From: Promethearchaeota archaeon
Lineage (GTDB): Archaea > Asgardarchaeota > Thorarchaeia > Thorarchaeales > Thorarchaeaceae
Direction of reading: 5' to 3'
Assembly (NCBI GenBank): GCA_048939765.1
Contig: JBHLPF010000020.1
Coordinates: 1-64,000 of the forward strand
Length of the DNA: 64,000 nt
Position 1 is the first letter of the stretch; every line of letters starts with the position of its first letter. The notes beneath the pieces were generated by a model. The model searched no databases, was not told the origin of the DNA, and was given only the letters and a program-made list of their open reading frames with translations. Positions 1 through 64,000 of this stretch are shown in pieces. The translations under genes and the position numbers were made by a program.

Positions 1-54
1 GTCCATGTCATCAACATAGACTCCTATCACACAGACACTAGCCAATTTGAACAC
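1..54 (-). CDS. Partial CDS running off the window edge, possible VOC/glyoxalase family
   Basis: Minus-strand frame reads (V)FKLASVCVIGVYVDDMD, resembling the VOC N-terminal strand. Confidence 0.3.
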   Translation of the reverse strand, partial: MFKLASVCVIGVYVDDMD

Positions 55-112
55 CGAATTATAGTGATGGCGATGCACGAGATAAGCCTTGCATTCCAAG
101 CACAAGACACGA

Positions 113-922
113 CTAGTTCTCCGCTTTCATAATGCATCTCTTTGCAATAAGACAAGCCATCGCACCAGCGCCAAAACCATTTCCAATATTCATGACAGCT
201 AATCCAGGCGCACATGACTGAAGCATCGAGGCTAATGCAGTTTCGCCTTTTCCTCCATGTCCATAACCAGTTGGGACCGGCACTCCTATGACGGGTATAT
301 CGACGAGCGATGCAATGACTGTGGGAAGGGCCCCTTCCATTCCAGCAAAAACAACAAGAGCGTCTACTCCTTCCTCAAGGATTCTCTTGATGGGCTCAAC
401 AAGTCGATGCAGTCCGGCTACACCTATGTCATAAAATGTCAGGGCCTCTACGCCCATGATACGGGCGATGGCCTCTGCTTCGCGCGCATAAGGAATGTCA
501 GATGTCCCTGCTGTCACGATGGCAATTTTGCCCCTTTTCGGTGGTTCAGTCCACTCTCTTGTACGAGCAAATACTGTCAGATGATTATCATATCCTGCCA
601 CATCAAAGCTCAGACGCTCATATGATTCTTTGAGTGTATTGAGCTTGGATTTACTTACTCTTGTGAGGAGCACAGCGTTGTTCCTCTCTACCATGGCTCC
701 CACAATTTCCACTAGAGCGTCCCCGTTCTTTGACTCTGCAATGACCACCTCAGGCACTCCGCTCCGTTCTTGTCGGTTCACATCAATCATGCCAATGTCC
801 CCGACTCTTACAACAGCAAGAGAACGAAGCTCCTTCTCGGCCTCCTCGATATCGATCTTACCTGAGGCTAATGCTTCAAGAATATCACGAGTGGTTGTCA
901 TGGTCTGCTTTCTTCCTAACAT
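113..922 (-). CDS. larB: Nickel-pincer cofactor biosynthesis protein LarB (AIR-carboxylase-like)
   Basis: R-x-G-V-P-E-V, AGTSD, D-I-G-V-A-G-L-H-R, AGMEGALP, P-x-P-T-G-Y-G and SCAPG motifs; start may be ATG 901. Confidence 0.92.
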   Translation of the reverse strand: MLGRKQTMTTTRDILEALASGKIDIEEAEKELRSLAVVRVGDIGMIDVNRQERSGVPEVVIAESKNGDALVEIVGAMVERNNAVLLTRVSKSKLNTLKESYERLSFDVAGYDNHLTVFARTREWTEPPKRGKIAIVTAGTSDIPYAREAEAIARIMGVEALTFYDIGVAGLHRLVEPIKRILEEGVDALVVFAGMEGALPTVIASLVDIPVIGVPVPTGYGHGGKGETALASMLQSCAPGLAVMNIGNGFGAGAMACLIAKRCIMKAEN

Positions 923-1007
923 ATCGGGTTTTGTGCCTTTCCCAATGCACGTTCAAGATAGAGTCCCTCAATCTTGCTCTTGAGTTTCGTCATAGGTATC
1001 TTTGTGA

Positions 1008-1964
1008 CTATTCAGGGGGTTTTTCAGATACGGATAGTGGTAACTGCCAACGTTTGAGAGCGTCCATTGTTTCTCTCCTAAATCTTGTGACCTTTTCACG
1101 AGTCAAATCATCAGGAACACCTGCAAGCTCTTCATCACAGCGCTCGAGCAGTTCCTCCAGATGCCTTAGTGGATGCTTTGCCCGGTCCCCCCAATCCCAG
1201 ATGGAACACCATCGACGAGCCAGATCAACACCGTATGCATTCGTAGCCTTTTGACGCATCTCGGGAGTTGCTATTGTCCCAATATGAAGCCAAGGCATAT
1301 CAGTCCCGTTCGCCTCAACACCAAAGATTGCATTGGAGTAGAATGTGTATATGGGAGGATCAATCTTGTCAGCCAGCTCTTTCAGACGAATTGCTCCTAG
1401 AAGCCCTCCAGCAATGGCGTAGATGAGTATAGCACGAACATCCGACGCTTGGCTCAGTGTAGCATCAATTATGCTCTCAATGGTCCCGCCTGTTGCGATC
1501 GTATCACCAATAAGAATCACAGGACTGGATGAGAGTGCCTCGAAGTTCTTGTATGATAGGTCAGTCTTCCAACCAGCTGGAGTAAGATGACGCCTTGCAC
1601 CTATGAAACAGCGACTAATGGTTTCTCCAAACACACATTCAAAGGCTTCAGCAATGCAATAGTAGAGAGCCCCAGCAAGAGGTACGACCTCTGTGACTGA
1701 ACTCAATGATGATTCTTGAAACTCTGGTACAAGATCATATGCTACGCGAATGAAGTCCATGCTACTGTCCCTCGCAAAGCTGGCTAGCCGGGCACCCACC
1801 AACCATGGCTCAAGAAGGATCTGTAGTGCGCTGGGAGACTCGATTATGTAGGTTGAAGGGAGAAGATATTCACTGTCAATACGCAGTACTCTAGATGTGG
1901 CTGCTTTGGAGGGAATTTCTTCGATTGTGGCACTCCTTCTTACAGTTTCTTGATCTAAAGCCAA
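1008..1964 (-). CDS. Type I phosphoribosyltransferase-fold protein (UPRTase-like)
   Basis: PRPP-binding loop ILIGDTIATGGT. Confidence 0.6.
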   Translation of the reverse strand: MALDQETVRRSATIEEIPSKAATSRVLRIDSEYLLPSTYIIESPSALQILLEPWLVGARLASFARDSSMDFIRVAYDLVPEFQESSLSSVTEVVPLAGALYYCIAEAFECVFGETISRCFIGARRHLTPAGWKTDLSYKNFEALSSSPVILIGDTIATGGTIESIIDATLSQASDVRAILIYAIAGGLLGAIRLKELADKIDPPIYTFYSNAIFGVEANGTDMPWLHIGTIATPEMRQKATNAYGVDLARRWCSIWDWGDRAKHPLRHLEELLERCDEELAGVPDDLTREKVTRFRRETMDALKRWQLPLSVSEKPPE

Positions 1965-2025
1965 GTATCTCCCTCAGCGTGTCTAGTATTCGCAAAACCG
2001 CTAGTAAATCCTCGCCATAGACCTA

Positions 2026-3981
2026 TCACTTCGCTCGGCGGACCTCCTCGACGGCCTCGGGATTTACCAGTGATGCGGTATCGCCCGGGTCCTCTCCCAA
2101 GTATGCGGCACGTATCATGCGTCGCATCACCTTTGCATTGCGAGTCTTTGGCAGGTCACTTACAAACAGTACTTCTTTAGGAGTGAGTGGCTTGCCCATA
2201 GCTTCAGCAACCATCTGCTTCAACTCCTTGCGCAATGCATCGGAAGGATCGATACCGGGCATCAGAACACAGAAGACGACAAGCTCGTTCAGCTTTATTT
2301 TATGGGGGATTCCGATTGCTGCAGCTTCTGTCACTGCGGAGTGACTTACAATGATTGATTCCGCCTCAGCTGGTCCGAAGCGTTTTCCTGCTATCTTAAT
2401 TATATCATCTGACCTGCCCAGAATATACCACAAGCCATCTGCATCAATGGCGGCAAAGTCCCCATGCACCCACACATTAGGCCAACGCGACCAGTATGCT
2501 TCTTCATATCGCTGGGGGTCCTTCCAGAAGCCACGTGTCATGCCAATCCAAGGTGTCTTGATGACAAGCTCTCCCACTTGATTCCTGACCGGCTGACCAT
2601 TCTCATTGAATACATCAGCAGCAATCCCTGGACAAGGACCGGAGAAGGCACATGCCTTGAGCGGGAGCAATGGATTTCCCATGACTATTCCACCAGAAAC
2701 TTCTGTGCCCCCTGAGTAGTTTACGATTGGCACACGTTTTCCTCCGACCTTCTCGAACAGCCACATCCAAGGATTAGGGTTCCAGGGCTCACCAGTGGAA
2801 CCAATGATGCGAAGGGATGATAGATCGTGCTTCTGTACAGGCCCCTCTCCATGAGTCATTAGAAGCCGGATGAGAGTCGGTGAAACACCGAGCACAGGAA
2901 TTTTGTGCCGCGCGACCATTTCCCAAAGTCTGCCTGGACCGGGGTAGTCAGGAGCGCCATCAAATAGAAAGAATGTCGCTCCTAGAATCAGCGACCCGAA
3001 GACAAGCCAAGGTCCCATCATCCAACCCATATCAGTCATCCAGTAGATAGTTTCACCAGGATGAAGATCCGTACCGAATGCCATGTCTTGGGCGGCCTTA
3101 ACTGGAAATCCGCAGTGAGTATGTACTGCTCCTTTTGCAAGACCAGTTGTCCCCGATGTGTAGATAATCATCAAAGGATCTTCGGCTTCCGTTGGTTCGG
3201 TGCGACAAGATTCAGATTGGTTCGATATTAGGTCAGACCACCAGTGGTCACGTCCATTTTCCATGTCAACGGGATTGTCTGCTCTGTTCAGCACAATCAC
3301 ATGTTCGAGGGTAGGAATTCGTTCTGCCGCCTTGTCCGCGACTGGCTTCATAGGGATGACCCTACCTCTTCGATGCGTACCATCGACTGTGAATAGAGCC
3401 TTAGCATCAGCATCTCCCAATCTGTCAACGATTGCGCTCTCTCCGAATCCTGAGAATAGAGGAAGAATTATTCCACCAATCTTGACAATTGCAAGCAAGG
3501 CGATTGCGATCTCAGGGACCATTGGCATGAATAAGCCAATTGCATCACCCTTTCCTAGGCCTAGGGACCTTAATGCATTTGCGGTCTTATTGACTTCAAG
3601 ATACAGTTCCCCATAGCTCATCGACCATGATTCGCCATCTTCACCCTCCCACATCAATGCATATTGTGATTCAGTAGGTGTTCCAATGTACTTGTCAAGA
3701 CAGTTGTGAACGATATTCATCCTGCCGCCTATGCACCATTTTGGCCATGCAATCCCTCTGGACAAGTCTATAACATTCTCATATTGCTTGTCAAACTCAA
3801 TCTTGAGGTATTTCAAGACAGCATCTGTGAACCATGCGACATCATCGGTTGAGCGGCTCATTAATTCATCAAAATTGGGAATCCCATGCAGCTGCATGAA
3901 CTCAGTCAATCGAGCTTTTTCTTTATAGTCAGGTGTGGGGCGCCAGACAATCTCGCCTCCGAATTCAAAGTTCTTGTCCAT
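2026..3981 (-). CDS. acs: AMP-forming acetyl/acyl-CoA synthetase
   Basis: YTSGTTGxAKG, GEP, GGTE, GRSDD and PKTRNAK adenylate-forming motifs. Confidence 0.88.
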   Translation of the reverse strand: MDKNFEFGGEIVWRPTPDYKEKARLTEFMQLHGIPNFDELMSRSTDDVAWFTDAVLKYLKIEFDKQYENVIDLSRGIAWPKWCIGGRMNIVHNCLDKYIGTPTESQYALMWEGEDGESWSMSYGELYLEVNKTANALRSLGLGKGDAIGLFMPMVPEIAIALLAIVKIGGIILPLFSGFGESAIVDRLGDADAKALFTVDGTHRRGRVIPMKPVADKAAERIPTLEHVIVLNRADNPVDMENGRDHWWSDLISNQSESCRTEPTEAEDPLMIIYTSGTTGLAKGAVHTHCGFPVKAAQDMAFGTDLHPGETIYWMTDMGWMMGPWLVFGSLILGATFFLFDGAPDYPGPGRLWEMVARHKIPVLGVSPTLIRLLMTHGEGPVQKHDLSSLRIIGSTGEPWNPNPWMWLFEKVGGKRVPIVNYSGGTEVSGGIVMGNPLLPLKACAFSGPCPGIAADVFNENGQPVRNQVGELVIKTPWIGMTRGFWKDPQRYEEAYWSRWPNVWVHGDFAAIDADGLWYILGRSDDIIKIAGKRFGPAEAESIIVSHSAVTEAAAIGIPHKIKLNELVVFCVLMPGIDPSDALRKELKQMVAEAMGKPLTPKEVLFVSDLPKTRNAKVMRRMIRAAYLGEDPGDTASLVNPEAVEEVRRAK

Positions 3982-4063
3982 GAGAACTCAACATCCTAAG
4001 ATGAACTCCCATGAGGCGTATCCGCCTAATATACAGTAGGACGCCTTTGTATATCCGTGTTGG

Positions 4064-5110
4064 CTATCTGTCGAAGTGGGCCAGAATAGCCTGATAGACC
4101 TCGAGAGCCTCTTGCTCCGATTTGACTCCCTTGATGATTGCGTTTGCATGCGGCATGAGAGTCACCTCTACATCAGATTCTGTACGGACCTTAAGCCATC
4201 TCTTTGCTTGCTTGACTTCATATGAGGCTCCAAGTTTTTCGGCCATTAGATCCAAATCTAACCTAATTGGCGATCCAGGGGTCAAGTTGAAGGTGCCTGA
4301 ACACAAGGTGGTCACCCTTGGTGTTTCAGATGGGACGTAAGATTGTTGGGTTGGTCCCAATGAACAGACAGGGCAGTCATCATCTCGACCGATTTCAAAG
4401 AAGTCAAAGCTCAGTGATGCAATATCGATGAACATGAGGCGATTCGCCAGACGAGGCTCTTGTCCTGATGCGAGAAGAACTGCCTCTCTCACTTGGATAG
4501 ATGCTACTATGGAAAGAAGCTCCGGTGTCACTCCCACGTATGCACAAGTGTAGTCGGGATTGTCCTGAGCGTCTCCTGAAAGGCAGTGGAGACAACCGGT
4601 CTTGTCAGGAATGAAGGTACTCAGGTTACTGTGAAACTCGATTGCCCCGGCGAATACATAGGGAATCTTCAGGGACACGCTGGCTCGATTAACAGCGAAT
4701 CTGGTCTTGAAAGAGTCAAGACCATCAATTATGATGTCAGACCCATTGAGGAGAGTTCTTGCATTGTCCTCAGCCAGAGAGGCGCTTATGGGTTCGAACT
4801 CGACATCCGGGTTAAGTAATGCAAGATTTGCGGCAGCAGCTTCGGCCTTGGGCATGCCAATGTCCACTGTGTTGTATACTGTCTGCCTTTGAATGTTTGA
4901 TAACTCAACGATATCTCGATCGATAATTCGTATTTTGCCAAATCCAATGGCTGTCAATAGGCGGAGAGCCGGGCTTCCAAGACCACCAGCACCTACCACA
5001 GAAACAGTCGATGCAACTATTGATTCCATATCACTCTCTGAGAAATCGTGGAGAGCAAGCATCCGTGAATACCGTTCTTTTTGTTTTGCAGTGAGTTTCA
5101 TGGCTTTCAT
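4064..5110 (-). CDS. ThiF/MoeB/E1-like activating enzyme with C-terminal extension
   Basis: GAGGLG, D-x-V-E-L-S-N-I-Q-R-Q, two CxxC motifs, TC catalytic-loop Cys. Confidence 0.88.
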   Translation of the reverse strand: MKAMKLTAKQKERYSRMLALHDFSESDMESIVASTVSVVGAGGLGSPALRLLTAIGFGKIRIIDRDIVELSNIQRQTVYNTVDIGMPKAEAAAANLALLNPDVEFEPISASLAEDNARTLLNGSDIIIDGLDSFKTRFAVNRASVSLKIPYVFAGAIEFHSNLSTFIPDKTGCLHCLSGDAQDNPDYTCAYVGVTPELLSIVASIQVREAVLLASGQEPRLANRLMFIDIASLSFDFFEIGRDDDCPVCSLGPTQQSYVPSETPRVTTLCSGTFNLTPGSPIRLDLDLMAEKLGASYEVKQAKRWLKVRTESDVEVTLMPHANAIIKGVKSEQEALEVYQAILAHFDR

Positions 5111-5469
5111 TAGAGTGGTGTATGTCCAACTTAATCTATCGATAGGAGGACGGCGTGTTCGAAATCATGTACAGAAGACAAGTATGGTGTACAATGAGTT
5201 GAACATATGCGTTCAATGCGTAGCATATTATCAATTTGGGAGGAATATAACTCAGAGTACCAGTAATGAAAATCGCGTCGGAATACGACTTGACAGCACC
5301 TGCATTGGTGCAGAACTCCTGGATCTCCATTGTGACTTGGTGTGGGGAAGTCGCTTCAGAAGTGACGTTTTCCTTTTGGTGAAACAAGGCACGCACGGCG
5401 GGTGAGTGGCCCGGCATGCGACATCAAAATCGATGAATCAAGCAACTAGTGGATAGAAGGTCAGGCAGA

Positions 5470-6813
5470 ATGAGAAACAAAAGATGCACACTCACAGTCA
5501 TCCTCCTGCTAGTGTTCTCCGTGGAGATCATTCAGATTGTGGGATCAGGCGGGAAGCTGATGTTCTTGGGTGAACCAACGGTGGAGGTATTCAGGGGAGG
5601 AAAACAGTATGCATTCATGCTCTCATGGGATGATGGAGGAGACGATCTGCAGTTTTCGTTCCTCGAAGATGAGATTGGATTTCAACATACAACATTCGCA
5701 GTTACTAGCAACATTCAGCGCAAAAGACTCTGGGGACTGGATATGCTTTTCCGTGGCCATGACATTCAATCACACTCTAGATTGCATGTGCATCATGCTA
5801 CAATCAATGCTTCATATTGTGAAGAACTTCTGCAACAGAGTATTGTGGATATTGAAGAAATCTATGGATATACACCCATCCTATTTGCGTATCCTTACGG
5901 GTCTCAAAATGCAGTGGTTCAGGAGCTTGTAAAGGAATATTTCAGGATAGGTAGGGGCATCAGGTATGAATGTGAGGAGAGTCTTGGGTCTTGGCCTATA
6001 AAAAGAGAAGGCAATGCCCTGCATTCATTCCCAAGTGTTGATGGAGTTCAGGGTTCAACTATCAGCACACTCATCAGCTCGTTCAATCAGATGGTTTCCC
6101 ATGATGATGGTGTTCATCGAGCATACAAATGCTATGGACACTCAAAGTGGTTCAATGGCAATGAGCGAGATGAGTTCTTCGAGGCGCTTCGAAGAATCGC
6201 CTTTAGGAACGATACATGGTATACAAGTTGGGGAGAAGCTGTAGCTTATCAGATCACCAGAAGCAATGTCCTCATAGAGAGACACATTGGTGCCGACTCT
6301 ATGGTTTCATTTGTGACCGCAATTGGGAGTAATTTCGACTATGGAATTCCAATTACATACCGGATTGAGATACCTACATCTTGGAACAATATCAACGTGA
6401 TTGATGGGGGCAAGACTTCTGATAGGTTCTCAGTGATTGAAGGCGATTCGAAGAAATATCTCCTGTTGGACTCTGTTCCACACGGTCAGAGGATAAAGGT
6501 CATTCCAGGTATTCCAGAGGACTCATCAAGGCCAGTGATAAATAACCTTCGGACAATCGTTACCGAGGAGGGGGTTGCCTTCATGGCTGATGTCGTTGAT
6601 GGAGGGAGTTTCATATGTGATGTCAAAATGACCATACATGGAAACGACGAGGTTTGGCAATTCAACCGTGTTCTCAATCCCGTTTTTTGGGCGAATAGTA
6701 CCTTCGGTCGTGTCATCTTTGAACTAGAGCCCGGATGCTATGATTTGACAGTCACTGCAATAGACTCCTGTGGGAACAAAGCCTCTCTAAGTCGATGGTT
6801 CAATCTGACATGA
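5470..6813 (+). CDS. Secreted or membrane-anchored polysaccharide deacetylase (NodB-like) with Ig-like C-terminus
   Basis: N-terminal hydrophobic segment; SWDDG, H-S-R-L-H, FAYPYG motifs. Confidence 0.75.
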   Translation: MRNKRCTLTVILLLVFSVEIIQIVGSGGKLMFLGEPTVEVFRGGKQYAFMLSWDDGGDDLQFSFLEDEIGFQHTTFAVTSNIQRKRLWGLDMLFRGHDIQSHSRLHVHHATINASYCEELLQQSIVDIEEIYGYTPILFAYPYGSQNAVVQELVKEYFRIGRGIRYECEESLGSWPIKREGNALHSFPSVDGVQGSTISTLISSFNQMVSHDDGVHRAYKCYGHSKWFNGNERDEFFEALRRIAFRNDTWYTSWGEAVAYQITRSNVLIERHIGADSMVSFVTAIGSNFDYGIPITYRIEIPTSWNNINVIDGGKTSDRFSVIEGDSKKYLLLDSVPHGQRIKVIPGIPEDSSRPVINNLRTIVTEEGVAFMADVVDGGSFICDVKMTIHGNDEVWQFNRVLNPVFWANSTFGRVIFELEPGCYDLTVTAIDSCGNKASLSRWFNLT

Positions 6814-6854
6814 ACAACCAGATGTTTATGTAGATGATTCGCAGAATAGGCATT

Positions 6855-7325
6855 ATGAACCTTCTTGAGAGAATGGGACAATATCTCGTTTGGGCTGACA
6901 GGACGATATGGGATATCGTGCAGAAACTGAGCGATGAGGAATTCGATAGGTCGCTCGGTGAGGGCGGGGGCAGCATCAAAAAGCGATACATCCATCTTGC
7001 ACAAGACACATGGGAATGGTATCACGATTGGATTGACAAGGAACCGAATGATAGGCCCGACTTTGATGGAATGAACAGAGATGCCTTATTCAAGTTCCTT
7101 ACGGACTACATCAATAGATTCCTCAAGATGATTGATGACACGGTTGTGGACAAGATCACATTCGAGAGTGAGGGAAAGAGAATTACCATCAGATTTGAGG
7201 AGATTCTGTTCCATCTCGTGAATCATGCAGCCTATCATCGAGGTCAAATCGTCATGGCGCTACGACTTCTTGGCAAAGAAGTGAAGATGACTGACTACGT
7301 TCCATATAGACGCGCGATTGGATAG
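6855..7325 (+). CDS. DinB family protein
   Basis: GSI...H and HLVNHAAYHRGQ motifs. Confidence 0.85.
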   Translation: MNLLERMGQYLVWADRTIWDIVQKLSDEEFDRSLGEGGGSIKKRYIHLAQDTWEWYHDWIDKEPNDRPDFDGMNRDALFKFLTDYINRFLKMIDDTVVDKITFESEGKRITIRFEEILFHLVNHAAYHRGQIVMALRLLGKEVKMTDYVPYRRAIG

Positions 7326-7474
7326 AAAGCACCTAAATCACCAGGAGGCTGGCTCGCTAGTTCCGTCTTTCTTGAGGATTATATACGACGGACGGTGAAC
7401 GATTGTCCAAGATGAGGGTTTCCTATCTATCCTGAAGAGATATTATGGGTGATAAGCCCTTTCACAAACAGATC

Positions 7475-8971
7475 TCACTTCTTCAGAGCCACAATGCTCT
7501 CTCTCAGTTTGAAAGACCTTCTTTGTCCAGAACGCCGAGGCCTCGCCACCTCAACAGATTCAATCGTAAAGCCAATAGCCACTCCCATCCGTGCCAAGAT
7601 TAGGTCCGCTGGAATATACACACCTGCTATGAGGGAATCACCGATTACTATGATGAACGGTGCGTCTTTCTTGAGACCTCTGTATACATTTCTGAACACA
7701 TGGTACACATCGTCGAAATACTTCCGGACAACATTGTGCATGTCCTTTCGTCTATAGCCTTCCTTTGATTTGATTCGATAGGCAATTCTCCCAGCAATCT
7801 CCTCAATCCATCTATCTTCATAGGCGCGAGGTCTTTCCGAAAACCCTCTGATGATGGATCGGGAAACATTGTCGCATGCCACCATTTCATCCTTCAACCG
7901 ACTTAGGTCTTCATAGCCATTTACCATGTCAAGCCAAGCCATCTCTATCTTGTAGTTAATGACATAGTCCAATCCATTGACATATGGAGGGCTTGTGATG
8001 GCGATATCAATGGAACCAGGCTCGTATTGGACTAGTCGTGAGTCATCTTCTACTACCTCGACTTGGCCTTGAGGTTGATTCTGAACACTTGCAAGATCTT
8101 CAATCATGTCGTGCACCTTCTCTCTGAACAAGTTGAAAGGCGCATCATCAGAAACAGTCTTGGTCAAATCGTAGCCCAAGCAGGGGGACCGTTTCAGGTT
8201 GCTGGAGTCAACCAAGATACTGGAAAACGCCAATCTGAAAAGATCGCGAATCTCTGATTGCATGATATCTGATATTGACTGCTTGAGAATGAGTAGGTTC
8301 TTCAGAACTCCCTCATTGAAGTGTGACTTCCACCTCCTGAGGAAGGTCGGTGAGCTCAGTCTTGGCTCCTGAGTCCAGTCAAGGCCTTCGAGTTCGCTTC
8401 TGACTCTATTCACATCTAAATCCCAGTTCGTCTTTATTCGGGTCATGAAGGACATCAACGGTGCGAGGTCGACACCAATGGCGTCCATCCCTTTCATTTT
8501 GGCGCTCACTAGAACTGTTCCACTGCCTGCGAATGGATCGAGCACCCTATGCCCAGGTTCCATTTCATAGCGTTGCAGCATATTGTCGACAAAGTCAGCT
8601 GAGAACCCCTGCACGTACGGAGCCCACCTCTGAATCTTCTTCTCCATGAAGTGGTTTGCAGAGAATGTTATGGTAGCACCATCATACTTCGATAATTGAA
8701 TGCCATATTGGTCAGCGAATCTTTCCTCATACTCTGCAGGACTAATGAACTCGGGATCATTCTCTATCTGTTCATACTCCTTGAGAACCCATAGTCCCCT
8801 TCCCATTCTGACAACTGTACCGCGTTCCCAAAGAGCCTGAACACATCCACCTACTGTTTCGAGGTCTTCATCTATCGCTAATGCAATCTGTTTGAGCGTG
8901 ACACCTATCGTGAGAGAACTCCTCACAGTTTCGACTACTCGGTCTTCCAACCCAGACAGGGAATGCACCAC
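7475..8971 (-). CDS. DNA amino-methyltransferase (likely N4-cytosine) with N-terminal wHTH-like domain
   Basis: DPFAGSGT (motif I) followed by TSPPY (motif IV). Confidence 0.82.
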   Translation of the reverse strand: MVHSLSGLEDRVVETVRSSLTIGVTLKQIALAIDEDLETVGGCVQALWERGTVVRMGRGLWVLKEYEQIENDPEFISPAEYEERFADQYGIQLSKYDGATITFSANHFMEKKIQRWAPYVQGFSADFVDNMLQRYEMEPGHRVLDPFAGSGTVLVSAKMKGMDAIGVDLAPLMSFMTRIKTNWDLDVNRVRSELEGLDWTQEPRLSSPTFLRRWKSHFNEGVLKNLLILKQSISDIMQSEIRDLFRLAFSSILVDSSNLKRSPCLGYDLTKTVSDDAPFNLFREKVHDMIEDLASVQNQPQGQVEVVEDDSRLVQYEPGSIDIAITSPPYVNGLDYVINYKIEMAWLDMVNGYEDLSRLKDEMVACDNVSRSIIRGFSERPRAYEDRWIEEIAGRIAYRIKSKEGYRRKDMHNVVRKYFDDVYHVFRNVYRGLKKDAPFIIVIGDSLIAGVYIPADLILARMGVAIGFTIESVEVARPRRSGQRRSFKLRESIVALKK

Positions 8972-9056
8972 CGCTCTAGAGCCATATTCTTCGGGGTCTT
9001 TTGATATGCATCTGGGCTTGTTAAAGCATGTGGATATTCGGACGCTCCTGAATGAG

Positions 9057-9758
9057 TCATCCCGTTAGCTGAACCAACCATTCATGGATTGGCGTCATTC
9101 TTAATATGTGTTCGAAACAGACATCGACCAGTTTTGGTTTCTTCAAGACACTAACAGGTATCTTTGGTGAACTAGCATAAAGGCCATTGAAACGAAGCAA
9201 TTCAGCCCGAGGATGGTCTGCATCATAGCCTCTGGGGACTTTCTTGTAGTGCTCACCTCCAATACTGTACCCGCTAAGGGACCTAACCTTGTCAACTGCT
9301 TTGACCAGCTTCGTACCGGAAACATTGTCCAGAACAGAATTTCGATATTTTTCTAACAACTGTTTCGGAAACTGCCACAATCCGCCATGGATCCCTCCAC
9401 CAGTTTCATCTATCCCAATAAAGAAGCCAGGTCGCTCCTTCTTCTTTCCAGGTCCTTCCCAGAATCGGACTCTTAATCTTGTGTTGTAGGGAGATTTGTC
9501 CTTGCTGAAACGGACATCACGATAGATTCGCAAAATCGATCCGCTACCATTGGTGCGAGTATCATAGACCATATCTTCAGAGATGCTGGTAAGACGTTCT
9601 CCAAGAGCAACCACAAAGCTCTGTGCAGGTTTCACCAAAAGCTCTTGATAGTCGTTCTTTCGTTCATTGAACCATTCACGATAGTTGTTCTCTTTCAGTT
9701 CCGCGAGGAATCCCAGACCATTTTTTGGAAACCCTGTGAATGCTTGAATATCATTCAT
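9057..9758 (-). CDS. DUF2461 family protein
   Basis: FLAELKENNYREWF, RIYRDVRFSKDKSPY, KKVPRGY. Confidence 0.9.
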   Translation of the reverse strand: MNDIQAFTGFPKNGLGFLAELKENNYREWFNERKNDYQELLVKPAQSFVVALGERLTSISEDMVYDTRTNGSGSILRIYRDVRFSKDKSPYNTRLRVRFWEGPGKKKERPGFFIGIDETGGGIHGGLWQFPKQLLEKYRNSVLDNVSGTKLVKAVDKVRSLSGYSIGGEHYKKVPRGYDADHPRAELLRFNGLYASSPKIPVSVLKKPKLVDVCFEHILRMTPIHEWLVQLTG

Positions 9759-9853
9759 TCTAACCGCTCCTCATACTAATCGATTCATTATAGTTAATCA
9801 TGTTCATCGTATAAGTGGGTTTGCATCTATGATTTCGTACTAAGCTGAGAACC

Positions 9854-10015
9854 CTAGAGAGCTAAATCAGATTTATTCACTGCATGTCTTGTGATTTCAA
9901 GGTTGCATGATTTTCGTTCTCGGCACCAATCTTCACATTTCTTTGCCCAATGCTCTTCCTTGTAGAGAAGCATGCATTCTTCGCATAGATATAATCCGTT
10001 AACACGTTTGGTCAT
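9854..10015 (-). CDS. Small Cys-rich putative metal-binding protein (53 aa), not in the ORF track
   Basis: MTKRVNGLYLCEECMLLYKEEHWAKKCEDWCRERKSCNLEITRHAVNKSDLAL; paralog at 59234-59395. Confidence 0.8.
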   Translation of the reverse strand: MTKRVNGLYLCEECMLLYKEEHWAKKCEDWCRERKSCNLEITRHAVNKSDLAL

Positions 10016-10074
10016 TGCACGAAAATACGAAATTGAGACGATATTACTCTAACGATGTCGTATCTGATGAATAA

Positions 10075-10310
10075 CTAAAGTGACATGCCTACATCAACTG
10101 GAAGAATAGCCCCTGTACAAGAATTTGCCAACGCAAGGTACATGATGCCCTTCAGCAATCTCGGCAGGAGTCGCTAGTCTTCCCAGAGGCTGTCTTTCGA
10201 TGACCTGCTTTCAAGCGTGGCCTCAGCATCGACTATAGTAAACTCAACAGGAAGAGTGTCCAACACCGTAGAAAGGAAATCCATTGACAGTACGTTCAGC
10301 GAATTTGGGA
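10075..10310 (-). pseudogene. Gene debris: PAS-like fragment joined to an SDR C-terminal fragment
   Basis: VLDTLPVEFTIVD (PAS-like), then in other frames QPLGRLATPAEIAEG / IMYLA...TGAILPVDVGMSL (SDR tail). Confidence 0.5.
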
Positions 10311-10459
10311 GCGGCTCGATCTTGACACATCACGCCCAATTTCGTTCCAGTTCGGCATCCTATTGGTCTGTGTGATTGAAGGGAATCAGCAGATGATTGC
10401 ATCAAGAGGTGTTAAATGGTCGTTGTGACAAAGGGATTGGTGTATGCCGGTGTGATGAC

Positions 10460-11110
10460 ATGAGTGGTGAAACTGACCAACTTGAGAAGAATCCCTTCGA
10501 TATATGTGTCTGGAAGGCAAAGGAAGAGTGTGGCGACTGTTCGCTTCACAATGAGATACACTGTGAGATGCATCGAAATGACACGTTGATGTTTGGAGGC
10601 AGTGCAATGCTGTTCTTCATTCCCTCCATCGGGGGCATGCTTCTTGGTGGTATGTGGCCCTGGGTCATTGGATATTTCATCTACTGGTTGATCTTCTTCG
10701 AGCTCTGGGAGAACAGGATTCTTTGTAGTCATTGCCCATTCTACGCCGAGGACGGGGGGCAAGGCCACACTCTGCATTGCTACGCAAACTATGGACTGTA
10801 TAAGACCTGGCCATACAATCCAAGTCCAATGAGCCGATCTCATCGGATTCAATTCCTAGTCGCTCTCACCATCTTTGCTGGCTATCCAATTCCATTCCTC
10901 ATCTTGAGCAACCAATTGCTCTTTCTTGGTTTGACAATTGCCGGGATTGGAATATGGTTGAGTGTGTTGAAGTCCAATATCTGTCCGAGATGTGTGAACT
11001 TCTCATGCCCACTGAACGGTGTACCAAAGGAGACCGTGGATGCATTCCTCAAGCGAAACCCCGTGATGATGAAGGCATGGATAGATAGTGGCTATGAGTT
11101 GAGTGCTTAG
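10460..11110 (+). CDS. Cys-rich membrane protein of unknown function
   Basis: About 4 hydrophobic segments; CSHCPFY and CPRCVNFSCPLN motifs. Confidence 0.7.
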   Translation: MSGETDQLEKNPFDICVWKAKEECGDCSLHNEIHCEMHRNDTLMFGGSAMLFFIPSIGGMLLGGMWPWVIGYFIYWLIFFELWENRILCSHCPFYAEDGGQGHTLHCYANYGLYKTWPYNPSPMSRSHRIQFLVALTIFAGYPIPFLILSNQLLFLGLTIAGIGIWLSVLKSNICPRCVNFSCPLNGVPKETVDAFLKRNPVMMKAWIDSGYELSA

Positions 11111-11146
11111 ATAAGGGCTATACACGAAGTCTATTCTGCAATCGCA

Positions 11147-11359
11147 TTGAAGGCCAGAGCGGCGGATTGGATTAGAAATCATACCTCTGTTCACACATCA
11201 ACCCATGAACTTGCCAAGATTGTATCCCAGTCAAAGCCGAAGCGCCTCGTTCTAAACCACCAGCTTTTCTGGTCGGATTCTGAAACCGAACTACTCCAAG
11301 AGAGCAAGAACAGGTACGATGGAATCGTGGCATCCGGCAATGACCTCGACGTATTCTGA
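11147..11359 (+). pseudogene. C-terminal fragment of an MBL-fold (RNase Z/arylsulfatase-like) hydrolase
   Basis: HTSTHELAK...PKRLVLNH...GNDLDVF with no N-terminal HxHxDH part. Confidence 0.6.
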
Positions 11360-11362
11360 AGC

Positions 11363-12589
11363 CTAGAATAGTGTGACCTCCACCATTTCACCTTCTTCAA
11401 TGACATCAAGATTTACTGGCAATATGATGTAGCCATCGGCATTTGCCATGCTTGTGATGGCACCAGAATGCTTGTACACTGGATGGGCCACACCGTCTTG
11501 AATTCTTACTGTCAGAAATTGCTGACGACCAGATGATGAAACGATACGTTTGCCAATCTTTGCCGTAACAGTCTTGGGCGGCACTGGCGGAAGCCTTGCC
11601 ATTTGTCTAATAGCAGGAATAAGAAACACGTAGGCATTACTGAGACAGGATGTGGGGTATCCCGGCATTCCAAACACAGGGGTATTGTCAGCTAATCCAA
11701 ACAAGGTAGGTTTGCCAGGTTTAATCTGAACTCCGTGGAAGAAGACTTCACCAATTTCTGCGAGAATCCCTGCTAGTAAGTCCTTCTCGCCAACCGAGCT
11801 TCCCCCAGAGAGCACCACCATATTATGCGTACATGCTTCGGTTATGGCGTTCTTGAGTAGTACATAATCATCCCCTACAATAGCATACCGTTCGACTTTA
11901 GCACCATTCTCACGAAGGACTGCTTCCAGCGTGAATGAATTGACATCGTAAATCTGGCCTGGAGAGAGTGGGTTTCCGGGTGCGACTATCTCCTCTCCTG
12001 TTGGGATGACAGCAACACTTGGTCTGGCGTAGACCTCGACATCAGTTCTTCCCAGCGCTGCTAAGGTACCAATCTTGGCTGGCGATAACCAGCTTCCGGC
12101 AGTCAGAACAATGTTGCCTTCTACAATATCCTCTCCCTTCTTCGAAATATTGGCACCGGGATAGACCGGTCGTGTCACCAGAATTTGGTTCTCGTGTTTC
12201 TCAGTGTATTCCACCATGACCACAGCATCTGCACCCTGCGGCAAAGGCGATCCGGTGGCAATCTGAATGCAACACCCTGGTGTAACTGCATTCTCAGAAA
12301 CGTCACCTGCATGGATGACACCTTTGAGCTCCAATTTGATTCCACCCTCATCAGCCCCAAAGGTGTCCTCTGCGATGACTGCATATCCATCCATCGCGGA
12401 CCTATTGAAGGGAGGTACAGAGCGATCTGCCAGGATGTCTGTGGCAAGGACTCTACCTGATGCAGCTGATATTGGAACGGTTTCTGTCGCATCAAGAGGC
12501 CTACAGTTCCTCAAGACTAGTTTCTCTGCTTCGTGCTGCGAAACAAGCAGTTTGAATGGTTCCATCTCTTTCATCGGTCGACCTCCCAT
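11363..12589 (-). CDS. moeA: Molybdopterin molybdotransferase MoeA
   Basis: PPFNRSAMDGYA, TGEEI, SGGSSVG, KPGKP, GMPGYP. Confidence 0.95.
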   Translation of the reverse strand: MGGRPMKEMEPFKLLVSQHEAEKLVLRNCRPLDATETVPISAASGRVLATDILADRSVPPFNRSAMDGYAVIAEDTFGADEGGIKLELKGVIHAGDVSENAVTPGCCIQIATGSPLPQGADAVVMVEYTEKHENQILVTRPVYPGANISKKGEDIVEGNIVLTAGSWLSPAKIGTLAALGRTDVEVYARPSVAVIPTGEEIVAPGNPLSPGQIYDVNSFTLEAVLRENGAKVERYAIVGDDYVLLKNAITEACTHNMVVLSGGSSVGEKDLLAGILAEIGEVFFHGVQIKPGKPTLFGLADNTPVFGMPGYPTSCLSNAYVFLIPAIRQMARLPPVPPKTVTAKIGKRIVSSSGRQQFLTVRIQDGVAHPVYKHSGAITSMANADGYIILPVNLDVIEEGEMVEVTLF

Positions 12590-13071
12590 AATAAATGGCC
12601 AATGCTTGGAAGAATGATCTCTTTCAATGCGGTGGTCATTGCATTCTTTGAGCCAGGAAGACAGAACACCACCTTCCTCCCGATTAATCCTGCAGTTGCC
12701 CGACTATAGATTCCTGGCAAGCCAATCTCTGTAAGGCTCAAGCGTCTAAAGTGCTCTCCAAATCCTTCCAGTGTCTTCTCGAAGAGCTGCCCTAATACGC
12801 CTGCAGTCAGGTCCTTCTTGCTAACTCCCGTGCCTCCGCTTGTGAGAATGACTCTAATCTCAGAATCATCAATATATCTCAGTATCATCTTTCTAATTGC
12901 ATTGGATTCATTGGGCACAATGTCGTAGGCGCCAATTTTATGCCCTTCAGCAATAGCCAGTTCCTTTGCAATCTTGCCTGATTTGTCGGTTGCCTCCGTA
13001 CGTGTGTCACTGACTACAAGAACCGCGAACGTTGTTTCGACCTTCTGGTCCCTTCTGTGTTCATCGCTCAT
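12571..13071 (-). CDS. moaB: MoaB/MogA molybdopterin adenylyltransferase
   Basis: VSD, DKSG, SGGTG, SRA, LPGS. Confidence 0.92.
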   Translation of the reverse strand: MSDEHRRDQKVETTFAVLVVSDTRTEATDKSGKIAKELAIAEGHKIGAYDIVPNESNAIRKMILRYIDDSEIRVILTSGGTGVSKKDLTAGVLGQLFEKTLEGFGEHFRRLSLTEIGLPGIYSRATAGLIGRKVVFCLPGSKNAMTTALKEIILPSIGHLLWEVDR

Positions 13072-13955
13072 TGTAGTTCGGCCTTCTCTTTCTTGATTAC
13101 TCGTACTCCATCTAGACGCGCAGTTGGATATTGCCCATCTGAGTCCTTCTCCAGATACTTTGTCATATCCCAGATTGAGAGAAGTGCTGTTGTGATACCA
13201 ACCAAGGCCTCCATCTCGACACCTGTGGAGTATGTGGCAACGACTTCACATGTGCCTGTTATGTGGTCATCATGAAACCTGAAAGAAATATCCACCGAAG
13301 ACAATGGTATTTGATGGCAAAGCGGAATGATATCGGAAGTCTTCTTGGCGGCCATAATGCCTGCTATCTCGGACACTGAAAGCACATCCCCTTTCTTTGT
13401 TGTACCTAAACGTACTGCCTCCACAGTATTTGGACTGAGAACCAAATCACCAACCGCAACAGCCCTTCTGAACACCTGAAACTTCTCAGAAATGTCCACC
13501 ATCTTGGTTTCAGAACGCTGCTTTGCATCAGTTTCTCCAACCCAATGATCGCCTTCATCGTAGAATTCATGCTTCCATATTGGCACAATTTCCTTCAATC
13601 GTTCAATGACATGCCTGCACCCCTGAAATGCGTCGGCTCTATGGGCAGCTCCTACAACGATAATGACGATGTTCTGTCCAACCTGAATCTTGCCTTTTCT
13701 ATGAACCACTGAAACATCAGTCACTTCGAATTTAGAGATCGCCTCATCGCGAATCTTCTCAAGTTCTTTTACAGCTTGATCGTCATCAGCTTCAAACTCT
13801 AGTTTCTCAACTACCTTGCCTCGACTCGTGTCTCTGACACTGCCTAAGAAGATGACAATGGCTCCCATCTCTGGTCGCCTAGTCTGCGATATGACTTGTT
13901 CAATAGCGAAGTCTTGATCTGTGACCTCTATCATTTTGATTCGTCCTCCTGCCAA
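13068..13955 (-). CDS. MoaE-MoaC fusion protein
   Basis: N-terminal GAIVIFLGSVR/HRKG/PIWKHE (MoaE); C-terminal MVDISEK/KKGDVL/IPLCH/TGVEMEAL (MoaC). Confidence 0.9.
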   Translation of the reverse strand: MAGGRIKMIEVTDQDFAIEQVISQTRRPEMGAIVIFLGSVRDTSRGKVVEKLEFEADDDQAVKELEKIRDEAISKFEVTDVSVVHRKGKIQVGQNIVIIVVGAAHRADAFQGCRHVIERLKEIVPIWKHEFYDEGDHWVGETDAKQRSETKMVDISEKFQVFRRAVAVGDLVLSPNTVEAVRLGTTKKGDVLSVSEIAGIMAAKKTSDIIPLCHQIPLSSVDISFRFHDDHITGTCEVVATYSTGVEMEALVGITTALLSIWDMTKYLEKDSDGQYPTARLDGVRVIKKEKAELQ

Positions 13956-14935
13956 TATGGCTCCCGCAGAGATGCGGCTTTCACATATGCACCAAGCAAC
14001 AGGTTATCGTATTTGCAGTCAGATAGAAGGTGTCGGACATGTACTAGATTGTCTTCTCGATACAGACAGGGTTTGAGCTTTCCATCGGATGTGACTCTAA
14101 GACGAGTGCAGTTTTTGCAGAAACTCGAATTGCCCATGGATCTTACAACTTCCACCTCCACCGATCCATTCTCAACTGGAATGGTATATCGCCTTCTGCC
14201 GTGAAGGGTTCGTTGTTCGATCTTCGTAGCGACCTGCTGAAACTGTTCTTCGAGTCCATCCATTCTAGTTCTTTGGTCATCGAGTTTCATATTTGGCTGC
14301 GTTGGAATGTCTTGAAGCTCAATCAACTGTAGAATTGCGCCTAATCCCGAAGCGAAGCGCATCATGGAGTGTATTTCGTCATCATTGATTGACTTGATGA
14401 GTGTCATGTTGATTTTCACTGGTGAAAGACCTGCATCTATCGCACTCTGTATGCCTCGCTTGACCTTTGATAGATTGTTGAACCCCGTGATTCTTTGGTA
14501 GGTTGGCGCTCGAAGGGTGTGAAGGCTCACATTCACTCGGTCTAATCCAGCATTTTTCAAGTCAGTAGCCATTTCTTCGAGAAATGTGCCATTGGTTGTG
14601 AGTGACAAATCCTCAACAACTGGGGAAACCCTCCTGATAATCTCAAGTATATCTGAACGTAGCAGAGGCTCTCCGCCAGTTAGCTTCACTCTTGTGACAC
14701 CATGTGCCACGCCCACTTGCACAAGGCGCTCAATTTCCTCAGGGCTCATCTCAGGTCCATCCAGAGATTGACCCTCTGTATGACAGAAGAAACAAGCATG
14801 ATTGCACTTCTGTGTAAGGGATATCCTCAGATAGTTGATGTGTCGACCGTAGGCATCAACAAGTGGTTCATGTGCACAGGTTGGCTCTCTCTTTCGAATG
14901 GAGTCCTTGTCAGATTCTAGCATGGATTTCAACAC
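13931..14935 (-). CDS. moaA: GTP 3',8-cyclase MoaA
   Basis: LRISLT-CNHACFFC, TGGEP, FCKNCTRLR...KPCL. Confidence 0.95.
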   Translation of the reverse strand: MLKSMLESDKDSIRKREPTCAHEPLVDAYGRHINYLRISLTQKCNHACFFCHTEGQSLDGPEMSPEEIERLVQVGVAHGVTRVKLTGGEPLLRSDILEIIRRVSPVVEDLSLTTNGTFLEEMATDLKNAGLDRVNVSLHTLRAPTYQRITGFNNLSKVKRGIQSAIDAGLSPVKINMTLIKSINDDEIHSMMRFASGLGAILQLIELQDIPTQPNMKLDDQRTRMDGLEEQFQQVATKIEQRTLHGRRRYTIPVENGSVEVEVVRSMGNSSFCKNCTRLRVTSDGKLKPCLYREDNLVHVRHLLSDCKYDNLLLGAYVKAASLREPYWQEDESK

Positions 14936-14960
14936 GCTCCATACTTGTAGATTGATAATT

Positions 14961-14978
14961 GTTATGTTTGGTCATGCA
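14961..14978 (-). promoter_or_regulatory. Shared 18-bp box upstream of moaA
   Basis: GTTATGTTTGGTCATGCA; 17/18 identical to 17898-17915. Confidence 0.7.
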
Positions 14979-15008
14979 GCTCGGTCAAATAGACATGTAG
15001 ATACCGAC

Positions 15009-16091
15009 CTAGAAGACCACGACTGATGATGCCTTGAATGTAACATAGACCGTGTCACCTATTCCAAGCTCGAGATCATTCAGAGACCTCTGTGTGATCT
15101 GTACTGCAATCTCAACTCCAACATCAACAGTAAGTAAAATCGTGGAGTCGGAGTCATCAATTCCCACGACCGTTCCTGTGAGTGTGTTCCGGGCACTTGA
15201 CAGAATGCTTTCCTTTGAAACAATGACATCTTGCGGGGAGATCCACATCGTGACGTCTCCATCATGTGTTCCCACTGCCTGAACAGACACACTGTCTGTC
15301 AACTGGATTTGTAGTAGACCTCTCCAGACCCGCTCTTCAGACAGCCAAGTGGCCTTTCCTTTGAATGTGTTGAGTGCTCTTCCTTCATCCTGTAACCTCT
15401 CAAGTTCAGTCCCCAACATAACATTTGGCTTGCCAATCAGTCCTATCATTCCATCCTGAATGATAGCTGTTCTGTGTGCCAGCGTTTCGGCTTGAAACAT
15501 GTTATGGGTCGAAACTACGATAGTGGTCCCACGCTCTGTATTAGCCTTCCTCAGAACATCCTCAACACCTCTGGCACTATCGATGTCTAGATCAGCTGTG
15601 GGTTCATCCAGTAGGAGTATCTCAGGATCGAGCACAAGAGCTCGAGCGAGAGCCACTCGTCTTTGTTCCCCTCCAGATAGACTGCGGGCCATTCTTGTTC
15701 CAAAACCCTCTAGGCCAACAAACAACAGAGTTTCCTGAACACGCTTTGCTATGATGGTTTCATCCATTCCTCTGATTCGAAGACCATATGCAATGTTCTT
15801 TGAAACTGATGTTCCAAAATGCACAGGCTTTTGGAAGACAACTGTTGCGGATCGCCGAAGTGACTCCCTGTTTTCGTCAGTCACAGTTTCATCGTGGAAT
15901 GCGACCTCGCCTGATGACGGCGCGATCAGCCCGCCAAGAGCTCGAAGAAGGGTTGTCTTGCCCGCACCATTTGGTCCAACGATGGACAGGATCTCGCCCT
16001 TCTGAACTTCAAGGTTGACTCCTCTGAGGGCATGAGTATCATCAAGATAGACGTGTAGGTCCCTTGCAGCAATTACTCCCAAAGCCACCAC
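15009..16091 (-). CDS. tupC: Tungstate ABC transporter ATPase with TOBE domain
   Basis: GPNGAGKT, LSGGE, LLLDEP, SSARN TOBE motif. Confidence 0.85.
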   Translation of the reverse strand: MVALGVIAARDLHVYLDDTHALRGVNLEVQKGEILSIVGPNGAGKTTLLRALGGLIAPSSGEVAFHDETVTDENRESLRRSATVVFQKPVHFGTSVSKNIAYGLRIRGMDETIIAKRVQETLLFVGLEGFGTRMARSLSGGEQRRVALARALVLDPEILLLDEPTADLDIDSARGVEDVLRKANTERGTTIVVSTHNMFQAETLAHRTAIIQDGMIGLIGKPNVMLGTELERLQDEGRALNTFKGKATWLSEERVWRGLLQIQLTDSVSVQAVGTHDGDVTMWISPQDVIVSKESILSSARNTLTGTVVGIDDSDSTILLTVDVGVEIAVQITQRSLNDLELGIGDTVYVTFKASSVVVF

Positions 16092-16735
16092 CTCACCCTT
16101 TTCTCTGCAATTCTTAGAAGGATGTTGAATGTCAGCATGAGTGAGAGCAGAACGGCAGTAAGACCGAGGCCAAGAGCGATCTCGCCTCTTGTTGTTTGAA
16201 GTGCAATGGAGGTGGTTAGGACTCTTGTGAGACCTTGGATGTTGCCTCCAAGCATCAATGCGACGCCAAGTTCCGAGATTGCCCTACTGAACGCAGCCGA
16301 CACTGCCAGAAGAATCCCTCCTACAGACTCTCTGAGTACAGATGCAAAGGCACCTCTTTCATCGGCTCCAAGCGTCATAGCCAATTCACGAATGCTTGGG
16401 TCAACATTCTCGACGGTTTCAGTGGAGATGCTGACTATTATTGGAAGAATCAGGATTGCTTGTCCGATGATCATAGCAAAGGGAGAATAGAGTACATTGA
16501 GAAAGCCAAGAGGCCCTGAATTTGAGAATAAAAGATATAGCAACAGTCCAAGTGCGACTGTAGGCAGCGCCATCAGACCGTTGACTACACCTTTGAGGTG
16601 TGACCTACCTCTAAACTTCTTCAGGCCAATAAGAACACCTAAGGGAATCCCAATACCAGCGGCAAGAAGTGCCGCAAGACTTGATACGAACAGACTCCGA
16701 AGAGTGATTTCTATAATCTCGGTTTCTAATGACAT
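16073..16735 (-). CDS. tupB: Tungstate ABC transporter permease
   Basis: ALPTVALGL, ELG...GGNI...TRVLTT. Confidence 0.88.
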   Translation of the reverse strand: MSLETEIIEITLRSLFVSSLAALLAAGIGIPLGVLIGLKKFRGRSHLKGVVNGLMALPTVALGLLLYLLFSNSGPLGFLNVLYSPFAMIIGQAILILPIIVSISTETVENVDPSIRELAMTLGADERGAFASVLRESVGGILLAVSAAFSRAISELGVALMLGGNIQGLTRVLTTSIALQTTRGEIALGLGLTAVLLSLMLTFNILLRIAEKRVRWWLWE

Positions 16736-16755
16736 CTATCTCCCTCTTCTTTCTC

Positions 16756-17802
16756 TCAGCGAATCACTTCAGTCCTCAATGGGATGTAGAACATCTCAAT
16801 GAGAAGAGGATACAGGCCGTAACTTCCTGTTCTCCAAGATGGTGGACATTCATATAGTGTTCCTCCAAAGTCAAAGAACGCTGTAGATCGTATCCAGCCA
16901 TAGACATCGGCAGGAGTCTGGGATTGAACAATGCTCGCGGCTGGATTGAAGAGGGCTTGACCATAGTCCTCCTGACCATATGCTCCAATCAAATCTTGAG
17001 CCTCTGCTCCCACTAGCCACCCGATGAACTCCATTGCTAAATCGAACTTGACACCCTCTACCTTTGTTGCATTCACTGCAATAGCACTATAGACGTTGAT
17101 GAGAGTCTGGTCTGACTCAACATGCTTTGCCAGAGTAATGAGCCCGTCTGAGAAGTATTTCAGATATGTTCCAATGTCTGCCAACGTATATAGTCCCAAT
17201 TCATCAGCAGTCTGCAATGTGGTGCCCATGCCGCTCCCCGATGATAGGAACCAAGACTCCCCCTTTATCGTTTCAAAATCCAGACCAGTCTGGGTCCACA
17301 ACGAGATTTCCTTGGCGTTCGTACCGGAGCTATCATCTCGTGATATCCATAGACTGGTGCCGTGGCTGTGGCCGTAGTCATAGATTTGCTGAAGAGCAGC
17401 GGTTGTGTTCATTCCGTTTATTCCGGCTGGATCATCACTGGGCCCGACCACCACAAAGAAGTTGTACGCAATGATTTTGCGATTGACACCATAGCTTTGA
17501 TTCATGAAGTCGAATTCTTGTGATGGCGAATGCACCAGTATTGCATCGGCATCTCCATTCATCGCATGTGTGATAGCAATACCTGTGCCAGCTGATATGA
17601 AGGCCAGTATCACTTGCGAGTGTGACTCTTCATATACAGTCTTCACCTCATCGAGAAGCCCAGTATCATAGAGGCTTGTCGTTGTAGAGATTACTAGTGT
17701 TTCTTTGTTCTGGATCTGTGAGAAATACCACAAAGAGCCTGCTATTGCTCCAGTGAGAATCACAGCCAAGACAACCAGACCGATTTGTTGCTCTCGCCTC
17801 AA
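16756..17802 (-). CDS. tupA: Tungstate-binding protein
   Basis: TTTSLYDTGLL, GTG, SRDDSSGT. Confidence 0.9.
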   Translation of the reverse strand: MRREQQIGLVVLAVILTGAIAGSLWYFSQIQNKETLVISTTTSLYDTGLLDEVKTVYEESHSQVILAFISAGTGIAITHAMNGDADAILVHSPSQEFDFMNQSYGVNRKIIAYNFFVVVGPSDDPAGINGMNTTAALQQIYDYGHSHGTSLWISRDDSSGTNAKEISLWTQTGLDFETIKGESWFLSSGSGMGTTLQTADELGLYTLADIGTYLKYFSDGLITLAKHVESDQTLINVYSAIAVNATKVEGVKFDLAMEFIGWLVGAEAQDLIGAYGQEDYGQALFNPAASIVQSQTPADVYGWIRSTAFFDFGGTLYECPPSWRTGSYGLYPLLIEMFYIPLRTEVIR

Positions 17803-17897
17803 TATTTACACCCTGTGAACCAATGCTTGAATCTTACATAGAGGAATACTCAATGCTGGATTCGATTCGACGCGTGGAAATGGAGCTTGTAATAAGG

Positions 17898-17915
17898 GTT
17901 ATGTTTGGCCATGCA
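17898..17915 (-). promoter_or_regulatory. Shared 18-bp box upstream of tupA
   Basis: GTTATGTTTGGCCATGCA; matches 14961-14978. Confidence 0.7.
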
Positions 17916-18046
17916 TATCGATAGCGGTTAAAAGCAGAAATCAGGAGGATTAAGGACACTAAGTCAATGACATGAGCACGGTAGCTGTATCGCCTCATTC
18001 CCAAATCTTTTGACTAGTCTGGTATTCTGTATACTGGGTCATAAAG

Positions 18047-18880
18047 ATGACAGGTTTCGACCAGAAATTTGAGAGAGTCAGAGGGCTTTTTAAAGGAAAG
18101 AGAGTGCTGGTCGCCTTCAGCGGGGGTGTGGACAGCTCAGTTCTTGCTCAAATTTCACAGAAGTGTGCTCTAGAGACTGTTCTATTGACTGTGGACAGCA
18201 TTACATTTCCCCGAACTGAACTGCAAGCGGCAATGGACGTCGCTGAAGAGCTTGGCATCAAGATAAAGGTCATCGAACTGGACGAACTTGCTAACCAAAA
18301 TCTGGTAAAGAACCCAGTTGACAGGTGTTATCACTGCAAGAAAGAGCTTGCTTCTGTTTGGCTGAATACTGCAGAGCAGTTGGGAATGGATATTGTCGTA
18401 GATGGAACAAATGCTAGTGATATGAACGATTATCGCCCAGGTGCAATGGCTCTTGAGGAGGCAGGGGTCATCTCTCCGTTTAGAGAGTATGGCATTACCA
18501 AGGAGGAGATTCGCAGTTATGCTAGGGAGGCAGGCCTGTCGGTCGCAGAAAGACCTTCAATGGCCTGTCTTTCAAGTAGGTTTCCTTACGGCACTGAGAT
18601 AACAGAAGAACGAGTGAAACGTGTAGACAAAGTGGAGCAGGCTGTGAAAGAGATTTTTGAGATCGAGTGTGTACGTGCACGGTTCCATGGCGATTTAGTC
18701 CGCATAGAGGTCGGTCGAGAGGAACGGGAGAGACTGTTTGATGTGAACAAGCTAGACAGGATTTATGAGCTCGCTAAGCGAGCGGGGTTCAAGTACGTCA
18801 CATTCGATGTCCTAGGATACCGTACAGGGGCAATGAACGAAGTTCTTGAAGCTCAATCATCTGCTCTGATTGATTCATGA
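18047..18880 (+). CDS. larE: ATP-dependent sulfur transferase LarE
   Basis: SGGVDS PP-loop, RCYHCK, DYRPG, CLSSR. Confidence 0.92.
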   Translation: MTGFDQKFERVRGLFKGKRVLVAFSGGVDSSVLAQISQKCALETVLLTVDSITFPRTELQAAMDVAEELGIKIKVIELDELANQNLVKNPVDRCYHCKKELASVWLNTAEQLGMDIVVDGTNASDMNDYRPGAMALEEAGVISPFREYGITKEEIRSYAREAGLSVAERPSMACLSSRFPYGTEITEERVKRVDKVEQAVKEIFEIECVRARFHGDLVRIEVGREERERLFDVNKLDRIYELAKRAGFKYVTFDVLGYRTGAMNEVLEAQSSALIDS

Positions 18881-18976
18881 CACCTTGGCATTTCAAACCG
18901 ATTTCTGAAGACCGACATATGACGGTTGAAGAATCAAATAGCAATTAGATGTGAAAGACATTCAAGGTGTCATCAG

Positions 18977-19726
18977 ATGTCTACTCTTACAGAAAGTCTG
19001 AAAGAACTTGCGCTTGGTAGTGGATTTGCAGATGTAGGAATTACTACACCTGAGAGAGTCAGTGATTTGTATTATGGATGGGTTGGCAAGATTCGAAAGA
19101 TGAAAACACCTTCGGAGGAGTTGAAGTCCGTTAGATCTGTAATCATCATGACTCAGCAAATCTGGGATGACTCGTTCAGTTTATCCATATACCCGCAAGA
19201 CTGGAAGGGGTATGGAATGCACCCAGAGAATGAGCAATTCGAATCATACTATGTGGGCTATGAGGTCATGAGGAAGAAAGCTCAGTTCATCGTCGATTAT
19301 TTGAAAGATAGTGGATTTGAAGCACTCATTTCTTTTGAAATACCCTGTAAGACAACCGCTGTTCGGTGTGGTCTAGGTGCTCAAGGAAAGAACACCCTAC
19401 TAGTGACTCCAAATCTCGGACCCAGGGTAATGTTGGTTTCTGTGCTCACATCCGCAGAGCTTGAGGTCGATGAGCCCTTTGAGGATGATTTGTGTGGGGA
19501 CTGTGAGAAATGCATCACAGCATGTCCAAGTAGAGCGATTGAGCCATACAGGCTAACGATTCATAGATGTATGACATATTCTGCTGAGAGTCCTTGTTCT
19601 CCAGATGTTCCTCAGGATGTTCGGAAACTAGAGAAGAAGTTGGTTCGCCGACCTACAAAGAATAGTTTCATCGATTGTTCGATATGTATCAATGTTTGCC
19701 CAGTCGGAAAGAAGCAGGGAGCGTAA
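18977..19726 (+). CDS. Epoxyqueuosine-reductase-like cobalamin/4Fe-4S protein
   Basis: GLGAQGKNTL...GPRV, CGDCEKCITACP, CSICINVCP. Confidence 0.75.
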   Translation: MSTLTESLKELALGSGFADVGITTPERVSDLYYGWVGKIRKMKTPSEELKSVRSVIIMTQQIWDDSFSLSIYPQDWKGYGMHPENEQFESYYVGYEVMRKKAQFIVDYLKDSGFEALISFEIPCKTTAVRCGLGAQGKNTLLVTPNLGPRVMLVSVLTSAELEVDEPFEDDLCGDCEKCITACPSRAIEPYRLTIHRCMTYSAESPCSPDVPQDVRKLEKKLVRRPTKNSFIDCSICINVCPVGKKQGA

Positions 19727-19762
19727 TACTATAAGCCGGAGACATCACGGACTTAATGAGAG

Positions 19763-20479
19763 GTGACAACACTGAATAACGACCAGATCAAACAAGCCTT
19801 CACAATTCTGTCTACACCACAAATAGCTGATGCCTGTATACGTCTGGCTGTTCCTCTGAGAATAGGCCCACCTGGCATCAGGTTGATTGATAGTAGATTG
19901 CGCATTGCGGGTAGATCGCTTCCATGCCGACACTTCGGAAGCGTAGACATCTTTTTGGAAATCATGGAGAATGCAAATGAGGGGGATGTGCTGGTGATAG
20001 ACAATGGTGGTCGGGATGATGAGGGATGCATTGGAGACCTCATCACACTTGAAGCAAAGGAACGCGGACTTGGCGGAATTGTGGTCTGGGGCACTCACAG
20101 AGACACCAAGGAGCTGATAGAGATTGGACTTCCGATCATGAGCTATGGCACCTATCCTGCCGGACCACAAAGAGTCGACCCACGAACTCCTGACGCACTT
20201 GAGCTAGCTAGATTTGGTGAGTTCACAGTGACACGCGAAGACGTGGTTTTCGGAGATTCTGACGGTGTTCTCTTTGTATCGTATGAGAATACTCCAAGTG
20301 TGCTGGAAGCTGCCAAGGCAATAATGGAAAAGGAACAGAGTCAATCCGCCAAGATTAGAAACGGGAATAATCTGAGCGAACAATTACAGTTTGAGAGATA
20401 TCTTCGCGCCAGAAAGAAAGACTCGTCACTCACCTTTAGACAACACCTCAGAAGGATTGGTGGAGCAGTCGAGGAGTAG
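19763..20479 (+). CDS. RraA/HMG aldolase family protein
   Basis: GDVLVID, GDL, G-x-x-RD, GDSDGV. Confidence 0.85.
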
Positions 20480-20622
20480 CGATGGTGCAGACCGACTTCA
20501 CATGTGATACGTGAGTGATACGCTAAAACCCACAAATTACTCAACCACACAGCTGAAATATCACTATAAGTAACAGATTGGTAGGAAGATAAAGCCGCCA
20601 CCCATGAACGGAGGGAGTCAGC

Positions 20623-21738
20623 ATCCCATTTGAACTACACCGCCGGCAATTCAAAGTCTGCCTGATTGGCGATGGATTTGTCGGAAAGACGAGCATTCGT
20701 CGCTCATTCTTAGGTAGTGTGTTCAAGAGGAGTTACATCGCGACGTTGGGAGTGGATTTTGCGCAAAAGACCTTTGTTATGGGAAAGACTCCTGTGTACC
20801 TTCTAATCTGGGACATTGCCGGACAACCCCTTTTCCAAGGCCTTCGTAGACGATATTATGAAGCGTGTAGCGGTCTCCTACTGACATATTCTGTAGTCAA
20901 TAGAGAGTCGTTCGATAATGCATCGAAGTGGCTCGTCGAAGCCCATGGGTTCATGGGCAAACTTCCTCCTCTGATTATCATAGGGAACAAGATAGACCTG
21001 AGAGCGAGTCACCCAAGTGAAGAGACCGTTTCATACGAAGAGGGTCAAGAATTCACCAAGAGATTTGGAGAGAAGATGAATACTCCGTCCATCTTCATCG
21101 AAACATCAGCATTGACCGGTGAGAATATCGACCAGGCCTTCAGGTCACTCGCAGAAATGATGATTGACGAAGCAAATGGTAGGACTGTAAAGAGTGAGCG
21201 TGTCCAACTCAGGATTGATAGGCCTACGGCCATAGATCAAGGTGTGAACGATACAACCACTGTGAGTTCCGAAGCTGAACCAGTTCAGTCCGTGGTCGAT
21301 GCTAGTTCTGTTGGACGTGCTGAGTCAAGTGACACAGGAGCCAGTGAACCGGCGAGTCCATTTGCAGCAAGGATGCAGGTTGCTGATTATGTATCATCAG
21401 TCCATGAGCCCATTACTGATGAGAGGCCAGTCAGGGAGCCACCCACTGAGATTCTTAACTTGCATGCCGAGCTGAAGAGAGCCGAATCGGAACTCTCGAA
21501 TGTCACCTCAGACTTGGACACAGCCCTACTCAATCTAAAGAACACGGTACATGTCAAGAGAATCATGTACGAACATCTGAAACGGCAGCTTCGTGAAACC
21601 AGACAAGAATGGGCAGATGCCTATGACGACTATGTGAGGACCAATCAGCGAAGGAAGGCTGAGTTAGACAAGAGGAACAAGGAGATCGCAGAGCTTCGAG
21701 AACGAATCAGAAAAGCTGAGAGATCTATGTCTGAATGA
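20623..21738 (+). CDS. Rab/Ras-like small GTPase with C-terminal linker and coiled coil; true start lies upstream of the tracked GTG 20719
   Basis: In-frame upstream FKVCLIGDGFVGKT (G1), ATLGVDF (G2), WDIAGQ (G3), GNKID (G4), ETSA (G5). Confidence 0.88.
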   Translation: MPFELHRRQFKVCLIGDGFVGKTSIRRSFLGSVFKRSYIATLGVDFAQKTFVMGKTPVYLLIWDIAGQPLFQGLRRRYYEACSGLLLTYSVVNRESFDNASKWLVEAHGFMGKLPPLIIIGNKIDLRASHPSEETVSYEEGQEFTKRFGEKMNTPSIFIETSALTGENIDQAFRSLAEMMIDEANGRTVKSERVQLRIDRPTAIDQGVNDTTTVSSEAEPVQSVVDASSVGRAESSDTGASEPASPFAARMQVADYVSSVHEPITDERPVREPPTEILNLHAELKRAESELSNVTSDLDTALLNLKNTVHVKRIMYEHLKRQLRETRQEWADAYDDYVRTNQRRKAELDKRNKEIAELRERIRKAERSMSE

Positions 21739-21783
21739 TTCCTTTTTCGACGACATATAGCAGAGCTTATCAATGAATTAACT

Positions 21784-22341
21784 ATGGTTAAATCTATGAG
21801 AGCTAGATGCAACACGAATGCCTTCATCGCATTGTCAGGCCCACACCCGACGTATTTAGTCACAGCAAATGACCCAAGAGACAACAGCAAGGCAGCTATT
21901 GCTGTTGCATGGGCCACTCCTCTCTCGGTTCGGCCACCGTTGTTTGGAATAGTAATTTCTCCAAACAAGTTCAGCTACAATATAGTCAAGGAAGCTGGGA
22001 TTTTCACTGTCAATGTGATGCCCCTGAATGCTCTAAGTGAGGTGTGGTGGGCAGGCACCCATACCGGCCGACAGTATGAGGACAAGATAACAGAGGCTGG
22101 TCTGAGTCCAGTCCCCGGGAAGACAGACAAGAACGCAATCTCAGTAGAAGAGGCCATAGCCTCCTTTGAGTGCAAAGTGAAGAACATGGTCCCTATTGGA
22201 AATCATACACTCATTGTGGGCCAAGTCGTTTCTGTCGATGCCATGGAAGAATTCTTTGACACCAAGAAGGGCGTGTGGATTCCTGAAACTGCACGCTTGA
22301 TCTACCATCTTGCGAATGAAGCATTCCTGACCAATTGCTAG
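21784..22341 (+). CDS. Flavin reductase family protein
   Basis: P-x-x-LVT, FTVN, ECKV, GNHTLIVG. Confidence 0.85.
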   Translation: MVKSMRARCNTNAFIALSGPHPTYLVTANDPRDNSKAAIAVAWATPLSVRPPLFGIVISPNKFSYNIVKEAGIFTVNVMPLNALSEVWWAGTHTGRQYEDKITEAGLSPVPGKTDKNAISVEEAIASFECKVKNMVPIGNHTLIVGQVVSVDAMEEFFDTKKGVWIPETARLIYHLANEAFLTNC

Positions 22342-22382
22342 AAAAATCGACACCGCAGAAGTGAGCCTGTTTAGCCTATCAA

Positions 22383-22829
22383 TCATATGTATAAGCTCAT
22401 CGCTGCATCTCGTGCAATGTCTACAAACATCCCTAAACCAGCAACAGAATCGACCTCTTCTATCAGTTCTTCTTGTGTCAAATTGAAAAGAGCCATTGCT
22501 GTAACGCATACATGGAGTTGAAGTCCAAGACGCTTTGCTTCACGAATCTGCTCTGAAATTGGGACCAGAATTCCTACTTCGAGCCCCATCTCAATATCAT
22601 CTCTCAAGTCGTCTTTAGTTTCTGGTGCTATGTCATCGATTGCTCCCTTAATCAGTCGCTTCAGGGCTCCAAATGTGAAAAGAGTAACAACTTTCATCCC
22701 AGAAGCCAATGCAGCTTTCGCTAGCATGAGACCGTAGCTTATTCTATCGTATGCGGCGCTGTGGAATATCATCGCTAGTACATCGCCCTTATCATTATTC
22801 TCGTGCTTCATATAGGCACCTTCCTTCAC
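22383..22829 (-). CDS. DsrE/DsrF-like family protein
   Basis: FTFGAL, VCVTAM, VAG motifs. Confidence 0.75.
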   Translation of the reverse strand: MKEGAYMKHENNDKGDVLAMIFHSAAYDRISYGLMLAKAALASGMKVVTLFTFGALKRLIKGAIDDIAPETKDDLRDDIEMGLEVGILVPISEQIREAKRLGLQLHVCVTAMALFNLTQEELIEEVDSVAGLGMFVDIARDAAMSLYI

Positions 22830-23069
22830 TATGAAAGATAGATTCTATCCTAATGACTCCCTTGATAGGTATGAGAGCATTGTTGGCTCCGATCTTCTCT
22901 ATTGGAACCCCTTGAGAGCTTCAGGTATGTAATCCTACAACTGACGCCCAACTTGGTTGCACTCAAACTCCACTCCAATGGTTTATGTAGAAATCCTAGC
23001 AATACTTGCTATTCGATTTACCTCATGGTACTGACCTACTGTACCACCCAATCGAATGGAGAGATACAG

Positions 23070-23243
23070 ATGGCTGAGAAAATCAAGAAATTTGTGAGTG
23101 TGATTGGTGGAAAGCTCGATATCACCTGTGATGAGTGTGGTGGCAAAATGCGTCCTGGAGGACACTACCAGCTTGAAGTAGGAGGTAAGAGCTACCAATT
23201 TGACACTGAGAAGTGTATGGAGGCTTTTGAGGCAAAGCTCTAG
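23070..23243 (+). CDS. Small TRASH/YHS-like metal-binding protein
   Basis: CDECG...GGKSYQFDTEKCMEAF; GGAG RBS upstream. Confidence 0.7.
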   Translation: MAEKIKKFVSVIGGKLDITCDECGGKMRPGGHYQLEVGGKSYQFDTEKCMEAFEAKL

Positions 23244-23410
23244 CCTTGTCAGTTTCATTCCTTTCCTCGCGCGGAGGCAATTCTGATTTGACCTCCGCAT
23301 CAATCTTTTTGGAAACCTTCCGAAGAATCTGAATGACCAGATTTCCTTGCAGAATCAGAATTGTAGAGTGAAATGGTGGTCAGCAATGAATAATGGACTC
23401 TTGACGCGGG

Positions 23411-23719
23411 CTATTGAATTGCTGCGTACTTCTTGGCACCTGTGTATATGAGAAAGATACCAATTATCAAAGCAACAATGATTATGGCGATTTCAATAAT
23501 ATCCAAAACCAAAGCACTGGTTACCATCAAATATCCATACCAAGATAGTGGAGTGGCGGGAATCATGATTCCTATTATGACAATACCTAACCCTAACAGA
23601 TGATTACGTCTAGTCAAGTCAGATCCTTCTCTATAGCCAAGAATAAGAAATACAAAGCCAATCAGAAATCCCAGTGCAAGCAGTATAGGTATAGGCACTG
23701 CAAACATCGGTTGCTGCAT
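23411..23719 (-). CDS. Small 3-TM membrane protein
   Basis: Three hydrophobic segments, GGAGA RBS. Confidence 0.65.
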   Translation of the reverse strand: MQQPMFAVPIPILLALGFLIGFVFLILGYREGSDLTRRNHLLGLGIVIIGIMIPATPLSWYGYLMVTSALVLDIIEIAIIIVALIIGIFLIYTGAKKYAAIQ

Positions 23720-23851
23720 TCTTCAACATCTCCTCATAATTGAGATAACTATATTGAACCAAACCTACTTAAGAGTATAACGGCGTTATGAGAAATGCGC
23801 GTGCCCTGAGGAGGTCAATACTAGTCAGGCTGAAATGGAGGCAGAAATCAA

Positions 23852-24076
23852 GTGCTCAGACTAAATGTCTTGGTGCAGCTGCGCGCACATGAAGTGCGTA
23901 GCGCATACAAGACTATTAGTGAAATCAAGGGAGTTAGAAGAGCCAATCGAGTTGCAGGAGCTTATGACGTAATCGCATATGCAGAACTTGAATCGGTCAA
24001 CGAGTTGAAAGGATTCATGGACATGGTGCGTCTAATGCCCGGTTTCATCCATGCTGACACCTGCGTGGCATTATGA
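23852..24076 (+). CDS. Stand-alone Lrp/AsnC ligand-binding (RAM) domain protein
   Basis: IKGV...VAGAYDVIAY...TCVA. Confidence 0.8.
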   Translation: MLRLNVLVQLRAHEVRSAYKTISEIKGVRRANRVAGAYDVIAYAELESVNELKGFMDMVRLMPGFIHADTCVAL

Positions 24077-24141
24077 TCCCTTTCTGAAGTTGTTGAGAGT
24101 ACAAAAGTGGTGGATCGCTGCCGATGGTTTTTGGAGATCCT

Positions 24142-24219
24142 TCATGTCACGCTGATGGTCCTACCGTATTGCTGCGCGACCTCACCCCGATCGGTCGCGA
24201 CCACCGCCCCAACCTTCAT
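24142..24219 (-). pseudogene. Possible relic of a NifB/NifX-family (COG1433-like) gene
   Basis: MKVGAVVATDRGEVAQQYGR then stop; resembles the family N-terminus; context of HTH and Mrp genes. Confidence 0.35.
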
Positions 24220-24309
24220 TCCGGAGGCCGCCTCAATGAGTGAGGCAGGACATCGTAATATATCGGCATACATATACGGAATCATGCTTTACAAGAGCAT
24301 GGTGTCTGC

Positions 24310-24696
24310 ATGCGGCCTCCTTGTGAAACCATTGTTGCAGCAATCCTCCCTGCTATTCGTTCTCTTCTAGCAAGAGAGCTTGTCGAAAGTCACTCCATGT
24401 CTCAGACAAAAGCTGCAGAATTGCTCGGTACTACACAACCAGCTATAAGTCAGTACCTTTCGCAAAAGAGGGGGGATCAGTTGACAGAGGCTCTAAGTTC
24501 TCTGCCTGATGTAAAGGCAGCAATCGATGCCCTTGTTGAAGAGATTACTTCAGATACATTTTCACAGAAAGACACAGTGGGAACAATCTGTGCGATATGC
24601 ATGTCCCTCAGGAAGGATGGCACGGTTTGCACAATACATCAGAATAGATTTGATACTCCGGAGGACTGTGATATGTGCCAATCCTTGTCTGATTGA
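24310..24696 (+). CDS. HTH transcriptional regulator with Cys cluster (COG2522-like)
   Basis: PPCE...LPAIRS, SQTKAAELLGTTQPAISQY, CxxC...C..H...CxxC. Confidence 0.85.
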   Translation: MRPPCETIVAAILPAIRSLLARELVESHSMSQTKAAELLGTTQPAISQYLSQKRGDQLTEALSSLPDVKAAIDALVEEITSDTFSQKDTVGTICAICMSLRKDGTVCTIHQNRFDTPEDCDMCQSLSD

Positions 24697-24983
24697 GTGT
24701 TAACAGACATCAGGTTCAACACGTGAATACTATGATTGGGTCGAATTATCTTTCAGACACAAAAGGGAATCAGATATAGATATAACGGCGTTATTATAGT
24801 GGGCCTGATGCGGGTTAGGTGCTCTTGTGATGTTAAAACAAGTCGGAGGACAATGTTCTGGCAAGGGCTTGATATTCGCATCCTTCATCCTGTTTTCGAT
24901 AATCATTGAACCACTTCTCGCCAAACTTCACCATAGAAACGGAGGCATTGGGCAACAACCTCCCCTAAAGGAATGAATGAAGA

Positions 24984-25352
24984 ATGAACCTTAGAGAATC
25001 ATTGATCCTGATTGCACATTCAGTTGTTATCTATTTCGTATGTTTTGCAGTGATGGGAATTTCTATGACTGCATTAGACATAGATTCAGCATTGATTGCG
25101 CATGCTGTTGCTGCGCCATTTGTATCTGCAGCGTTCTCATCCATCTACTACAAGAAATTCAACTACACGAGTCCTTTGGTGACAGCCACTGTGATAGTGG
25201 CTACAGTCATCTTGTTGGACTTCTTCCTCACAGCAACAATTATCCTCGGCGATTACAGTATGTTCTATAGCCCCATTGGAACATGGATTCCCTTCGCTTT
25301 AATCTTCAGTGCAGCGTTCATCGTAGGCTACTACTTGAATCGAGAGCAGTAG
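24984..25352 (+). CDS. Small 4-TM membrane protein
   Basis: Hydrophobic ORF. Confidence 0.65.
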   Translation: MNLRESLILIAHSVVIYFVCFAVMGISMTALDIDSALIAHAVAAPFVSAAFSSIYYKKFNYTSPLVTATVIVATVILLDFFLTATIILGDYSMFYSPIGTWIPFALIFSAAFIVGYYLNREQ

Positions 25353-25536
25353 AGACAATGTGCACACATCTAATCTTGTAGGCATCAACTTTGTTGAGGT
25401 TCCGTATCGCCTGCTTCGAACGCCGCCCTGAAATCAATCCAACATAATGAAATGTGAGAAAGGCAGTTGCCATTATCGCTCTCTGCTAGAAGCTTAAGAT
25501 ATAATGGCGGTTCGCTTTCTTCGTTCATTCAGCTTG

Positions 25537-25592
25537 TTATGAATAGTAATTCATAAAAGCCGAATCAGTATATTATGAATAGTAATTCATAT
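25537..25592. promoter_or_regulatory. Two tandem TTATGAAT-N4-ATTCATAW palindromes upstream of the Lrp-mrp-Lrp operon
   Basis: 25537-25556 and 25573-25592, 36 bp apart. Confidence 0.8.
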
Positions 25593-25641
25593 TGATGGTT
25601 CGTTCACATGCCACAATCAAATGAACAAAAGGGGATGTTCA

Positions 25642-25872
25642 ATGGAAAACCTTAGAGTGAGTGTACTGATCCAAGTTGTTGGGAAACGAATATGGAGCAT
25701 CTGCGATGAAATAAAGAGGGTTGAGGGGGTTAAGACAGTAAATGTCGTGGTTGGAACATTTGATGCAGTTGCTTATGCGGAATTGAATACAGCAAATCAC
25801 TTGCCACTGTTCTTAGACAGGATGCATAAGATACAGGGAATTACCAGAACAGAAACCTGTATTGCACTATAA
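25642..25872 (+). CDS. Stand-alone Lrp/AsnC ligand-binding domain protein
   Basis: VEGV...VVGTFDAVAY...RTETCIA. Confidence 0.82.
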   Translation: MENLRVSVLIQVVGKRIWSICDEIKRVEGVKTVNVVVGTFDAVAYAELNTANHLPLFLDRMHKIQGITRTETCIAL

Positions 25873-25920
25873 TTGGAGAAATGTTAGCCACTATTCATTC
25901 CTTTGATTGAGAAATAACAG

Positions 25921-26769
25921 GTGGATAATATGACAGACACAGCGACAAACGCAAAAGACCTGGTACCTCCTGAAGTCAGAGGGAATATGAAAGATGTTAA
26001 ACACAAGATTGTTGTACTCTCTGGGAAAGGCGGTGTAGGAAAAACAACAGTAGCTACAAATTTAGCAATGTCCTTCGCCAAGCAAGGGCTGAAGTCGGGT
26101 ATTCTTGATGTTGATATATATGGACCCAATGTGCCGAAGCTGTTGGGTCTTGAAGGACTTCATCCACAGGTAGAGAACGAAAGAATTCGACCCATAAGGG
26201 GCCCACTTAATCTCAAAGTAATGAGCATGGGATTTCTTCTCAGAGAAACGGATGACGCAATCGCCTGGAGAGGTCCGATTGTTGGAAAAGCTATTCGTCA
26301 GTTTTTGAGTGATGTGATGTGGGGAGAACTTGACGTTCTGGTAGTGGACCTTCCTCCGGGCACAGGAGATGAGATACTTAGCATTCTCCAGTCGATTCCT
26401 GAAATAGATGGCGTGGTTATTGTATCAACGCCTCAGGAAGTTGCTGTGCTTGACGCTCGCCGAGCGATTCGTCTTGTGGGAAGAATGGGTGTGCCAGTTT
26501 TGGGCATAGTAGAGAACATGACTGAGTTTGTATGTCCGAAGTGCGGTGAAGTATACAGACTGTTTGGAGAAGGAGTGACCCAAAAAGCGGCGGAGGATTT
26601 CGGAGTGAACCACTTGGGCTCTTTGCCTCTAGATCCAAGAATCATAAGTCTGTCTGACAAGGGGACTCCTTTTGTTGAGGAGAATCCAGACTCCGAAGCA
26701 GCTAAAGCTTTCGGTTCTATAGTCACTCAAATCAGCGAAATCATTGGACTAAGATTAGAAGGGAAATGA
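25921..26769 (+). CDS. mrp: Mrp/NBP35 Fe-S cluster carrier ATPase
   Basis: SGKGGVGKT, DIYGPN, WRGP, DLPPGTGD, ENM-x-x-F-x-CPKC. Confidence 0.95.
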   Translation: MDNMTDTATNAKDLVPPEVRGNMKDVKHKIVVLSGKGGVGKTTVATNLAMSFAKQGLKSGILDVDIYGPNVPKLLGLEGLHPQVENERIRPIRGPLNLKVMSMGFLLRETDDAIAWRGPIVGKAIRQFLSDVMWGELDVLVVDLPPGTGDEILSILQSIPEIDGVVIVSTPQEVAVLDARRAIRLVGRMGVPVLGIVENMTEFVCPKCGEVYRLFGEGVTQKAAEDFGVNHLGSLPLDPRIISLSDKGTPFVEENPDSEAAKAFGSIVTQISEIIGLRLEGK

Positions 26770-27002
26770 TTATGCATAGTATAAGAGTGAGTGTGCTAAT
26801 CCAAGCAGTAGGAAAACGAATCCTGGAAGCCTCTAAGGAAATTGAGAAGATTGAAGGCATTAAGACGGTACATGTTGTTGTGGGGACGTTTGATGCAATT
26901 GCATATGCAGAACTGAACTCAACAAATGAGTTGAAACAGCTCTTGAACAGCATTCATCGGATAGAGGGAATTGCCAGAACAGAAACCTGTATTGCAGTCT
27001 GA
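26766..27002 (+). CDS. Stand-alone Lrp/AsnC ligand-binding domain protein
   Basis: Close paralog of 25642-25872. Confidence 0.82.
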   Translation: MIMHSIRVSVLIQAVGKRILEASKEIEKIEGIKTVHVVVGTFDAIAYAELNSTNELKQLLNSIHRIEGIARTETCIAV

Positions 27003-27113
27003 CGCAGACCATAAGTAGAGACCTCCAAAGCCGGGATATGATTTATTGATGCTCACAGTATTTGGCGGAAAGGGAGGCACTGGACAATATTCTGTCATGA
27101 TTCGAGGGAATGA

Positions 27114-28100
27114 ATGATGACATATATCTACGGCCCCGTTTCTTCATGGAGGTACGGACGCTCTTTGGGTCTAGACGTGACTGCGCCTCCAAAGAAATGC
27201 ACCTTCAATTGCGTTTACTGTCAGATTGGTCCAACGAAAAGGCATGTTGATTCTCCTGAAGGATTGCAGAATACTATGCCTTCTCCCATTGATATCATCA
27301 TCGAGCTAGGGCAAACATTGGAGAAACTTGACAAGGAAACTATTGATGTTCTGACTTTCTCAGGAACTGGTGAACCAACGCTAAATATGAACATAGGGGA
27401 GACTCTCACTTCCGCTAGAGAGCGCGTAGGGGATCTACCGATTATTCTCCTGACAAATGCATCCCTCTTACCGAGAAGGGATGTTCGAAAAAGAATCTCA
27501 AGTTTCGACATTGTCACGGCCAAGTATGATGCTGGCGATGAAGACACATTTAGGAGGATTAACCGCCCGGCACGGAGCGGATTTACCCTTCATGAGATTC
27601 AGGATGGAATTATACAGCTCCAGAGGGAAATGAAGGGCATGCTTGCCCTGGAGGTCATGTTGCTTCGTGGACCAAGAGGACTGTCAAACACTGAAGGTGC
27701 CTCTAGGAAGGCTTTGCTCGAAGGCATAGCAGAGGTGAACCCAGACCTAGTTCAAATCTATACGCCCTGGAGACCTTCTGCAGTGAAATCAGTGAAACCT
27801 GTATCAAGTAGGATTCTTCATGAGTTTGGAAGTGAGCTTGAGGAATACTTCGGAAAGGAGAGGCTATGGATATACGGAACACATGATGCTCGAGGCCAAG
27901 GTGTCAAATGGAAGTCTCATCATAACATCGAGGAGGAGATAATGGACCTGCTGCGTCGTAGGCCATGTAGAATTGCTGACATTACTAAATCATTAGACTT
28001 ACAGTCTTCCACAACTACATGTATCATTGGTAAACTGCAGGTTGCAGGGAGAGTTAGAGTGAAGCGGATGCAGACCGATGTGTTTTATGAATCTGGTTGA
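27114..28100 (+). CDS. Radical SAM protein (COG0731-like) with C-terminal wHTH
   Basis: YGPVSSWRYGRSLG, CTFNCVYC, GEPTL. Confidence 0.88.
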   Translation: MMTYIYGPVSSWRYGRSLGLDVTAPPKKCTFNCVYCQIGPTKRHVDSPEGLQNTMPSPIDIIIELGQTLEKLDKETIDVLTFSGTGEPTLNMNIGETLTSARERVGDLPIILLTNASLLPRRDVRKRISSFDIVTAKYDAGDEDTFRRINRPARSGFTLHEIQDGIIQLQREMKGMLALEVMLLRGPRGLSNTEGASRKALLEGIAEVNPDLVQIYTPWRPSAVKSVKPVSSRILHEFGSELEEYFGKERLWIYGTHDARGQGVKWKSHHNIEEEIMDLLRRRPCRIADITKSLDLQSSTTTCIIGKLQVAGRVRVKRMQTDVFYESG

Positions 28101-28190
28101 TTCCAGAGTTCTCAAAACTGAGCAACTGATATTCTAAATCTCATCCCCACGGGACCTTATGGATATCCCTGAGATTCTTCATTGTTAGAG

Positions 28191-29060
28191 CTATGAAGTA
28201 GGAGTATGTTCCAGTATTGACTTGGCTGGCACCCTGTTCATATCAAGACCCACCTCGTTCTCATCAAGACCCATTGCGAGACCGAGTATCTGTGTATAGA
28301 AGAGGACTGGAAGGTCATACTCCTCGCCATAGGACTCCTTCAGACCTAGTTGTTGCAGGTCAAGCTGGTTGCAGCATGCAGGACAGACAACGGTGGCAAA
28401 GACAGCTCCCGACTCCTTCATTGATTTGAGCTTGTCACGGGCAAGTCTTATGGCCAAATCCTCATCCACTGGAAGCACCGTGGCACCGCAGCACTGCTTC
28501 CAGAGAGGATACTCGATGACTTTCGCTCCAGTGGCTTCCACAAGTTCATCCAGAATCCTATGATCGAATTCAGTCACATCTGCAGGACGCAGAAGATGGC
28601 ATCCATAATGAATTGCTATCCCCACACCATCAAGGGGCTTTGTAACCTTCTTTCTTATTGCATCAATGCCAATATCGTTGTAGAGGACTTCTACGATATG
28701 ACGCGGTTTGCTCACGCCCTTGAACTCGAGGTTGTCTTTTGCTAGCTCTTCGTTGACTTTTTCTCTGTATTTGGCATCATGCATGAGAAGATGGCACACA
28801 TCCTTCAGACTCCCAAAACAACCATTGCATGGGGTCAGAATGTCATGTCCAATGCGGTCAGCTATGGCAAGCGTACGAGCATTTACCTTCACCCAGCCCG
28901 AGTAGTCCATTGCCCTCAGATTAGGACTGCCACAGCATGACACGCCTTCAAGGTATTGAAGTTCCAATCCTAAGGACCCTGCTACTCGAAGCATTGATGC
29001 TTCATAGTTGGGATAATTTGCTGGAACACTGCAACCCATGTAAAGGCTATATGTTGGCAT
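28191..29060 (-). CDS. hdrB: Heterodisulfide reductase subunit B
   Basis: Two CCG domains (GC..CCG..CNGC; GCH..CCG..CPAC); GGAGGTGA RBS before ATG 29060. Confidence 0.92.
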   Translation of the reverse strand: MPTYSLYMGCSVPANYPNYEASMLRVAGSLGLELQYLEGVSCCGSPNLRAMDYSGWVKVNARTLAIADRIGHDILTPCNGCFGSLKDVCHLLMHDAKYREKVNEELAKDNLEFKGVSKPRHIVEVLYNDIGIDAIRKKVTKPLDGVGIAIHYGCHLLRPADVTEFDHRILDELVEATGAKVIEYPLWKQCCGATVLPVDEDLAIRLARDKLKSMKESGAVFATVVCPACCNQLDLQQLGLKESYGEEYDLPVLFYTQILGLAMGLDENEVGLDMNRVPAKSILEHTPTS

Positions 29061-29061
29061 T

Positions 29062-29610
29062 CTATTCACCTCCCTTGACGAGTCGCCCAGTTCTTGTTTC
29101 ACTGAGAGTCCGTTTCACAGACTCGGTCGAGAGCCCAGGCACTTCGGGTTCTAAATCCAGGTCCTCCCTTTCCCAGTCAGCAGTGACAGTGTATAGCTGT
29201 CCCTTCTCAATGAGCTCCTTTCCAAGAGCAACGATGCTGCTTGGAATCCGACCCTCTTCAGCTGCGAGATTCTTACAGTCAAAGAAGATGTCGGTCACTC
29301 GCACATTCTGTGGACATCGTTCTTGGCACTCGAAACAAGTCAGACAAAGCCATATCTCCCTTGACGAGAGCACCTTTTCCCGCATTCCAAGAAGCATCAT
29401 CCGAATCAGCTGGTGTGGTTTGAGATTCCATATGTTCGCAATAGGACATGCTGCTGTACAAGTCGAGCAGGCAAAGCAGGCTGACAGATCATCAGCATTT
29501 GGCATGCTCTGTATCTCTCTTCGGAATCCAGGATCCAGATCTGACATATCAATGGGGTCGATGAAGACCTCAGGAGGGGCTTTCTTGGCGTTGCCTTCTG
29601 GAATGGTCAT
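29062..29610 (-). CDS. hdrC: Heterodisulfide reductase subunit C
   Basis: CFACSTCTAACP, CLTCFECQERCP. Confidence 0.9.
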   Translation of the reverse strand: MTIPEGNAKKAPPEVFIDPIDMSDLDPGFRREIQSMPNADDLSACFACSTCTAACPIANIWNLKPHQLIRMMLLGMREKVLSSREIWLCLTCFECQERCPQNVRVTDIFFDCKNLAAEEGRIPSSIVALGKELIEKGQLYTVTADWEREDLDLEPEVPGLSTESVKRTLSETRTGRLVKGGE

Positions 29611-31637
29611 GCACCTCCAGATGTCTTCTCAGCCTGTTCACGGCTTCTGTGTGCTGAGATGAGACCGAGTATCTCAGCCTCTATCTGCTCTGTTGTGAAG
29701 TTTCTTCTAGAGATGGCCCCAGTCGGACAAACGACCTGACACTTCCCACATCCTGTACATAGAAGCGAGCTCACTTCCGCCAGCCCGCCTCCGTCTTCAT
29801 TGACAACCATAGATATTGCAGCGAATGGACACACCTTCTCGCAAAGACCACAGCCAATGCATAGCGTTTTATCGAGCACAGCCTTGTCCATCTGAACACG
29901 GACTGTCCCCTTGAGGACATGTGAGGCGGCTGCACTTGCTGCGGCTTTTCCATCAGCAACACTTGCTGGAATGTCCTTAGGACTCTGACAGGCTCCAGCG
30001 ATAAATACACCCCTAGACTTGGTGTTCACGGGTTCGAGCTTCGGATGTAGTTCCTTCATGAAGCCACCTTCACTCCGGTCCACTCCAATCATATGCGCCA
30101 AATGTGCTGCTCCCGGTGATGGATCGATAGCCATTGTCAAGACAACCATGTCAAAGTTCAGACGCAGTAGACTGCCTGTCCCCTGATCAAACACGGTGAA
30201 GCTGATGCTGCCGTCCTCTTCCTCCACCATGTCACTTGGAAAGCCTCGAACAAACCTCACTCCACTCTCTCTCACTCGTCTATAGAACTGCTCGTACTCC
30301 TTACCACCGGCTCTGAGCTCATGATAGATTATCCATTGTTCAATCTCATCGGGGTACAGTCTATTGGTCATCTCAGCATGTCGCAGAGTGTACATACATC
30401 CGAAGTTACAGCACCAAGACCGATGATTTTCATCCCTTGATCCTGCGCAGTTGACATACGCAATACGCTTGGGAACCCTCTCGAACTTTGGAGGCAAGAG
30501 TATCTTCCCCTCAGTTGGTCCCACAAGACTCAATAGACGACCATATTGACCTGCAGTCAACACGTTGGTGAATTTCCCTCCTCCATACTCTGGCAGCTCC
30601 TCGATGTCCATCTCTTTGTATCCAGTTGCAGCTAGGATTGCTCCAACAGTGATCTCAATCTCTTCCTCTTCCACATCGAATGAAATGGCTTCACGAGGAC
30701 ACTTCTCTTTGCAGATGGAACAACCTTCTGTCCAGTGAAGACATGATTCCCTATCGAGAAAGAACACACCTGGGACAGCCTGTGGGAACGGCTTGTATAC
30801 TGCCTTTCTCTCTCCAAGTCCAAGGTTCCACTCATCAGGACCAGTTGCAGGACAGTTACGCTCACAGGCCCCGCAGTTGATACACTCCTCCATGTTCACA
30901 TACCTAGGTTTCTTCTTGATGCGCACCTTGAAGTTACCATAGTCTCGCTCAACATCAATAACCTCTGAGTAGCTGAGCAGCTCAATGTTCTTGTGACGCT
31001 CTATTGCAGACAGCTTGGGTGAGAGAATGCACATCGAGCAGTCAAGGGTTGGAAAGGTCTTCTCCAGACGGGCCATATATCCACCAATTGATGTGTACCT
31101 CTCTACAAGGTAGACTTTGATGTCCTTGTCCGCTAGGTCAAGAGCAGCCTGTATGCCTGCAATTCCAGCACCAATCACTAGAGTACTCTTTTCCACAGGG
31201 TATTCTTCAAACCCGATGTCCTCCAGCTTCTTTGCCCGTTCAATGGCCCCCGCCACGAGGTCATATGCAATCTTGTATGCCTCCTCTGGTTTATCACCAT
31301 GAACCCATGTGTCATGCTCTCTAAGGTTTGCTTGTGCAAGGCGGAATGGGTTGAGGCCACTCTCTTCAAGTATCTCTCTGAATAATTGTTCGTGGAGCTT
31401 GGGTGTACAGGCTCCGATGACGACACCCGTGAGGTTATGCTCTTTGACCTTCGAAGCTATCGAGTCCTGTCCATCTTTTGAACAGGTGAACATGTTTGAC
31501 GTGGAAAACACAACACCAGGATAGTCCTTGAACTCTCGAGCCAGTTTCCTTACGTTGATTACACCACCAATGTTTGTCCCACAGCTGCAAATGAAGACTC
31601 CAATCCGATCTTCCTCTTTCTTCTTCTTCTTTGTCAA
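29607..31637 (-). CDS. hdrA: Heterodisulfide reductase subunit A (canonical type)
   Basis: CSCG, ACTP, GAGIAG, KTFPTLDCSMC, CAGSRD..CC..C, GKEYE, two ferredoxin domains. Confidence 0.95.
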   Translation of the reverse strand: MTKKKKKEEDRIGVFICSCGTNIGGVINVRKLAREFKDYPGVVFSTSNMFTCSKDGQDSIASKVKEHNLTGVVIGACTPKLHEQLFREILEESGLNPFRLAQANLREHDTWVHGDKPEEAYKIAYDLVAGAIERAKKLEDIGFEEYPVEKSTLVIGAGIAGIQAALDLADKDIKVYLVERYTSIGGYMARLEKTFPTLDCSMCILSPKLSAIERHKNIELLSYSEVIDVERDYGNFKVRIKKKPRYVNMEECINCGACERNCPATGPDEWNLGLGERKAVYKPFPQAVPGVFFLDRESCLHWTEGCSICKEKCPREAISFDVEEEEIEITVGAILAATGYKEMDIEELPEYGGGKFTNVLTAGQYGRLLSLVGPTEGKILLPPKFERVPKRIAYVNCAGSRDENHRSWCCNFGCMYTLRHAEMTNRLYPDEIEQWIIYHELRAGGKEYEQFYRRVRESGVRFVRGFPSDMVEEEDGSISFTVFDQGTGSLLRLNFDMVVLTMAIDPSPGAAHLAHMIGVDRSEGGFMKELHPKLEPVNTKSRGVFIAGACQSPKDIPASVADGKAAASAAASHVLKGTVRVQMDKAVLDKTLCIGCGLCEKVCPFAAISMVVNEDGGGLAEVSSLLCTGCGKCQVVCPTGAISRRNFTTEQIEAEILGLISAHRSREQAEKTSGGA

Positions 31638-32552
31638 CTAGGAGTCCACCTCCAGTTTCCCTCTGACAGGACTAGGTCCCAAATTCTTGATCCTCTCAAC
31701 AAACTCAGTCACAATCTCTGCAAACTTTACTCCCATAGCCGCTGATGCAAAGTCGATGTATAGCCTACCACCAAGACCAATATCCTCAAGCATGCTTTGC
31801 CAGAAATGAACGAAGTCAGCCTGCATGAAGTTTCCAGCCAGTGGGTCATCACCGCCATAGTGACATTCAGACAGAAGGCACCCTGTCACCAATACTCCAT
31901 CTACTCCATTCTCCAAGGCGGTCATTATCTGAATGGGTTCCACTGCGCCACTACAGGGAACTCTTACAGTGCGAATATTGGTAGGATAATGTAGATGCAT
32001 CAGTCCAGCCAGATCAGCGGCGGAATGAGAACACTCCCAACACACGAAACAGATTATGAATGGCTCCCAGTCAGACACCTCTACTGATGGAGGTGCTTCT
32101 ACCTCACCTATGACACTCACCAAGTCATAGGTCTTCTCCAGTGTGAGGCAGTCCTCTGGACAAGCCTCAACACACTTGTTACAGGCAATGCATCTTTGAG
32201 CTGACCAAATTATGGAACCGTATCCTGGAAGACCAGCGGGTACAGATACGACTTGCGTTTCACCATTCTGATTCAGCGCCTGTAACAGTGATATCAGGGA
32301 TCCACGGTTTTTAGACCTGAAACCATCCTCAGGCAATACTGCCGCTAGATAATCTGGAAGTCTCACTGATGCCTCCAAGTCAAGAGCCTCAACCTCGCAC
32401 GCCTCAATGCACTTCTTACATGCACTGCACGAAGGCGGCCTGTAACTAATGCTTCCAAATCCCTCCACTTTCTCTGGCACTTCCAGAATCTGGGTTGGCG
32501 TCTGCACTGCAATGTTCCGTATCTTCTGAATGAGTCGTTCACGCTTATCCAT
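31638..32552 (-). CDS. Ferredoxin-MvhD fusion
   Basis: Two CxxCxxCxxxC motifs, then CWEC, VPCSG, GCLLSECHY (MvhD 2Fe-2S). Confidence 0.85.
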   Translation of the reverse strand: MDKRERLIQKIRNIAVQTPTQILEVPEKVEGFGSISYRPPSCSACKKCIEACEVEALDLEASVRLPDYLAAVLPEDGFRSKNRGSLISLLQALNQNGETQVVSVPAGLPGYGSIIWSAQRCIACNKCVEACPEDCLTLEKTYDLVSVIGEVEAPPSVEVSDWEPFIICFVCWECSHSAADLAGLMHLHYPTNIRTVRVPCSGAVEPIQIMTALENGVDGVLVTGCLLSECHYGGDDPLAGNFMQADFVHFWQSMLEDIGLGGRLYIDFASAAMGVKFAEIVTEFVERIKNLGPSPVRGKLEVDS

Positions 32553-34509
32553 GCAGCCCCACCTCCTTCTGCATCTTCTCAGGCGTAGCCGCCATCATAT
32601 ATGTCGCAAGAACCTGGGCTGGGTCTTGACCTATCTCACGTAACAAATCCTTGGTAAGGCGTACAACAAGCTCTGAGTGATGATCACCGCTCTGGTGATG
32701 ACATCCGCCAGGTGGACAGTGTGCCACAATGACTCGCTCCGCTCCTACAATCAGGCCCTTTAGAATCTCAATAGGGGAAACCATCCCAGCACAAGGGAAC
32801 TGAATCACATAGGTTCCTGTAGAATAGATCTTTCCAGCAAAACCAGCTTGGTCCACAGACGCGTTGGCACACTCACTACACGCGTAGATGAGTGTGAATG
32901 GGTTCTTCTTCTCAAGACGCTTGTGGGTCTTAGCTATCATCTCGAGTCTCGCAAACCAGCTCTCCTTGCTGTGTGATTGGAACTCAATAGCACGGGTTGG
33001 ACAGGATGACACACAGATACCACAGAACTCACAGTGTGCAGGAATGTGAATCACTTTGTCATCGTACAGACGTAATGCATCATTGGGACAGGCCTCAATA
33101 CAGGCCTTACAAGCATCACATGTTTCGTCATCGATGACAGGCATCCATCCAGAACGCTGTAAGGGAGTCTTGACTATCTTTAGGGCCTCCAAGACGGCAT
33201 TCTGAGCCGAAGCCAATGCATGTGAGAGGCCCATTGGCATCTTCGCCCCTCCTGCCACAAACATACCCCTTCTTGAGGTCTGTACTGGTTTCATCTTGTC
33301 GTACCTAGTCTTGATGAAGTTGTGATCATTGCGTTCCAGACCAAGTGTGGTTGCCAAGCGGGCCGTGTCGCTGACTGGGCTGACCACCTGAAACACTGCG
33401 ATGGTATCCACGGTGACCTCTCTCTCCATCGATTCGAGCGTGCTGTCAATAAGGCATGTCATACCCTCATCGTGTTCCTTGACCTTGGTCAACCCACCAC
33501 GTACAAAGATCACTCCGGAGTCCCTGGCTTTTCGATAGAGATTCTCGTCCTCTGTCCTGATGCTTGAATGGGAAACAAAGACAGTGTTTCCTAGACTAGC
33601 AAGAAACTCAGCTGATCTCAGGAGATGACTCCCCTCAGCTGAGCACATCTGGACGTCGGGATCGGTCACGACCAAGATGGTCGAGTTCCCCTTTACATCC
33701 TTCTTCCTGGGTCTCCTGACTAGGCTCTGAAGAGTCACAACCCTGTCGGATTTCCCATAGCGACACTTCCTTGCTATGCCAGGGAGGTAGTACTCAGTGC
33801 CTGTAGCGATTATGACCGCTCCATAGTCCTGCGTGGTCATGACGCCATTGGAGTCTTTCAAGGTGATCTCGTACGATCCCATCTGCCCTTGGACCTCTTG
33901 CACAGAACCCTGGACGCGCTCCACCTTAGTGAGTGATTTCTGAAGGGCCTCAAGTTCTTGTGTTAGCAACTCCCCCTCACCCATGTACAGAGAGGCTTCA
34001 TAATACTTGTCATCATTCTGATCCATTGGCTCAAGAAGAGTAACTCCCAGATTCAGATGTTTAAGATCTGATGCAGCTCGTAGACCAGCAATCCCGCCTC
34101 CAATAACAAGGACCCTTTCAATCACATTCTCCCTGAATTCAGTCGGTGGTTCGATATAGTCCAGCTTTACTGCAGCATCAGATAGAAGGACGATGGCCTT
34201 GTTTGTCGCAGACTTACCCCCATCTGGATGAACCCAAGCTACGTGTTCTCTGAGAGGTACAAAAGAAATGAGTTCATGCTTGGTAGTCTGTTTCACTGGA
34301 ATACCAATGATTTGAGAACTGCATGCTCCAATCGCCACGCTATCATCCTTTGAGAGGCTCATTTTGAGCTTGGATAGTCCTTCCTCCAAACAGAGACTGT
34401 CAACAGTTTCAATGATGTCAAAGGTCTTTGCCAGCTCCTTCTCAATCTTAGAGAAGTCCAATGTCCGATTGAGTGTCTTGTTGCAGGTGCAGAGAAACAG
34501 CTTCTTCAT
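32545..34509 (-). CDS. Divergent HdrA-like protein fused to MvhD
   Basis: CTC, ACS, GGGIAG, ferredoxin, then CSEC/FPCAG/CPPGGCHH. Confidence 0.82.
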   Translation of the reverse strand: MKKLFLCTCNKTLNRTLDFSKIEKELAKTFDIIETVDSLCLEEGLSKLKMSLSKDDSVAIGACSSQIIGIPVKQTTKHELISFVPLREHVAWVHPDGGKSATNKAIVLLSDAAVKLDYIEPPTEFRENVIERVLVIGGGIAGLRAASDLKHLNLGVTLLEPMDQNDDKYYEASLYMGEGELLTQELEALQKSLTKVERVQGSVQEVQGQMGSYEITLKDSNGVMTTQDYGAVIIATGTEYYLPGIARKCRYGKSDRVVTLQSLVRRPRKKDVKGNSTILVVTDPDVQMCSAEGSHLLRSAEFLASLGNTVFVSHSSIRTEDENLYRKARDSGVIFVRGGLTKVKEHDEGMTCLIDSTLESMEREVTVDTIAVFQVVSPVSDTARLATTLGLERNDHNFIKTRYDKMKPVQTSRRGMFVAGGAKMPMGLSHALASAQNAVLEALKIVKTPLQRSGWMPVIDDETCDACKACIEACPNDALRLYDDKVIHIPAHCEFCGICVSSCPTRAIEFQSHSKESWFARLEMIAKTHKRLEKKNPFTLIYACSECANASVDQAGFAGKIYSTGTYVIQFPCAGMVSPIEILKGLIVGAERVIVAHCPPGGCHHQSGDHHSELVVRLTKDLLREIGQDPAQVLATYMMAATPEKMQKEVGLHG

Positions 34510-35775
34510 CTAGGCACCCCCTAAGTCCATGTAGACCTGTAATGCCACAGAGTTTGCCTCAGTTACACTCGTGGGGATGTCAGTAGGTCCTGTTGATGTC
34601 CCACAAGCATAGATCCCTTTCTTGGAGGCCTGACGGGAGACGAATCCATACTGGTCAAGCATTGCCATGAATTCTTCATTCTCAGATGCGAGAGGGATGA
34701 GGGGTGAGGCCAATACAACAAGGTCTGACTCAAGCTCAAGTCGTTTCTTCGACTCGGTGTCCTCCACAACTGTGACCGGAGCCTCATTTCGGATGATGAC
34801 GTGGTCAGGCTTTCCTCGCACAAAGCTGACCCCTAGCTCTCTTGCTAGATCGAGATAGTGCTGACTATGAGGCGGGATTCGGAGGTCCATGTAGCATATA
34901 GTAACGTTGACCCCTAGACCTCTCAGCATGGTTGCATGCTTCAAGCTATATGTACAGCAAGCCTGTGAACAATACTCGACCGCGTTCAGGTCCCTACTGC
35001 CTGCACACAGAACCATCGTGACGGATTCCACTGGATTTCCTGAGGAGGTGAGGACTGAACCATTTGTAGGCCCTGTCGAGTCAAGAAGACGAGCTAACTC
35101 TCGTTGAGTAAGGATATCGTCGCACTCGCCATATGCATATCCGGGAAGCGAGATTGGATTTCTCTCCTCCACACCAGTCGCAATGACCACTGCATCAGCC
35201 TTCACAGTATGGCTCTTGGCTTTCTGTTCTAGATTGATGGCATCCACTCCGCAGACCTCAACACATTTCCCGCACTTGTTGCAAGACTCGATGTCAATCA
35301 CTGGGATGAGTGGGGCTCCCTGTGGAATTGGTCTGTAGATGGCCTTCCGCTGGCTCTTCCCGAGGTTCAGCGCGTCTGGTACCTCAACAGGACAGACGTT
35401 GATGCACTCCAAACACACGACACATCTGTCTGTCGAAATGAGCCTCGGAGCGGTCCGGAGGGATACAGAAAACTTACCTCCATCCTTCTTTATGGATTTG
35501 ACATCGGTCAATGTATGGAGTGTCAACCCCTTCTGTAGACCAAGTAGGCTCCTATATTGACAACGACGATGTTTCCCATCATACAATTCCTCACAAACAT
35601 CAAGGCAAAGTGCACAGTCGTCAGTAGGAAAGACCTTGCCAAGATGAGTCGAGAGACCCCCCACTGTTGCTTCCTTCTCTACCAGATGAACTCTCAACCT
35701 GAGATCTGAAAGCTGTTGAGCGACCTGTATGCCTGCAAGTCCAGCTCCAATCACAACTACAGTCTTCGTCGTCAT
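34510..35775 (-). CDS. Short HdrA-like flavoprotein lacking the N- and C-terminal domains
   Basis: GAGLAG, KVFPTDDCALC, inserted ferredoxin, CAGSRD..CSQACC. Confidence 0.82.
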   Translation of the reverse strand: MTTKTVVVIGAGLAGIQVAQQLSDLRLRVHLVEKEATVGGLSTHLGKVFPTDDCALCLDVCEELYDGKHRRCQYRSLLGLQKGLTLHTLTDVKSIKKDGGKFSVSLRTAPRLISTDRCVVCLECINVCPVEVPDALNLGKSQRKAIYRPIPQGAPLIPVIDIESCNKCGKCVEVCGVDAINLEQKAKSHTVKADAVVIATGVEERNPISLPGYAYGECDDILTQRELARLLDSTGPTNGSVLTSSGNPVESVTMVLCAGSRDLNAVEYCSQACCTYSLKHATMLRGLGVNVTICYMDLRIPPHSQHYLDLARELGVSFVRGKPDHVIIRNEAPVTVVEDTESKKRLELESDLVVLASPLIPLASENEEFMAMLDQYGFVSRQASKKGIYACGTSTGPTDIPTSVTEANSVALQVYMDLGGA

Positions 35776-36674
35776 TTGCCAACCTCCATCTTCTCCAACA
35801 GAGGCTGGATTTTCACTCTATGATACCTTCTGGAATTATCAACAACAAGATCTGTCAGTCCCATTGCAAGAGCGAGCATCTCTCCTAAGTATAGAACAGG
35901 CAGACTGAATTCTGGATCCAAGTACTCGATGACCTTCTTCTGCTGCATCTCCATCTGGGTGTAGCAGGTTGGACATACCAACACTATGGCATCTGCACCA
36001 GCGTCTCTTATCTTTTCCAGCTTCTTGGCTGTCAGGGCAAGAGATTTGGACTCATCCGAAGGGGAGATTGGTGCTCCACAGCATGCCATCTTGTCAGGAT
36101 AGTCTATCGGATTGGCACCTGTCACCTCAATCAAATCATCCATCCACCTCGGGTCCTCTGCATCATCCATATGAGTCGCATCAATTGGCCTTACAAGATG
36201 ACACCCATAGTGAGCAGCAATTGAGAGATTCTTGAGAGGCTGAACTATGTTCTTTCTAATCTTGTCTAGACCCACGTCCTCATGCAATACATGTAGAATG
36301 TTCTTCACGCTGACTTCTCCTGTGGCCTCCATTCCAATCTTGTTCAGTCGTTTGTTTATACGCTCGCGAATTTCGCTGTCGGATTGCAGTGTGTGCCTGA
36401 CTAAAGCCAAAGTATGGAAGCAGCCACTGCATAATGCCACCGTGTCTCTTCCAGTGCCCTCACTGACTGCAATGTTTCTAGCTCCAATTGTGAGCCATGC
36501 TTCAAAATCCACACCAGTGAAAGTTGTTGGTTCTGGGCAACAAGTATGTCCTTCATCAGCGATAAGCTCGATATTCAGTCGGCTTAGAACCTCCCGCATC
36601 GTTAGCTCGAAGTGTGGGAGTCTGAATGGGATCATACAGCCAGGGAAGTATGTATATTCAATGGCTTTACTCAT
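35772..36674 (-). CDS. hdrB: Heterodisulfide reductase subunit B (second copy)
   Basis: FPGC, CCP, CSGC, HYGCH, CCG, CPTC. Confidence 0.9.
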   Translation of the reverse strand: MSKAIEYTYFPGCMIPFRLPHFELTMREVLSRLNIELIADEGHTCCPEPTTFTGVDFEAWLTIGARNIAVSEGTGRDTVALCSGCFHTLALVRHTLQSDSEIRERINKRLNKIGMEATGEVSVKNILHVLHEDVGLDKIRKNIVQPLKNLSIAAHYGCHLVRPIDATHMDDAEDPRWMDDLIEVTGANPIDYPDKMACCGAPISPSDESKSLALTAKKLEKIRDAGADAIVLVCPTCYTQMEMQQKKVIEYLDPEFSLPVLYLGEMLALAMGLTDLVVDNSRRYHRVKIQPLLEKMEVGK

Positions 36675-37185
36675 CGACATCATCTCCTTCGATTGAATCG
36701 AGCCTCTTAGCAAGCCCTAGTTCCTTGAGTACCTTAGAAAGCTGCTCAACTGGAGGACTTCCTAGAGATGGAAGCCCCATTTTATCGCGGGTCTTGAGCA
36801 TGGGGTCACTAACTTGGATTGTTCTTCCCTGTGACATAATAGAGCGAGCGCGTTCTAGAGCTATCTGAGGTGTATTTCCAATCGCTAGACCTCTGACCTT
36901 GGCAAGGATCAGAATCTGAGGTATTTTCACATGCTCAGGACATCGTACCTCACATTGCTCACAGGTAAGACAGGACCAGATGAGTTGATTCTCCGTTAAG
37001 GAATCATCAGCAAAGATGACTTTCTCAAGGAAAAGACGAGGATTGAAAGATGAATCAATCTCAGCGACAGGACAGGCACTAGTGCATCGCCCACACTGAT
37101 AGCATCTAAGCAGTGTTTCTCCTTCTGGTTGTTGGAGAATCCAGTTTCTAAATACAAGGTCAGACGATATGTTACTGGAAGCCAT
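36667..37185 (-). CDS. hdrC: Heterodisulfide reductase subunit C (second copy)
   Basis: CYQCGRCTSACP, CLTCEQCEVRCP. Confidence 0.9.
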   Translation of the reverse strand: MASSNISSDLVFRNWILQQPEGETLLRCYQCGRCTSACPVAEIDSSFNPRLFLEKVIFADDSLTENQLIWSCLTCEQCEVRCPEHVKIPQILILAKVRGLAIGNTPQIALERARSIMSQGRTIQVSDPMLKTRDKMGLPSLGSPPVEQLSKVLKELGLAKRLDSIEGDDVDE

Positions 37186-37245
37186 ATACAGCAACTCCGT
37201 TTTATGGATGTGCAATAAGAGAGGTCATCGAAGTCACATCTGAAT

Positions 37246-37265
37246 GAGTGAATCAGAATTCATAA
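37246..37265. promoter_or_regulatory. TGAAT-N4-ATTCATAA palindrome upstream of the hdr operon
   Basis: GAGTGAATCAGAATTCATAA. Confidence 0.6.
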
Positions 37266-37312
37266 CTCCATTATTTGGGTGTTTGGATTCTCTTTTATGA
37301 GAGAGCAATAGG

Positions 37313-37389
37313 ATGGAAGGGTGCTCAGGACCGCGAGAGGGACGTTTCTCGAATACTCTATCTCACCGGCGTCTACGCATCTCTCTACC
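37313..37389 (-). repeat. Dispersed ~78-bp repeat, copy A
   Basis: ATGGAAGGGTGCTCAG...AATACTCTATCTCACCG...TCTCTCTACC; abuts the stop codon at 37390. Confidence 0.85.
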
Positions 37390-38211
37390 TTAAGAGATGG
37401 ATGAATCAATAATACGCCTAACACTCAGCAGCATATTATACCCACGTGTAAGCAATTTCGTCGAATCATGACTCCAAATCTTGCTAGCATGACCCCATTT
37501 GAATTTCAATTCACCATATCTCTTAGAGAGAATCGCGTATCGCTTCTTTAGGGTCTTGGGTTGCGTCCCGGTTCCTTTGGCTTGATCGCGCAAGTCTTTG
37601 GCTAGCGTTTCGAAGGATGTGAAATCATGTGATAACGTACGAGCAACGGCATTATGTATTTCGGACGGATGATCAATTATTCTGAGTCGTGACCATCTGA
37701 ACGCCTCTGCTCCTAGACCACGTAACTCCTCACTCAGTTTCCTTGAATCCATTAGCACATACTTTTCATCGGATTCCAGTAGTCTTCGTCTTTCCTTTGA
37801 TTTCAGAACAGGAAATAAGAGGACGCCGGGTCGTAATCGAATCGAAGTTGATCTTCGAACTAATCGCTCTACTCTCTTCTTCTGGGTGGCAGTAGGATTC
37901 CTGAAACGATAGGAAACGACTGAATAAACACGTCTGTCACCTGCTTCTCCTCCATGTTCACTGACACTCGGAATCTCACGTGCTTTCTTGAAGGCAATCG
38001 TCGGTAAGTCCTGTAAAGGTGATTTCTCAGTAGAAGTTTGGCTTTGAATAAGAAATGCACCCCTTCCGACTCTAACTGCGTTCCCGAGAGATCTGAGCTT
38101 CCTTGCAGACGCTCTTATTATCTTGGCATTGCCCAGAATTACAACAAGCTGTGACTGCCCCTTCATTGTGACATTGATTGCAGTGGAATCAGATACATCT
38201 GCATCGCTCAC
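37390..38211 (-). CDS. Basic hypothetical protein, possibly PaaX-central/ChrB-N-like ferredoxin fold plus helical tail
   Basis: VVSYRF...RVERLVRR...RLRPGVLLFP pattern. Confidence 0.5.
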   Translation of the reverse strand: MSDADVSDSTAINVTMKGQSQLVVILGNAKIIRASARKLRSLGNAVRVGRGAFLIQSQTSTEKSPLQDLPTIAFKKAREIPSVSEHGGEAGDRRVYSVVSYRFRNPTATQKKRVERLVRRSTSIRLRPGVLLFPVLKSKERRRLLESDEKYVLMDSRKLSEELRGLGAEAFRWSRLRIIDHPSEIHNAVARTLSHDFTSFETLAKDLRDQAKGTGTQPKTLKKRYAILSKRYGELKFKWGHASKIWSHDSTKLLTRGYNMLLSVRRIIDSSIS

Positions 38212-38451
38212 AATACATCAGTTCTCCGAAACGACAAATAGTGACACACCTTCGCGCATGTCATATCTGCTAATATTCTTGTCTACGAGGTCTATAACCA
38301 CTTTTAACAATTAACCAACTTGATAACGGAGATTATTCGATAAATAGTGCTCATTGGCCTTTGATTCTGAGTTTGGAGCGTCATTCAGTCCATAATTTCC
38401 ATGGTCATTTTTTACTCCTTTTTTGGGCAGCATAGTCAAGAGGTGAACTTC

Positions 38452-38532
38452 ATGTGCTTTGACGATGAAGACATCTGGGCCGATGATGACGACGATTGGG
38501 ACGACGATGACTGGGATGACGATGACGAATAG
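38452..38532 (+). CDS. 26-aa poly-acidic Trp-repeat micro-peptide
   Basis: MCFDDEDIWADDDDDWDDDDWDDDDE; GAGGTGA RBS 5 nt upstream. Confidence 0.7.
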   Translation: MCFDDEDIWADDDDDWDDDDWDDDDE

Positions 38533-38606
38533 TCTGAGTCAGATCTGATTCATCAATCTCATCCGTTGTCACTTCGTGTTTCTGAATTAAAAGGAGATAA
38601 CCTAAA

Positions 38607-38681
38607 ATGGCAAAGAAGAAACCAGCTACAAAGAAGAAGAAAGCCGAACCAAAGGCGGCTCCTGCCAAGAAGAAGAAATAG
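38607..38681 (+). CDS. 24-aa Lys/Ala/Pro-rich histone-H1-like micro-peptide
   Basis: MAKKKPATKKKKAEPKAAPAKKKK; AAGGAGA RBS upstream. Confidence 0.72.
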   Translation: MAKKKPATKKKKAEPKAAPAKKKK

Positions 38682-38756
38682 CAGCATGCTGTAGGATGGG
38701 CTCATAGCTCATCCAGACTGCTGTTGAACTTCAGACTTTTTCTCATTTTGTTTTCA
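38682..38756 (+). terminator. Hairpin plus T-rich tract after the micro-peptide pair
   Basis: GGATGGGCT-cat-AGCTCATCC stem (38694-38714) with outer CAGCA/TGCTG, then TTTTTCTCATTTTGTTTT. Confidence 0.55.
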
Positions 38757-39143
38757 CATTAGTTGACGAGAGGACAGGATGCCCACCAGGTGCCATGGAA
38801 ACTTCCTCGGATAGGCCTTTTTTCCGACGCAGCGAGGAGTGTTTCATCTTCCGACCCATCATTCATTAGCGGGATAGAATCCAATGCTAAATAGGAACTC
38901 CTCCAGCCAGCATGCTGATGCAGATAATCATGGATAATAGAAAGATTGTCAACAACAGCACATAATATGAGAAGAACTCTTCGACAGTCATTGTATCATC
39001 TTTCGCGCGGTACCCTCGCTTTGGTCTTCTTTGACTCTTCCTCTACATGATATGAGCTGGTTTGACCGGAGCGGTTCTCTTTTGATTTGTGACTGTGCTC
39101 ATCGTTTCCCGAGCAGCTCCATCTTCATGTTTTCATCTATTCA

Positions 39144-39515
39144 TCATGAGCTGTAGTGTGTAGTGAATGAGCCAGAATATTCAATGGGCCGCATAGACCA
39201 TTCCGATGCGATCGCATCTGTTTGATATGACGTCTTGACCGGGGGCATCCAAGTTTGTGGGTACATCCAGATCTCAACTATACTCCCCGTGAAGCCTGCA
39301 GACTCTGGAACGCGGCCACGCAAAGTGTTCCTGTATACTGACAGCTGAATCCTATAGTTGGCTATAGTTCCATTCTTCAGGGTAACGCCTCCCTTATAGC
39401 TCCCTGATTTGAGACCATAGAATTCTTTCACATATTTAGGCACGTAGAACAAGTGGTAGTGTCCTGCACCTTTCCTCAATCTTGACAGAAATCTCAAAGG
39501 CATTCTAGACTTCAC
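39144..39515 (-). CDS. Basic hypothetical protein with an AbrB/MazE-like N-terminal pattern
   Basis: FYVPKYVKEFYGLKSG. Confidence 0.45.
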   Translation of the reverse strand: MKSRMPLRFLSRLRKGAGHYHLFYVPKYVKEFYGLKSGSYKGGVTLKNGTIANYRIQLSVYRNTLRGRVPESAGFTGSIVEIWMYPQTWMPPVKTSYQTDAIASEWSMRPIEYSGSFTTHYSS

Positions 39516-39553
39516 CTCACTCTCAGCTCTGAATCAGACAGTATCAGAACTAG

Positions 39554-39604
39554 TGTATACATATGTAAACAAAATGTATATAAATATGTCTATCTTTGTA
39601 TACA
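39554..39604. promoter_or_regulatory. Phased TGTAWACA boxes in a divergent promoter
   Basis: Boxes at 39554, 39564, 39575, (39587), 39597. Confidence 0.7.
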
Positions 39605-39637
39605 TACGTAGTTTCGTTCGAAAAGGATGCTGACACC

Positions 39638-39799
39638 ATGACTGAAGATATGATGATACGAGTTCCGCGTGAGCTCAAAAACCGTTTCGAGAATCTCGCA
39701 AAGAAGAACTCGTGGAAAGGCTTTGCTTCCTTCGTAAGAGAGGCAATACGATTCCATCTAGATCACCATGAAGAGATTGAGAGAGGCAACGGCAGCTAG
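39638..39799 (+). CDS. Ribbon-helix-helix (CopG/Arc-like) regulator
   Basis: MMIRVPRELKNRFENLAKK...FASFVREAIR. Confidence 0.82.
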   Translation: MTEDMMIRVPRELKNRFENLAKKNSWKGFASFVREAIRFHLDHHEEIERGNGS

Positions 39800-39997
39800 T
39801 CTTCTTCCAAAGAGGCAAGAGGAGAGGCTGATTTGCACCTCTTGGTTCATTCATCCAAGTATAGGTGCATCCCTCCAATTTCCATAGAGGGCACATTGTC
39901 CACTTCCTGCCGCGGCTGTGATTCGCATTGTTTTGAATCGATGTGAAGTCGATAGTGAATTGTGGCAGCAATCAATTGAATAGCACATACTTATCGA

Positions 39998-40058
39998 TGT
40001 AAACAAGTTTATAACCAAAAGAATACATTATGTATACAAATGTATACTATTGCATACA
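39998..40058. promoter_or_regulatory. Phased TGTAWACA boxes upstream of the PARP-zinc-finger gene
   Basis: Boxes at 39998, 40031, 40041, 40051. Confidence 0.7.
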
Positions 40059-40087
40059 ATACGGTGGTCGAAGTGTTGAATAGCAAT

Positions 40088-40813
40088 ATGCATCAGACTA
40101 ATGCCAATCAAGAAGGTAAGCACCAGAGAATCGAGAGAGGCACGAATTGGGTCGAGATTGAAACCGAATGGGCCTATTGGATTGACTCCGAGTCATTCAA
40201 CCTCAAACGGTTAAAGAAACGTGCCCCTGTAGGTGCAATCATTATTGTAAAGACCAGAAAGAAACTTGATGACGAAAGAACATACGTGGATGACTCATTT
40301 GGTTTGATTGTGGAAAATGGAATTGAGGATCTTACGAAGAGAGAAGCAAGCGACATTCTTGCCAAGCAAGCATTGGAATATATGAGATGGTCGAAACATT
40401 GGCCGCCTTTCGTGGAACTCAAGGATATTCAAAAGTCAGGAGATGTGAAGGTCATCTTTAAGCCCAGTGAATACGATTCCTTCATTCTCCTTATGACCCG
40501 CAACATGATTGGTGCTGATCCAGCCGAGTTCCTCAGTAAACTCAAGAAACATGAAGCACCAAAGGAACCTTCATGGAGAGTTGAAACTGCTAAATCGGGG
40601 AGGTCAAGATGTCGTTCATGTCGAGATTACATATTTGAGGGCAGATTCCGAATTGGTGAACCGTATCTCTATGAGGGGAACCTTTCCTACAGATGGTATC
40701 ACCCAAGATGCGTTGCAACAAGGATAGATCTGAATGAGCTTGAGAGTCTAGATGGATACAGCAAGCTCAGACCTGATGAAAAACAACGGTTGAAGCATCT
40801 ATTAGCACAGTAG
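40088..40813 (+). CDS. Protein with a C-terminal PARP-type zinc finger
   Basis: VETAKSGRSRCRSC...RIG...WYHPRC...LDGYSKLRPDEKQRL. Confidence 0.85.
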   Translation: MHQTNANQEGKHQRIERGTNWVEIETEWAYWIDSESFNLKRLKKRAPVGAIIIVKTRKKLDDERTYVDDSFGLIVENGIEDLTKREASDILAKQALEYMRWSKHWPPFVELKDIQKSGDVKVIFKPSEYDSFILLMTRNMIGADPAEFLSKLKKHEAPKEPSWRVETAKSGRSRCRSCRDYIFEGRFRIGEPYLYEGNLSYRWYHPRCVATRIDLNELESLDGYSKLRPDEKQRLKHLLAQ

Positions 40814-40834
40814 GAACTTGGAGTATGAATGTCG

Positions 40835-40859
40835 ATGAATCGCCGGTTTGGCGACTCAT
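40835..40859. terminator. Hairpin between convergent genes
   Basis: ATGAATCGCC-ggttt-GGCGACTCAT (one mismatch). Confidence 0.45.
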
Positions 40860-40884
40860 TATTTCGACAATCCTGTAATGAGAG

Positions 40885-41418
40885 CTAGAGGTCCCCAGAA
40901 ACTCCACTGACGACGCGTGCAGCTCCGGCTATGATGAAAGCAATCGAAGCAAACAGGGCAAGTGTGATGAAACCAAGCCCAGGTATAATTAGAATTAGAA
41001 CAGGTATTGCCGCTCCAATAGCCCCCACAAGAAGGTGAAAGCCCCGGGTCCTCATGCTCATATCGGCCTCACTATAGAAGATTATAATCCTAGCAACACC
41101 TGAGAAGAAAAGAGCTATTGCCACAATTGAGATTAGGAGATTAATTCCAAAGGCAGGAAAGACCAATACTATGAGAGCAAGGGTTACTGACAGGAAACCT
41201 GTGGTAACATGTATTGCTCTGTTTGTTCGTTTGAGACTCGTCACGACTACACCCTTGGAAATCCTTGCTATTCCAATAAGAACAAGGCCAACTGCAAAGA
41301 TAAGAAGAATGATAGTTTCAGCGAGTGTTCCACCAAGAATCACCCATGAACCCAATATGATTAGGATCAGACCTACAATCAGATCTAATACTCGAATAGA
41401 GTTGGGACTAGAAGACAT
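40885..41418 (-). CDS. HdeD/DUF308-like membrane protein
   Basis: Repeated G-x-x-x-I...G-x-A-R TM hairpins. Confidence 0.75.
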   Translation of the reverse strand: MSSSPNSIRVLDLIVGLILIILGSWVILGGTLAETIILLIFAVGLVLIGIARISKGVVVTSLKRTNRAIHVTTGFLSVTLALIVLVFPAFGINLLISIVAIALFFSGVARIIIFYSEADMSMRTRGFHLLVGAIGAAIPVLILIIPGLGFITLALFASIAFIIAGAARVVSGVSGDL

Positions 41419-41615
41419 AGAATTCTAGCAAGAAATACATCATATCTTTCTTTTCCTTTGCACATCTTAATTCATGAATCAGAATGACAGCTCAATGGAT
41501 AGTGTTCTTCATGCCATGCTCGTAAGGAGGGCCGTTCAGAAGCAATTGATCTGTTGGGTGCAATGCTGGAATTGATTGAGTGAATTGAGTGGTTCTGCTT
41601 GGTCAACATTGCGAA

Positions 41616-41849
41616 TTAGACGCGTTGATTAAGTTCTATTGTGTCACGGTCCTGAATTTCATTCTCAGGCGTTGCTAGAGCATTATTGATGTAGCAATCT
41701 CCAACATCACTCATTTTCAATCCCAATCGATGCAATAGGTCTTGAAAATGCTCCCCGTCCACATGGTTGCACATCAGAATATTATTGGCATCAGGAATGC
41801 TGTTCTTGACAGTTTCTTTGAGATTGCCATAGAGATAAACTTCAATCAT
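41616..41849 (-). CDS. ThiS/MoaD-like beta-grasp protein without C-terminal GG
   Basis: MIEVYLYGNL...DLLHRLGL...YINN...IQDRDTIEL. Confidence 0.6.
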   Translation of the reverse strand: MIEVYLYGNLKETVKNSIPDANNILMCNHVDGEHFQDLLHRLGLKMSDVGDCYINNALATPENEIQDRDTIELNQRV

Positions 41850-42050
41850 ATTTCTAGATACGTTTCTCAGAAGATAAGGAGTTCGCAAGAGGATTTCTCA
41901 GAATGAAGAGAACGCTCAATAGGTGAAAGAAGGTTGGATCTTAATACCCTATCCCGTCGCCGCCGTACCCATTTCGATTTCCAACTTCTGTGCAAGAACT
42001 TCGCTCTGATGTCTACACTTTACGTCACACGGAAGTACATGAGAAGACTT

Positions 42051-42094
42051 TTATGAATACTGATTCATAAATTGTATCGAATCATGATTCATTA
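42051..42094. promoter_or_regulatory. TTATGAAT-N4-ATTCATAA palindrome plus a degenerate second copy upstream of cdhAB
   Basis: TTATGAATACTGATTCATAA 42051-42070; TATCGAATCATGATTCATTA 42075-42094. Confidence 0.8.
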
Positions 42095-42359
42095 ATTTGG
42101 TGAGATTTGTTGGCGCGAATTCCTGTGATAGTGTCCGTGCTTGAAGAGGGCAATTCAGGAAAGATTGTGACAGAACCGGGAAACCTGACTCAGGAATTCG
42201 ACAAGGTATATGATAAGCAGAGGGCCATCATCGATGGGATTCCAAGTATTGGCTGCCCTGTCATTGCCATAGTCAGGGGTGTCTGGGGGGACTAGCGGTG
42301 CTATATGCCAGTGTCAAGGGAATCCATGCGACTGCAAGAAGAACAGGATTTGTATAAGT

Positions 42360-44702
42360 ATGAAAAAGAAAGCACACTTCAAAGCTGACGAAGCGAAGAC
42401 CGCTTTGGGCATCTTCAAAGGCCTTGAGATCAGAATTGGCCAAATTGTGGATGACGAATGGGATGAGCCAATGGGGCCGACCCCAATGCCGAGTCCAACC
42501 GGTCTCCGTTCTTGGGATCACAAACTCTTGTCCAAATACCAACCATCCTACATGCCTTATTGCCAAGTCTGTTGTCTATGTACATTTGGCAAATGTGACC
42601 TCTCTGGTGACAAACGAGGCGCTTGTGGGATTGACCTGAAAGGGCAACAGGCAAGGATTGTGCTTGCAGCAGCCAATATAGGCAATGCAGCACATTTGGC
42701 GCATGCAAGACACCTGGTTGACCACCTAATTGATGAATTCGGTCCTCAGACCGAACTTATTCAAGGGCCTGGCACTGAGATACATGCACCTGTTTCACGG
42801 TTGGCAACTGGGATGCGACCAAGAACTCTCGAGGATGCAAGCATCATCCTTGACTACTGCGAGAGCCAGCTAGCACACACTCTCTCAGCAGTACATACTG
42901 GCCAAGAGGGAAGCTGGTTGGACTTTGAGAGCAAGGTTCTCCATGTTGGTATGATTGACCAAATAAGCATGGAGATTGCAGACCTTGTTCAGATTGCCAC
43001 TTTGGATTTTCCAAAAGCCGACCCAGAAGCACCACTTGTTGACTCAGGCATAGGTATGATGGATACCAGTAAGGCTATCGTTCTAACCATTGGTCATAAC
43101 ATTGTACCAGCAGCATCAATAACTGACTATATTACCGAAAAGAAACTGGGAGGGCAAGTCGAGGTAGGTGGGATGTGCTGCACTGCTTGGGACATCACAC
43201 GACGTGATCCAAGCGCCAAGGTTGTTGGGCCAATCTCATGGCAACTTAGATACATACGAAGCGGCAAGGCGGATGTGGTGGTAGTTGACGAACAATGTGT
43301 GCGGACTGATGTTGTCAGTGAGGCTCAGAAAGTAAAATCGCCAGTCATTTCGACCAGCGACAAGGCCGTTATGGGGCTGCCTGACAGATCTGATGACTCG
43401 ATTGACTCGATTGTGGAGGAACTCGTATCAGGGAAAATACCTGGCGCATATATCCATGACCACCATAAGGTTGGAGCAGTGGCAACCAAAGTAGCCATTG
43501 CTGTCATGCCAAAGAGAAGGAAGATGAAATTCTTCCCGACGAAGAAGCAGATCCAGAAGATGGCCCAAGATTGCAAGAAGTGCAGCGAGTGCATTCGGTC
43601 ATGTCCGAATAATCAGCCAATCATGGAAGCTGTTCTGGCGGCACAGACAGGGAATTTCGAGCCATTACGTGATGTCTATCGCAACTGCATTGGATGTGCA
43701 CGATGCGAATCTGCATGTCCCAATGGCTATGATTTGCACAGTTGGATGGTTGTTGCAGCAGAAGAAGATTGCAAGAATGAAACCTACAAGCTTCGAACAG
43801 GCAGAGGTGCAATCCAGGACACTGAGATCCGAAGTGTTGGACAACCCATCGTCTTTGGCGAGATACCTGGAGTGATTGCTCATGTTGGCTGCGCCAACTA
43901 TCCAGGCGGAGGGGAAGACGTCTATGAGATGGCTGAGGAGTTCGCAAAGAGAAGATACATCATATTGACCTCTGGATGTGCGGCGATGTCAGCAGGCTCT
44001 GTAAGAGATGAGAATGGACAATCAATCTACGAGCGACGTGGTGGTGAATTTGATGCGGGTTGCGTAGTCAATGTCGGTTCATGCGTTTCCAATCCCCATA
44101 TCGCCGGTGCAGCAATAAAGATTGCAGCGATTTTTGCCAAGAGGAACTTACGAGGCAACTACGCAGAGATTGCCGACTATATCCACAACCGTGTGGGGGC
44201 AGTAGGGATATCTTGGGGTGCCATGTCACAGAAGGCGGCCTCAATAGCGTCGGGGTTCTGGAGACTTGGTGTTCCTGTGATTGTGGGACCGCATGGCTCA
44301 AAATATCGCAGGATGCTGCTTGGTAAAGCGGAGGATGAGGAGGCTTGGACTGTCTACGATGCGCGCACTGGAGAACGCGTAGTAACTGCGCCGGGTCCTG
44401 AACACCTCTTCTATGCCGCCGAGACTGTTGCGGAAGCCAATGTGATGACAGCAAAGCTCTGTATTAGGCCCAATGACACAAGCAAAGGACGAGCCATCAA
44501 GCTGAGCCACTACATTGACATCCACGAGAACTCGTATGGCTTCTTCCCGGAGGATGTCTGGAGATACATCCGTCGTGAAGCGGATATACCAATCACATTG
44601 AAGGACAAGATTCTGGCTCAAATGAAGGAGAACAAATGGAAGGAGAGGACAATTCCAGATCCAACGCTTCTGAAGGAGCTAGTCGTGGGAGGTGGCAAAT
44701 AA
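42360..44702 (+). CDS. cdhA: CO dehydrogenase/acetyl-CoA synthase alpha subunit
   Basis: MGPTPMP, CCLCTFGKC, GHN, CCT, DEQC, two extra 4Fe-4S motifs, GCAN, SGCA, GSCVSN. Confidence 0.96.
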   Translation: MKKKAHFKADEAKTALGIFKGLEIRIGQIVDDEWDEPMGPTPMPSPTGLRSWDHKLLSKYQPSYMPYCQVCCLCTFGKCDLSGDKRGACGIDLKGQQARIVLAAANIGNAAHLAHARHLVDHLIDEFGPQTELIQGPGTEIHAPVSRLATGMRPRTLEDASIILDYCESQLAHTLSAVHTGQEGSWLDFESKVLHVGMIDQISMEIADLVQIATLDFPKADPEAPLVDSGIGMMDTSKAIVLTIGHNIVPAASITDYITEKKLGGQVEVGGMCCTAWDITRRDPSAKVVGPISWQLRYIRSGKADVVVVDEQCVRTDVVSEAQKVKSPVISTSDKAVMGLPDRSDDSIDSIVEELVSGKIPGAYIHDHHKVGAVATKVAIAVMPKRRKMKFFPTKKQIQKMAQDCKKCSECIRSCPNNQPIMEAVLAAQTGNFEPLRDVYRNCIGCARCESACPNGYDLHSWMVVAAEEDCKNETYKLRTGRGAIQDTEIRSVGQPIVFGEIPGVIAHVGCANYPGGGEDVYEMAEEFAKRRYIILTSGCAAMSAGSVRDENGQSIYERRGGEFDAGCVVNVGSCVSNPHIAGAAIKIAAIFAKRNLRGNYAEIADYIHNRVGAVGISWGAMSQKAASIASGFWRLGVPVIVGPHGSKYRRMLLGKAEDEEAWTVYDARTGERVVTAPGPEHLFYAAETVAEANVMTAKLCIRPNDTSKGRAIKLSHYIDIHENSYGFFPEDVWRYIRREADIPITLKDKILAQMKENKWKERTIPDPTLLKELVVGGGK

Positions 44703-45244
44703 TGGTGATGAGACCGGTACCCTGGCAGACAGGAGAGATCTGCGGCCCTGATAGTGCAAAGTCACTCAACAAAGCCGCCCAACTCAAAAGAGCCTTCACA
44801 AAATCAAAGAAACCCCTATTGATTGTGGGATCAGATGCGGTTAACATGACACATGGGAAGGGCAACATGATTGACTATGCAATAGCCCTTTCAGAGGCTG
44901 GTAAGATACCGATTGTCGCGACTGGAGGCGCAATCAAGGCTTTCATTGAGAGGGGTTTTGAGGGCTGCAAATCAATGGGTGCAATGGAATTGGCAAACTA
45001 CCTTCAAGATGAGTCGTGGCCAGGCCCCCATGGAAAGGGTCCTCAAGATTTGATTCTGATTTATGGCATCCCATACTATATGCAATGGACGCTGCTATCT
45101 GCCGTCATGAACTTCGGATCTCACCTGACAAAGATTTCTTTGGGGCGCTATTATCAACCACATGCAGACTGGTCATTCCCGAATATGAAAGAGAACCAAT
45201 GGCACGATATTCTAGATGAGATTCTAGAGTTCGTGCGTGACTGA
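44702..45244 (+). CDS. cdhB: CODH/ACS epsilon subunit
   Basis: PWQ, KKPLLIVG, YYQPHADWSFPN; start overlaps the cdhA stop. Confidence 0.92.
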   Translation: MVMRPVPWQTGEICGPDSAKSLNKAAQLKRAFTKSKKPLLIVGSDAVNMTHGKGNMIDYAIALSEAGKIPIVATGGAIKAFIERGFEGCKSMGAMELANYLQDESWPGPHGKGPQDLILIYGIPYYMQWTLLSAVMNFGSHLTKISLGRYYQPHADWSFPNMKENQWHDILDEILEFVRD

Positions 45245-45345
45245 AGGATAGAGAACTGTTAATTCACTTTGGATTTGATTGGAGGAAAATCTCCAAGATA
45301 GCCCCGGCCAAATATGAGATCAATTCATAATTCAAGCATAAGATG

Positions 45346-45420
45346 ATGAAAGGTGCTCAGGAATGGGGGATGGCTAATCCCCCAAAACACTGTAGTGACG
45401 CCACCTCTGCTTCCCTGCCC
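45346..45420 (-). repeat. Dispersed repeat, divergent copy B
   Basis: ATGAAAGGTGCTCAGGAATG...CCCCAAAACACT...CTTCCCTGCCC. Confidence 0.7.
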
Positions 45421-45571
45421 TGAGGCAATTCTCACCACAATACATCCCAACGGGTTATTTTGCAGACCACTTGCAGATTGAGGCAATAGAGATTCAGTCT
45501 ACCTATGAAATGGTCAAGAATGCACCAATAGTTTCATTGTAGAAAGAAAAACAGAAGGGAGCGTGTGCCCC

Positions 45572-47275
45572 CTACTTTGCCTTCACAAGTTGCTCAGGCG
45601 TTTGGATTTTTCCTGTGAGTACCAACTCTTTCAAGATGGCGCGCGCCATTTCGAGCGCAGAGGCATCGTCATAGATTCCCTTTCCCTTCTCGCGTGCTTC
45701 CGTCAGAATATCTCTTTGAACCTTGAGCTTTAGGTCACCGACGGCTAATGGTCCAATACCGAATTTGCCAGAGGCTAATTCCCTCAAGTCGTCAGATGGC
45801 TTTAGGCCTGCAATGCCAGGTGGAGGAACGGCATTTGCATCAAGTAGTATCTGGTTGGCGGACACATTCTCAAGAAGGTCTTTGGTCACGAGTTGAATGC
45901 CTGGAGCGCCAGTCACAAAGACAAGAGTTGCTTTCTCCAATGCAGCTTGTGTTTCTTCAGGTGTTGATGCCTGAATACCCTTAATCTTGAATTCATCCGT
46001 CGACAAGCGTTCTGCTACCTCTCTAGCACGGTCGGCACTTCTTGAGGTCAGGGTGGTCTTTGCACCTGCAGCTCCGCATAGCGCGGCAACGCTTTCACCT
46101 ACAGGTCCAGTGCCTGCAAGTACGAGCACTTTCGCCTTGCTAAGTGATTTCACACCCATGGCTGGAAGGGAGGCTTCTGCCTTTGCAACCAAAGCGGCTG
46201 ATGTGGTAAATGCACCATGAGGATCAACGACGACTGCTGTCGTAAATGGCTTGACCATGGCCTCTTTCACATCTTTGGCCATCTTCCGAGCAGTAGGTAC
46301 ATCACGTCCTCCTAGGAAGAAACTCGTTTGCTTTACGCCTTTCACACCCCTAGAAAAGATGGCATCCTGAACAAGCGTTGTTACGTTGTCAGCTGATACC
46401 CTTGGATAAGGTACTACGACGTCAAAACCAGCGTCATACGCAACGCAGATGTCAAACGGACTGGCGTAATCATCCGCCTCTAAGAAAAACAGGATGTTCT
46501 GCATCTTAGTCTTAGGACGTTTTACGACAGGCACCATTTTCACAGAGGAGATTCCTGTCAGTTCGGTGATGCCTTTCACCTTACCCCCAGGAGCCTCTGA
46601 AGCTACGCTCTTGAAGGATATGGGTACGACCTCTACGTTGAGGGTTTCCATAAGTTCTCTTAAGCCTTGGAAGTGTTGCGGACTACACAGATGCAGTGCC
46701 TTGACTTTCTTCTTATTGAGAGAATCGGCTTCCTTGAGAATGCCCATCGCGATCCAGCTCTCACGGATTCCAAACTCGATGTCGCGGATTTCATCCTCAA
46801 GCTGATTCTGTAGATACTGACCGTACGTAGCAAGCTGGTCGATCTGATGCACCGTTTCAGAGTCTTCATCACGTTCAGAGAGAGACTCTATGGCTTCGAA
46901 AATCTCATTTCTTCGGTCAATCTTTTGCTCGAGACTATGAGCCAAGTAGGAGCGAGCGAACTCATCCATCTCGACAGCCTTATAGGGGACTCCTAGCTTG
47001 GCGAGTGTTTCCACGAGTGGATTCATCTCTAGAAACTCCTTTGTAGAACGCATCCCCATCTCATCTGTGACAAAGTCAGGTTCCTCCTTCTCGGCCAGTG
47101 ATTTTATCATCTCACAATAGGCCATTGAGGCGCGCTGAATGAATCTTATTCCAGACTCTGATTCCTTCAACGGAGAAGAGGTCACCCACCATGGTTCATC
47201 GTAGGCTTTCTGCACCAACAGTAAGCGAAGGCTCTTCCCTTTCAGTGGAGTAAGTTCAAGTGTTTCCAACTTCAA
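45572..47275 (-). CDS. NAD(P)-dependent methylene-H4MPT/H4F dehydrogenase (MtdA/B type) with a ~250-aa N-terminal domain
   Basis: SPFD..VAYDAG, QDAIFSRG, DPHGAFTT, GTGPVG, DANAVPP. Confidence 0.85.
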   Translation of the reverse strand: MKLETLELTPLKGKSLRLLLVQKAYDEPWWVTSSPLKESESGIRFIQRASMAYCEMIKSLAEKEEPDFVTDEMGMRSTKEFLEMNPLVETLAKLGVPYKAVEMDEFARSYLAHSLEQKIDRRNEIFEAIESLSERDEDSETVHQIDQLATYGQYLQNQLEDEIRDIEFGIRESWIAMGILKEADSLNKKKVKALHLCSPQHFQGLRELMETLNVEVVPISFKSVASEAPGGKVKGITELTGISSVKMVPVVKRPKTKMQNILFFLEADDYASPFDICVAYDAGFDVVVPYPRVSADNVTTLVQDAIFSRGVKGVKQTSFFLGGRDVPTARKMAKDVKEAMVKPFTTAVVVDPHGAFTTSAALVAKAEASLPAMGVKSLSKAKVLVLAGTGPVGESVAALCGAAGAKTTLTSRSADRAREVAERLSTDEFKIKGIQASTPEETQAALEKATLVFVTGAPGIQLVTKDLLENVSANQILLDANAVPPPGIAGLKPSDDLRELASGKFGIGPLAVGDLKLKVQRDILTEAREKGKGIYDDASALEMARAILKELVLTGKIQTPEQLVKAK

Positions 47276-47351
47276 TATCTCCTTATATTTCGCTGAGAGA
47301 TTAGAAGCAGGGAACCAACTAAAAGACTATGAATACTCATTTTTCTGGAAA

Positions 47352-47375
47352 CAATGACAACAATATTTGTCATTG
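47352..47375. promoter_or_regulatory. CAATGACAA-N6-TTGTCATTG palindrome upstream of the mtd fusion
   Basis: Perfect 9-bp arms; related copy at 52119-52138. Confidence 0.7.
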
Positions 47376-47400
47376 CGACTAGTCACATATCACACAAAGA

Positions 47401-48735
47401 TCATTTCTGAGAGTGACGGGTCTTCGTCTGTGAGTGTGTAGCACATGACACACAAGGATCAAAACAGCGTATAATCATCTTGGCATAATTGATGATTCTA
47501 TCATCTGACCATCCCAATTTGCTGCAGTTTCTAGTGGCTTTGGTCAACAAATGGACCATGGCAGCAGCATTCAGTTCTGTCGGAGTACAAATGTCAATAT
47601 CGTTCACAAGCCCACCTGCACTGACTTCAAGCCGATAAAGCAGAGTTCCTCTGGAATTCTCAACGCACCCCCCACCTATGCCATCAATTGGGTCCCAGGT
47701 AGCTACTGTGCCCTCATCTGGTTTCCATATATTATCAAGAAGATGGAGTGCCCTGAGAGTACAGAACTCCATTTCATCTAGTCTAAGCAAACCAGCATTG
47801 AACATGTTCGGACCATCTCTGGCGATGCCTTCTTTCTGACCTGACAGATTCTGAATCGCAGCTAATCTTGCATGTGGACCAGTCAACAAGGGGCTGCTGG
47901 GTTCTTCCTTAAAGCTATAGATGATGCGAGTTGGTGCCTCTGATTTCCCTTGAATTTTCAAGTGAGTAGGATAGACAGAAGAGGAGAAAGCGCAAACGAG
48001 GGAATCAGATTTGATAATTGAAACTTCATCTGTGCCTGAAAATCGATGCCCCCTTGTATCGAAGCAACTTACAAACAATGGTGATTCGAGATAAAACGAC
48101 AGAATATCGTCCTGTATTTCGTTGAGGATTGATTTGTAGAAATCCTTTGCCCATTTGATTCCAGCTAATCCAAGCTGCAAAGAGCTTCGCAGCTCCTTTT
48201 GCTCTTCATCTGTTATGTTGCGAAGAAAGCCGCCTAGTGTTATTGCAGGCGCCAGGTTGGCATCGCCGGCTATTATATCGACCATCTCTTGACTACTTCG
48301 GTAGAGATTCATTCCCTGAGAGAGAAGACGCTGCTGAATCTTTCCTTTTCCCAGTGTATCCTGTCTGGAGAGTGTTTCTGTTAAGCTAAGTAGATCGGGG
48401 GATGTACAGAAGAATACACTATATGCGTGTGAACGGATAATTTCACCCAAGATGGCAAGCTCTCGAAGTGTTTCAGCTAGCGGTGGCACAGAAATACTAC
48501 TCGCCATTTCTATGGCCTTAACAGCGGCGATTCTATGTGAAACAGGACATGTTCCACAGATTCGTGCAACTAGCCTGGGCAAGTCTGCAATTCGCTGACC
48601 ACGGAGAATTTGAATGAAATCCCTGAATGTTTTCATTCGATACGTCAGATTAAGTTCGCCTCGAGCAGGGTGCCGAATCAACAGCTCACTTGGGCCGCCA
48701 ACCTTGGTGAGGGGCTTTGACAACGGTATCTTCAT
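47401..48735 (-). CDS. Divergent group 3 [NiFe]-hydrogenase large subunit (MvhA-like)
   Basis: L1 RICGTC, L2 DPCVSCATH plus a short extension; atypical TKVGG and ENSRG. Confidence 0.88.
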   Translation of the reverse strand: MKIPLSKPLTKVGGPSELLIRHPARGELNLTYRMKTFRDFIQILRGQRIADLPRLVARICGTCPVSHRIAAVKAIEMASSISVPPLAETLRELAILGEIIRSHAYSVFFCTSPDLLSLTETLSRQDTLGKGKIQQRLLSQGMNLYRSSQEMVDIIAGDANLAPAITLGGFLRNITDEEQKELRSSLQLGLAGIKWAKDFYKSILNEIQDDILSFYLESPLFVSCFDTRGHRFSGTDEVSIIKSDSLVCAFSSSVYPTHLKIQGKSEAPTRIIYSFKEEPSSPLLTGPHARLAAIQNLSGQKEGIARDGPNMFNAGLLRLDEMEFCTLRALHLLDNIWKPDEGTVATWDPIDGIGGGCVENSRGTLLYRLEVSAGGLVNDIDICTPTELNAAAMVHLLTKATRNCSKLGWSDDRIINYAKMIIRCFDPCVSCATHSQTKTRHSQK

Positions 48736-49466
48736 TAGCTCTTTCCCAACTCCGGTTTTTGATAGCGAAGGGCAAGAGCCGCTAGTTTGCGGATCTGAGG
48801 ACTGATTCTCAAGACTGAGAAGAAGTTCGCTATGGCTGCGGGCATACTTCGCTTCAATGTGCCAAAGCAGCCATCACATGGTGTTCCTGCCATCAAACAC
48901 CTCGCTTCACAACCGGCCCTTGTGATTGGACCCAAGCAGAGGACACCTTCCCGAATGAAACAGCTCTTTGGAGGCCTTGGTGGATTGATGCAGTTGATTT
49001 CAGTGGAGTAGTCTTGGTCCATTGTGTAGGGACACTCAGCGCAGACATTCTTCTCAGGAAGTATGAAATCGGTCCCTTGAATCGCAGAGAGCAATAGATT
49101 TCCCATTAGATACTGAGGCGGAGGACAACCCGGGAGCAGGGCGTGCAAATCAACATATTTGCCCACTGGGTACACTTGCATGTTTTCCGATTGACTCATA
49201 ATACCACCAAGGACTGCACAAGTTCCTAGAGCAACTATCTTCGCACCATCAGTGTAGAGCTGACGAAGGAGATTCGCTTCGGATTCATTTGTAACGCACC
49301 CTTCTACAAATGCTATCTCTGCTCGTTTAACAGAATTCTGGTCGGAGATGATAGGGAAGTAGCAAATATCCGCCGATTTTATGATATCAGGAAAGACAGG
49401 ATTTGCAAGTAGCGAAAACAAACACCCGCCACAAGAGTTGAGTTGGACGAAAGCAAGTCGAGTCAT
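48735..49466 (-). CDS. [NiFe]-hydrogenase small subunit (MvhG-like)
   Basis: SCGGC, GTCA, PGCPP, VCAEC, CLGPITRAGC..C...CDGC. Confidence 0.9.
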   Translation of the reverse strand: MTRLAFVQLNSCGGCLFSLLANPVFPDIIKSADICYFPIISDQNSVKRAEIAFVEGCVTNESEANLLRQLYTDGAKIVALGTCAVLGGIMSQSENMQVYPVGKYVDLHALLPGCPPPQYLMGNLLLSAIQGTDFILPEKNVCAECPYTMDQDYSTEINCINPPRPPKSCFIREGVLCLGPITRAGCEARCLMAGTPCDGCFGTLKRSMPAAIANFFSVLRISPQIRKLAALALRYQKPELGKS

Positions 49467-51994
49467 GTTTCAGTCGCCCCTCTCAAATCTTCTGCGAATT
49501 GATTGATATGATCTGCCACTATATGCCCTTCCAATGCTGATACTTTCAACACACGCACTCTGTTTTGTAACTCAGGCCCCAGAAACTCAATGAGCGCTTC
49601 AATCCGCTTGGTAGCTACTTGGATCCCATCGAGATGCCTACAAGCAGTTTCATGACACCCAATTAAGGTGATACCATCAAACCCAGCCTGTAGCGACGTT
49701 ATTAGAAGATCGGCATCAATAGAGACGGTACATGGCACACTGAGGAGGTAAGATCCGGCGTCATATTCGTACCGACGAGCGCCTGCATTGTCTACAGCAG
49801 GATAACCACAAGATTCACAACACAAGACTAGGATTTTGGGAGATTTTTTCCCTTTTGATAGAGCTGAGATTGCGGCCCGCATTTCATCCTGAACACTCGA
49901 TGCAGTAATAGCACCCGTGTGGCATACGACCGCACACACTCCGCAGTTTCGGCATCCAAAGGAATCTATACGAATCGTATTCTCAACAAGTGCTATGGCA
50001 TTATGAGGGCACGCCTCGACACACAGACCGCACACTCCACATTTATCCTGGTCGACAATTACCGTCAACTCGCCAGTTTCAAAACTATCGCGACCGAGGA
50101 AGAGGAGCGCCTCCAAGGCTGCTAGTTGTGCTTCACTCTCGAGCTGGGGATATGGCTTAGGACCTGTTACAGCACCACAAGCCCACACGCCTGTTGGAAG
50201 ACTCCGGGCGTCCACAAATCCTCCAGATTTGAGATTGAAACCAATTTCAGCTTGGAGCTTCGTCATGCGCTCATCTGGAGTCATTCCCATGTTGAGTACT
50301 ATTAGGTCCCCACTGAAGTCACCAACATCAGTCTTGATAACATGATGACGCTTCCTCATGTACGATTGCAGGACATTGCAGACATGTACACGCTCGTCCT
50401 CAGGAATTATTCCAGTGTGCGCGTGTGGTAAGCGTGAACGCTCATATAGAACCTTGACTGAAATCTCGTCATCCATATCATCTATTAGACCCATGTATTT
50501 GTGTGCAACATTGCAGCAATAACCGGAACAGACAGTTTCAGAACCTACACACTGTAGGATGATTAATGATTTCACAGGCTTCCCATCGGAAACGCGAAGG
50601 ATTCGTCCTTGAGTGGGGCCATCAGGAGCAAGCATGCGTTCAAATTCGTAGGATGATACAACATCATTGTAGGGATCATAGGACAAGGGATGAGAAGAAG
50701 TCAAATCTTCAGCATTAGGAAGAACTGCACCAGTGGCTAGGATAGTCCCTCCAACTGTGAACTTGACAATCTTAGATTCTTGATCCAGATCTATTGCATG
50801 TGATGGGCATGCCTCCAAGCAGTCACGACATGACTTGCAGAACTCGATATCGTCTACCTCAATGACGGGCTTATGAGGATAGGCAAATGGACAAGGCAGG
50901 TGAATTATTCGATGTTGTCCGATGCCAAGCTCAAACTTATTGGGCCTGGTTTCCGGGCAGGCCATGGTGCATTCTCCACACATTGTGCAGCGAGTTAAAT
51001 CGACATAGCGTGGAGATTGGATGGCTGTGACTTCATAGTTACCCGCCTCTCCTGTTATGCTTGCGAGTTCGCTTTCCGTGAAAATGCGCACATTTCCAGC
51101 AAGCATGACCGATGAAACTAGCTCACTAATCATACAAGGGCTGCAGTCGACTGACCCATGTATTCGTTCCCAGTGTCTAGCAGTTCCACCCAGACAGGGA
51201 GCACTCTCGATTAGTATCACCTCTAACGGAGACTTGGAAAGCACGTTAGCTGCAATCAATCCTGCAATTCCCCCACCGATGATGGCCACGCTCTTGCGAA
51301 TAGGTACCACCCTCCTTGTAGCATGGACATAGTGATGTAGCTTCGCCACACTGGCCGCAATCAATAACAGTGCTTTTTCGGTAGCCGACTCAGGATTGCG
51401 ACGATGGACCCATGAACAATGCTCTCTGATATTGGCGAACTCAACAGGCATCTCAAGTTGTTCGCATATCTTGCTGAACAAGTCATGGTGTAATCTTGGA
51501 GAACAGGCTGCGACTACCAGACCATTCAGAAAGTGCTTGCCGCACCACGACTTAATCTTCTCCACATTATCTAGCATGCACAGGAAGGGGAAAATCCTCT
51601 TGGCCATGACAGTTGGTAGCTCTGAAACCTTTTCTATGAGTGCTGTTGTGTCTATCGCACGGTCAATCTCAGACCCGCATGAACATAGGATAACTCCAAT
51701 TCTGTGAACCCTATCAATGGTTTCAGTGATGTGTGCCTCAGTTGGTCTACCAGTCATTAATTGATCTTTTGTTGACATGAGACGGACTGCATTCTGACCT
51801 GCTGCTGTAAGCCGATAGAGGCCGTGATGCTTCTCTACGAATCCATCTAGCTTCTTGAGATGATAGTTTAGTAGGCCAGTTTCATCTAGTCCTAATCTAC
51901 TCAACAGGGTCTTGTAGGGAACCAACCGATCAGAATCAAGAAGCTTCAGTATCTTTTCTCGCAAAGGATGTGCGAGGGCAGCGTATATGTTCAT
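49463..51994 (-). CDS. Winged-HTH-HdrA-MvhD fusion protein
   Basis: ALAHPLREKILKLL...LLNYHLKKL...YRLT (ArsR-like wHTH); CSCG, ACSP, GGGIAG, DCSPC, ferredoxins (HdrA); CCESC, VPC, GCHETACRH (MvhD); probable start ATG 51994. Confidence 0.88.
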   Translation of the reverse strand: MNIYAALAHPLREKILKLLDSDRLVPYKTLLSRLGLDETGLLNYHLKKLDGFVEKHHGLYRLTAAGQNAVRLMSTKDQLMTGRPTEAHITETIDRVHRIGVILCSCGSEIDRAIDTTALIEKVSELPTVMAKRIFPFLCMLDNVEKIKSWCGKHFLNGLVVAACSPRLHHDLFSKICEQLEMPVEFANIREHCSWVHRRNPESATEKALLLIAASVAKLHHYVHATRRVVPIRKSVAIIGGGIAGLIAANVLSKSPLEVILIESAPCLGGTARHWERIHGSVDCSPCMISELVSSVMLAGNVRIFTESELASITGEAGNYEVTAIQSPRYVDLTRCTMCGECTMACPETRPNKFELGIGQHRIIHLPCPFAYPHKPVIEVDDIEFCKSCRDCLEACPSHAIDLDQESKIVKFTVGGTILATGAVLPNAEDLTSSHPLSYDPYNDVVSSYEFERMLAPDGPTQGRILRVSDGKPVKSLIILQCVGSETVCSGYCCNVAHKYMGLIDDMDDEISVKVLYERSRLPHAHTGIIPEDERVHVCNVLQSYMRKRHHVIKTDVGDFSGDLIVLNMGMTPDERMTKLQAEIGFNLKSGGFVDARSLPTGVWACGAVTGPKPYPQLESEAQLAALEALLFLGRDSFETGELTVIVDQDKCGVCGLCVEACPHNAIALVENTIRIDSFGCRNCGVCAVVCHTGAITASSVQDEMRAAISALSKGKKSPKILVLCCESCGYPAVDNAGARRYEYDAGSYLLSVPCTVSIDADLLITSLQAGFDGITLIGCHETACRHLDGIQVATKRIEALIEFLGPELQNRVRVLKVSALEGHIVADHINQFAEDLRGATET

Positions 51995-52118
51995 AGTTGT
52001 ATCGCCCTTTAACCTGACTAGTTCTGGTGGAGCCCGCAGGAGCCAAGAGCTTCCCGTGCTAGACAGGACACCGAAACTTGCAGTTTCGTTGTCAGGTCCA
52101 CATTCTTTGCGAGCAATC

Positions 52119-52138
52119 ATGACAATAAATGTTGTCTT
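52119..52138. promoter_or_regulatory. ATGACAA-N6-TTGTCTT palindrome upstream of the wHTH-hdrA gene
   Basis: Same arms and spacing as 47352-47375. Confidence 0.65.
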
Positions 52139-52476
52139 GGCACAGGATGCTTCTTATCAAGACATGTCATAGGTGAACCGAAGAAGCCCAGCGTATTGAC
52201 GCAATTATTCCAAATCATGGTCTGAAATCTTGCTCCGAGGAGAGAGATTTTCTCTTATCTTTTGATTATCTATAAAAACCGCAAAGTGAAGAGGTTTCCA
52301 AATGACCTCAAGAAACTGGTTCAAATGATTGAAAGGGCTCGGAATTAAGTTCAGTAGCTGATTTGGATACAATGAAAAGGGCATAGAGCGACTCAAAGAA
52401 TCAAGAAGTGTGGCTCTAATGGTGAGCTATATTAATCAACAAATGACTTTCATCCCAGGAGGACCTGGTCGATACT

Positions 52477-53154
52477 ATGAAGCTCGACAAGTCCGTGATT
52501 GGTCTAATTTCCTTATTTTTCGGACTTCTGGCATATTATCTACTTGCAATTGTAGCCATCTTCAATTACTCCGAACGCTTCGATATCTACAATGATTTAT
52601 GGACCCATCTCCGCTGGTTTGAGTATAATCTTGAGGGTGCATTGTTCTTTAGAATTGGCAATGTGCTCTATGCACTCACATTGGCAATCTTCTTCCTAAG
52701 TGCTAGTGGATGGCAAAGTGCAGTTGCGGAAAGGAAATCTTCAATCTATCTCATTCAGACGATTGGCATCTCCATTGCTATTTCGATGATAATTCGTGAA
52801 GTTCTAGCTGATCAAGCCAATATATTTGCCATTGCATCAGGAGCAGGTCTATTGCTCACTGTGATCATTCTAGTTGGAATTGCATTCTCATCATGGAGTT
52901 ATCCGGAATTCTGGAGGGCGTCGATACTATTCTTCATCATTAGCATAATATTGAGTTCATACTTGCTATATATGGGAATCATCGATGCACCTATTCAAGA
53001 ATTCAGAATTATTGATTTCTTGGTAACTGTTTTCAATCAAGCATCAATATTTGCAATTGCGCTAAACATGGCCAAAATCCAATCCCATAACTCCGCAAAT
53101 ACAGTACATATCAAAATAGAAGGGCGTTCAGCAATGCAGGTATGCTCTTGTTAA
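52477..53154 (+). CDS. Multi-TM membrane protein
   Basis: About 6 hydrophobic segments. Confidence 0.65.
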   Translation: MKLDKSVIGLISLFFGLLAYYLLAIVAIFNYSERFDIYNDLWTHLRWFEYNLEGALFFRIGNVLYALTLAIFFLSASGWQSAVAERKSSIYLIQTIGISIAISMIIREVLADQANIFAIASGAGLLLTVIILVGIAFSSWSYPEFWRASILFFIISIILSSYLLYMGIIDAPIQEFRIIDFLVTVFNQASIFAIALNMAKIQSHNSANTVHIKIEGRSAMQVCSC

Positions 53155-53257
53155 TTGTGGAGTGAGAGTCAGCTTACGAGAGCTCGTTTTTGGTAACTTC
53201 CATTCCAAAAAGCCTTTGTTAGAGTCATATCCTGATGCAATAAGCTGTGATGCATTC

Positions 53258-55078
53258 ATGACTAGAAGAGTATCAGTCCTTGCTTTGGTTGTGATGACTC
53301 TATTCCTAGGTAGTATCACAGTGATGTTGTTTTTTGTTGGGTCAAATTATCCTGAACGATATGCACCTCCTCCTCCAGTGGAAGATTTCGATACTAGTTT
53401 TTGGAACCTCACAAGTGCAGTCGCATCACCTGTCAGTGTGAACAATCACTCATCAAGTAACTCTGTGATTGAGTATCAGAACACAAGTGTGCCCATCAAT
53501 GAGTGGTATTTTGACTACATAAGCGAGGCTTACAATGGTGCGACGGTGAGAATCAATTCGGTGATCATTTCAAAACAGGACCTCACATCTACCAGGCCCA
53601 CAATTCTCTATCTTCATGGCTATGGTGAGCAATACTCAGACTACTTGCCGATGCTTAGAGAATTTGCTGCTGCGGGATTCATAGTCATGGGAATTGATCA
53701 ACCTGGCTCAGGCAACTCCACAGGATATCCAGCTCTGAGTCCATTCACATTCTTGAATGTGACCACTGGCCCTGAAGACTCCAGTCTTTTCCACTCTGTA
53801 TGGGCCGCTGCACGTGCATTAACCCTCCTTGAATCGTTGCCTTTTGTGAGAACAGACGCGTTGATTGTAGCTGGAAACTCAATGGGCGGATTGGTCACTT
53901 TCATTCTATCAGGAATCGACTCTCGTGTTGATGGATCAATCCCAATGATTGCTGCAGGGAATTTCCCAAACTCGTTGACTTCAGGCTCTCTGCTGAATCT
54001 TGCAATAGTGCCCTCGTACAATATTGGATCTGATGAACTGGACAACATAGTCAAATGGTTTGACCCGCTGGCATACGCAAGATTGCTCACTGATCCTGTC
54101 TTGATGATGTTTGGCACGGACGACCAATTTTTCCCCATCACATCAATGATGGATACAATAGGTGCAATACAAACAGATCTCACATTAGATATAGTCCCTA
54201 ATTGGGGCCACGAAGTTCATCCTTCTTGGAGTCAGAATATTATAAGATGGGTTGGTAATCACTTCGAAGATGGCGCATCGCTGCCAGAACTCCACCTTTC
54301 TTTCGACAATCAACTGACTTTTCGAGGAAGTACCATCAGGACAGAAATAGAAGTAACAGACACCGACATGGCCTTTTTGTGGTGGAGGTCGAGTGAACCT
54401 GGCGCTATTTGGTTATATGCTCAATTGAATTCCGGTACCGGTCCTCTTTCCAATCTCTATACTGGGGAGATAGTACCATTGACCATGGGAAAGGTGCTCT
54501 TTTTTGTCATGGCTGTGCAAGAAGACTCGACTCAGATATCCTCAGGGATCTTTGTAGGAAAAGCAGGATCTATCCTATTTCCAGCATTACTCATTCTGTC
54601 TAGTATAGGGATACTGCTTGTCCTCGACTTACGCATATGGGAACCCAGAAGATTCCATCTGATTCGAGAGACCCCATATATTCTAGGAATACTCACACTT
54701 AGTTCAGGATTTCTGCTGCCATTCGTTACAATCCAAGGTAGAACAAGTCTTTCATTATTCCAATTTATTGAGATGTATGGAGAGAATTTCCTACTAAGCG
54801 GCTGGTTTCTTCCAGCTGTACTTGCAGCAATCTGCTTCGTCATTTCTCTCTCAGCATTTCGGCATAGATTCCAATTTCGTATCGCTGTTTACATATGGTT
54901 GCCAATCCTTGTAATTGTATCAGTCCTCTATACAATCTTCAATGGAGTATTCATTTTGGCTGGTGATTTCTTTTCAATTGAAACTGGTGTCGGTGCAGTG
55001 ACATTGATAGCCGCAATACCGTTCATGCAGATTCTGGATAGGCTCTTCAGAACTCATCTTAAAGAATCACAATATTAG
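53258..55078 (+). CDS. Membrane-anchored alpha/beta hydrolase (esterase-like)
   Basis: LHGYG, GNSMGG, GTDD, WGH; N- and C-terminal TM segments. Confidence 0.8.
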   Translation: MTRRVSVLALVVMTLFLGSITVMLFFVGSNYPERYAPPPPVEDFDTSFWNLTSAVASPVSVNNHSSSNSVIEYQNTSVPINEWYFDYISEAYNGATVRINSVIISKQDLTSTRPTILYLHGYGEQYSDYLPMLREFAAAGFIVMGIDQPGSGNSTGYPALSPFTFLNVTTGPEDSSLFHSVWAAARALTLLESLPFVRTDALIVAGNSMGGLVTFILSGIDSRVDGSIPMIAAGNFPNSLTSGSLLNLAIVPSYNIGSDELDNIVKWFDPLAYARLLTDPVLMMFGTDDQFFPITSMMDTIGAIQTDLTLDIVPNWGHEVHPSWSQNIIRWVGNHFEDGASLPELHLSFDNQLTFRGSTIRTEIEVTDTDMAFLWWRSSEPGAIWLYAQLNSGTGPLSNLYTGEIVPLTMGKVLFFVMAVQEDSTQISSGIFVGKAGSILFPALLILSSIGILLVLDLRIWEPRRFHLIRETPYILGILTLSSGFLLPFVTIQGRTSLSLFQFIEMYGENFLLSGWFLPAVLAAICFVISLSAFRHRFQFRIAVYIWLPILVIVSVLYTIFNGVFILAGDFFSIETGVGAVTLIAAIPFMQILDRLFRTHLKESQY

Positions 55079-55198
55079 AATGAAAGAAAAGAACTGTTGT
55101 GATTGGACACGCGACTCAGTTGATCTTCCATCATTCTCGAGTACATGGTTCAATCTGAAAGTATTTAGTCATGAACCTGGAGCCCCTGCTGTCAAGGA

Positions 55199-56494
55199 TT
55201 GTTACTAATATTGTCAGAAACCCCAATAGAACTAGACAATGCAAATTCTCCTAGCCTAGACTATGAAGGAGACGTACTTACTGTACTGAACCTCTCTCTG
55301 GTGACGTTCCTAATCATCATTGGTCTGAGCATGGTCGCTCCAATTCTACCAACATATGCGGAGAGCTTTCAAGTTTCATACACACTCGTTGGTTTCGTTG
55401 TGTCATCCTTTGCGGTAATGCGAATGCTTCTTGATCTGCCTGCGGGTCTTGTTTCAAGGAGGTTTGATAAGAAGAAAATCATGATGTCAGGCCTGGTCCT
55501 CATCTCTACCTCATCCGTGCTAGCTGGTTTTGCTCCCAACTATTCTACTCTTGTTATTGCTCGGATGATCGAGGGAGCAGGTTCAGCTCTGTATGTGACC
55601 ACAGCAACAGTGTTCCTTGCTCAAATCTCTGGAGAGGAGAAGAGAGGACAATGGATGAGTCTTTACATGGGAATGTTACTTCTAGGCTCCATCTTTGGAC
55701 CTACATTTGGGGGTATTATTGCAGACACGTATGATATTCGTGCGCCATTCTTCGCCTACGCAATAGTAACAGGCATTAGTTTGATTCCAACATTTGTATT
55801 GCCAAAGCTGCCTAATTCTGGAAATGGGTCTTCTCTTTCCAGACATCAAATCCTTCATGACATGCGGGAAGTTCTCTCCACGCCTTCGTTCCTCTTGGTG
55901 ACCTTTGCGGTCTTTACAACGTTCTTTCTGCGGACAGGGGTGAGAACTACACTAGTACCCCTATATGCGGCGAATAACCTAGGGCTGGACTCAGGTGCCA
56001 TCGGCCTTATCCTAACTATTGGGGGAATAACAACAGCTCTTACAATAACCCCGATGGGAAGTGTTTCGGATAGAATTGGTAGGAAGATACCCCTAGCATT
56101 ATGCCTTATTCTGAGTGCAGGAGTTACTTTGATAATTCCGTTTTCCACAGACCTTTTCGCATTATCTTTTGTTATGGCAATATATGGAGCAGTCATTGGG
56201 TTCTCAGGTCCTAGCGCGGCCTATGTGACCGATGTATCACCGCAGGACAAATTGGAGATATCCATGGGACTCTATCGTATGATCAGTGATTTTGGTTTCG
56301 TCATGGGACCTCTTCTACTAGGTTTCTTGGCAGACGCGACAGCCATGCCAGTAGTCGGAGCGCCTCACTCAGGCCTAATTGGGATAGTTCCTTTCATGGC
56401 GGCATCAATTATCCTCATTGTAGCATTCTTTGTACTGGCAAAAGCTGATGATCCAGCAAAGGAAAGAAACCATTTGAAGAACAGGGAGCTATAG
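55199..56494 (+). CDS. MFS transporter
   Basis: About 12 TM segments; GSVSDRIGRK, ARMIEG, GPTFGG. Confidence 0.9.
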   Translation: MLLILSETPIELDNANSPSLDYEGDVLTVLNLSLVTFLIIIGLSMVAPILPTYAESFQVSYTLVGFVVSSFAVMRMLLDLPAGLVSRRFDKKKIMMSGLVLISTSSVLAGFAPNYSTLVIARMIEGAGSALYVTTATVFLAQISGEEKRGQWMSLYMGMLLLGSIFGPTFGGIIADTYDIRAPFFAYAIVTGISLIPTFVLPKLPNSGNGSSLSRHQILHDMREVLSTPSFLLVTFAVFTTFFLRTGVRTTLVPLYAANNLGLDSGAIGLILTIGGITTALTITPMGSVSDRIGRKIPLALCLILSAGVTLIIPFSTDLFALSFVMAIYGAVIGFSGPSAAYVTDVSPQDKLEISMGLYRMISDFGFVMGPLLLGFLADATAMPVVGAPHSGLIGIVPFMAASIILIVAFFVLAKADDPAKERNHLKNREL

Positions 56495-56535
56495 ATTCCC
56501 AAGACGCAGAAGTGTCCCTTTGTTACAATATGGTG

Positions 56536-56613
56536 AGAGAAAGGGTACTCGGCTATGTGAAAAGGGTGTGTCCCCATTACTCTATCGTACCGCCGCCAAC
56601 ACTTCTCTCTAAC
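56536..56613 (-). repeat. Dispersed repeat, copy C
   Basis: GAAAGGGTACTCGGCTATGTGAAAAGGG...TACTCTATC...CTTCTCTCTAAC. Confidence 0.85.
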
Positions 56614-56720
56614 TTAGAAGGCAATGGTGATTCATCTGCAGCTTCCGCTACGAATACCTTGTTAAAGAATCAAAGAAATTGTAGGCAGAATAGACGCACT
56701 TCAATTCAGAGGGCCAATAA

Positions 56721-57311
56721 ATGAATAGGATGAATCCTAAGGTTGATGCATATTTGAGCAAAGCCAAAGAGTGGCAGGAAGAATTCGAGAAACTGAGAAT
56801 GATCATTCTTGACTGTGGACTGACTGAGGAATTGAAGTGGGGCAAGCCTTGCTACATGTTTCAAAAAAGTAACATAGCTGTAATTCAGGGATTCAAGGAA
56901 TACTGTGCGCTTCTGTTTTTCAAAGGTGCCTTGTTAAAAGATGCCAATGGTATTCTAATCAAACCAGGGGAGAATACGCAGGCGGGGCGCCAGATTCGGT
57001 TCACCAATTCTGGAGAAATAGTCGAGATGAAACCCATCTTGAAGGCCTATATTCATGAAGCCATTGAAGTGGAAAAAGCGGGTTTGAAAGTGAGTTTTAA
57101 ACCGACTACAGAATTCATAATTCCTGACGAATTTCAAGATAAATTAGATGAAATCCCTGATTTGAAAACTGCTTTTGATACATTGACACCGGGACGGCAA
57201 AGAGCATACATTCTTTATTTTTCTCAACCCAAACAATCGAAAACCCGGAAGTCAAGGGTTGAAAAATATATGCAGCAAATTCTCGATGGAAAGGGACTAA
57301 ATGATCGGTGA
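56721..57311 (+). CDS. YdeI/OmpD-associated (DUF1801) family protein
   Basis: EELKWGKPCY, FFKGALLKD, LTPGRQRAY. Confidence 0.92.
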   Translation: MNRMNPKVDAYLSKAKEWQEEFEKLRMIILDCGLTEELKWGKPCYMFQKSNIAVIQGFKEYCALLFFKGALLKDANGILIKPGENTQAGRQIRFTNSGEIVEMKPILKAYIHEAIEVEKAGLKVSFKPTTEFIIPDEFQDKLDEIPDLKTAFDTLTPGRQRAYILYFSQPKQSKTRKSRVEKYMQQILDGKGLNDR

Positions 57312-57412
57312 GTTTCTCAAAATTCTTGTGATATCTTGTCATTTTATGATGCCAATTTATAAGGCTGAGCAAAGAATGTCAAAAGCTAATTGACGGATTT
57401 GAGGAAGAAGCG

Positions 57413-58372
57413 ATGTATTCTGAGGCTCATGTCATTGAAACTGATAATTTGAGTAAGAACTATGGCGACATTCATGCGCTGAACAAACTCAACCTCAAGG
57501 TGCCTAAGAATTCTATTTTTGCATTCTTGGGTCCCAATGGTGCTGGCAAAACAACAACAATCAAACTTCTTCTTGGTCTCACAAGGCCTACAGACGGAAG
57601 AGCAAGTGTGCTTGGTCAGAATGTTGTATCTGAAAATGACAAAGTCAGAAGAAGAGTAGGGTATCTGGCGCAGCAGCCCAAGTTCTACAAGGAACTTACT
57701 GCATGGGAAACGATGAAGTTTGCTGCCCGCTTGTTTTTCAAGGGACCCGACGACAAGATAAATGAGAGAATTGAATATCTGCTGCAGGTTGTCGATCTTG
57801 AAGATAAATCGGATCGACCGATAGAAGGATTCTCTGGGGGAGAGATGCAGCGTTTGGGGATTGCGCAGGCGCAAATCAACTTCCCTGAATTACTGATTTT
57901 AGACGAACCTGCTGCTGGGCTTGACCCAGAGGGAAGGGAGCAGGTCCTGAAGATAATGGAGTCGCTTCGTACAGAATCAACCATATTCTATAGTACTCAC
58001 ATACTTGATGATGTCCAAAGAGTTAGCGATAGAGTGGCTATTCTGAATAAGGGAAACCTGATTGCACAAGCACCTATTGGAGAACTCCTTTCTGGAACTG
58101 AGGGAATAGCCTATACACTCATTCTTGATGGGGATTCACAAAAAGCCTACAGCAGACTGTCAGCTGAACCTTGGGTCACATCTATCTCTGAAAGAAAAGA
58201 GCGAGGCCAGACTCATTGGGTTGTGGATGTCAATGATGACTCCACAGCAAAGAAGCGACTTCTTCGAACGGTGCTTGCTGATGATGGAGTTGATGTTGTA
58301 GACTTTGGCCTTAAGGAGTATGAACTTGAAGAGATTTTCATGAAACTAGTGGAGGATGACAGCAATGACTGA
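57413..58372 (+). CDS. ABC-2 type exporter ATPase
   Basis: GPNGAGKT, FSGGE, LILDEP, STH. Confidence 0.92.
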   Translation: MYSEAHVIETDNLSKNYGDIHALNKLNLKVPKNSIFAFLGPNGAGKTTTIKLLLGLTRPTDGRASVLGQNVVSENDKVRRRVGYLAQQPKFYKELTAWETMKFAARLFFKGPDDKINERIEYLLQVVDLEDKSDRPIEGFSGGEMQRLGIAQAQINFPELLILDEPAAGLDPEGREQVLKIMESLRTESTIFYSTHILDDVQRVSDRVAILNKGNLIAQAPIGELLSGTEGIAYTLILDGDSQKAYSRLSAEPWVTSISERKERGQTHWVVDVNDDSTAKKRLLRTVLADDGVDVVDFGLKEYELEEIFMKLVEDDSND

Positions 58373-59108
58373 GAAAGAGTTGTTCGAGCCAACCACTGAC
58401 AAGGGATGGAGAATGGGCTTTTCGGCACTAATGAGGAAGGAGTTGATAGCATGGTTTGGCACTTCTACTTGGTGGCAACAGACTCTCCTTTGGAGCCTCA
58501 TTCTCGGTCTCTTTGGGTCTGCAGGAATTCAAGACCCAGAGGCGGGTATAATCATATTCTTTTTCATGGCCACTATTTTCCCAGGAATTGCCACAATAAT
58601 AATCACAACTGAAGTAATTCTTGAAGAGAAACGTTCTGGATCGGCTGCATGGGTTCTCTCAAAGCCGGTATCAAGGGAGGCATTCCTACTGCCCAAGTTC
58701 ATTGGCCTTGCCATAGCCTTCTCAGTTTCAATGGTATTCCTACCTGGATTGGTAGCCTATCTGATTTACTTCGCTTTCGGAGCGGCACCGGACATCTTTC
58801 TTTTTATTCTGTCCCTCGGGCCATTGGCGCTCTGGCAGATGTTCTTATCCTTTCTGACATTGTGTATGGGGACTTTCTTTGATGATACCGGTCCTGTTAT
58901 GGCAGTACCCTTTGCCTTTCTGTTCATAGGAATCAACCTTGGTCAGCATCCTCTTATCGGACCATACGGCCCATGGGGTCTATTCCAGAATTCAATCAGC
59001 TTAGTGACTGGCGGAGATTTTCCATACACTCCCATTATTGTCACAGTGATTGTGTTGCTTGTGTTAATTGCACTGGCAATTTGGAGATTCAGAAGGCACG
59101 AGTTCTAG
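58356..59108 (+). CDS. ABC-2 type exporter permease
   Basis: KEL, EKRSG...LSKPVSR...KF, 6 TM segments. Confidence 0.88.
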   Translation: MTAMTEKELFEPTTDKGWRMGFSALMRKELIAWFGTSTWWQQTLLWSLILGLFGSAGIQDPEAGIIIFFFMATIFPGIATIIITTEVILEEKRSGSAAWVLSKPVSREAFLLPKFIGLAIAFSVSMVFLPGLVAYLIYFAFGAAPDIFLFILSLGPLALWQMFLSFLTLCMGTFFDDTGPVMAVPFAFLFIGINLGQHPLIGPYGPWGLFQNSISLVTGGDFPYTPIIVTVIVLLVLIALAIWRFRRHEF

Positions 59109-59233
59109 ATGGTGTCGCAAATATCACTTAATGAAGGGGTGCTCAATAGAGGAAGGAAAGAGAAGGTTCCCTGTTCATCCGACACCGTCAGGATCCGCTT
59201 CATACCCATCTAGTGGTGATTTGAATAAGTATG

Positions 59234-59395
59234 CTATGAAAGTGAGAGTTTGGATGATTCTGTTGCGTGTCGAGTTATTTCAAGATTGCATGATTTGTGT
59301 TTGATACACCATTGCTCACATTTCTTTGCCCAGTCTTCATCTTCATACATCAGATGACATTCCTCACATTCATAGAGCCCGTAAATTTCCTTCAC
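59234..59395 (-). CDS. Small Cys-rich putative metal-binding protein (53 aa), not in the ORF track
   Basis: MKEIYGLYECEECHLMYEDEDWAKKCEQWCIKHKSCNLEITRHATESSKLSLS; paralog of 9854-10015. Confidence 0.8.
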   Translation of the reverse strand: MKEIYGLYECEECHLMYEDEDWAKKCEQWCIKHKSCNLEITRHATESSKLSLS

Positions 59396-59461
59396 GGTCT
59401 AAGGTTTCACTTAGTTAATTATCTCTGTTATGGTAGGGGAGTTTGAGTGATTCACCGATCA

Positions 59462-59541
59462 GAAATGAAAGGGCACTCAGCAATGTGAGAAGGGCATTTC
59501 CCCAATACTCTATCTCACCGCCATCTACACTTCTCTCTACC
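59462..59541 (-). repeat. Dispersed repeat, copy D
   Basis: Abuts the arsR stop codon at 59542. Confidence 0.9.
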
Positions 59542-59838
59542 CTATGGACTGACCATCTCTTGAGCAAGCCTACGTGTCTGCTCTATCATTCTCTCAACTC
59601 TCTTATCGCTAATTCTGTAGAGTTTCCTGACACCATCCTTTCGTACGTGAAGTATTCCAGCTCTGACCATTTGAGTCAGATAAGCAGAAACTGTGGATTG
59701 AGACAGACCAATTCGCGGAAATATATCACATTGACATTGCTCACCGTCCAAGAGAAAGTCAACGATATCTAGCCGAACAGGGTTGCCAAGCGCTTTGTGA
59801 AATTCCACTCTCCATTTATTCTCCTTATTCATGTTCAT
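59542..59838 (-). CDS. arsR: ArsR/SmtB family regulator
   Basis: KALGNPVRLDI, EQCQCD, SQSTVS. Confidence 0.85.
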   Translation of the reverse strand: MNMNKENKWRVEFHKALGNPVRLDIVDFLLDGEQCQCDIFPRIGLSQSTVSAYLTQMVRAGILHVRKDGVRKLYRISDKRVERMIEQTRRLAQEMVSP

Positions 59839-59911
59839 CCGGTATCTCTCTCCATATCTTCATTCCAGCATGTCACCGCCAATAAACCGCTTTGGCTTGA
59901 CTTATTCGAAA

Positions 59912-61003
59912 CTACATAGGTTTTCCTTTCCAATAGTTTCTTCTTTGCAGGTACTTACCCAGGTAAACAATACCTAGCATCACTGGAACTTCCCAAAACA
60001 GTCCCATTGTAGTCCCTAGCGCAGCAATGGATCCAACGCCATAAATTGCGATTGCTGTCGCTATAGCAATCTCAAAATGACTTGAAGAGCCAATGATGAC
60101 AGTAATCACACCTTCTCGGTATGCGAGACCTGCTATTCGAGTCACTAAAAGATTATAGCCAACCACTATGGCAAATCCAATCAAGAGCGGGACTGATACA
60201 AGAACTAGGAGATCGGGATTATCCAGCATGACTCTCCCGTTCAAGGAGAAGAGTACCACAAGAGTGGTCAGGAGAGCTACTAAAGCCAATTTGCCTACAG
60301 CTGGGCGATACTTCTCATTGAACCAATCTATCCCTTTCCAAGGTACAAGTGATTTCCTGGTAATGATTCCGAGCATCAGGGGTATTCCTATGAATACAAG
60401 TACTGAAACAAACAACGCCCATCGATCAATAGGTATGGCCGAGATGCCTGTGAATAGTGCAACAATAGGTGCATAGAGGACTATTATTGTGGCTGTGTTC
60501 AAGGTTGTATTGACAACGTTTTGCTCCTGATTTCCTTCAGCCAAATAGCCCCAGACTAGAACCATAGCTGTGCAGGGACTTGACGAAAGCAGAATTATGG
60601 CTACTATCAGTTGTGCGTTTCCAGCCAAAAAGAGGTTCGCAAGAACAAATCCAACAATGGGGGCAATAATCCAATTCGAAAATAGTGTAAGAATGATTGG
60701 CCTTGGGTTTTTGCCGAGCTTCTTCAACTCGGAGGCTTGAATGTTGAGCATTGCTGGGTACATCATGAGGAAAAGGCAAATTCCGATTGGCACCGAGATA
60801 TTGCCAAGTTTCCATGAATCAATCGCTTCTCCTATGCCCGGTATGGTCAATGAAAGGAGAATTCCAGCAATCATGCAGATTGCAACCCAGAGGGGGAGAT
60901 ACTTCTCAAAGGTGCTAAGTTCTCTCTCTGGTTCAACCAGCTCTTCGACACTGGTATGAGGGACTGACTCATGTTGAATGTCCTCGTTCATATTTCGCAC
61001 CAA
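59912..61003 (-). CDS. acr3: ACR3 family arsenite efflux pump
   Basis: FEKYLPLWV, MMYP, NW, PCTAMV, FEIAIA, EVPVML. Confidence 0.92.
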   Translation of the reverse strand: MVRNMNEDIQHESVPHTSVEELVEPERELSTFEKYLPLWVAICMIAGILLSLTIPGIGEAIDSWKLGNISVPIGICLFLMMYPAMLNIQASELKKLGKNPRPIILTLFSNWIIAPIVGFVLANLFLAGNAQLIVAIILLSSSPCTAMVLVWGYLAEGNQEQNVVNTTLNTATIIVLYAPIVALFTGISAIPIDRWALFVSVLVFIGIPLMLGIITRKSLVPWKGIDWFNEKYRPAVGKLALVALLTTLVVLFSLNGRVMLDNPDLLVLVSVPLLIGFAIVVGYNLLVTRIAGLAYREGVITVIIGSSSHFEIAIATAIAIYGVGSIAALGTTMGLFWEVPVMLGIVYLGKYLQRRNYWKGKPM

Positions 61004-61021
61004 TCCCTGTGAGTGAGTTTC

Positions 61022-61037
61022 ATCGAATAATCTCGAT
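61022..61037. promoter_or_regulatory. Inverted repeat next to the TATA box of acr3-arsR (putative ArsR operator)
   Basis: ATCGA-ataatc-TCGAT adjacent to minus-strand TTTATATA. Confidence 0.5.
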
Positions 61038-61117
61038 ATATAAATAAATGGACTGGATTGTTAGTTGTGAAACTATATGGCAATATTTCGGTTGCCACGC
61101 TAACACCAACCTGCTGC

Positions 61118-61197
61118 AAAATGAAAGGGTGCTCAGCAATGTGAAATGGGCATTTCCCCAATACTCTATCTCACCGCCGCCTCTACTTCTCTCTACC
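61118..61197 (-). repeat. Dispersed repeat, copy E
   Basis: About 9 differences from copy D over 80 nt. Confidence 0.9.
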
Positions 61198-61234
61198 TTA
61201 GAAGGTGATTTTCATTCTGGTCTTTGCTCATGCT

Positions 61235-62371
61235 TTAATCATTTTTCAAATTGTGTGGATAGCTGGTCAATACTAGAGGCTTATCTTTTCCTATAACAAC
61301 CGTATCTTCCAACCTTACTCCCCATTGCTTCGTATAGATTCCGCAATTGCCGATAGCAATAGGTGTGTTCTCAGCAAGAGGAGGTGGGGCCTTTTCGCCA
61401 TGGAAGAATGCATGACCAGGAGGCAATGGAGCTTCTTCGAAATTAATCCCTATTCCATGTATGGGAGGGCCAAAGATATTCTCTCCATAGCCAGCGTCCT
61501 GAATAACATTATGGAGTGTATTTTCAAGCTCTACCATTCCCACTCCTGCGACTGATTTTGTAGTTGTCTTCAGCAATGCTTCCAAATATACATCATATGC
61601 CTTGACCTGTTCAGCGGTTGGTTCTCCAATATAGGCTATTCGGCAGATATCAGATGAATAATTGTTTACAATGGGATGAAGATCAATTAAAATGACATCT
61701 CCATCTTGCACTTTGCGATTTGTTGGAATGCCATGGGCGATTCGTGTCCGCACCCCACTCGCCACATAGGATCGCCAAAACCCTTCGGCACCAGCCTGAC
61801 GCATGGCATATTCACCTTCTCCTGCAATCTGGCTCTCGGTCATTCCAACCTCTACTGAAGTCATTGCGGCCTCCATTCCTACATCAGCAACTCTCCCTGC
61901 TTCTTTCATCAATTCTATCTCGAAAGAATCTTTCACTGTCCTCAGTTTAGAGAGAATATTCGTGCAATCTGCGACTGTCACAGCCTTCGGCTTTGCATGG
62001 GGATGTGTCAACATCTTCATCATTGAACTGGTTAGGAATGTGTGTTCCAATCCAACAACACCCTTACTCACTCCAAACTGTCTGAAGAAGTCTGCAATCG
62101 AATGGATCATTCCTACTTCATCCTCGAAGGACAAGATGTGGTCAAAATGTGCTAGATCGGTCACATCCTCGATATCTGTTTGTGGAACTCCCATTGCAAC
62201 CTGTTTGTCACTGTTAATCATTGTAAAGGCACATAGACGCCCATCTCCAGTGAAGTAATACATGTTTGAAGGCTTTGTTAACAATAGGACATCTAGTCCC
62301 TCCTTCTCCATAGCTCTAGCACAATTATCAACACGTTGGTCGAAAATGCTCCTATCCATACTGGCTTTCAA
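61235..62371 (-). CDS. M24 (Xaa-Pro) peptidase family protein
   Basis: R-x-V-K...EI, H, D...YSSD, HGIG, GVRLED; the usual metal-ligand Glu region reads IGN. Confidence 0.82.
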   Translation of the reverse strand: MKASMDRSIFDQRVDNCARAMEKEGLDVLLLTKPSNMYYFTGDGRLCAFTMINSDKQVAMGVPQTDIEDVTDLAHFDHILSFEDEVGMIHSIADFFRQFGVSKGVVGLEHTFLTSSMMKMLTHPHAKPKAVTVADCTNILSKLRTVKDSFEIELMKEAGRVADVGMEAAMTSVEVGMTESQIAGEGEYAMRQAGAEGFWRSYVASGVRTRIAHGIPTNRKVQDGDVILIDLHPIVNNYSSDICRIAYIGEPTAEQVKAYDVYLEALLKTTTKSVAGVGMVELENTLHNVIQDAGYGENIFGPPIHGIGINFEEAPLPPGHAFFHGEKAPPPLAENTPIAIGNCGIYTKQWGVRLEDTVVIGKDKPLVLTSYPHNLKND

Positions 62372-62597
62372 TTCTAGTCACCTGGCTCTCCAAATCATGC
62401 ACTTGAAAAACCCGGCTCATAAGTCTAATCACCAACTAGCCCAGACCCATAATGATGTTACAGGATCCTCGACTCCCTTCTATTAGCCGATCCAAGACTG
62501 CCTAGGTGGATGCAAGGATATCCTCATTGAAGTAGTTCATAATAGGAATCTACTGATTCACAAGAGGATTGGCATTCAATTTGATATAATAGGTTTG

Positions 62598-62675
62598 GAA
62601 AATGAAAGGGTGCTCAGCAATGTGAGATGGGCATTTCCCCAATACTTTATCTCACCGCCGCCGCTTCTCTCTGCC
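62598..62675 (-). repeat. Dispersed repeat, copy F
   Basis: 7 bp downstream of the GNAT stop; 3-nt deletion relative to copy E. Confidence 0.9.
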
Positions 62676-62682
62676 TGCAGAG

Positions 62683-63183
62683 CTAGAGATGTTTCTCCAT
62701 CCAGACATCAAAACCCCAAGGATTTCGAACCCTATATGCCAGTGTGTATCCTAGCTTCTGGTAAAAGCTAATAGCCCACTCTGCACCATTATCTGTGACC
62801 AATCTCACCTTTCTGAACCCCATTTCCCTCGCCACAGTTTCCAAGTGAAGAACAAGGGCTGTTCCTATCCCTCGCCTCTGATACTCTGGCAATACATAGA
62901 CCCATCGAATTCGGCTGTTCATATCATCCTCGATACTTAGTGCTGCCACTGCTACGACCTGCTTCTGGTGTCTATGCACATAGAATGTCATTTTCTCCAG
63001 AAATGCATCCAGCTCTTCTTGGGTTAGAATAGGTTCTTTGAAGTATGGCTTCGGGATTATCCGACCAAACGCTTCCCAATTGGCCCTATTAATCACAAGT
63101 AGTATATTCTGGAGATCCTCTGATTTTGCCTTTTCAATCCTAATGCTTGATTCATTCAAGCCAATCCACACTAACAAATACAC
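62683..63183 (-). CDS. GNAT acetyltransferase
   Basis: VYVLPEYQRRGIG, AISFYQKLGY. Confidence 0.9.
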   Translation of the reverse strand: MYLLVWIGLNESSIRIEKAKSEDLQNILLVINRANWEAFGRIIPKPYFKEPILTQEELDAFLEKMTFYVHRHQKQVVAVAALSIEDDMNSRIRWVYVLPEYQRRGIGTALVLHLETVAREMGFRKVRLVTDNGAEWAISFYQKLGYTLAYRVRNPWGFDVWMEKHL

Positions 63184-63256
63184 ATTGTGGGTTTTGAATT
63201 ATGGGTTTTCATCTCTTCACTGCAGTCTTCGTTTCAGAGGAAAGCTCATGAATTTA

Positions 63257-63290
63257 GAAAATGAAGGGTGCTCAGCAATGGGTAATCCCC
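63257..63290 (-). repeat. Dispersed repeat, truncated copy G
   Basis: GAAAATGAAGGGTGCTCAGCAATGGGTAATCCCC. Confidence 0.7.
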
Positions 63291-63385
63291 TGTTTGAAAT
63301 CCAAAGCACCGGAAATTTATTGTACAGAACAGTCAGGTTGGTTTCAACTAGATTTCATCAGTATTTGCCATTTGGGGGAATTTTA

Positions 63386-64000
63386 ATGCAACTGAATAAG
63401 ACAGATGAAAATTGGTTATTGTCATCAGTGAAAAAAGCTTGGCAAGTAGCTAGACACAATGCTTCGAAAGGTAATATTTGGACAGAGAGGGACCTCATTT
63501 GTTTATTTTATGGAGGAATGCGAGAACTCGTGGAGCAGAGAGTAGATAATCCAATAAACACTCTTGGAGATATGCGCCTCTATACAGAAGTCATCATCTA
63601 CCCAAAGAACCCAAAATACCGGGGAGAGAATAGAAAGCTGGATTTGATATTGGCACAGGTTTCTTCCGCAAAAATACCACAACCAAAAGCTATCATCGCA
63701 GCATTGGAATTCAAATTCGCTTGGGATTATGGAAGGGCCAATATTGAAAAAAAAGTAAGAAAAGACATATGGAAATTATCTGATGGGAATGAGGATTGGA
63801 CAATTTGGGGTATTGACAAGCATTCTGCAAGAACTGATTATGTGTTCTTTGGACTTGTGGCAGACAATTGGAAAGAGCATATTCACGGGAGTGCAATAAA
63901 TCCCTATCAAGATGGAATTCTCCACCCAAATGGAGTTGCCTATTATTCAAAAAAAGGATTAAACGAAAACCCGGTCCCAAGTATCTCAGACAAGAAAGCA
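63386..64000 (+). CDS. PD-(D/E)xK nuclease-like protein, open at the window end, not in the ORF track
   Basis: TERDL...E...KLDLIL...ALEFK...KDIWKL; AT-rich. Confidence 0.6.
   Translation, partial: MQLNKTDENWLLSSVKKAWQVARHNASKGNIWTERDLICLFYGGMRELVEQRVDNPINTLGDMRLYTEVIIYPKNPKYRGENRKLDLILAQVSSAKIPQPKAIIAALEFKFAWDYGRANIEKKVRKDIWKLSDGNEDWTIWGIDKHSARTDYVFFGLVADNWKEHIHGSAINPYQDGILHPNGVAYYSKKGLNENPVPSISDKKA

Follow-up and report, generated by a model that had tools for sequence, protein, structure and literature searches.

The repeats that punctuate the accessory genes in the window (the whole stretch of 64,000 nucleotides analyzed here, from a Promethearchaeota archaeon of the Asgard group Thorarchaeota) are almost certainly orphan copies of the 3' trailer of the 16S rRNA gene, lying in an additive gene island behind that gene. 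The single 16S rRNA gene of the genome was located by cmsearch at contig positions 64272-65773 on the minus strand, 272 nt past the end of the window. Its genuine trailer, which is the founding copy, occupied contig positions 64174-64271, directly 3' of the 16S gene after ...GGAUCACCUCCU; it was ~100 nt long and terminated in CUGAGCACCCUUUCAUUU, and all copies in the window aligned to it with 77-96% identity. In archaeal pre-16S, a helix between leader and trailer forms the processing stem, with a bulge-helix-bulge site. Co-folding of leader and genuine trailer gave a long helix with ~70 nt of pairing (GCUCAGCAGUGUG against CACAUUGCUGAGC), and the duplex reached -67.7 kcal/mol vs -43.4 +/- 4.5 for shuffles (z -5.4). 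The founding copy resembles the archaeal processing stem in its position and in its pairing with the leader; however, one trailer would be expected per 16S gene, whereas here at least seven extra orphans lay downstream without a leader partner. Only the founding copy was directly 3' of the mature 16S end, the seven window copies being orphans, and the duplex z scores showed that leader fit was confined to the proximal copies. The repeat is neither a free-standing new element nor a new RNA family; it is the 3' trailer of a 16S gene just outside the window. The first-pass option of a 3'-UTR or terminator RNA was half right, applying to the founding copy and not to the orphans. The G-U pairs that work on one strand only arise because the trailer natively pairs with the leader in the pre-rRNA processing stem, and do not reflect a folded single-strand recombination site, one of the options considered at first.

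A repeat finder and an nhmmer profile, for which the six full copies were the input, reproduced the seven minus-strand copies of the first-pass annotation, with starts at 37313, 45347, 56537, 59463, 61119 and 62600 and a truncated copy at ~63257. An eighth nhmmer match was found at contig positions 64174-64259, just beyond the window end. A 28-nt core of the repeat occurred three times, with none expected in shuffled sequence. The family was restricted to one contig and a single orientation; the profile found none on the other 107 contigs of the 3.37-Mb genome, and mixed orientation was never seen among 156 copies on 41 contigs. Repeat spacing ranged from 333 to 17205 bp (median, 1.5 kb), in agreement with the earlier remark that it does not fit CRISPR. 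The 3' end was kept in 146 of the 156 copies: the last ~25 nt (CAYUGYUGAGCACCCUUUCAUUUU) were conserved, homology stopped sharply there, and the copies terminated in a U-rich tract. The 5' truncation points of these 156 copies were spread continuously over model positions 27 to 63. The distances from stop codons were as first described: those of the 273-aa ORF and arsR fell inside the repeat start (TAA/TAG of ...TAAGGTAGAG / ...TAGGGTAGAG), and those of the GNAT and peptidase genes were ~6 and 37 nt upstream, respectively. The three variants of the central hairpin quoted earlier were all present, but covariation of intramolecular helices across the family (57 copies) was weak only. The suggested comparison with Rfam, which has no attC family, gave no match in the window at the gathering threshold, and the repeats themselves had none at a threshold as loose as E <= 10.

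One orphan, copy 5, consisted of the 3'-terminal 42 nt of the 16S gene (16S -42..-1) and a trailer copy, with ~11 nt around the 16S end deleted, including the CCUCCU anti-Shine-Dalgarno motif. The same 16S -43 boundary (TAACAAGG...) was found in three relatives (G015, G005 and G002) and three times in a genome of another genus (G024). Elsewhere in the genome studied here (G000), similarity to the 16S end or trailer never exceeded chance. The 23S gene carried its own array of trailer copies; its trailer was unrelated in sequence to that of 16S and was reiterated likewise in this genome and 14 of 15 congeners.

The island spanned ~27 kb, almost wholly within the window, and began at the 3' end of the sole 16S gene. 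The 16S gene was followed by its genuine trailer and then by alternating modules and trailer copies, beginning with a module (Table 1). Pfam searches bore out the modules first described as YdeI+ABC, ArsR-Acr3, M24 peptidase and GNAT; a putative "nuclease", whose label rests on a D...ExK-like motif recognized by eye, had no Pfam match. M1 is the newest module; its ORF had no Pfam match, and its homologues were three distant ones plus itself. With regard to the arrays in general, 60% of the ORFs were co-oriented with the rRNA gene and 40% were antisense, and the cargo (133 array protein clusters) was similar to that of other cassette islands, with PIN and ParE toxins, GNATs, methyltransferases and metal resistance genes.

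Table 1. Orphan trailer copies and gene modules of the island behind the 16S gene (positions in the window unless stated otherwise).
Feature	Position	Strand	Description
Orphan trailer copy 1	63259..63289	-	5'-truncated; last ~23-33 nt kept (trailer +76..+98); 22/23 identical to genuine trailer
Orphan trailer copy 2	62600..62676	-	Trailer +19..+98; 90% identity to genuine trailer; pairs with 16S leader, z -4.6
Orphan trailer copy 3	61119..61206	-	Trailer +11..+98; 94% identity; leader duplex -76.6 kcal/mol, z -6.5
Orphan trailer copy 4	59462..59544	-	Trailer +17..+99; 93% identity; z -3.9; first bases hold arsR stop codon
Orphan copy 5	56537..56664	-	16S end 56626-56664 fused to trailer copy 56537-56620; 80% identity over 137 nt
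Orphan copy 6, diverged	45346..45416	-	77% identity over 47 nt; leader match lost, z -1.2
Orphan copy 7, distal array end	37313..37396	-	81% identity; leader z -1.5
Module M1	63386..64000 (ORF to contig 64126)	+	~246 aa; antisense to array; adjoins genuine trailer
Module M2	62683..63183	-	GNAT acetyltransferase (PF00583, 1.7e-19)
Module M3	61235..62371	-	M24 (prolidase-type) peptidase (PF00557, 4e-41)
Module M4	59542..61003	-	Acr3-type arsenite carrier (SBF) and ArsR (Pfam)
Module M5	56721..59304	+	Antisense; YdeI/OmdA, ABC ATPase, ABC-2 permease, small ORF
Module M6	45417..56536	mixed	Large; Mtd-like dehydrogenase; [NiFe]-hydrogenase large and small subunit-like; wHTH-HdrA-MvhD fusion; membrane protein; alpha/beta hydrolase; MFS transporter
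Module M7	37397..45345	mixed	273-aa protein; zf-PARP; DUF308; 90-aa protein; CODH/prismane-family; CO_dh epsilon

Comparison with relatives revealed arrays behind the 16S 3' end in G005, G016, G009, G018 and G011, as well as in G024 from the other genus, and the same architecture recurred in over 15 independent genomes, one of them a single contig. In the complete relative G004, no 16S gene was detectable by cmsearch. Module blocks were reordered between the genome studied here and G015, G005 and G004, with the block edges at repeats, so that the initial description of repeats punctuating modules like cassettes was upheld: gene order between repeats varied in relatives, and orientation did not. 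The counterpart of M3 was in a different place in the G015 array, modules of the M4 type occupied differing array positions in G004, G005 and G015, and blocks of M7 were dispersed in G015 and G005. The block at 45238-52290, in the M6 region, was 95.6% identical to G015. Orphan copy 6 had its ortholog at position 23949 of G015, and copy 7 was near-identical to a sequence in G002 (C50:8449). The genes adjoining the genuine trailer were different in every genome examined. Additional junctions were observed in Logan contigs, which are metagenome contigs (not reads) from other studies: in runs X5 and X6, position 63266 was joined in register to contig position 64182 and M1 was absent, and in run X9 the YdeI end of M5 was joined directly to the genuine trailer. 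In G011, the orphans belonged to a sequence type different from that of its own trailer, which implies import. Identity to the genuine trailer in G000 and G005 was 90-96% for proximal copies and 77-87% for distal ones; this gradient fell into two tiers instead of declining smoothly, and in G015 the copies did not have monotonic bit scores.

On balance, we consider it probable that this additive island of trailer copies was built and shuffled by recombination between rRNA tails, driven by homology and without a dedicated integrase. Incoming DNA would recombine with the rRNA end or trailer already in place, and the donor might be either a fragment from a relative carrying the highly conserved rRNA 3' end, the trailer and new genes, or a circle with one trailer copy. 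The intact trailer would stay beside the rRNA gene while the displaced copy, often shortened at its 5' end, would move distally, lose its fit to the leader and decay. The co-oriented copies may then serve as portable homology, with which RadA-type recombination could delete, excise and reshuffle modules. Such a homology route, either one-ended or two-ended, would be the most likely engine; ragged 5' ends together with a retained 3' end are what one-ended homology would give if the distal join is imprecise.

Several observations stand against the homology-driven account. With ~85 nt and 77-96% identity, the repeats are short substrates for homologous recombination to act on efficiently, and the shape of the identity gradient and the G015 bit scores also speak against it. 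The ~25-nt 3' core that is nearly always kept and ends sharply, and the 16S -43 boundary that recurs in two genera, would be compatible with a site-specific enzyme acting on a defined core as well. A dedicated recombinase or nuclease, acting in trans or from a separate element, might use this core as an attachment or cut site and insert units of module and trailer. We regard this as possible though doubtful; if true, it would be a functional analogue of the integron. Strict co-orientation and cassette-sized spacing are integron-like, and the G011 array contained an ORF of 588 aa with a TnpB domain (one of 14 copies in G011). However, this TnpB-like gene had no antisense match of at least 12 nt to the 16S end or trailer nearby, and the only clear TnpB of G000 was on a contig (C12) without 16S-like sequence nearby. 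A search for an integron-like enzyme, as suggested in the first-pass annotation, found none: tyrosine recombinases (PF00589) had no match in G000, G015 and G005, Cas1 had no match in five genomes, and the only PF00589 match of G004 was ~80 kb from the array. Furthermore, the 25 Pfam families most frequent in the 133 array protein clusters included no recombinase and no recombinase family recurred in the arrays, the genes beside the genuine trailer varied from genome to genome, the unrelated 23S trailer behaved alike, and the 5' ends of the copies were ragged. The G000 genome is 88.5% complete, and a trans-acting recombinase could therefore be in the missing part. That a Thorarchaeota gene-capture machinery recognizes the 3' cores of both the 16S and 23S trailers and inserts or excises gene module plus trailer, as an integrase-independent counterpart of the integron, appears unlikely.

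It is improbable that the copies are kept for an RNA role (terminator, insulator or processing signal) behind a strongly transcribed rRNA gene, with array growth as a by-product. The founding copy genuinely belongs to an RNA structure, the processing stem; the U-rich ends, the 60% of co-oriented ORFs and the several stop codons inside or just before copies are in keeping with such a role, and pairing with the leader was still possible for three proximal orphans. However, complementarity to the leader was lost in distal orphans, one orthologous orphan had ~10 differences in 85 positions between the G000 and G015 versions, within the 95.6% identical block, 40% of the ORFs were antisense, some copies (e.g., 56537) had no upstream co-oriented gene, and the intramolecular helices covaried weakly; reshuffling would also be left unexplained. 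A REP, MITE or IS-derived element, or a metagenome assembly artefact at a shared repeat, is very improbable. In favor of these readings, each unit is small, has structure and lies between genes, and chimeric joins at repeats can occur in MAG contigs. Nevertheless, the copies were confined to one locus without dispersal, which, together with their identity as 16S trailer, tells against the REP/MITE-like option considered at first; no terminal inverted repeats were found on them, and Pfam searches of the window modules found no transposase in the array. An artefact is opposed by copies that differ mutually, so that assembly can cross them, by zero-mismatch contigs from a second sample that spanned two junctions, and by the recurrence of the architecture in independent genomes. 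A canonical integron or CALIN can hardly be the explanation, despite the cassette-like architecture and cargo and the enrichment of integrons, mostly CALINs, in Asgard MAGs (Ghaly et al., 2022; PMC9668308). The arrays do resemble sedentary chromosomal integrons and CALINs in being co-oriented series of small cassettes that mostly look promoter-less, carry many toxin-antitoxin, acetyltransferase and resistance genes, and are shuffled in order among relatives. In contrast, IntI was not found in G000, G015 or G005, attC cores and attI were lacking, the array began at an rRNA gene, and the repeat is demonstrably an rRNA trailer. As for attC, no RYYYAAC...GTTRRRY pair overlapped any copy and no single core lay in or within 15 nt of one on either strand, as the earlier statement on the repeat ends had it.

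Additive islands usually, although not universally, have an integrase in or beside them. The island described here is comparable to the additive flexible genomic islands that accrete in tandem at tRNA/tmRNA gene 3' ends, for example fGI1 of 'Ca. Actinomarinales' (PMC7771536). In both cases, the 3' end of a stable-RNA gene is the anchor, each cassette holds one to a few genes and terminates in a direct repeat of part of the anchor gene or its flank, content varies among close relatives, and cassettes are common to several genera. The differences are that the targets here were rRNA trailers (16S and 23S) rather than tRNA, that the repeats were long (~85-140 nt), and that an integrase was found neither in the island nor in the 88.5%-complete genome. 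Mobile DNA directly behind the sole 16S gene of an Asgard archaeon also has a precedent in HeimM2 and HeimV2 of Ca. Heimdallarchaeum, which are inserted exactly behind the single 16S gene (Wu et al., 2022; PMC8813620), and the 16S 3' flank is therefore a known landing site in the Asgard superphylum. However, these are single elements of 8 and 44 kb with a homing-endonuclease-like gene, for which no trailer array or shuffling was described (PMC8813620).

We found no published description of cassette arrays of trailer copies in the literature. Asgard archaea are the closest known relatives of eukaryotes, and their uptake of foreign genes is a live question. Orphan 16S ends and trailers cause assemblies to fragment at rRNA genes, and orphan copies can pass for new RNA families or attC-like sites. 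The rRNA genes rank with the most conserved sequences of any genome. With both of them as fixed docking points, accessory genes gather behind them and are exchanged between lineages. The docked genes included those for metal resistance, toxin-antitoxin systems, transporters and even energy metabolism. If the process is purely homology-driven, a universally conserved gene and a portable tail of ~85 nt would suffice for an integron-like platform without an integrase, and if an enzyme is involved, it would represent a new kind of recombination system.

The seven copies in one orientation described by the first-pass annotation were all recovered on the minus strand by a repeat finder and by an nhmmer profile for which the six full copies served as input (the copy near 63257 is truncated). 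The profile also located an eighth copy just beyond the window end and gave no match on the remaining 107 contigs (genome size 3.37 Mb). The sole 16S rRNA gene of the genome was placed by cmsearch 272 nt past the window; it ends in GGAUCACCUCCU, and the repeat begins at the next bases. This makes the eighth copy the genuine 16S 3' trailer (the ~100 nt of non-coding sequence directly 3' of the gene); the seven inside the window lie away from a 16S gene and are orphans. The earlier picture of a cassette-like element held in that gene modules are bounded by the repeats, but these are copies of the 16S trailer and not a new element. The array, its founding trailer and the 16S gene are all held by a single contig (see table). 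Against the genuine trailer, identity was 90-96% for the four proximal copies and 77-81% for the three distal ones, a two-tier pattern repeated in the relative G005. Copy 56537 includes the final 42 nt of the 16S gene, from which CCUCCU has been lost by a small deletion. A tRNA or tmRNA origin of the repeat was ruled out, as neither is present in the window, and Rfam gave nothing at gathering score in the window and nothing at E <= 10 on repeat-bearing loci.

Features of the trailer array, read in the 16S direction (rows 1-8), and of associated loci; identities to the genuine 16S trailer are from local alignment, and C numbers are contigs of the source genome unless another genome is named
Order	Feature	Coordinates (strand)	Copy that follows	Identity	Aligned nt
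1	16S rRNA gene	64272-65773 (-)	64174-64259 (genuine trailer)		
2	Module M1: antisense ORF, ~246 aa, no Pfam family	63386-64126	63257 (3' stub)	96%	23
3	GNAT		62600	90%	80
4	M24 peptidase		61119	94%	88
5	Acr3 + ArsR		59463	93%	83
6	YdeI + ABC transporter, antisense		56537 (16S end, 56626-56664, + trailer)	80%	137
7	11-kb mixed block: Mtd-like dehydrogenase, hydrogenase-like genes, wHTH-HdrA-MvhD fusion, hydrolase, MFS transporter		45347	77%	47
8	8-kb mixed block: CODH-family protein + epsilon subunit, zf-PARP protein, others		37313 (last copy)	81%	80
	wHTH-HdrA-MvhD fusion	49463-52120 (-)			
	zf-PARP protein	40040-40813 (+)			
	Two successive paralogous gene sets	28191-37215 (-)			
	Three paralogous small ORFs, 74-83 aa	23852-27002 (+)			
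	~1.13 kb duplication	25654-25866 vs 26784-26996			
	23S rRNA gene	C41:36305-39388 (+)			
	23S trailer copies	C41:40788-40878; C84:736-820			
	23S trailer regions (L087, L086)	C41:39389-41073; C84:736-820			
	TNB-domain ORF, 588 aa, G011 C2	L066:16674-18440 (+)			
	~30-nt insertion near 16S end, G011 C2	L066:5650-5860			

In the wHTH-HdrA-MvhD fusion protein, a winged helix (DUF7347/HTH_20) at the N-terminus is joined to an HdrA-like body, with MvhD as the C-terminal domain; genes resembling the small and large hydrogenase subunits come after it, and this block shares 95.6% identity with the corresponding one in the relative G015. The archaeal 257-aa zf-PARP protein carries at its end a PARP/DNA-ligase-type zinc finger (PF00645, 3e-13), which is best known in eukaryotic DNA-nick sensors. 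The M1 ORF contains a D...ExK-like motif (LDLIL ... ALEFK), and its only homologues besides itself were three distant ones; the contigs of two of these were inspected, and neither had a detectable 16S trailer next to the homologue. Two M1-homologue contigs from two assemblies (loci L088 and L090) have in common a conserved non-coding stretch of ~130 nt directly downstream of the gene. Distally adjoining the last trailer copy, the two paralogous gene sets (303/313-aa, 182-aa and large Fer4/HdrA-like proteins) resemble a redox gene cluster that was duplicated in tandem. Farther on, the three small ORFs lie inside the ~1.13 kb duplication, with 78-84% identity between its compared segments.

The trailer is complementary to the 16S leader over ~70 nt (e.g., leader GCUCAGCAGUGUG with trailer CACAUUGCUGAGC), and the energy of this duplex was -67.7 kcal/mol vs -43.4 +/- 4.5 for shuffles. 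The paired region is the processing stem of archaeal pre-16S rRNA, and membership in it explains why the repeat needs G-U pairs and pairs on one strand. A match to the leader persists in the full-length proximal orphans 62600, 61119 and 59463 (z -3.9 to -6.5) but not in the distal three (z -1.2 to -1.7). With regard to the central hairpin previously noted as keeping its pairing, it is present in the copies named there, but when two alternative intramolecular folds were scored across 57 copies the pair counts were weak, barely above shuffles; therefore, we claim no conserved fold for the orphans. RNAalifold on a mixed alignment returned no structure.

Of 16 genomes in this genus, 14 carried the repeat, as did one other genus; it was clustered in every case. 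Orientation was never mixed within a contig (156 copies on 41 contigs, in all sequence examined), and the median spacing was 1.5 kb. Wherever the 16S 3' end is assembled (G005, G016, G009, G018 and G011), the array comes after it; in G024 the 16S contig stops 34 nt past the gene, and a different contig carries an array that includes three 16S-end copies. The complete relative G004 has no detectable 16S gene. Some congeners carry ~30-nt insertions inside the 16S gene, within 60 nt of its 3' end (G011, G007 C162 and G017 C19), one of them directly after GUCGUAAC, near the point 43 nt inside the 16S 3' end where some orphan copies begin (the -43 boundary); these may be mini-introns or expansion segments. 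Modules are common to several genomes in changed order, with block edges at repeats: Acr3/ArsR, the M24 peptidase, YdeI, the MFS transporter and the CODH pair occupy different positions in G015, G005 and G004. A comparison of gene order among relatives had been proposed as a check of the cassette model, and the order indeed differs, with breakpoints at repeats. In addition, Logan contigs from other studies joined 63266 to 64182, both at ~+90 in trailer coordinates, and hence M1 is precisely missing from the joined form; in further Logan contigs the YdeI end was fused directly to the genuine trailer. Zero-mismatch contigs of a second sample spanned two junctions, which speaks against chimeric assembly. 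A metagenome scan yielded only 10 loci, every one a further array with no obvious enzyme, and the 3' core had 0 matches when viral contigs were scanned.

The 23S gene of the source genome is unlinked to the 16S gene, and its own trailer, unrelated to the 16S trailer, is also reiterated, with one copy 1.4 kb downstream (89% identity) and another on a second contig. Such reiteration was observed, in clustered form, in 14 of 15 congeners, and copies were co-oriented on every contig bearing at least two (for example, four on G005 C106 and three each on G002 C49 and G015 C141).

The 3' end is kept in 146 of 156 copies and 5' truncation points are continuous across model positions 27-63, which favors a homology-driven process; so do the in-register presence/absence form, such as direct-repeat recombination yields, and the similar reiteration of the unrelated 23S trailer, as a single sequence-specific enzyme acting on both trailers would be unexpected. 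We infer that the array is probably driven by homology: incoming DNA, anchored at the conserved end of the rRNA gene, would carry in an intact trailer and join imprecisely within the resident one. The counterpoint is that the repeats are short for homologous recombination. In addition, the -43 boundary, which recurs, and the 3' core, which is invariant, could mark a real recognition site. Tyrosine recombinases were absent from the source genome, G015 and G005, and Cas1 from five genomes including the source. Among 133 array protein clusters, the commonest Pfam families were PIN, radical SAM, ferredoxin domains, Rce1-like, GNAT, methyltransferases, ABC-2 and HMA, and no recombinase appeared in the top 25. 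No two of the genomes examined had the same gene adjoining the genuine trailer (an unknown ORF, a flavin reductase, an acyltransferase, a 1395-aa protein, and a mer operon after a 221-aa ORF of unknown function).

An RNA-guided nuclease aimed at the 16S end was unsupported in the genomes examined, i.e., the source genome and G011. The source genome has one clear TnpB, on a contig without 16S-like sequence (C12), and short 16S-end matches elsewhere in it were at chance level. The 16S array of G011 contains an ORF with a Cas12f/TnpB-type TNB domain, for which no antisense match of at least 12 nt was found; the ~14 similar ORFs dispersed across that genome suggest an IS-like family that is active.

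No attC cores were found, which bears out the earlier statement that the repeat ends do not fit attC. Integrons and CALINs have been reported as enriched in Asgard MAGs (PMC9668308), but the features that define an integron fail in the trailer array. In Heimdallarchaeum, single elements are inserted exactly behind the 16S gene (PMC8813620). Nearest among described systems are additive genomic islands at tRNA genes, whose inserted cassettes each terminate in a direct repeat of a portion of the tRNA (PMC7771536), and a full-text literature search found no published description of arrays of rRNA-trailer copies. The orphans of G011 are of a sequence type unlike its own trailer, a mismatch implying that they were imported from other lineages. 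The 16S trailer array is a new variant of the additive island, a kind already known.

Follow-up and report, generated by a model that had tools for sequence, protein, structure and literature searches.

The locus lies in a 64,000-nucleotide stretch of DNA from a Promethearchaeota archaeon (the window; GCA_048939765.1, JBHLPF010000020.1:1-64000). Its genes are all on the minus strand, in the order wHTH(DUF7347)–HdrA–MvhD, mvhG, mvhA and an Mpt_N/MtdB-like fusion (hereafter, the mtd fusion) (Table 1). The first gene combines a winged helix–turn–helix (wHTH) domain with FAD/NAD-binding, 4Fe–4S and MvhD domains in a single 843-amino-acid (aa) open reading frame (ORF), which meets the criterion for an enzyme–regulator architecture; the wHTH–HdrA–MvhD arrangement is present in about 130 genomes of the phylum. 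Conservation and the lengths of orthologues (842–848 aa) place the true start of wHTH-hdrA at the ATG at 51994. An 885-aa ORF from 52120 was rejected as an over-extended gene call, because conservation begins at 51994. For the mtd fusion, alignment of orthologues indicates a TTG start at 47269, with a GGAGAT Shine–Dalgarno sequence at 47277–47282.

Table 1 Coordinates of genes, domain, promoter-like boxes and palindromes at the locus, counted from the first letter of the window
Feature	Position	Strand	Basis or remark
mtd fusion gene: 270-aa N-terminal part of unknown nature, Mpt_N and NAD(P)-binding dehydrogenase	45572..47269	-	Pfam
Conserved box TCATAGTCTTTT (TATA-like CTTTTAG), putative core promoter of the mtd fusion	47321..47332	-	14/14 lineages
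Putative operator copy 1 (mtd-proximal), perfect palindrome	47352..47375	-	core TGACAA-N6-TTGTCAT at 47354-47372
[NiFe]-hydrogenase large subunit (mvhA-like)	47401..48735	-	Pfam PF00374; synteny maintained in relatives
Hydrogenase small subunit (mvhG-like, Oxidored_q6)	48735..49466	-	Pfam PF01058
wHTH(DUF7347)–HdrA–ferredoxin–MvhD fusion gene, 843 aa	49463..51994	-	Pfam PF24038, FAD/NAD, Fer4, PF02662
N-terminal ArsR/MarR-like winged-helix domain (aa 1-86)	51737..51994	-	alignment, PDB 1y0u match, AF2 model, Foldseek
Putative operator copy 2 (upstream of wHTH-hdrA)	52119..52138	-	gene strand AGACAA-N6-TTGTCAT, one arm mismatch
TATA-like TTTTATAG, candidate wHTH-hdrA promoter	52270..52277	-	upstream-region conservation begins here; resembles tRNA promoter boxes

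Two palindromic sites accompany these genes. Copy 1 (CAATGACAA-caatat-TTGTCATTG) is a perfect 9+6+9 palindrome that lies 28 nt past the stop codon of the mvhA-like gene (47401) and around 95 nt ahead of the mtd-fusion start. Copy 2 (ATGACAA-taaatg-TTGTCTT), in which 6 of the 7 arm positions pair, is 125 nt ahead of the conserved ATG of wHTH-hdrA; its sequence is identical in two other genomes (G015 and G009), and equivalents are found upstream of orthologues in other families. The consensus of the putative operator is TGAC(A)A-N6-TTGTCA(T). A first-pass annotation of the window had reported both copies, their gene context and the spacing of about 125 bp between copy 2 and the wHTH-hdrA start, all of which held. 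Its statement that the window contains no other full copy failed: a third exact TGACAA-N6-TTGTC is present on the minus strand at 4591–4607, inside an ORF (4064–5110), and is probably a chance occurrence. Counted within the window alone, the motif is not significant (6 strand hits against 2.05 expected; 4 of 100 shuffles reached 6); significance emerges at the scale of the whole genome.

The privacy of the motif, as the same annotation had proposed, holds genome-wide for the perfect palindrome. The perfect 12-nt form occurs once in the 3.37-Mb source genome (G000), as copy 1. Only 4 of the 34 sites with at most one mismatch in this genome fall outside ORFs, and 2 of those 4 are the window copies. 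Five genomes (G000, G015, G382, G150 and G137) each have a single perfect palindrome, always at the wHTH-hdrA cluster, and a reversed control pattern gave no hits in any of them. Co-localisation with wHTH genes was shown more widely: 31 further genomes contain 37 perfect sites, of which 26 are within 15 kb of wHTH-hdrA on the same contig, where 0.2 would be expected. We found no wider regulon in the source genome, in which the N6 spacing is not enriched outside ORFs (4 sites, compared with 1–4 for other spacings). In family f1 the pattern is approximately four times commoner than the reversed control even in genomes without wHTH-HdrA, mostly inside ORFs. Perfect sites elsewhere in that family are likewise mostly in ORFs with no wHTH gene nearby, and the small ORFs adjoining its few intergenic sites had no helix–turn–helix Pfam match.

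Conservation was also shown, with the motif present again at the corresponding loci of several Asgard families. Allowing one mismatch, 11 sites are found upstream of wHTH-hdrA, in 8 of 25 regions (0.05 expected from shuffles), and 12 in the regions that follow mvhA, in 11 of 22 (0.01 expected from shuffles); the half-site 6-mer was seen 38 times against 7.2 expected and is present in 24 of 34 upstream regions. Among orthologues of the same genus the arms are invariant and the spacer varies (AATATT, AATTCT, AACTTT), and across 14 lineages the core of copy 1 is invariant around a variable spacer. The site before mtd is kept in distant orthologues with 54–70% N-terminal identity (G382, G353, G354, JGI contigs L040-42 and genus g20). 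In family f9, wHTH-hdrA is preceded by an FrhB-like gene whose promoter contains the site, and in genus g20 the wHTH-hdrA sites are at −56 to −39 from the ATG. These counts overstate independence because many of the compared genomes are close relatives, although at least 6–7 separate lineages remain. Orthologues came from a contig scan (3 loci), a search for homologous proteins (6 clusters) and a genome search, which gave far more. Lack of conservation upstream of orthologues, which would have counted against the first-pass proposal of an operator, was thus not observed. The accompanying proposal of autoregulation held only in part, because not all orthologues have the upstream copy: G006 carries a degenerate version, and none is present ahead of the gene in G382, P0004 or P0005. 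On comparative evidence only, and without binding data, we regard the palindrome as a local, conserved operator dedicated to the Asgard cluster of wHTH-HdrA-MvhD, mvhG and mvhA, with the mtd fusion in some cases.

The geometry of copy 1 relative to its putative promoter is fixed. In 14 lineages the palindrome is 20–21 nt from the TCATAGTCTTTT box and the box is 44–51 nt from the mtd start; the distance from the mvhA stop to the palindrome ranges from 23 to 91 nt. This anchoring supports control of the H4MPT dehydrogenase gene, as had been suggested from the sequence alone; the regulation itself is inferred. The box resembles the TTTAWA boxes upstream of the tRNA genes of this genome. Separately, it matches a half-site of an ATGAAT/ATTCAT motif at 25537 and 42051. 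The only clear TATA-like box in the upstream region of wHTH-hdrA (TTTTATAG) precedes copy 2 by around 140 nt, which is an unusual position for an operator. A promoter at this box could give a leader of about 250 nt, which has not been mapped experimentally. The assignment of copy 2 to a promoter is uncertain and no more than possible, and the transcription starts of both promoters are inferred, not mapped. A scan of 47150–47500 for sigma-70 promoters and terminators found none; the sigma-70 model is inapplicable to archaea.

That the N-terminal domain adopts a winged-helix fold is supported by structure prediction and, less clearly, by sequence. It matches PF24038 (DUF7347) with 50 bits (cut-off 27.6) and, by profile, PDB 1y0u, a putative ArsR repressor from A. 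fulgidus (E 1.4e-5); PF12840 (HTH_20) is below its cut-off (21 bits against 27). The AF2 model (mean pLDDT 82.6, and more than 90 for residues 10–70) has helices at residues 3–7, 10–22, 27–33, 39–48 and 64–81 and strands at 53–56 and 59–62, which meets the criterion for a winged-helix fold. Residues 87–97, with pLDDT below 50, are interpreted as a flexible linker. The best Foldseek matches were ArsR, CadC, MarR, HlyU and CzrA (TM 0.55–0.68), with E-values of only about 2e-3. The recognition helix, TG.LN(Y/F)HLKKL, shows almost no variation across 27 sequences.

Motif and wHTH domain are also paired independently of HdrA. In G018 and G351, the 179-aa wHTH paralogue is preceded by a perfect palindrome 62–63 nt from its own start, and the 277/296-aa paralogues of G082 and G085 are directly followed by tandem palindromes. 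In G365 the domain is encoded by a separate 90-aa gene immediately ahead of mtd, and in G379 it is fused to the mtd protein. The source genome encodes a single other DUF7347 protein, which is membrane-anchored, lies on contig C50 and has a similar recognition helix (SSGLLDFHLKKM); no such palindrome was found near its gene. The palindromes adjacent to paralogues, the wHTH that travels with mtd, the ArsR/MarR-like fold and the near-invariant recognition helix support, indirectly, the earlier assignment of the palindrome as the operator of the wHTH-HdrA protein, but physical binding has not been shown. Our literature searches (DUF7347; HdrA helix-turn-helix Asgard; winged helix heterodisulfide reductase) returned nothing relevant on DUF7347 or winged-helix HdrA, although their coverage was incomplete.

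On balance, and by a modest margin in the absence of binding data, we favour the reading that the palindrome is a conserved double-stranded DNA operator, most likely bound by an ArsR-like wHTH dimer of HdrA-MvhD that acts locally. Because, in the Asgard genomes examined closely, the operator is private and stays with genes that encode the wHTH domain, the enzyme probably controls its own operon and the neighbouring C1-pathway gene. In this model, a wHTH dimer at the N terminus of HdrA-MvhD would bind the palindromes of its own gene cluster. The solved Mvh–Hdr complex contains HdrA as a dimer; the stoichiometry on DNA is inferred. Copy 1 would be an upstream element of the internal promoter from which the methylene-H4MPT-dehydrogenase fusion is transcribed. 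As it lies 21 nt before the TATA-like box, its centre would be around 60–65 nt before the inferred transcription start, and positions of this type in archaea are typical of activation or of TFB/TBP recruitment. Copy 2, between the conserved TATA-like box and the wHTH-hdrA start codon, would occupy the position expected for negative autoregulation; the sign of regulation is inferred only. DNA binding may be coupled to the redox or H2 state of the flavin/Fe–S enzyme in the manner of PutA, a coupling that is likewise inferred. No direct evidence was obtained for the link from H2 status to C1 flux that the first-pass annotation had drawn, and it remains an inference. A cognate operator in the control regions of the enzyme’s own cluster, one criterion for a trigger enzyme, is met on comparative evidence only.

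The most serious alternative, which we nevertheless consider unlikely, is that the site is a genuine DNA operator bound by another trans-acting protein (the C50 membrane-anchored DUF7347 paralogue or an unrelated factor), and that the HdrA wHTH serves in protein–protein docking or another role. The paralogue, with its similar recognition helix, could bind the same site; free-standing paralogues elsewhere use the TGACAA-N6-TTGTCA motif; several orthologues have no site ahead of their own gene; and the existence of wHTH fusions to HdrA as well as to the mtd protein would also be compatible with a docking module. Against this, five genomes each contain the site only once, always at the wHTH-hdrA cluster, and elsewhere 26 of 37 sites co-localise with wHTH-hdrA; the C50 paralogue has no site near its own gene. 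Furthermore, because neighbouring genes differ between lineages, the fused wHTH is the only helix–turn–helix that is conserved with the locus.

It is very unlikely that the element works as RNA, through a hairpin involved in termination, processing or stabilisation of the hydrogenase transcript or in masking of the mtd leader. Copy 1 does fold into a 10-bp stem (−12.1 kcal/mol, z −2.96) in an intergenic gap between co-directional genes, and conserved arms around a variable loop would suit a stem. However, neither a T-run nor a terminator-like site accompanies copy 1, the fold of copy 2 is no more stable than those of shuffled sequences (z 0.04), and 14 lineages contain 0 compensatory double changes; the one-sided changes break pairs (T-T in G128 and G135, C-A in G353 and the outer pair in genus g20). 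The position of the palindrome varies relative to the mvhA stop (23–91 nt), whereas its distance to the promoter-like box is fixed, and the motif also occurs upstream of operon-first genes and free-standing wHTH genes, where there is no upstream transcript to end. No Rfam family matched 47000–52500 (E up to 1). The possibility that copy 1 is merely a terminator hairpin, which the first-pass annotation had named as a refutation of its proposal, is therefore not borne out. Coding conservation and chance coincidence are all but excluded. The ATG of ATGACAA opens a 33-codon ORF in the window, and the gene caller used for the JGI contigs starts the mtd gene at this ATG, in frame. We rejected a small ORF or N-terminal extension because neither the frame nor the ATG is conserved: the frame relative to mtd differs between lineages, and genus g20 has TTGAC, not ATGAC. 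The arm codons also lack synonymous variation at 54–70% protein identity. Chance is excluded by the shuffle counts, the uniqueness in five genomes and the co-localisation of 26 of 37 sites.

The preferred reading, in which HdrA-MvhD binds its own operator, has parallels in characterised systems. PutA of Escherichia coli and Salmonella, and trigger enzymes such as BirA, resemble it in that a DNA-binding domain is fused to a flavoenzyme encoded in the operon that it controls, control being inferred in the Asgard case; as for PutA, the operator is in the operon’s own control regions and is private to the locus. PutA relies on a ribbon–helix–helix domain and has been shown to switch with FAD redox state and membrane binding, whereas the Asgard protein carries an ArsR-like wHTH on the HdrA-MvhD subunit of an Mvh-type [NiFe]-hydrogenase in an archaeal host, and neither switching nor binding has been shown. 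Likeness to ArsR/SmtB repressors (CadC 1u2w, CzrA 1r1v, SmtB 1smt and A. fulgidus 1y0u) extends to a profile match in sequence (1y0u), fold matches, the HL..L signature in the recognition helix, a palindromic operator with half-site centres about 11 bp apart and the autoregulatory layout of the paralogues. By contrast, the Asgard domain scores below the HTH_20 cut-off, is filed as DUF7347 and does not stand alone but is joined to an enzyme of about 750 aa, and TGACAA-N6-TTGTCA is not—to our knowledge—the motif of any characterised ArsR member. The effect of TrmBL1, SurR and the Ptr2 upstream activating site depends on site position. A similar arrangement is seen here, with one type of site that at mtd precedes BRE/TATA and at wHTH-hdrA follows TATA or overlaps the start; such a layout allows those archaeal factors to act as activator at one promoter and as repressor at another. 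They belong to other protein families and recognise other motifs (TATCAC-N5-GTGATA for the TrmB TGM and GTTn3AAC for SurR), and the Asgard transcription starts are inferred, not mapped.

A bolder reading, towards which we are slightly more sceptical than not, is that HdrA-MvhD, a subunit of an Mvh-type hydrogenase/electron-bifurcation complex, is itself a sequence-specific transcription factor that, by means of its tethered ArsR-like wHTH, senses its own flavin/Fe–S redox state or H2 turnover and sets transcription of its own operon and of the methylene-H4MPT dehydrogenase, with the wHTH/TGACAA-N6-TTGTCA pair being an older Asgard module captured by fusion. If true, this would be an archaeal PutA-like ‘bifurcase-regulator’ conserved in many Asgard lineages. 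If the fused enzyme senses its own redox state, a subunit for flavin-based electron bifurcation would double as a transcription factor, for which no earlier case is known to us. Asgard archaea are the closest archaeal relatives of eukaryotes, their gene regulation is almost unstudied experimentally, and their H2/C1 balance is central to syntrophy models of eukaryogenesis. The analysis yields a concrete proposed regulator–operator pair, with defined sites and an 86-residue domain, that is conserved across families and testable with recombinant protein alone. In practical terms, it also corrects a gene start (843 aa, not 885 aa) and proposes an internal promoter for the mtd fusion.

One intergenic near-match, at C108:1667, was considered as a conserved second target. 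Its spacer is common to perfect sites in G379 and G381; the compared G379 flanks are non-homologous, and the candidate was rejected. The neighbours of this site are a weak YdjM-like ORF and ORFs that belong to no family.

A perfect TGACAA-N6-TTGTCA palindrome occurs exactly once in each of five Asgard genomes (G000, which holds the window, and G015, G382, G150 and G137), every time at the cluster that encodes the DUF7347 winged-helix (wHTH)–HdrA–ferredoxin–MvhD fusion (wHTH-hdrA), and the reversed control pattern has zero occurrences in the same five. For G000, this is a single occurrence of the perfect 12-nt palindrome across the whole 3.37-Mb assembly. Across 31 further genomes (those with coordinates listed for both palindrome and wHTH-hdrA), 26 of 37 perfect sites are on the wHTH-hdrA contig and at most 15 kb away, compared with around 0.2 by chance, and 19 of the 37 lie inside the cluster or within 5 kb upstream. 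In one family the site recurs about 1.47 kb upstream, where it coincides with the promoter of an FrhB/FdhB-like gene located before wHTH-hdrA. In an AT-rich family of the phylum, the gene before wHTH-hdrA encodes an FrhB/FdhB-like Fe–S protein (locus L140, G220:C1, 2185-3276; locus L141, G234:C11, 2211-3344) and has palindromes at two positions relative to its start, about −260 and −92; the operon and its regulated promoter are therefore unlike the Thor arrangement.

The first-pass annotation had reported two palindromes in the window, and both positions held exactly, as did the placement of copy 2 about 125 nt before wHTH-hdrA. It had seen no other full copy in the window, but there is one: a third exact TGACAA-N6-TTGTC is found at 4591-4607 (minus strand), within an ORF at 4064-5110, with a GC-rich spacer and without sign of function, and is probably fortuitous. 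The palindrome is above chance at the scale of the whole assembly and not at that of the window, in which 6 strand hits were found versus 2.05 expected. The assembly holds 34 sites with no more than one mismatch, only 4 of them outside ORFs, including copies 1 and 2. An intergenic near-perfect site, GGACAA-atcgcc-TTGTCA, is present on G000 contig C108 (1667-1684; locus L106), around 310 nt from two divergent ORFs (120 amino acids without a family; 251 amino acids, weakly YdjM-like). Its spacer also occurs in perfect sites of the genomes G379 and G381, the G379 flanks that were compared are not homologous, and the site is unexplained.

Coordinates of the palindromes, genes and regions discussed (window coordinates unless a locus is named)
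Feature	Coordinates	Strand	Sequence or remark
Palindrome copy 1 (mtd-proximal)	47352-47375		CAATGACAA-caatat-TTGTCATTG
Palindrome copy 2 (upstream of wHTH-hdrA)	52119-52138		ATGACAA-taaatg-TTGTCTT
wHTH-hdrA	49463-52120	minus	ORF; DUF7347 winged-helix/HdrA/ferredoxin/MvhD fusion
mvhG-like	48735-49466	minus	small subunit
mvhA-like	47401-48735	minus	[NiFe] large subunit
mtd fusion	45572-47275	minus	ORF; Mpt_N (MtdB-like) dehydrogenase with unknown 270-aa N-terminal part
Conserved mtd box	47318-47337	minus	AGTATTCATAGTCTTTTAGT
Sites compared with mtd box	25537-25556, 25573-25592, 42051-42070		
Detached wHTH, sister genus	L102 (G365:C48) 3197-3469	minus	
Detached wHTH, sister genus	L103 (G379:C113) 1219-3195		
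Leader regions	L040 5760-6000; window 51995-52265		also upstream regions of L102 and L103

Aligned with its same-genus orthologs, wHTH-hdrA is conserved from the ATG at 51994 onward, giving 843 amino acids, and copy 2 is thus 125 nt upstream of the true start. Gene callers of public collections begin the protein at the ATG at 52120 (885 amino acids; P0001 and P0002); ortholog lengths and conservation favour 51994, and the false ATG falls within copy 2. By alignment with orthologs, mtd starts at a TTG at 47269, preceded by a GGAGAT Shine–Dalgarno sequence. The 270 N-terminal amino acids of the mtd fusion (46460-47269, minus strand) had no Pfam match even at an E value of 0.05.

The wHTH–HdrA–MvhD architecture, counted as an open frame of about 850 amino acids beginning with the DUF7347 domain, was found in around 130 of 400 genomes of the phylum. 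Copy 1 is kept in same-genus orthologs at 96, 90 and 82% identity, with invariant arms and a varying spacer; copy 2 is kept in two of three such orthologs and is not universal. The wHTH-hdrA/mvhG/mvhA/mtd cluster is kept in more distant lineages (genomes G382, G353 and G354, JGI contigs L040-42 and six genomes of genus g20), in all of which TGAC(A/G/T)A-N6-TTGTCAT precedes mtd. In other families, it is wHTH-hdrA itself that has sites upstream; examples are G150, with two, and G181, with three. Relative to dinucleotide shuffles, sites with at most one mismatch are enriched in the 400 nt upstream of wHTH-hdrA (11 observed versus 0.05 expected) and in the 220 nt after mvhA (12 versus 0.01), and the half-site 6-mer is enriched in 34 upstream regions (38 versus 7.2). 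Many of the compared genomes are closely related, so these counts overstate independence.

Copy 1 could instead be a terminator or hairpin acting at the RNA level, and it is able to fold as RNA (−12.1 kcal/mol). However, copy 2 has no folding advantage over shuffled sequences, copy 1 lacks a T-run, the palindrome has no Rfam match, and there are no compensatory changes across 14 sites, whereas several one-sided changes break pairs. Spacing points the same way: in 14 lineages, the distances from palindrome to the box TCAT(A/C)GNC(T/C)TT(T/A) (20–21 nt) and from box to mtd start codon (44–51 nt) are steady, whereas that from the mvhA stop codon to the palindrome varies (23–91 nt), and copy 1 is therefore anchored to mtd and not to the hydrogenase gene end. 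The evidence thus weighs against an RNA-level role, and the alternative that would have refuted the first-pass annotation, copy 1 as a terminator only, was not borne out. A coding explanation was rejected, as both the reading frame and the ATG lack conservation.

Several independent strands of evidence point to the wHTH as the probable binder of the palindrome, an inference made without binding data. Free-standing DUF7347 paralogs of two other Thor genera (179 amino acids, wHTH plus transmembrane helices) have a perfect palindrome 62–63 nt upstream of their own start, and in another family wHTH paralogs of 277 and 296 amino acids are immediately followed by tandem palindromes and then the next gene. 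G365 encodes the wHTH separately from HdrA, as a stand-alone 90-aa gene 4 nt ahead of the mtd fusion; in G379, wHTH and mtd fusion share one reading frame, giving 658 amino acids. These arrangements form a domain-shuffling series that connects wHTH, HdrA and Mtd. Only 10 of the family's 86 genomes have the mtd fusion, and for the most part these are genomes that also yielded the wHTH domain. The recognition helix, TG.LN(Y/F)HLKKL, hardly varies among 27 sequences; the wHTH profile matches 1y0u (a putative ArsR repressor), and structural neighbours of the wHTH model are ArsR, CadC and MarR regulators. The AF2 model predicts a confident wHTH and then a low-confidence stretch, interpreted here as a linker. 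Only one other DUF7347 protein is encoded in G000, within an ABC-transporter operon and without a palindrome nearby. We found no account of DUF7347, a winged-helix HdrA or the motif in the literature searched, coverage of which was incomplete.

We propose that a dimer of tethered wHTH domains would bind the palindrome, the half-site cores of which are 11 bp apart; both dimer and DNA binding are inferred, and no complex was modelled. HdrA is dimeric in the solved Mvh–Hdr complex. At mtd, the site is upstream of a TATA-like box, as is typical of activation; the site at wHTH-hdrA is downstream of such a box, and in g20 at about the inferred start, placements typical of repression. Whether a site activates or represses is inferred throughout, and transcription starts are unmapped. 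These positions are compatible with the autoregulation and mtd control claimed in the first-pass annotation; there are no test data for the sign of regulation or for redox or H2 dependence.

The mtd box is similar to the TTTAWA boxes that precede G000 tRNA genes by about 30 nt and is read on that basis as a weak TATA box, which is likely but inferred from resemblance. It includes ATTCATAG, a half-site of the palindrome TTATGAAT-N4-ATTCATAA, which is found ahead of both the hdr cluster and cdhA. At the mtd promoter, the private operator may be combined with half of a second element that is in wider use; alternatively, ATTCATAG could belong to the local BRE/TATA consensus. An Rfam search of the window's own leader returned no match. 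Conserved 5′ leaders of 190–250 nt separate a good BRE/TATA, which is caaaaggCTTTAATcg for JGI, G365 and G379, from the wHTH start, and possibly represent structured RNA or an additional control region. The leaders of these three lineages are near-identical to one another and unrelated to the leader of the window.

Follow-up and report, generated by a model that had tools for sequence, protein, structure and literature searches.

The locus analysed here raises the question of why the HdrA flavoprotein of a soluble hydrogenase should carry an N-terminal domain resembling those of DNA-binding repressors, and whether the resulting protein is an enzyme, a transcription factor or both. The stretch of DNA considered (the window) comprises 64 000 nucleotides, positions 1 to 64 000 of contig JBHLPF010000020.1 of a Promethearchaeota archaeon (assembly GCA_048939765.1). 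The gene at 49463–51994 of its minus strand encodes a single chain of 843 residues, in which an ArsR/SmtB-like winged helix (DUF7347) is followed by a linker, an HdrA body and a C-terminal MvhD domain (table 1). The ATG at 51994 is the true start codon, with an N-terminus (M-[ND]-[IV]-Y..L-x-H-P) that is conserved in 31 orthologous loci; the longer open reading frame at 49463–52120, with its start at 52120, was ruled out, the 42-codon upstream extension showing no conservation. The fusion gene overlaps mvhG by 4 nt (ATGA) and mvhG overlaps mvhA by 1 nt. No hdrBC genes were found in the operon or in the eight orthologous loci inspected; HdrBC is encoded elsewhere in the same genome, and the fusion HdrA may partner with it in trans. 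In the f22 genomes an FrhB-like gene is found at the head of the operon.

Table 1. Features of the fusion gene and of its surroundings (positions are those of the window).
Feature	Position	Strand	Details
Operator-like palindrome 1	52120..52137		minus strand AGACAACATTTATTGTCA; 126 nt upstream of ATG 51994
Winged helix-turn-helix domain, residues 1–81 (DUF7347, ArsR/SmtB-like)	51752..51994	-	PF24038 and predicted fold
Variable disordered linker, residues 82–97	51704..51751	-	columns without conservation
HdrA body, residues 98–712	49859..51703	-	N-terminal 4-Cys domain, FAD-binding TrxR-like domain, inserted and C-terminal ferredoxin domains
C-terminal MvhD domain and stop codon	49463..49858	-	PF02662 match, residues 721–838
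mvhG-like [NiFe]-hydrogenase small subunit	48735..49466	-	243 aa; VhuG NF045875, E 9e-36, under cut-off
mvhA-like [NiFe]-hydrogenase large subunit	47401..48735	-	444 aa; four Ni-ligand Cys retained
Operator-like palindrome 2	47355..47372		TGACAACAATATTTGTCA; 29 nt past the mvhA stop, 80 nt upstream of the X-MtdA start
X-MtdA: domain X (~250 aa) fused to NADP-type methylene-H4MPT dehydrogenase (MtdA)	45572..47275	-	Mpt_N; 1LU9, 6TGE, E 3e-43

Residues 3–72 of the fusion match PF24038 (DUF7347) with an E-value of 4e-13 and 49.9 bits, against a cut-off of 27.6. The predicted model of the domain has the topology H-H-H-H-beta-beta-H and a pLDDT of 84 overall, about 85–95 across the domain and below 50 for approximately 13 residues of the linker (82–94). 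Its top structural neighbours in Foldseek searches are CadC, ArsR, SmtB, CzrA and NolR (probability 1.00 for the top ones; TM 0.55–0.69); the E-values for a 97-residue model are only approximately 2e-3, and weight was put on the consistent family of matches and on the TM-scores. The fold and the order of the helices, including the C-terminal alpha-5 helix, are common to the ArsR/SmtB repressors (CadC 1U2W, SmtB 8QKF, CzrA 1R1V, NolR–DNA 4OMY, HlyU 4K2E), as are the HPxRxxIL and xxHLxxL signatures, and the operators of these repressors are palindromic, like the candidate operator discussed below. In contrast with them, the domain belongs to DUF7347 rather than HTH_5 in Pfam, is joined to a redox enzyme body of approximately 750 residues and lacks metal- or thiol-sensing residues, with no alpha-3N or alpha-5 Cys/His cluster and no cysteine in residues 1–97. 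The recognition helix is TGLLNYHLKKL; among the invariant residues of the domain (H9, P10, R12, T39, G40, N43, H45, L46, Y60 and G66), those of this helix, T39, G40, N43, H45 and L46, show no substitution even in orthologues with an overall identity as low as 36%. DUF7347 counts 490 matches, mostly free-standing small archaeal winged-helix proteins, most of them of 90–450 residues. In the literature, no paper was found that mentions DUF7347 or that describes HdrA together with a winged helix or HTH in a regulatory role.

The remainder of the chain is an HdrA–MvhD protein. For residues 98–838 the best family-level match is HdrA2 (NF040770), with 497 bits, under the 1100-bit cut-off; NF041778 yields 315 against a cut-off of 1400, so that the equivalog threshold is not reached. 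The best match in the PDB is the HdrA subunit of 5ODC (5ODC_A, residues 98–697, E 3e-98), and the MvhD domain (PF02662, MvhD/FlpD: E 1.4e-25, 90 bits against a cut-off of 22.3) aligns with the MvhD chains of 8RVU, 5ODC and 9SW2. Thus, the initial annotation of the gene as a winged helix fused to HdrA and MvhD, in an operon with overlapping mvhG and mvhA genes and without hdrBC, is borne out by profile and structure matches and by the orthologous loci inspected, and the N-terminus does model as an ArsR/SmtB-type fold on a predicted flexible tether.

The cofactor sites of the HdrA body are intact. The FAD motif is GGGIAG at 240–245, and the invariant residues include four cysteines in the N-terminal domain (C104, C106, C139 and C164), the DCxxC pair C284/C287, the cluster cysteines in the inserted and C-terminal ferredoxin regions (C336/339/342/346, C386/389/392/396, C652/655/658/662 and C681/684/687/691) and C726, C729, C755 and C785 of MvhD. 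The HA4 cluster motif C...CxxxCC is present as QCVGSETVCSGYCC. The GK-x-YE segment was correctly annotated as absent: the canonical HdrA encoded at 29607–31637 of the window has GGKEYEQFY, whereas a nine-residue deletion is common to the whole fusion family. An eight-residue deletion takes away the HPK segment, and three family-specific deletions are found overall in the TrxR-like domain and around the HA4 region, one of them being that of GK-x-YE. The lysine of this segment had been annotated as the one in contact with the bifurcating FAD, which needs correcting: the lysine that contacts the flavin N5 is Lys409 of 5ODC (PMC6405883, PMC13514486), which lies elsewhere, in the CCMYAMK motif, and is kept as K499, invariant in 28 orthologues. 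With this lysine retained, and with no loss in the FAD motif, the Cys pair or the cluster ligands, there is no support for the further claim of a wiring repurposed for a role other than catalysis. Rather, as all cofactor sites are kept, the protein probably still moves electrons between H2 and ferredoxin without HdrBC.

The relation to known complexes can be stated by comparing their parts. With the methanogen H2:heterodisulfide/ferredoxin bifurcating complex MvhAGD–HdrABC (5ODC, 8RVU, 9SW2–9SW6) the module shares the HdrA domain order, the FAD motif, the N5 lysine, the DCxxC pair, the HA3, HA5/6 and HA1/2-type cysteines, the four-cysteine MvhD and the group-3-type MvhA and MvhG. It differs from it by the lack of HdrBC in the operon, the fusion of MvhD to HdrA, the N-terminal winged helix, the three deletions in the TrxR-like domain and the loss of the canonical RxEGH glutamate of MvhA. 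The HdrA2 proteins of Methanosarcinales, Archaeoglobi and Bathyarchaeia (NF040770), HdrA2-type proteins being the next-best database matches (30–33% identity), have the same HdrA plus C-terminal MvhD architecture, but they are devoid of the winged helix and retain GxxYE and HPK. HdrA2, characterized biochemically in Methanosarcina acetivorans, has HdrB2C2 as its partner and no hydrogenase of its own encoded alongside.

The fusion is found in approximately 118 of 400 Asgard species genomes (about 30%), always as a single frame of approximately 850 residues, and mvhG and then mvhA follow it at the orthologous loci inspected; this is the outcome of the survey of such fusions and of their synteny that the initial annotation had suggested. 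An assembly chimera, considered there as an alternative, is ruled out by this conservation and by contigs from two other studies, which span both the junction and the operator. A sublineage that has lost hdrA and mvh retains the winged helix, either free-standing, as a protein of 93 residues (P0123, L050), or fused to X-MtdA. Domain X gives no Pfam match, X and MtdA are separate genes in locus L003, and within the family to which the window belongs X-MtdA and the fusion occur together.

If the winged helix binds DNA, a candidate operator is expected to accompany the gene, and the two palindromes of table 1 fit such a role. They had been placed at 47352 and 52119 by the initial annotation; both are real, with identical half-sites and fixed spacing, and conform to TGAYAA-N6-TTRTCA. 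The AT-rich spacer of palindrome 1 resembles a TATA box, and its position and motif are the same in L005 and L006; perfect orthologues of palindrome 2 are present in L001, L035–L037, L039, L040 and L044, and the pattern recurs at the operon and X-MtdA positions in distant lineages. X-MtdA is probably co-regulated with the hydrogenase operon. The core motif is found 20 times in the 3.37 Mb genome, a number close to the approximately 16 expected; 17 copies are within long open reading frames, and intergenic copies are limited to the pair at the cassette and an unrelated one with a GC-rich spacer. A third core motif within the window (4591–4606), inside a gene, and the site at C108:1668, the spacer of which is GC-rich and the surroundings of which hold no related genes, were judged to be there by chance.

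In 41 kb of DNA upstream of 28 oriented loci, the N6 spacing gave 17 sites without a mismatch, or 45 when one mismatch was allowed, covering 22 of the 28 loci, and none was found in 58 kb of coding sequence or with a reversed-pattern control; spacers of 3–5 or 7–9 gave 0–5 sites. In six of the loci no site lies in the 1.5 kb preceding the fusion gene, and for three of these, whose downstream region was examined, the site precedes X-MtdA instead. Whole-genome scans of five fusion-bearing genomes revealed 3–8 exact sites each, with 1–3 per genome in the cassette. The exact sites sum to 28 versus 7 for the control in the fusion-bearing genomes, and to 10 versus 12 in five fusion-free genomes of the same family, where clustered palindromes were not found; the sampled genomes are related rather than independent, so these counts overstate significance. 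Thus, both the excess over the reversed-pattern control and the clustering at the cassette are seen only in fusion-bearing genomes, and the view of the protein as a transcription factor is well supported by comparative genomics. At the locus where the winged helix is fused to X-MtdA, only direct TTGTCA half-sites are found and the palindrome is absent.

Other binders of the palindrome were sought. Across the orthologous loci inspected, no conserved regulator gene other than the fusion was found in the cassette, and its intergenic gaps revealed no hidden small regulator frames. The divergent gene at 52477–53154, of 225 residues, has no family match and is not conserved beside orthologues. A free-standing DUF7347 protein (C50:19969–20433) is also an unlikely candidate, being a membrane-tailed winged-helix protein of an ABC-transporter operon with approximately 35% identity to the fused domain. 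The fused winged helix is, on these comparisons, the presumed binder.

The best reading, to which we give even chances on the basis of the sequences, is that the fusion is a PutA-like trigger enzyme or sensor, the HdrA dimer of which would bind the TGAYAA-N6-TTRTCA operator. An enzyme and a putative DNA-binding domain are indeed found in one chain, with a candidate operator at its own genes. The operon would encode a soluble [NiFe]-hydrogenase module, with MvhA–MvhG wired via MvhD to the HdrA flavoprotein, and the HdrA–MvhD subunit would double as a local transcription factor. To our knowledge, HdrA is homodimeric in all solved complexes, and the dimer would accordingly expose a pair of flexibly tethered ArsR-like winged helices that would bind the two half-sites. 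Since both sites, the one preceding the operon and the one preceding X-MtdA, overlap AT-rich spacers resembling TATA boxes, binding would most likely repress transcription, which is the direction of regulation that we infer. The winged helix is joined to the N-terminal domain of HdrA, which belongs to the mobile arm, the element that moves from one state to another as methanogen Mvh–Hdr complexes turn over (PMC13580544). The redox or arm state, set by H2 via MvhAG and by ferredoxin, would alter the geometry of the two heads and, with it, the grip on DNA, so that DNA binding would presumably be under H2 or redox control. The probable retention of electron transfer argues for a trigger enzyme as opposed to a dead sensor.

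PutA of enterobacteria, in which the FAD redox state switches the protein, with its N-terminal DNA-binding domain, off the operator, has the same layout: a DNA-binding head and a flavoenzyme in one polypeptide and an operator in its own control region. The redox state of the flavin is the switch in PutA and is proposed as such for the fusion. However, the PutA head is a ribbon–helix–helix instead of a winged helix, the enzyme families are unrelated, and PutA, which has neither an Fe-S relay nor a hydrogenase, depends on a switch involving membrane binding, unlike the fusion.

The main rival is a purely enzymatic complex with a structural, BamF-like winged helix, an adaptor docking X-MtdA, the FrhB-like protein or a second copy of the complex, with the palindrome bound by an unrelated regulator encoded elsewhere; we regard it as unlikely. 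Winged helices are common as protein–protein modules, and the fusion of the winged helix to X-MtdA, not HdrA, in one genome is readable as a Rosetta-stone link. Moreover, in the structure of class II benzoyl-CoA reductase, BamF, an MvhD-like adaptor of an HdrA-type bifurcating complex, carries a winged-helix motif that contacts BamI (bioRxiv 10.64898/2026.04.10.717634). Whereas that motif is structural, the domain here is N-terminal to HdrA, on a disordered tether, and is accompanied by a conserved candidate operator, the excess and clustering of which track the presence of the fusion. The mostly free-standing relatives in DUF7347, the DNA-binding repressors as nearest structural neighbours and the lack of another conserved regulator nearby also speak against an adaptor. 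The winged helix–X-MtdA fusion is, because of the gene order, more simply explained by deletion of the intervening hdrA-mvhD-mvhG-mvhA. Prediction of a complex between the winged helix and domain X of X-MtdA scored 0.00, an outcome that weighs neither for nor against an adaptor.

The properties of the hydrogenase subunits bear on a second alternative, that of a dedicated H2 sensor without metabolic flux, in which MvhAG–MvhD–HdrA would only report H2 to the palindrome-binding winged helix, equivalent, within a single complex, to the regulatory hydrogenase system of bacteria. The operator evidence applies equally to it. Group 2b regulatory hydrogenases (HoxBC–HoxJ–HoxA, HupUV–HupT–HupR), which signal via a histidine kinase and a separate response regulator, are likewise second, divergent hydrogenases linked to gene control and not to the main energy metabolism; the differences are that the present module carries its putative DNA-binding domain directly on the electron-transfer subunit, that its large subunit is group-3-like and that the host is archaeal. 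The same genome has a separate canonical cluster, hdrCB-hdrA-mvhD-mvhG-mvhA, on contig C86, the MvhA of which retains TRLEGHG. MvhA of the window has its best PDB match in 5ODC_F (E 2.5e-37) and carries RICGTC and DPCVSC, in agreement with the RxCGxC and DPCxxC motifs of group 3c [NiFe] hydrogenases (MvhAG), with MvhA/VhuA as its best relatives, but its canonical N-terminal RxEGH is replaced by KVGGPSE (TRVEGHG in 5ODC), and the position of the glutamate is occupied by P or G in the orthologous loci L001 and L039. The three HdrA deletions around the HA4 region and the lack of an HdrBC partner encoded nearby would also suit a sensor, as would the loss of the HA4 cysteines in the Loki-type clade (P0028–P0032), HA4 being the high-potential exit towards HdrBC (PMC13580544). 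On the other hand, a glutamate is found four residues later only in the MvhA sequences without the canonical one (L002 keeps the canonical residue and has Ala there), so that the proton-transfer carboxylate may simply have been relocated, and the Loki-type clade keeps R[IV]EGHG. The other clusters, the FAD motif, the N5 lysine and the Cys pair have been kept over a long divergence, seemingly beyond the needs of a sensor, and the FrhB-like gene heading the f22 operons suggests a real electron acceptor. By taking these observations together, we hold a sensor without flux to be improbable, to the same degree as the adaptor.

A constitutive autoregulator, with the winged helix binding the operator according to protein amount or assembly state only, as dosage feedback with no redox or H2 input, would fit the same operator evidence, the free-standing 93-residue form, an instance of the domain existing apart from the redox body, and the absence of a cysteine or evident ligand site in the winged helix, but it is very unlikely, as a separate gene would be expected for a simple autoregulator and the long-lived fusion in the approximately 118 genomes, always on the mobile-arm domain (PMC13580544), is hard to explain without an input from the body.

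The trigger-enzyme reading can be taken a step further, to a more tentative proposal that we consider possible, with the chances leaning against it: that one soluble complex would sense H2 and act directly on DNA. The [NiFe] site would reduce the MvhD–HdrA relay, the mobile arm would shift, and the HdrA dimer would release or grip the operator, thus setting how strongly the hydrogenase and the Wood–Ljungdahl methylene-H4MPT dehydrogenase are expressed. If true, this would be a new signal-transduction design, in which the transcription factor is the electron-transfer subunit of a hydrogenase, with no kinase and no second messenger, and it would extend the small class of trigger enzymes to the machinery of flavin-based electron bifurcation. 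The finding itself offers a testable system, consisting of an 18-bp candidate operator, a domain of 97 residues and two putative target promoters, of which one controls a Wood–Ljungdahl step. It also defines a lineage of presumably HdrBC-independent HdrA–MvhD proteins with characteristic deletions, useful for assigning regions of HdrA to the high-potential branch. The syntrophic lifestyle of Asgard archaea and hydrogen-based models of eukaryogenesis both centre on hydrogen exchange, and we know of no description of how these organisms sense H2 and respond to it. If confirmed, it would be without precedent, in any organism, for a hydrogenase to be coupled directly to a promoter, and archaea would gain their first H2-sensing regulator, in a lineage central to syntrophy models of the origin of eukaryotes.

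The gene for the fusion lies on the minus strand within a longer open reading frame, and comparison of 31 orthologous loci placed its start at the ATG at 51994, from which the N-terminus M-[ND]-[IV]-Y-x-x-L-x-H-P is conserved; a start at 52120 was rejected, the 42 codons upstream of this ATG being devoid of conservation. The 843-residue product combines a winged helix, an HdrA body and MvhD (table), and its gene overlaps the mvhG-like gene by 4 nt, which in turn overlaps the mvhA-like gene by 1 nt. This architecture, first described in the initial annotation along with the absence of hdrBC from the operon, was confirmed by gene calls, matches to PF24038 and PF02662, and alignment to the methanogen MvhAGD-HdrABC structure 5ODC. 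The score against NF040770 (HdrA2), 497 bits, is far under the equivalog cut-off. Elsewhere the window contains cdhAB as well as a distinct hdr cluster of eight genes.

Coordinates of the fusion, its cassette and related features (L, loci outside the window; f22, Loki-type genomes; C86, a further contig of the window's genome)
Feature	Position	Description
Fusion gene (minus strand)	49463-51994	
Longer ORF (minus strand)	49463-52120	
Winged helix DUF7347	residues 3-72	PF24038, E 4e-13, above cut-off
Linker	between winged helix and HdrA body	variable
HdrA body	residues 98-697	aligns to HdrA of 5ODC, E 3e-98
MvhD	C-terminal part of fusion	PF02662, E 1.4e-25
Candidate operator 1	52120-52137	126 nt before fusion ATG
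Candidate operator 2	47355-47372	between mvhA and next gene
MvhA tail	47401-47430	10 residues
X-MtdA gene	45572-47275	
Domain X	46511-47275	conserved N-terminal ~250 aa
Canonical HdrA of hdr cluster	29607-31637	
Second hydrogenase cluster (L051)	C86:1691-10575	hdrC-hdrB-hdrA(913 aa)-hdrA(588 aa)-mvhD-mvhG-mvhA; outside window
Small ORF between mvhD and mvhG	C86:3930-4259	HTH_5, E 0.0016; HVO_A0114, E 0.0075
Winged helix fused to X-MtdA	L042:1225-3201 (G358:C113)	658 aa
Free-standing winged helix	L050:200-481	93 aa
Divergent HdrA gene, f22	L045:8716-10455 (minus); also L046, L047	in-frame stop
Membrane protein after mvhA, f22	L046:17158-18213; L003:12630-13679; L048:3460-4167	
Paired sites, f22	L045:10925 and 11093; L047:11435 and 11603; also L022, L029, L030, L031	spacing 167-169 bp
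Promoter region 1, f22		X paralogue, X-MtdA
Promoter region 2, f22		HdrCB-like protein, 1037-aa HdrA-like protein, MvhD, FrhB-like protein
Promoter region 3, f22		FrhB-like protein, fusion, mvhG, mvhA, membrane HATPase_c protein

A search of 5.8 billion proteins returned about 30 clusters matching the fusion at identities from 92% down to 36%, all of 840-857 residues and each with PF24038, HdrA and MvhD, from sources named Hermod-, Hod-, Prometh- and Lokiarchaeota. With fusion residues 1-230 as the query, about 118 of 400 species genomes of the phylum, single-contig genomes among them, gave a match covering the winged helix, linker and HdrA N-domain within a single reading frame of about 850 residues. 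Only seven of the 85 genomes of the window's own family carry the fusion. An assembly chimera is ruled out by this recurrence of a single frame and by independent contigs from two other studies, which run through the junction as well as the palindrome upstream of the gene.

Structure prediction for the winged helix by itself, with 37 relatives, gave a pLDDT of 84 (core, >90) and the element order H-H-H-H-hairpin-H. In structural comparison it lies closest to ArsR/SmtB repressors (CadC, ArsR-like proteins, SrnR, PagR, Rv0081, HlyU, NolR on DNA, SmtB and CzrA; TM-scores, 0.55-0.69), in line with its original recognition as an ArsR-like domain. In the model of the full-length fusion (pLDDT, 83) residues 82-94 fall below 50, so that the head is predicted to hang from a flexible tether. 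Residues H9, P10, R12, T39, G40, N43, H45, L46, Y60 and G66 are invariant family-wide, and the domain contains no cysteine. Its 490 relatives among 1.8 billion representatives are mostly free-standing archaeal proteins of 90-450 residues. In one genome (L042) the same winged helix, without HdrA, is fused directly to X-MtdA, and the DNA upstream bears three direct TTGTCA/TTGTCC half-sites in place of the palindrome; on one metagenome contig (L050) it is a separate gene that overlaps the beginning of the next one downstream, a gene truncated at the contig end that is probably X-MtdA. Both forms are consistent with loss of hdrA-mvh by a deletion that left the putative DNA-binding head in place.

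The two palindromes named in the initial annotation are real and have the common form TGAYAA-N6-TTRTCA. The core occurs 20 times in the 3.37-Mb genome versus about 16 expected, and 17 of these copies fall within long ORFs; between genes it is found only at the two cassette sites and at one unrelated site. The motif with at most one mismatch lies within 300 nt of the start in 19 of the 31 orthologous loci, and the number of mismatches is bimodally distributed (0-1 or 3-4). Across 28 oriented loci, the N6 form gave 17 perfect and 45 near-perfect matches in 41 kb of upstream DNA; 58 kb of coding DNA yielded no match, nor did the reversed-pattern control, and other spacer lengths gave 0-5. Perfect sites between mvhA and the next gene are found at L001, L035-L037, L039, L040 and L044, and three of these loci, from genomes of the window's family (L037, L039 and L044), have none at the operon promoter. 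Exact sites number 3-8 per genome in five fusion-bearing genomes (1-3 of them in the cassette), whereas five same-family genomes without the fusion are at control level and have no clustered sites. Paired sites at constant spacing precede the FrhB-like gene heading the f22 fusion operon.

The gene beside mvhA encodes domain X fused to an NADP-type methylene-H4MPT dehydrogenase, which matches the MtdA structures 1LU9 and 6TGE (E 3e-43). Domain X has no Pfam match, and its invariant residues include R171, E172, W174, H201, F202 and G204; co-folding with the winged-helix head gave no support, a result that speaks neither for nor against such a pairing. X-MtdA is present in only 10 of 86 genomes of the window's family, including six of the seven with the fusion. 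In Loki-type loci two separate genes encode X and MtdA, in a divergent operon that has its operator region in common with the fusion operon, and a shorter X paralogue adjoins X. In f22 genomes the motif is found at three promoter regions of a roughly 17-kb cluster, in which no other conserved regulator gene was found. It is unlikely that the winged helix is structural, as in the precedent of BamF (bioRxiv 10.64898/2026.04.10.717634), and that another protein binds the palindrome. In f22 a membrane protein is encoded directly after mvhA; in L046 its C-terminal part is an ATPase domain of histidine-kinase type (HATPase_c, E 1e-20), and the protein may supply the cassette with a second regulatory input.

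The HdrA body of the fusion family retains, without variation, every cysteine of the N-terminal, inserted and C-terminal clusters, the DCxxC pair and the FAD motif, and the cysteines of MvhD are likewise invariant. The GK-x-YE segment is indeed missing, one of three deletions (6, 9 and 8 residues) that the whole family shares in its TrxR-like domain, but the earlier statement that its Lys contacts the FAD was wrong: the flavin N5 lysine is Lys409 of 5ODC (PMC6405883, PMC13514486), which sits in CCMYAMK and aligns with the invariant K499 of the fusion. At this position Arg (YTLRHA) is found in the canonical HdrA that the hdr cluster of the window encodes. Recent structures place the HA4 cluster at the high-potential exit toward HdrB and give the N-terminal HA3 a shuttle role (PMC13580544); the benzoyl-CoA reductase equivalent of HA4, E4, feeds BamD (bioRxiv 10.64898/2026.04.10.717634). 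The Loki-type clade of the fusion has lost the HA4 cysteines, which, combined with the absence of hdrBC, suggests an enzyme that works independently of HdrBC. In f22 the HdrA gene that diverges from the fusion operon is interrupted by an in-frame stop codon directly following ...TDDCAI, where the DCxxC pair would have its second Cys; this is consistent with a selenocysteine HdrA of the kind reported from Asgard archaea (PMC11227280).

The window MvhA keeps the four Ni-ligand cysteines and has KVGGPSE versus TRVEGHG in 5ODC. As P or G replaces this glutamate in close relatives, which have Glu four residues later, and L002 retains the canonical Glu but has Ala at the second site, the carboxylate may have been relocated instead of lost; Loki-type MvhA keeps R[IV]EGHG. 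The latter ends exactly at the DPCVSCATH histidine, beyond which the window's clade has a short tail. Because contig C86 carries a canonical hdrCB-hdrA-mvhD-mvhG-mvhA cluster, with TRLEGHG in its MvhA, the window hydrogenase is the second, divergent one of the genome. A small ORF in the C86 cluster gave weak ArsR-type HTH matches below cut-offs. The presence of the canonical hydrogenase on C86, the change at the MvhA glutamate and the HdrA deletions favour a dedicated sensor with no metabolic flux, a reading to which we assign a low probability.

The literature search returned no paper on DUF7347 and none that describes a DNA-binding domain on HdrA or on a hydrogenase subunit. HdrA is, to our knowledge, a dimer in all solved complexes, and in the likeliest mode of action the two tethered ArsR-like heads of a fusion dimer would suit a two-fold operator; the AT-rich, TATA-like operator spacers suggest repression by promoter blocking. 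That the fusion is a redox-blind autoregulator appears quite improbable. For the proposed redox control of the heads, an analogue is found in PutA, a flavin-controlled switch. Together with MvhAGD, the HdrA N-terminal domain makes up a mobile arm, which changes state in the course of turnover (PMC13580544). Since the head is joined to this domain, the state of the arm would alter the geometry of the two heads, making a mechanical link from redox state to head geometry plausible.
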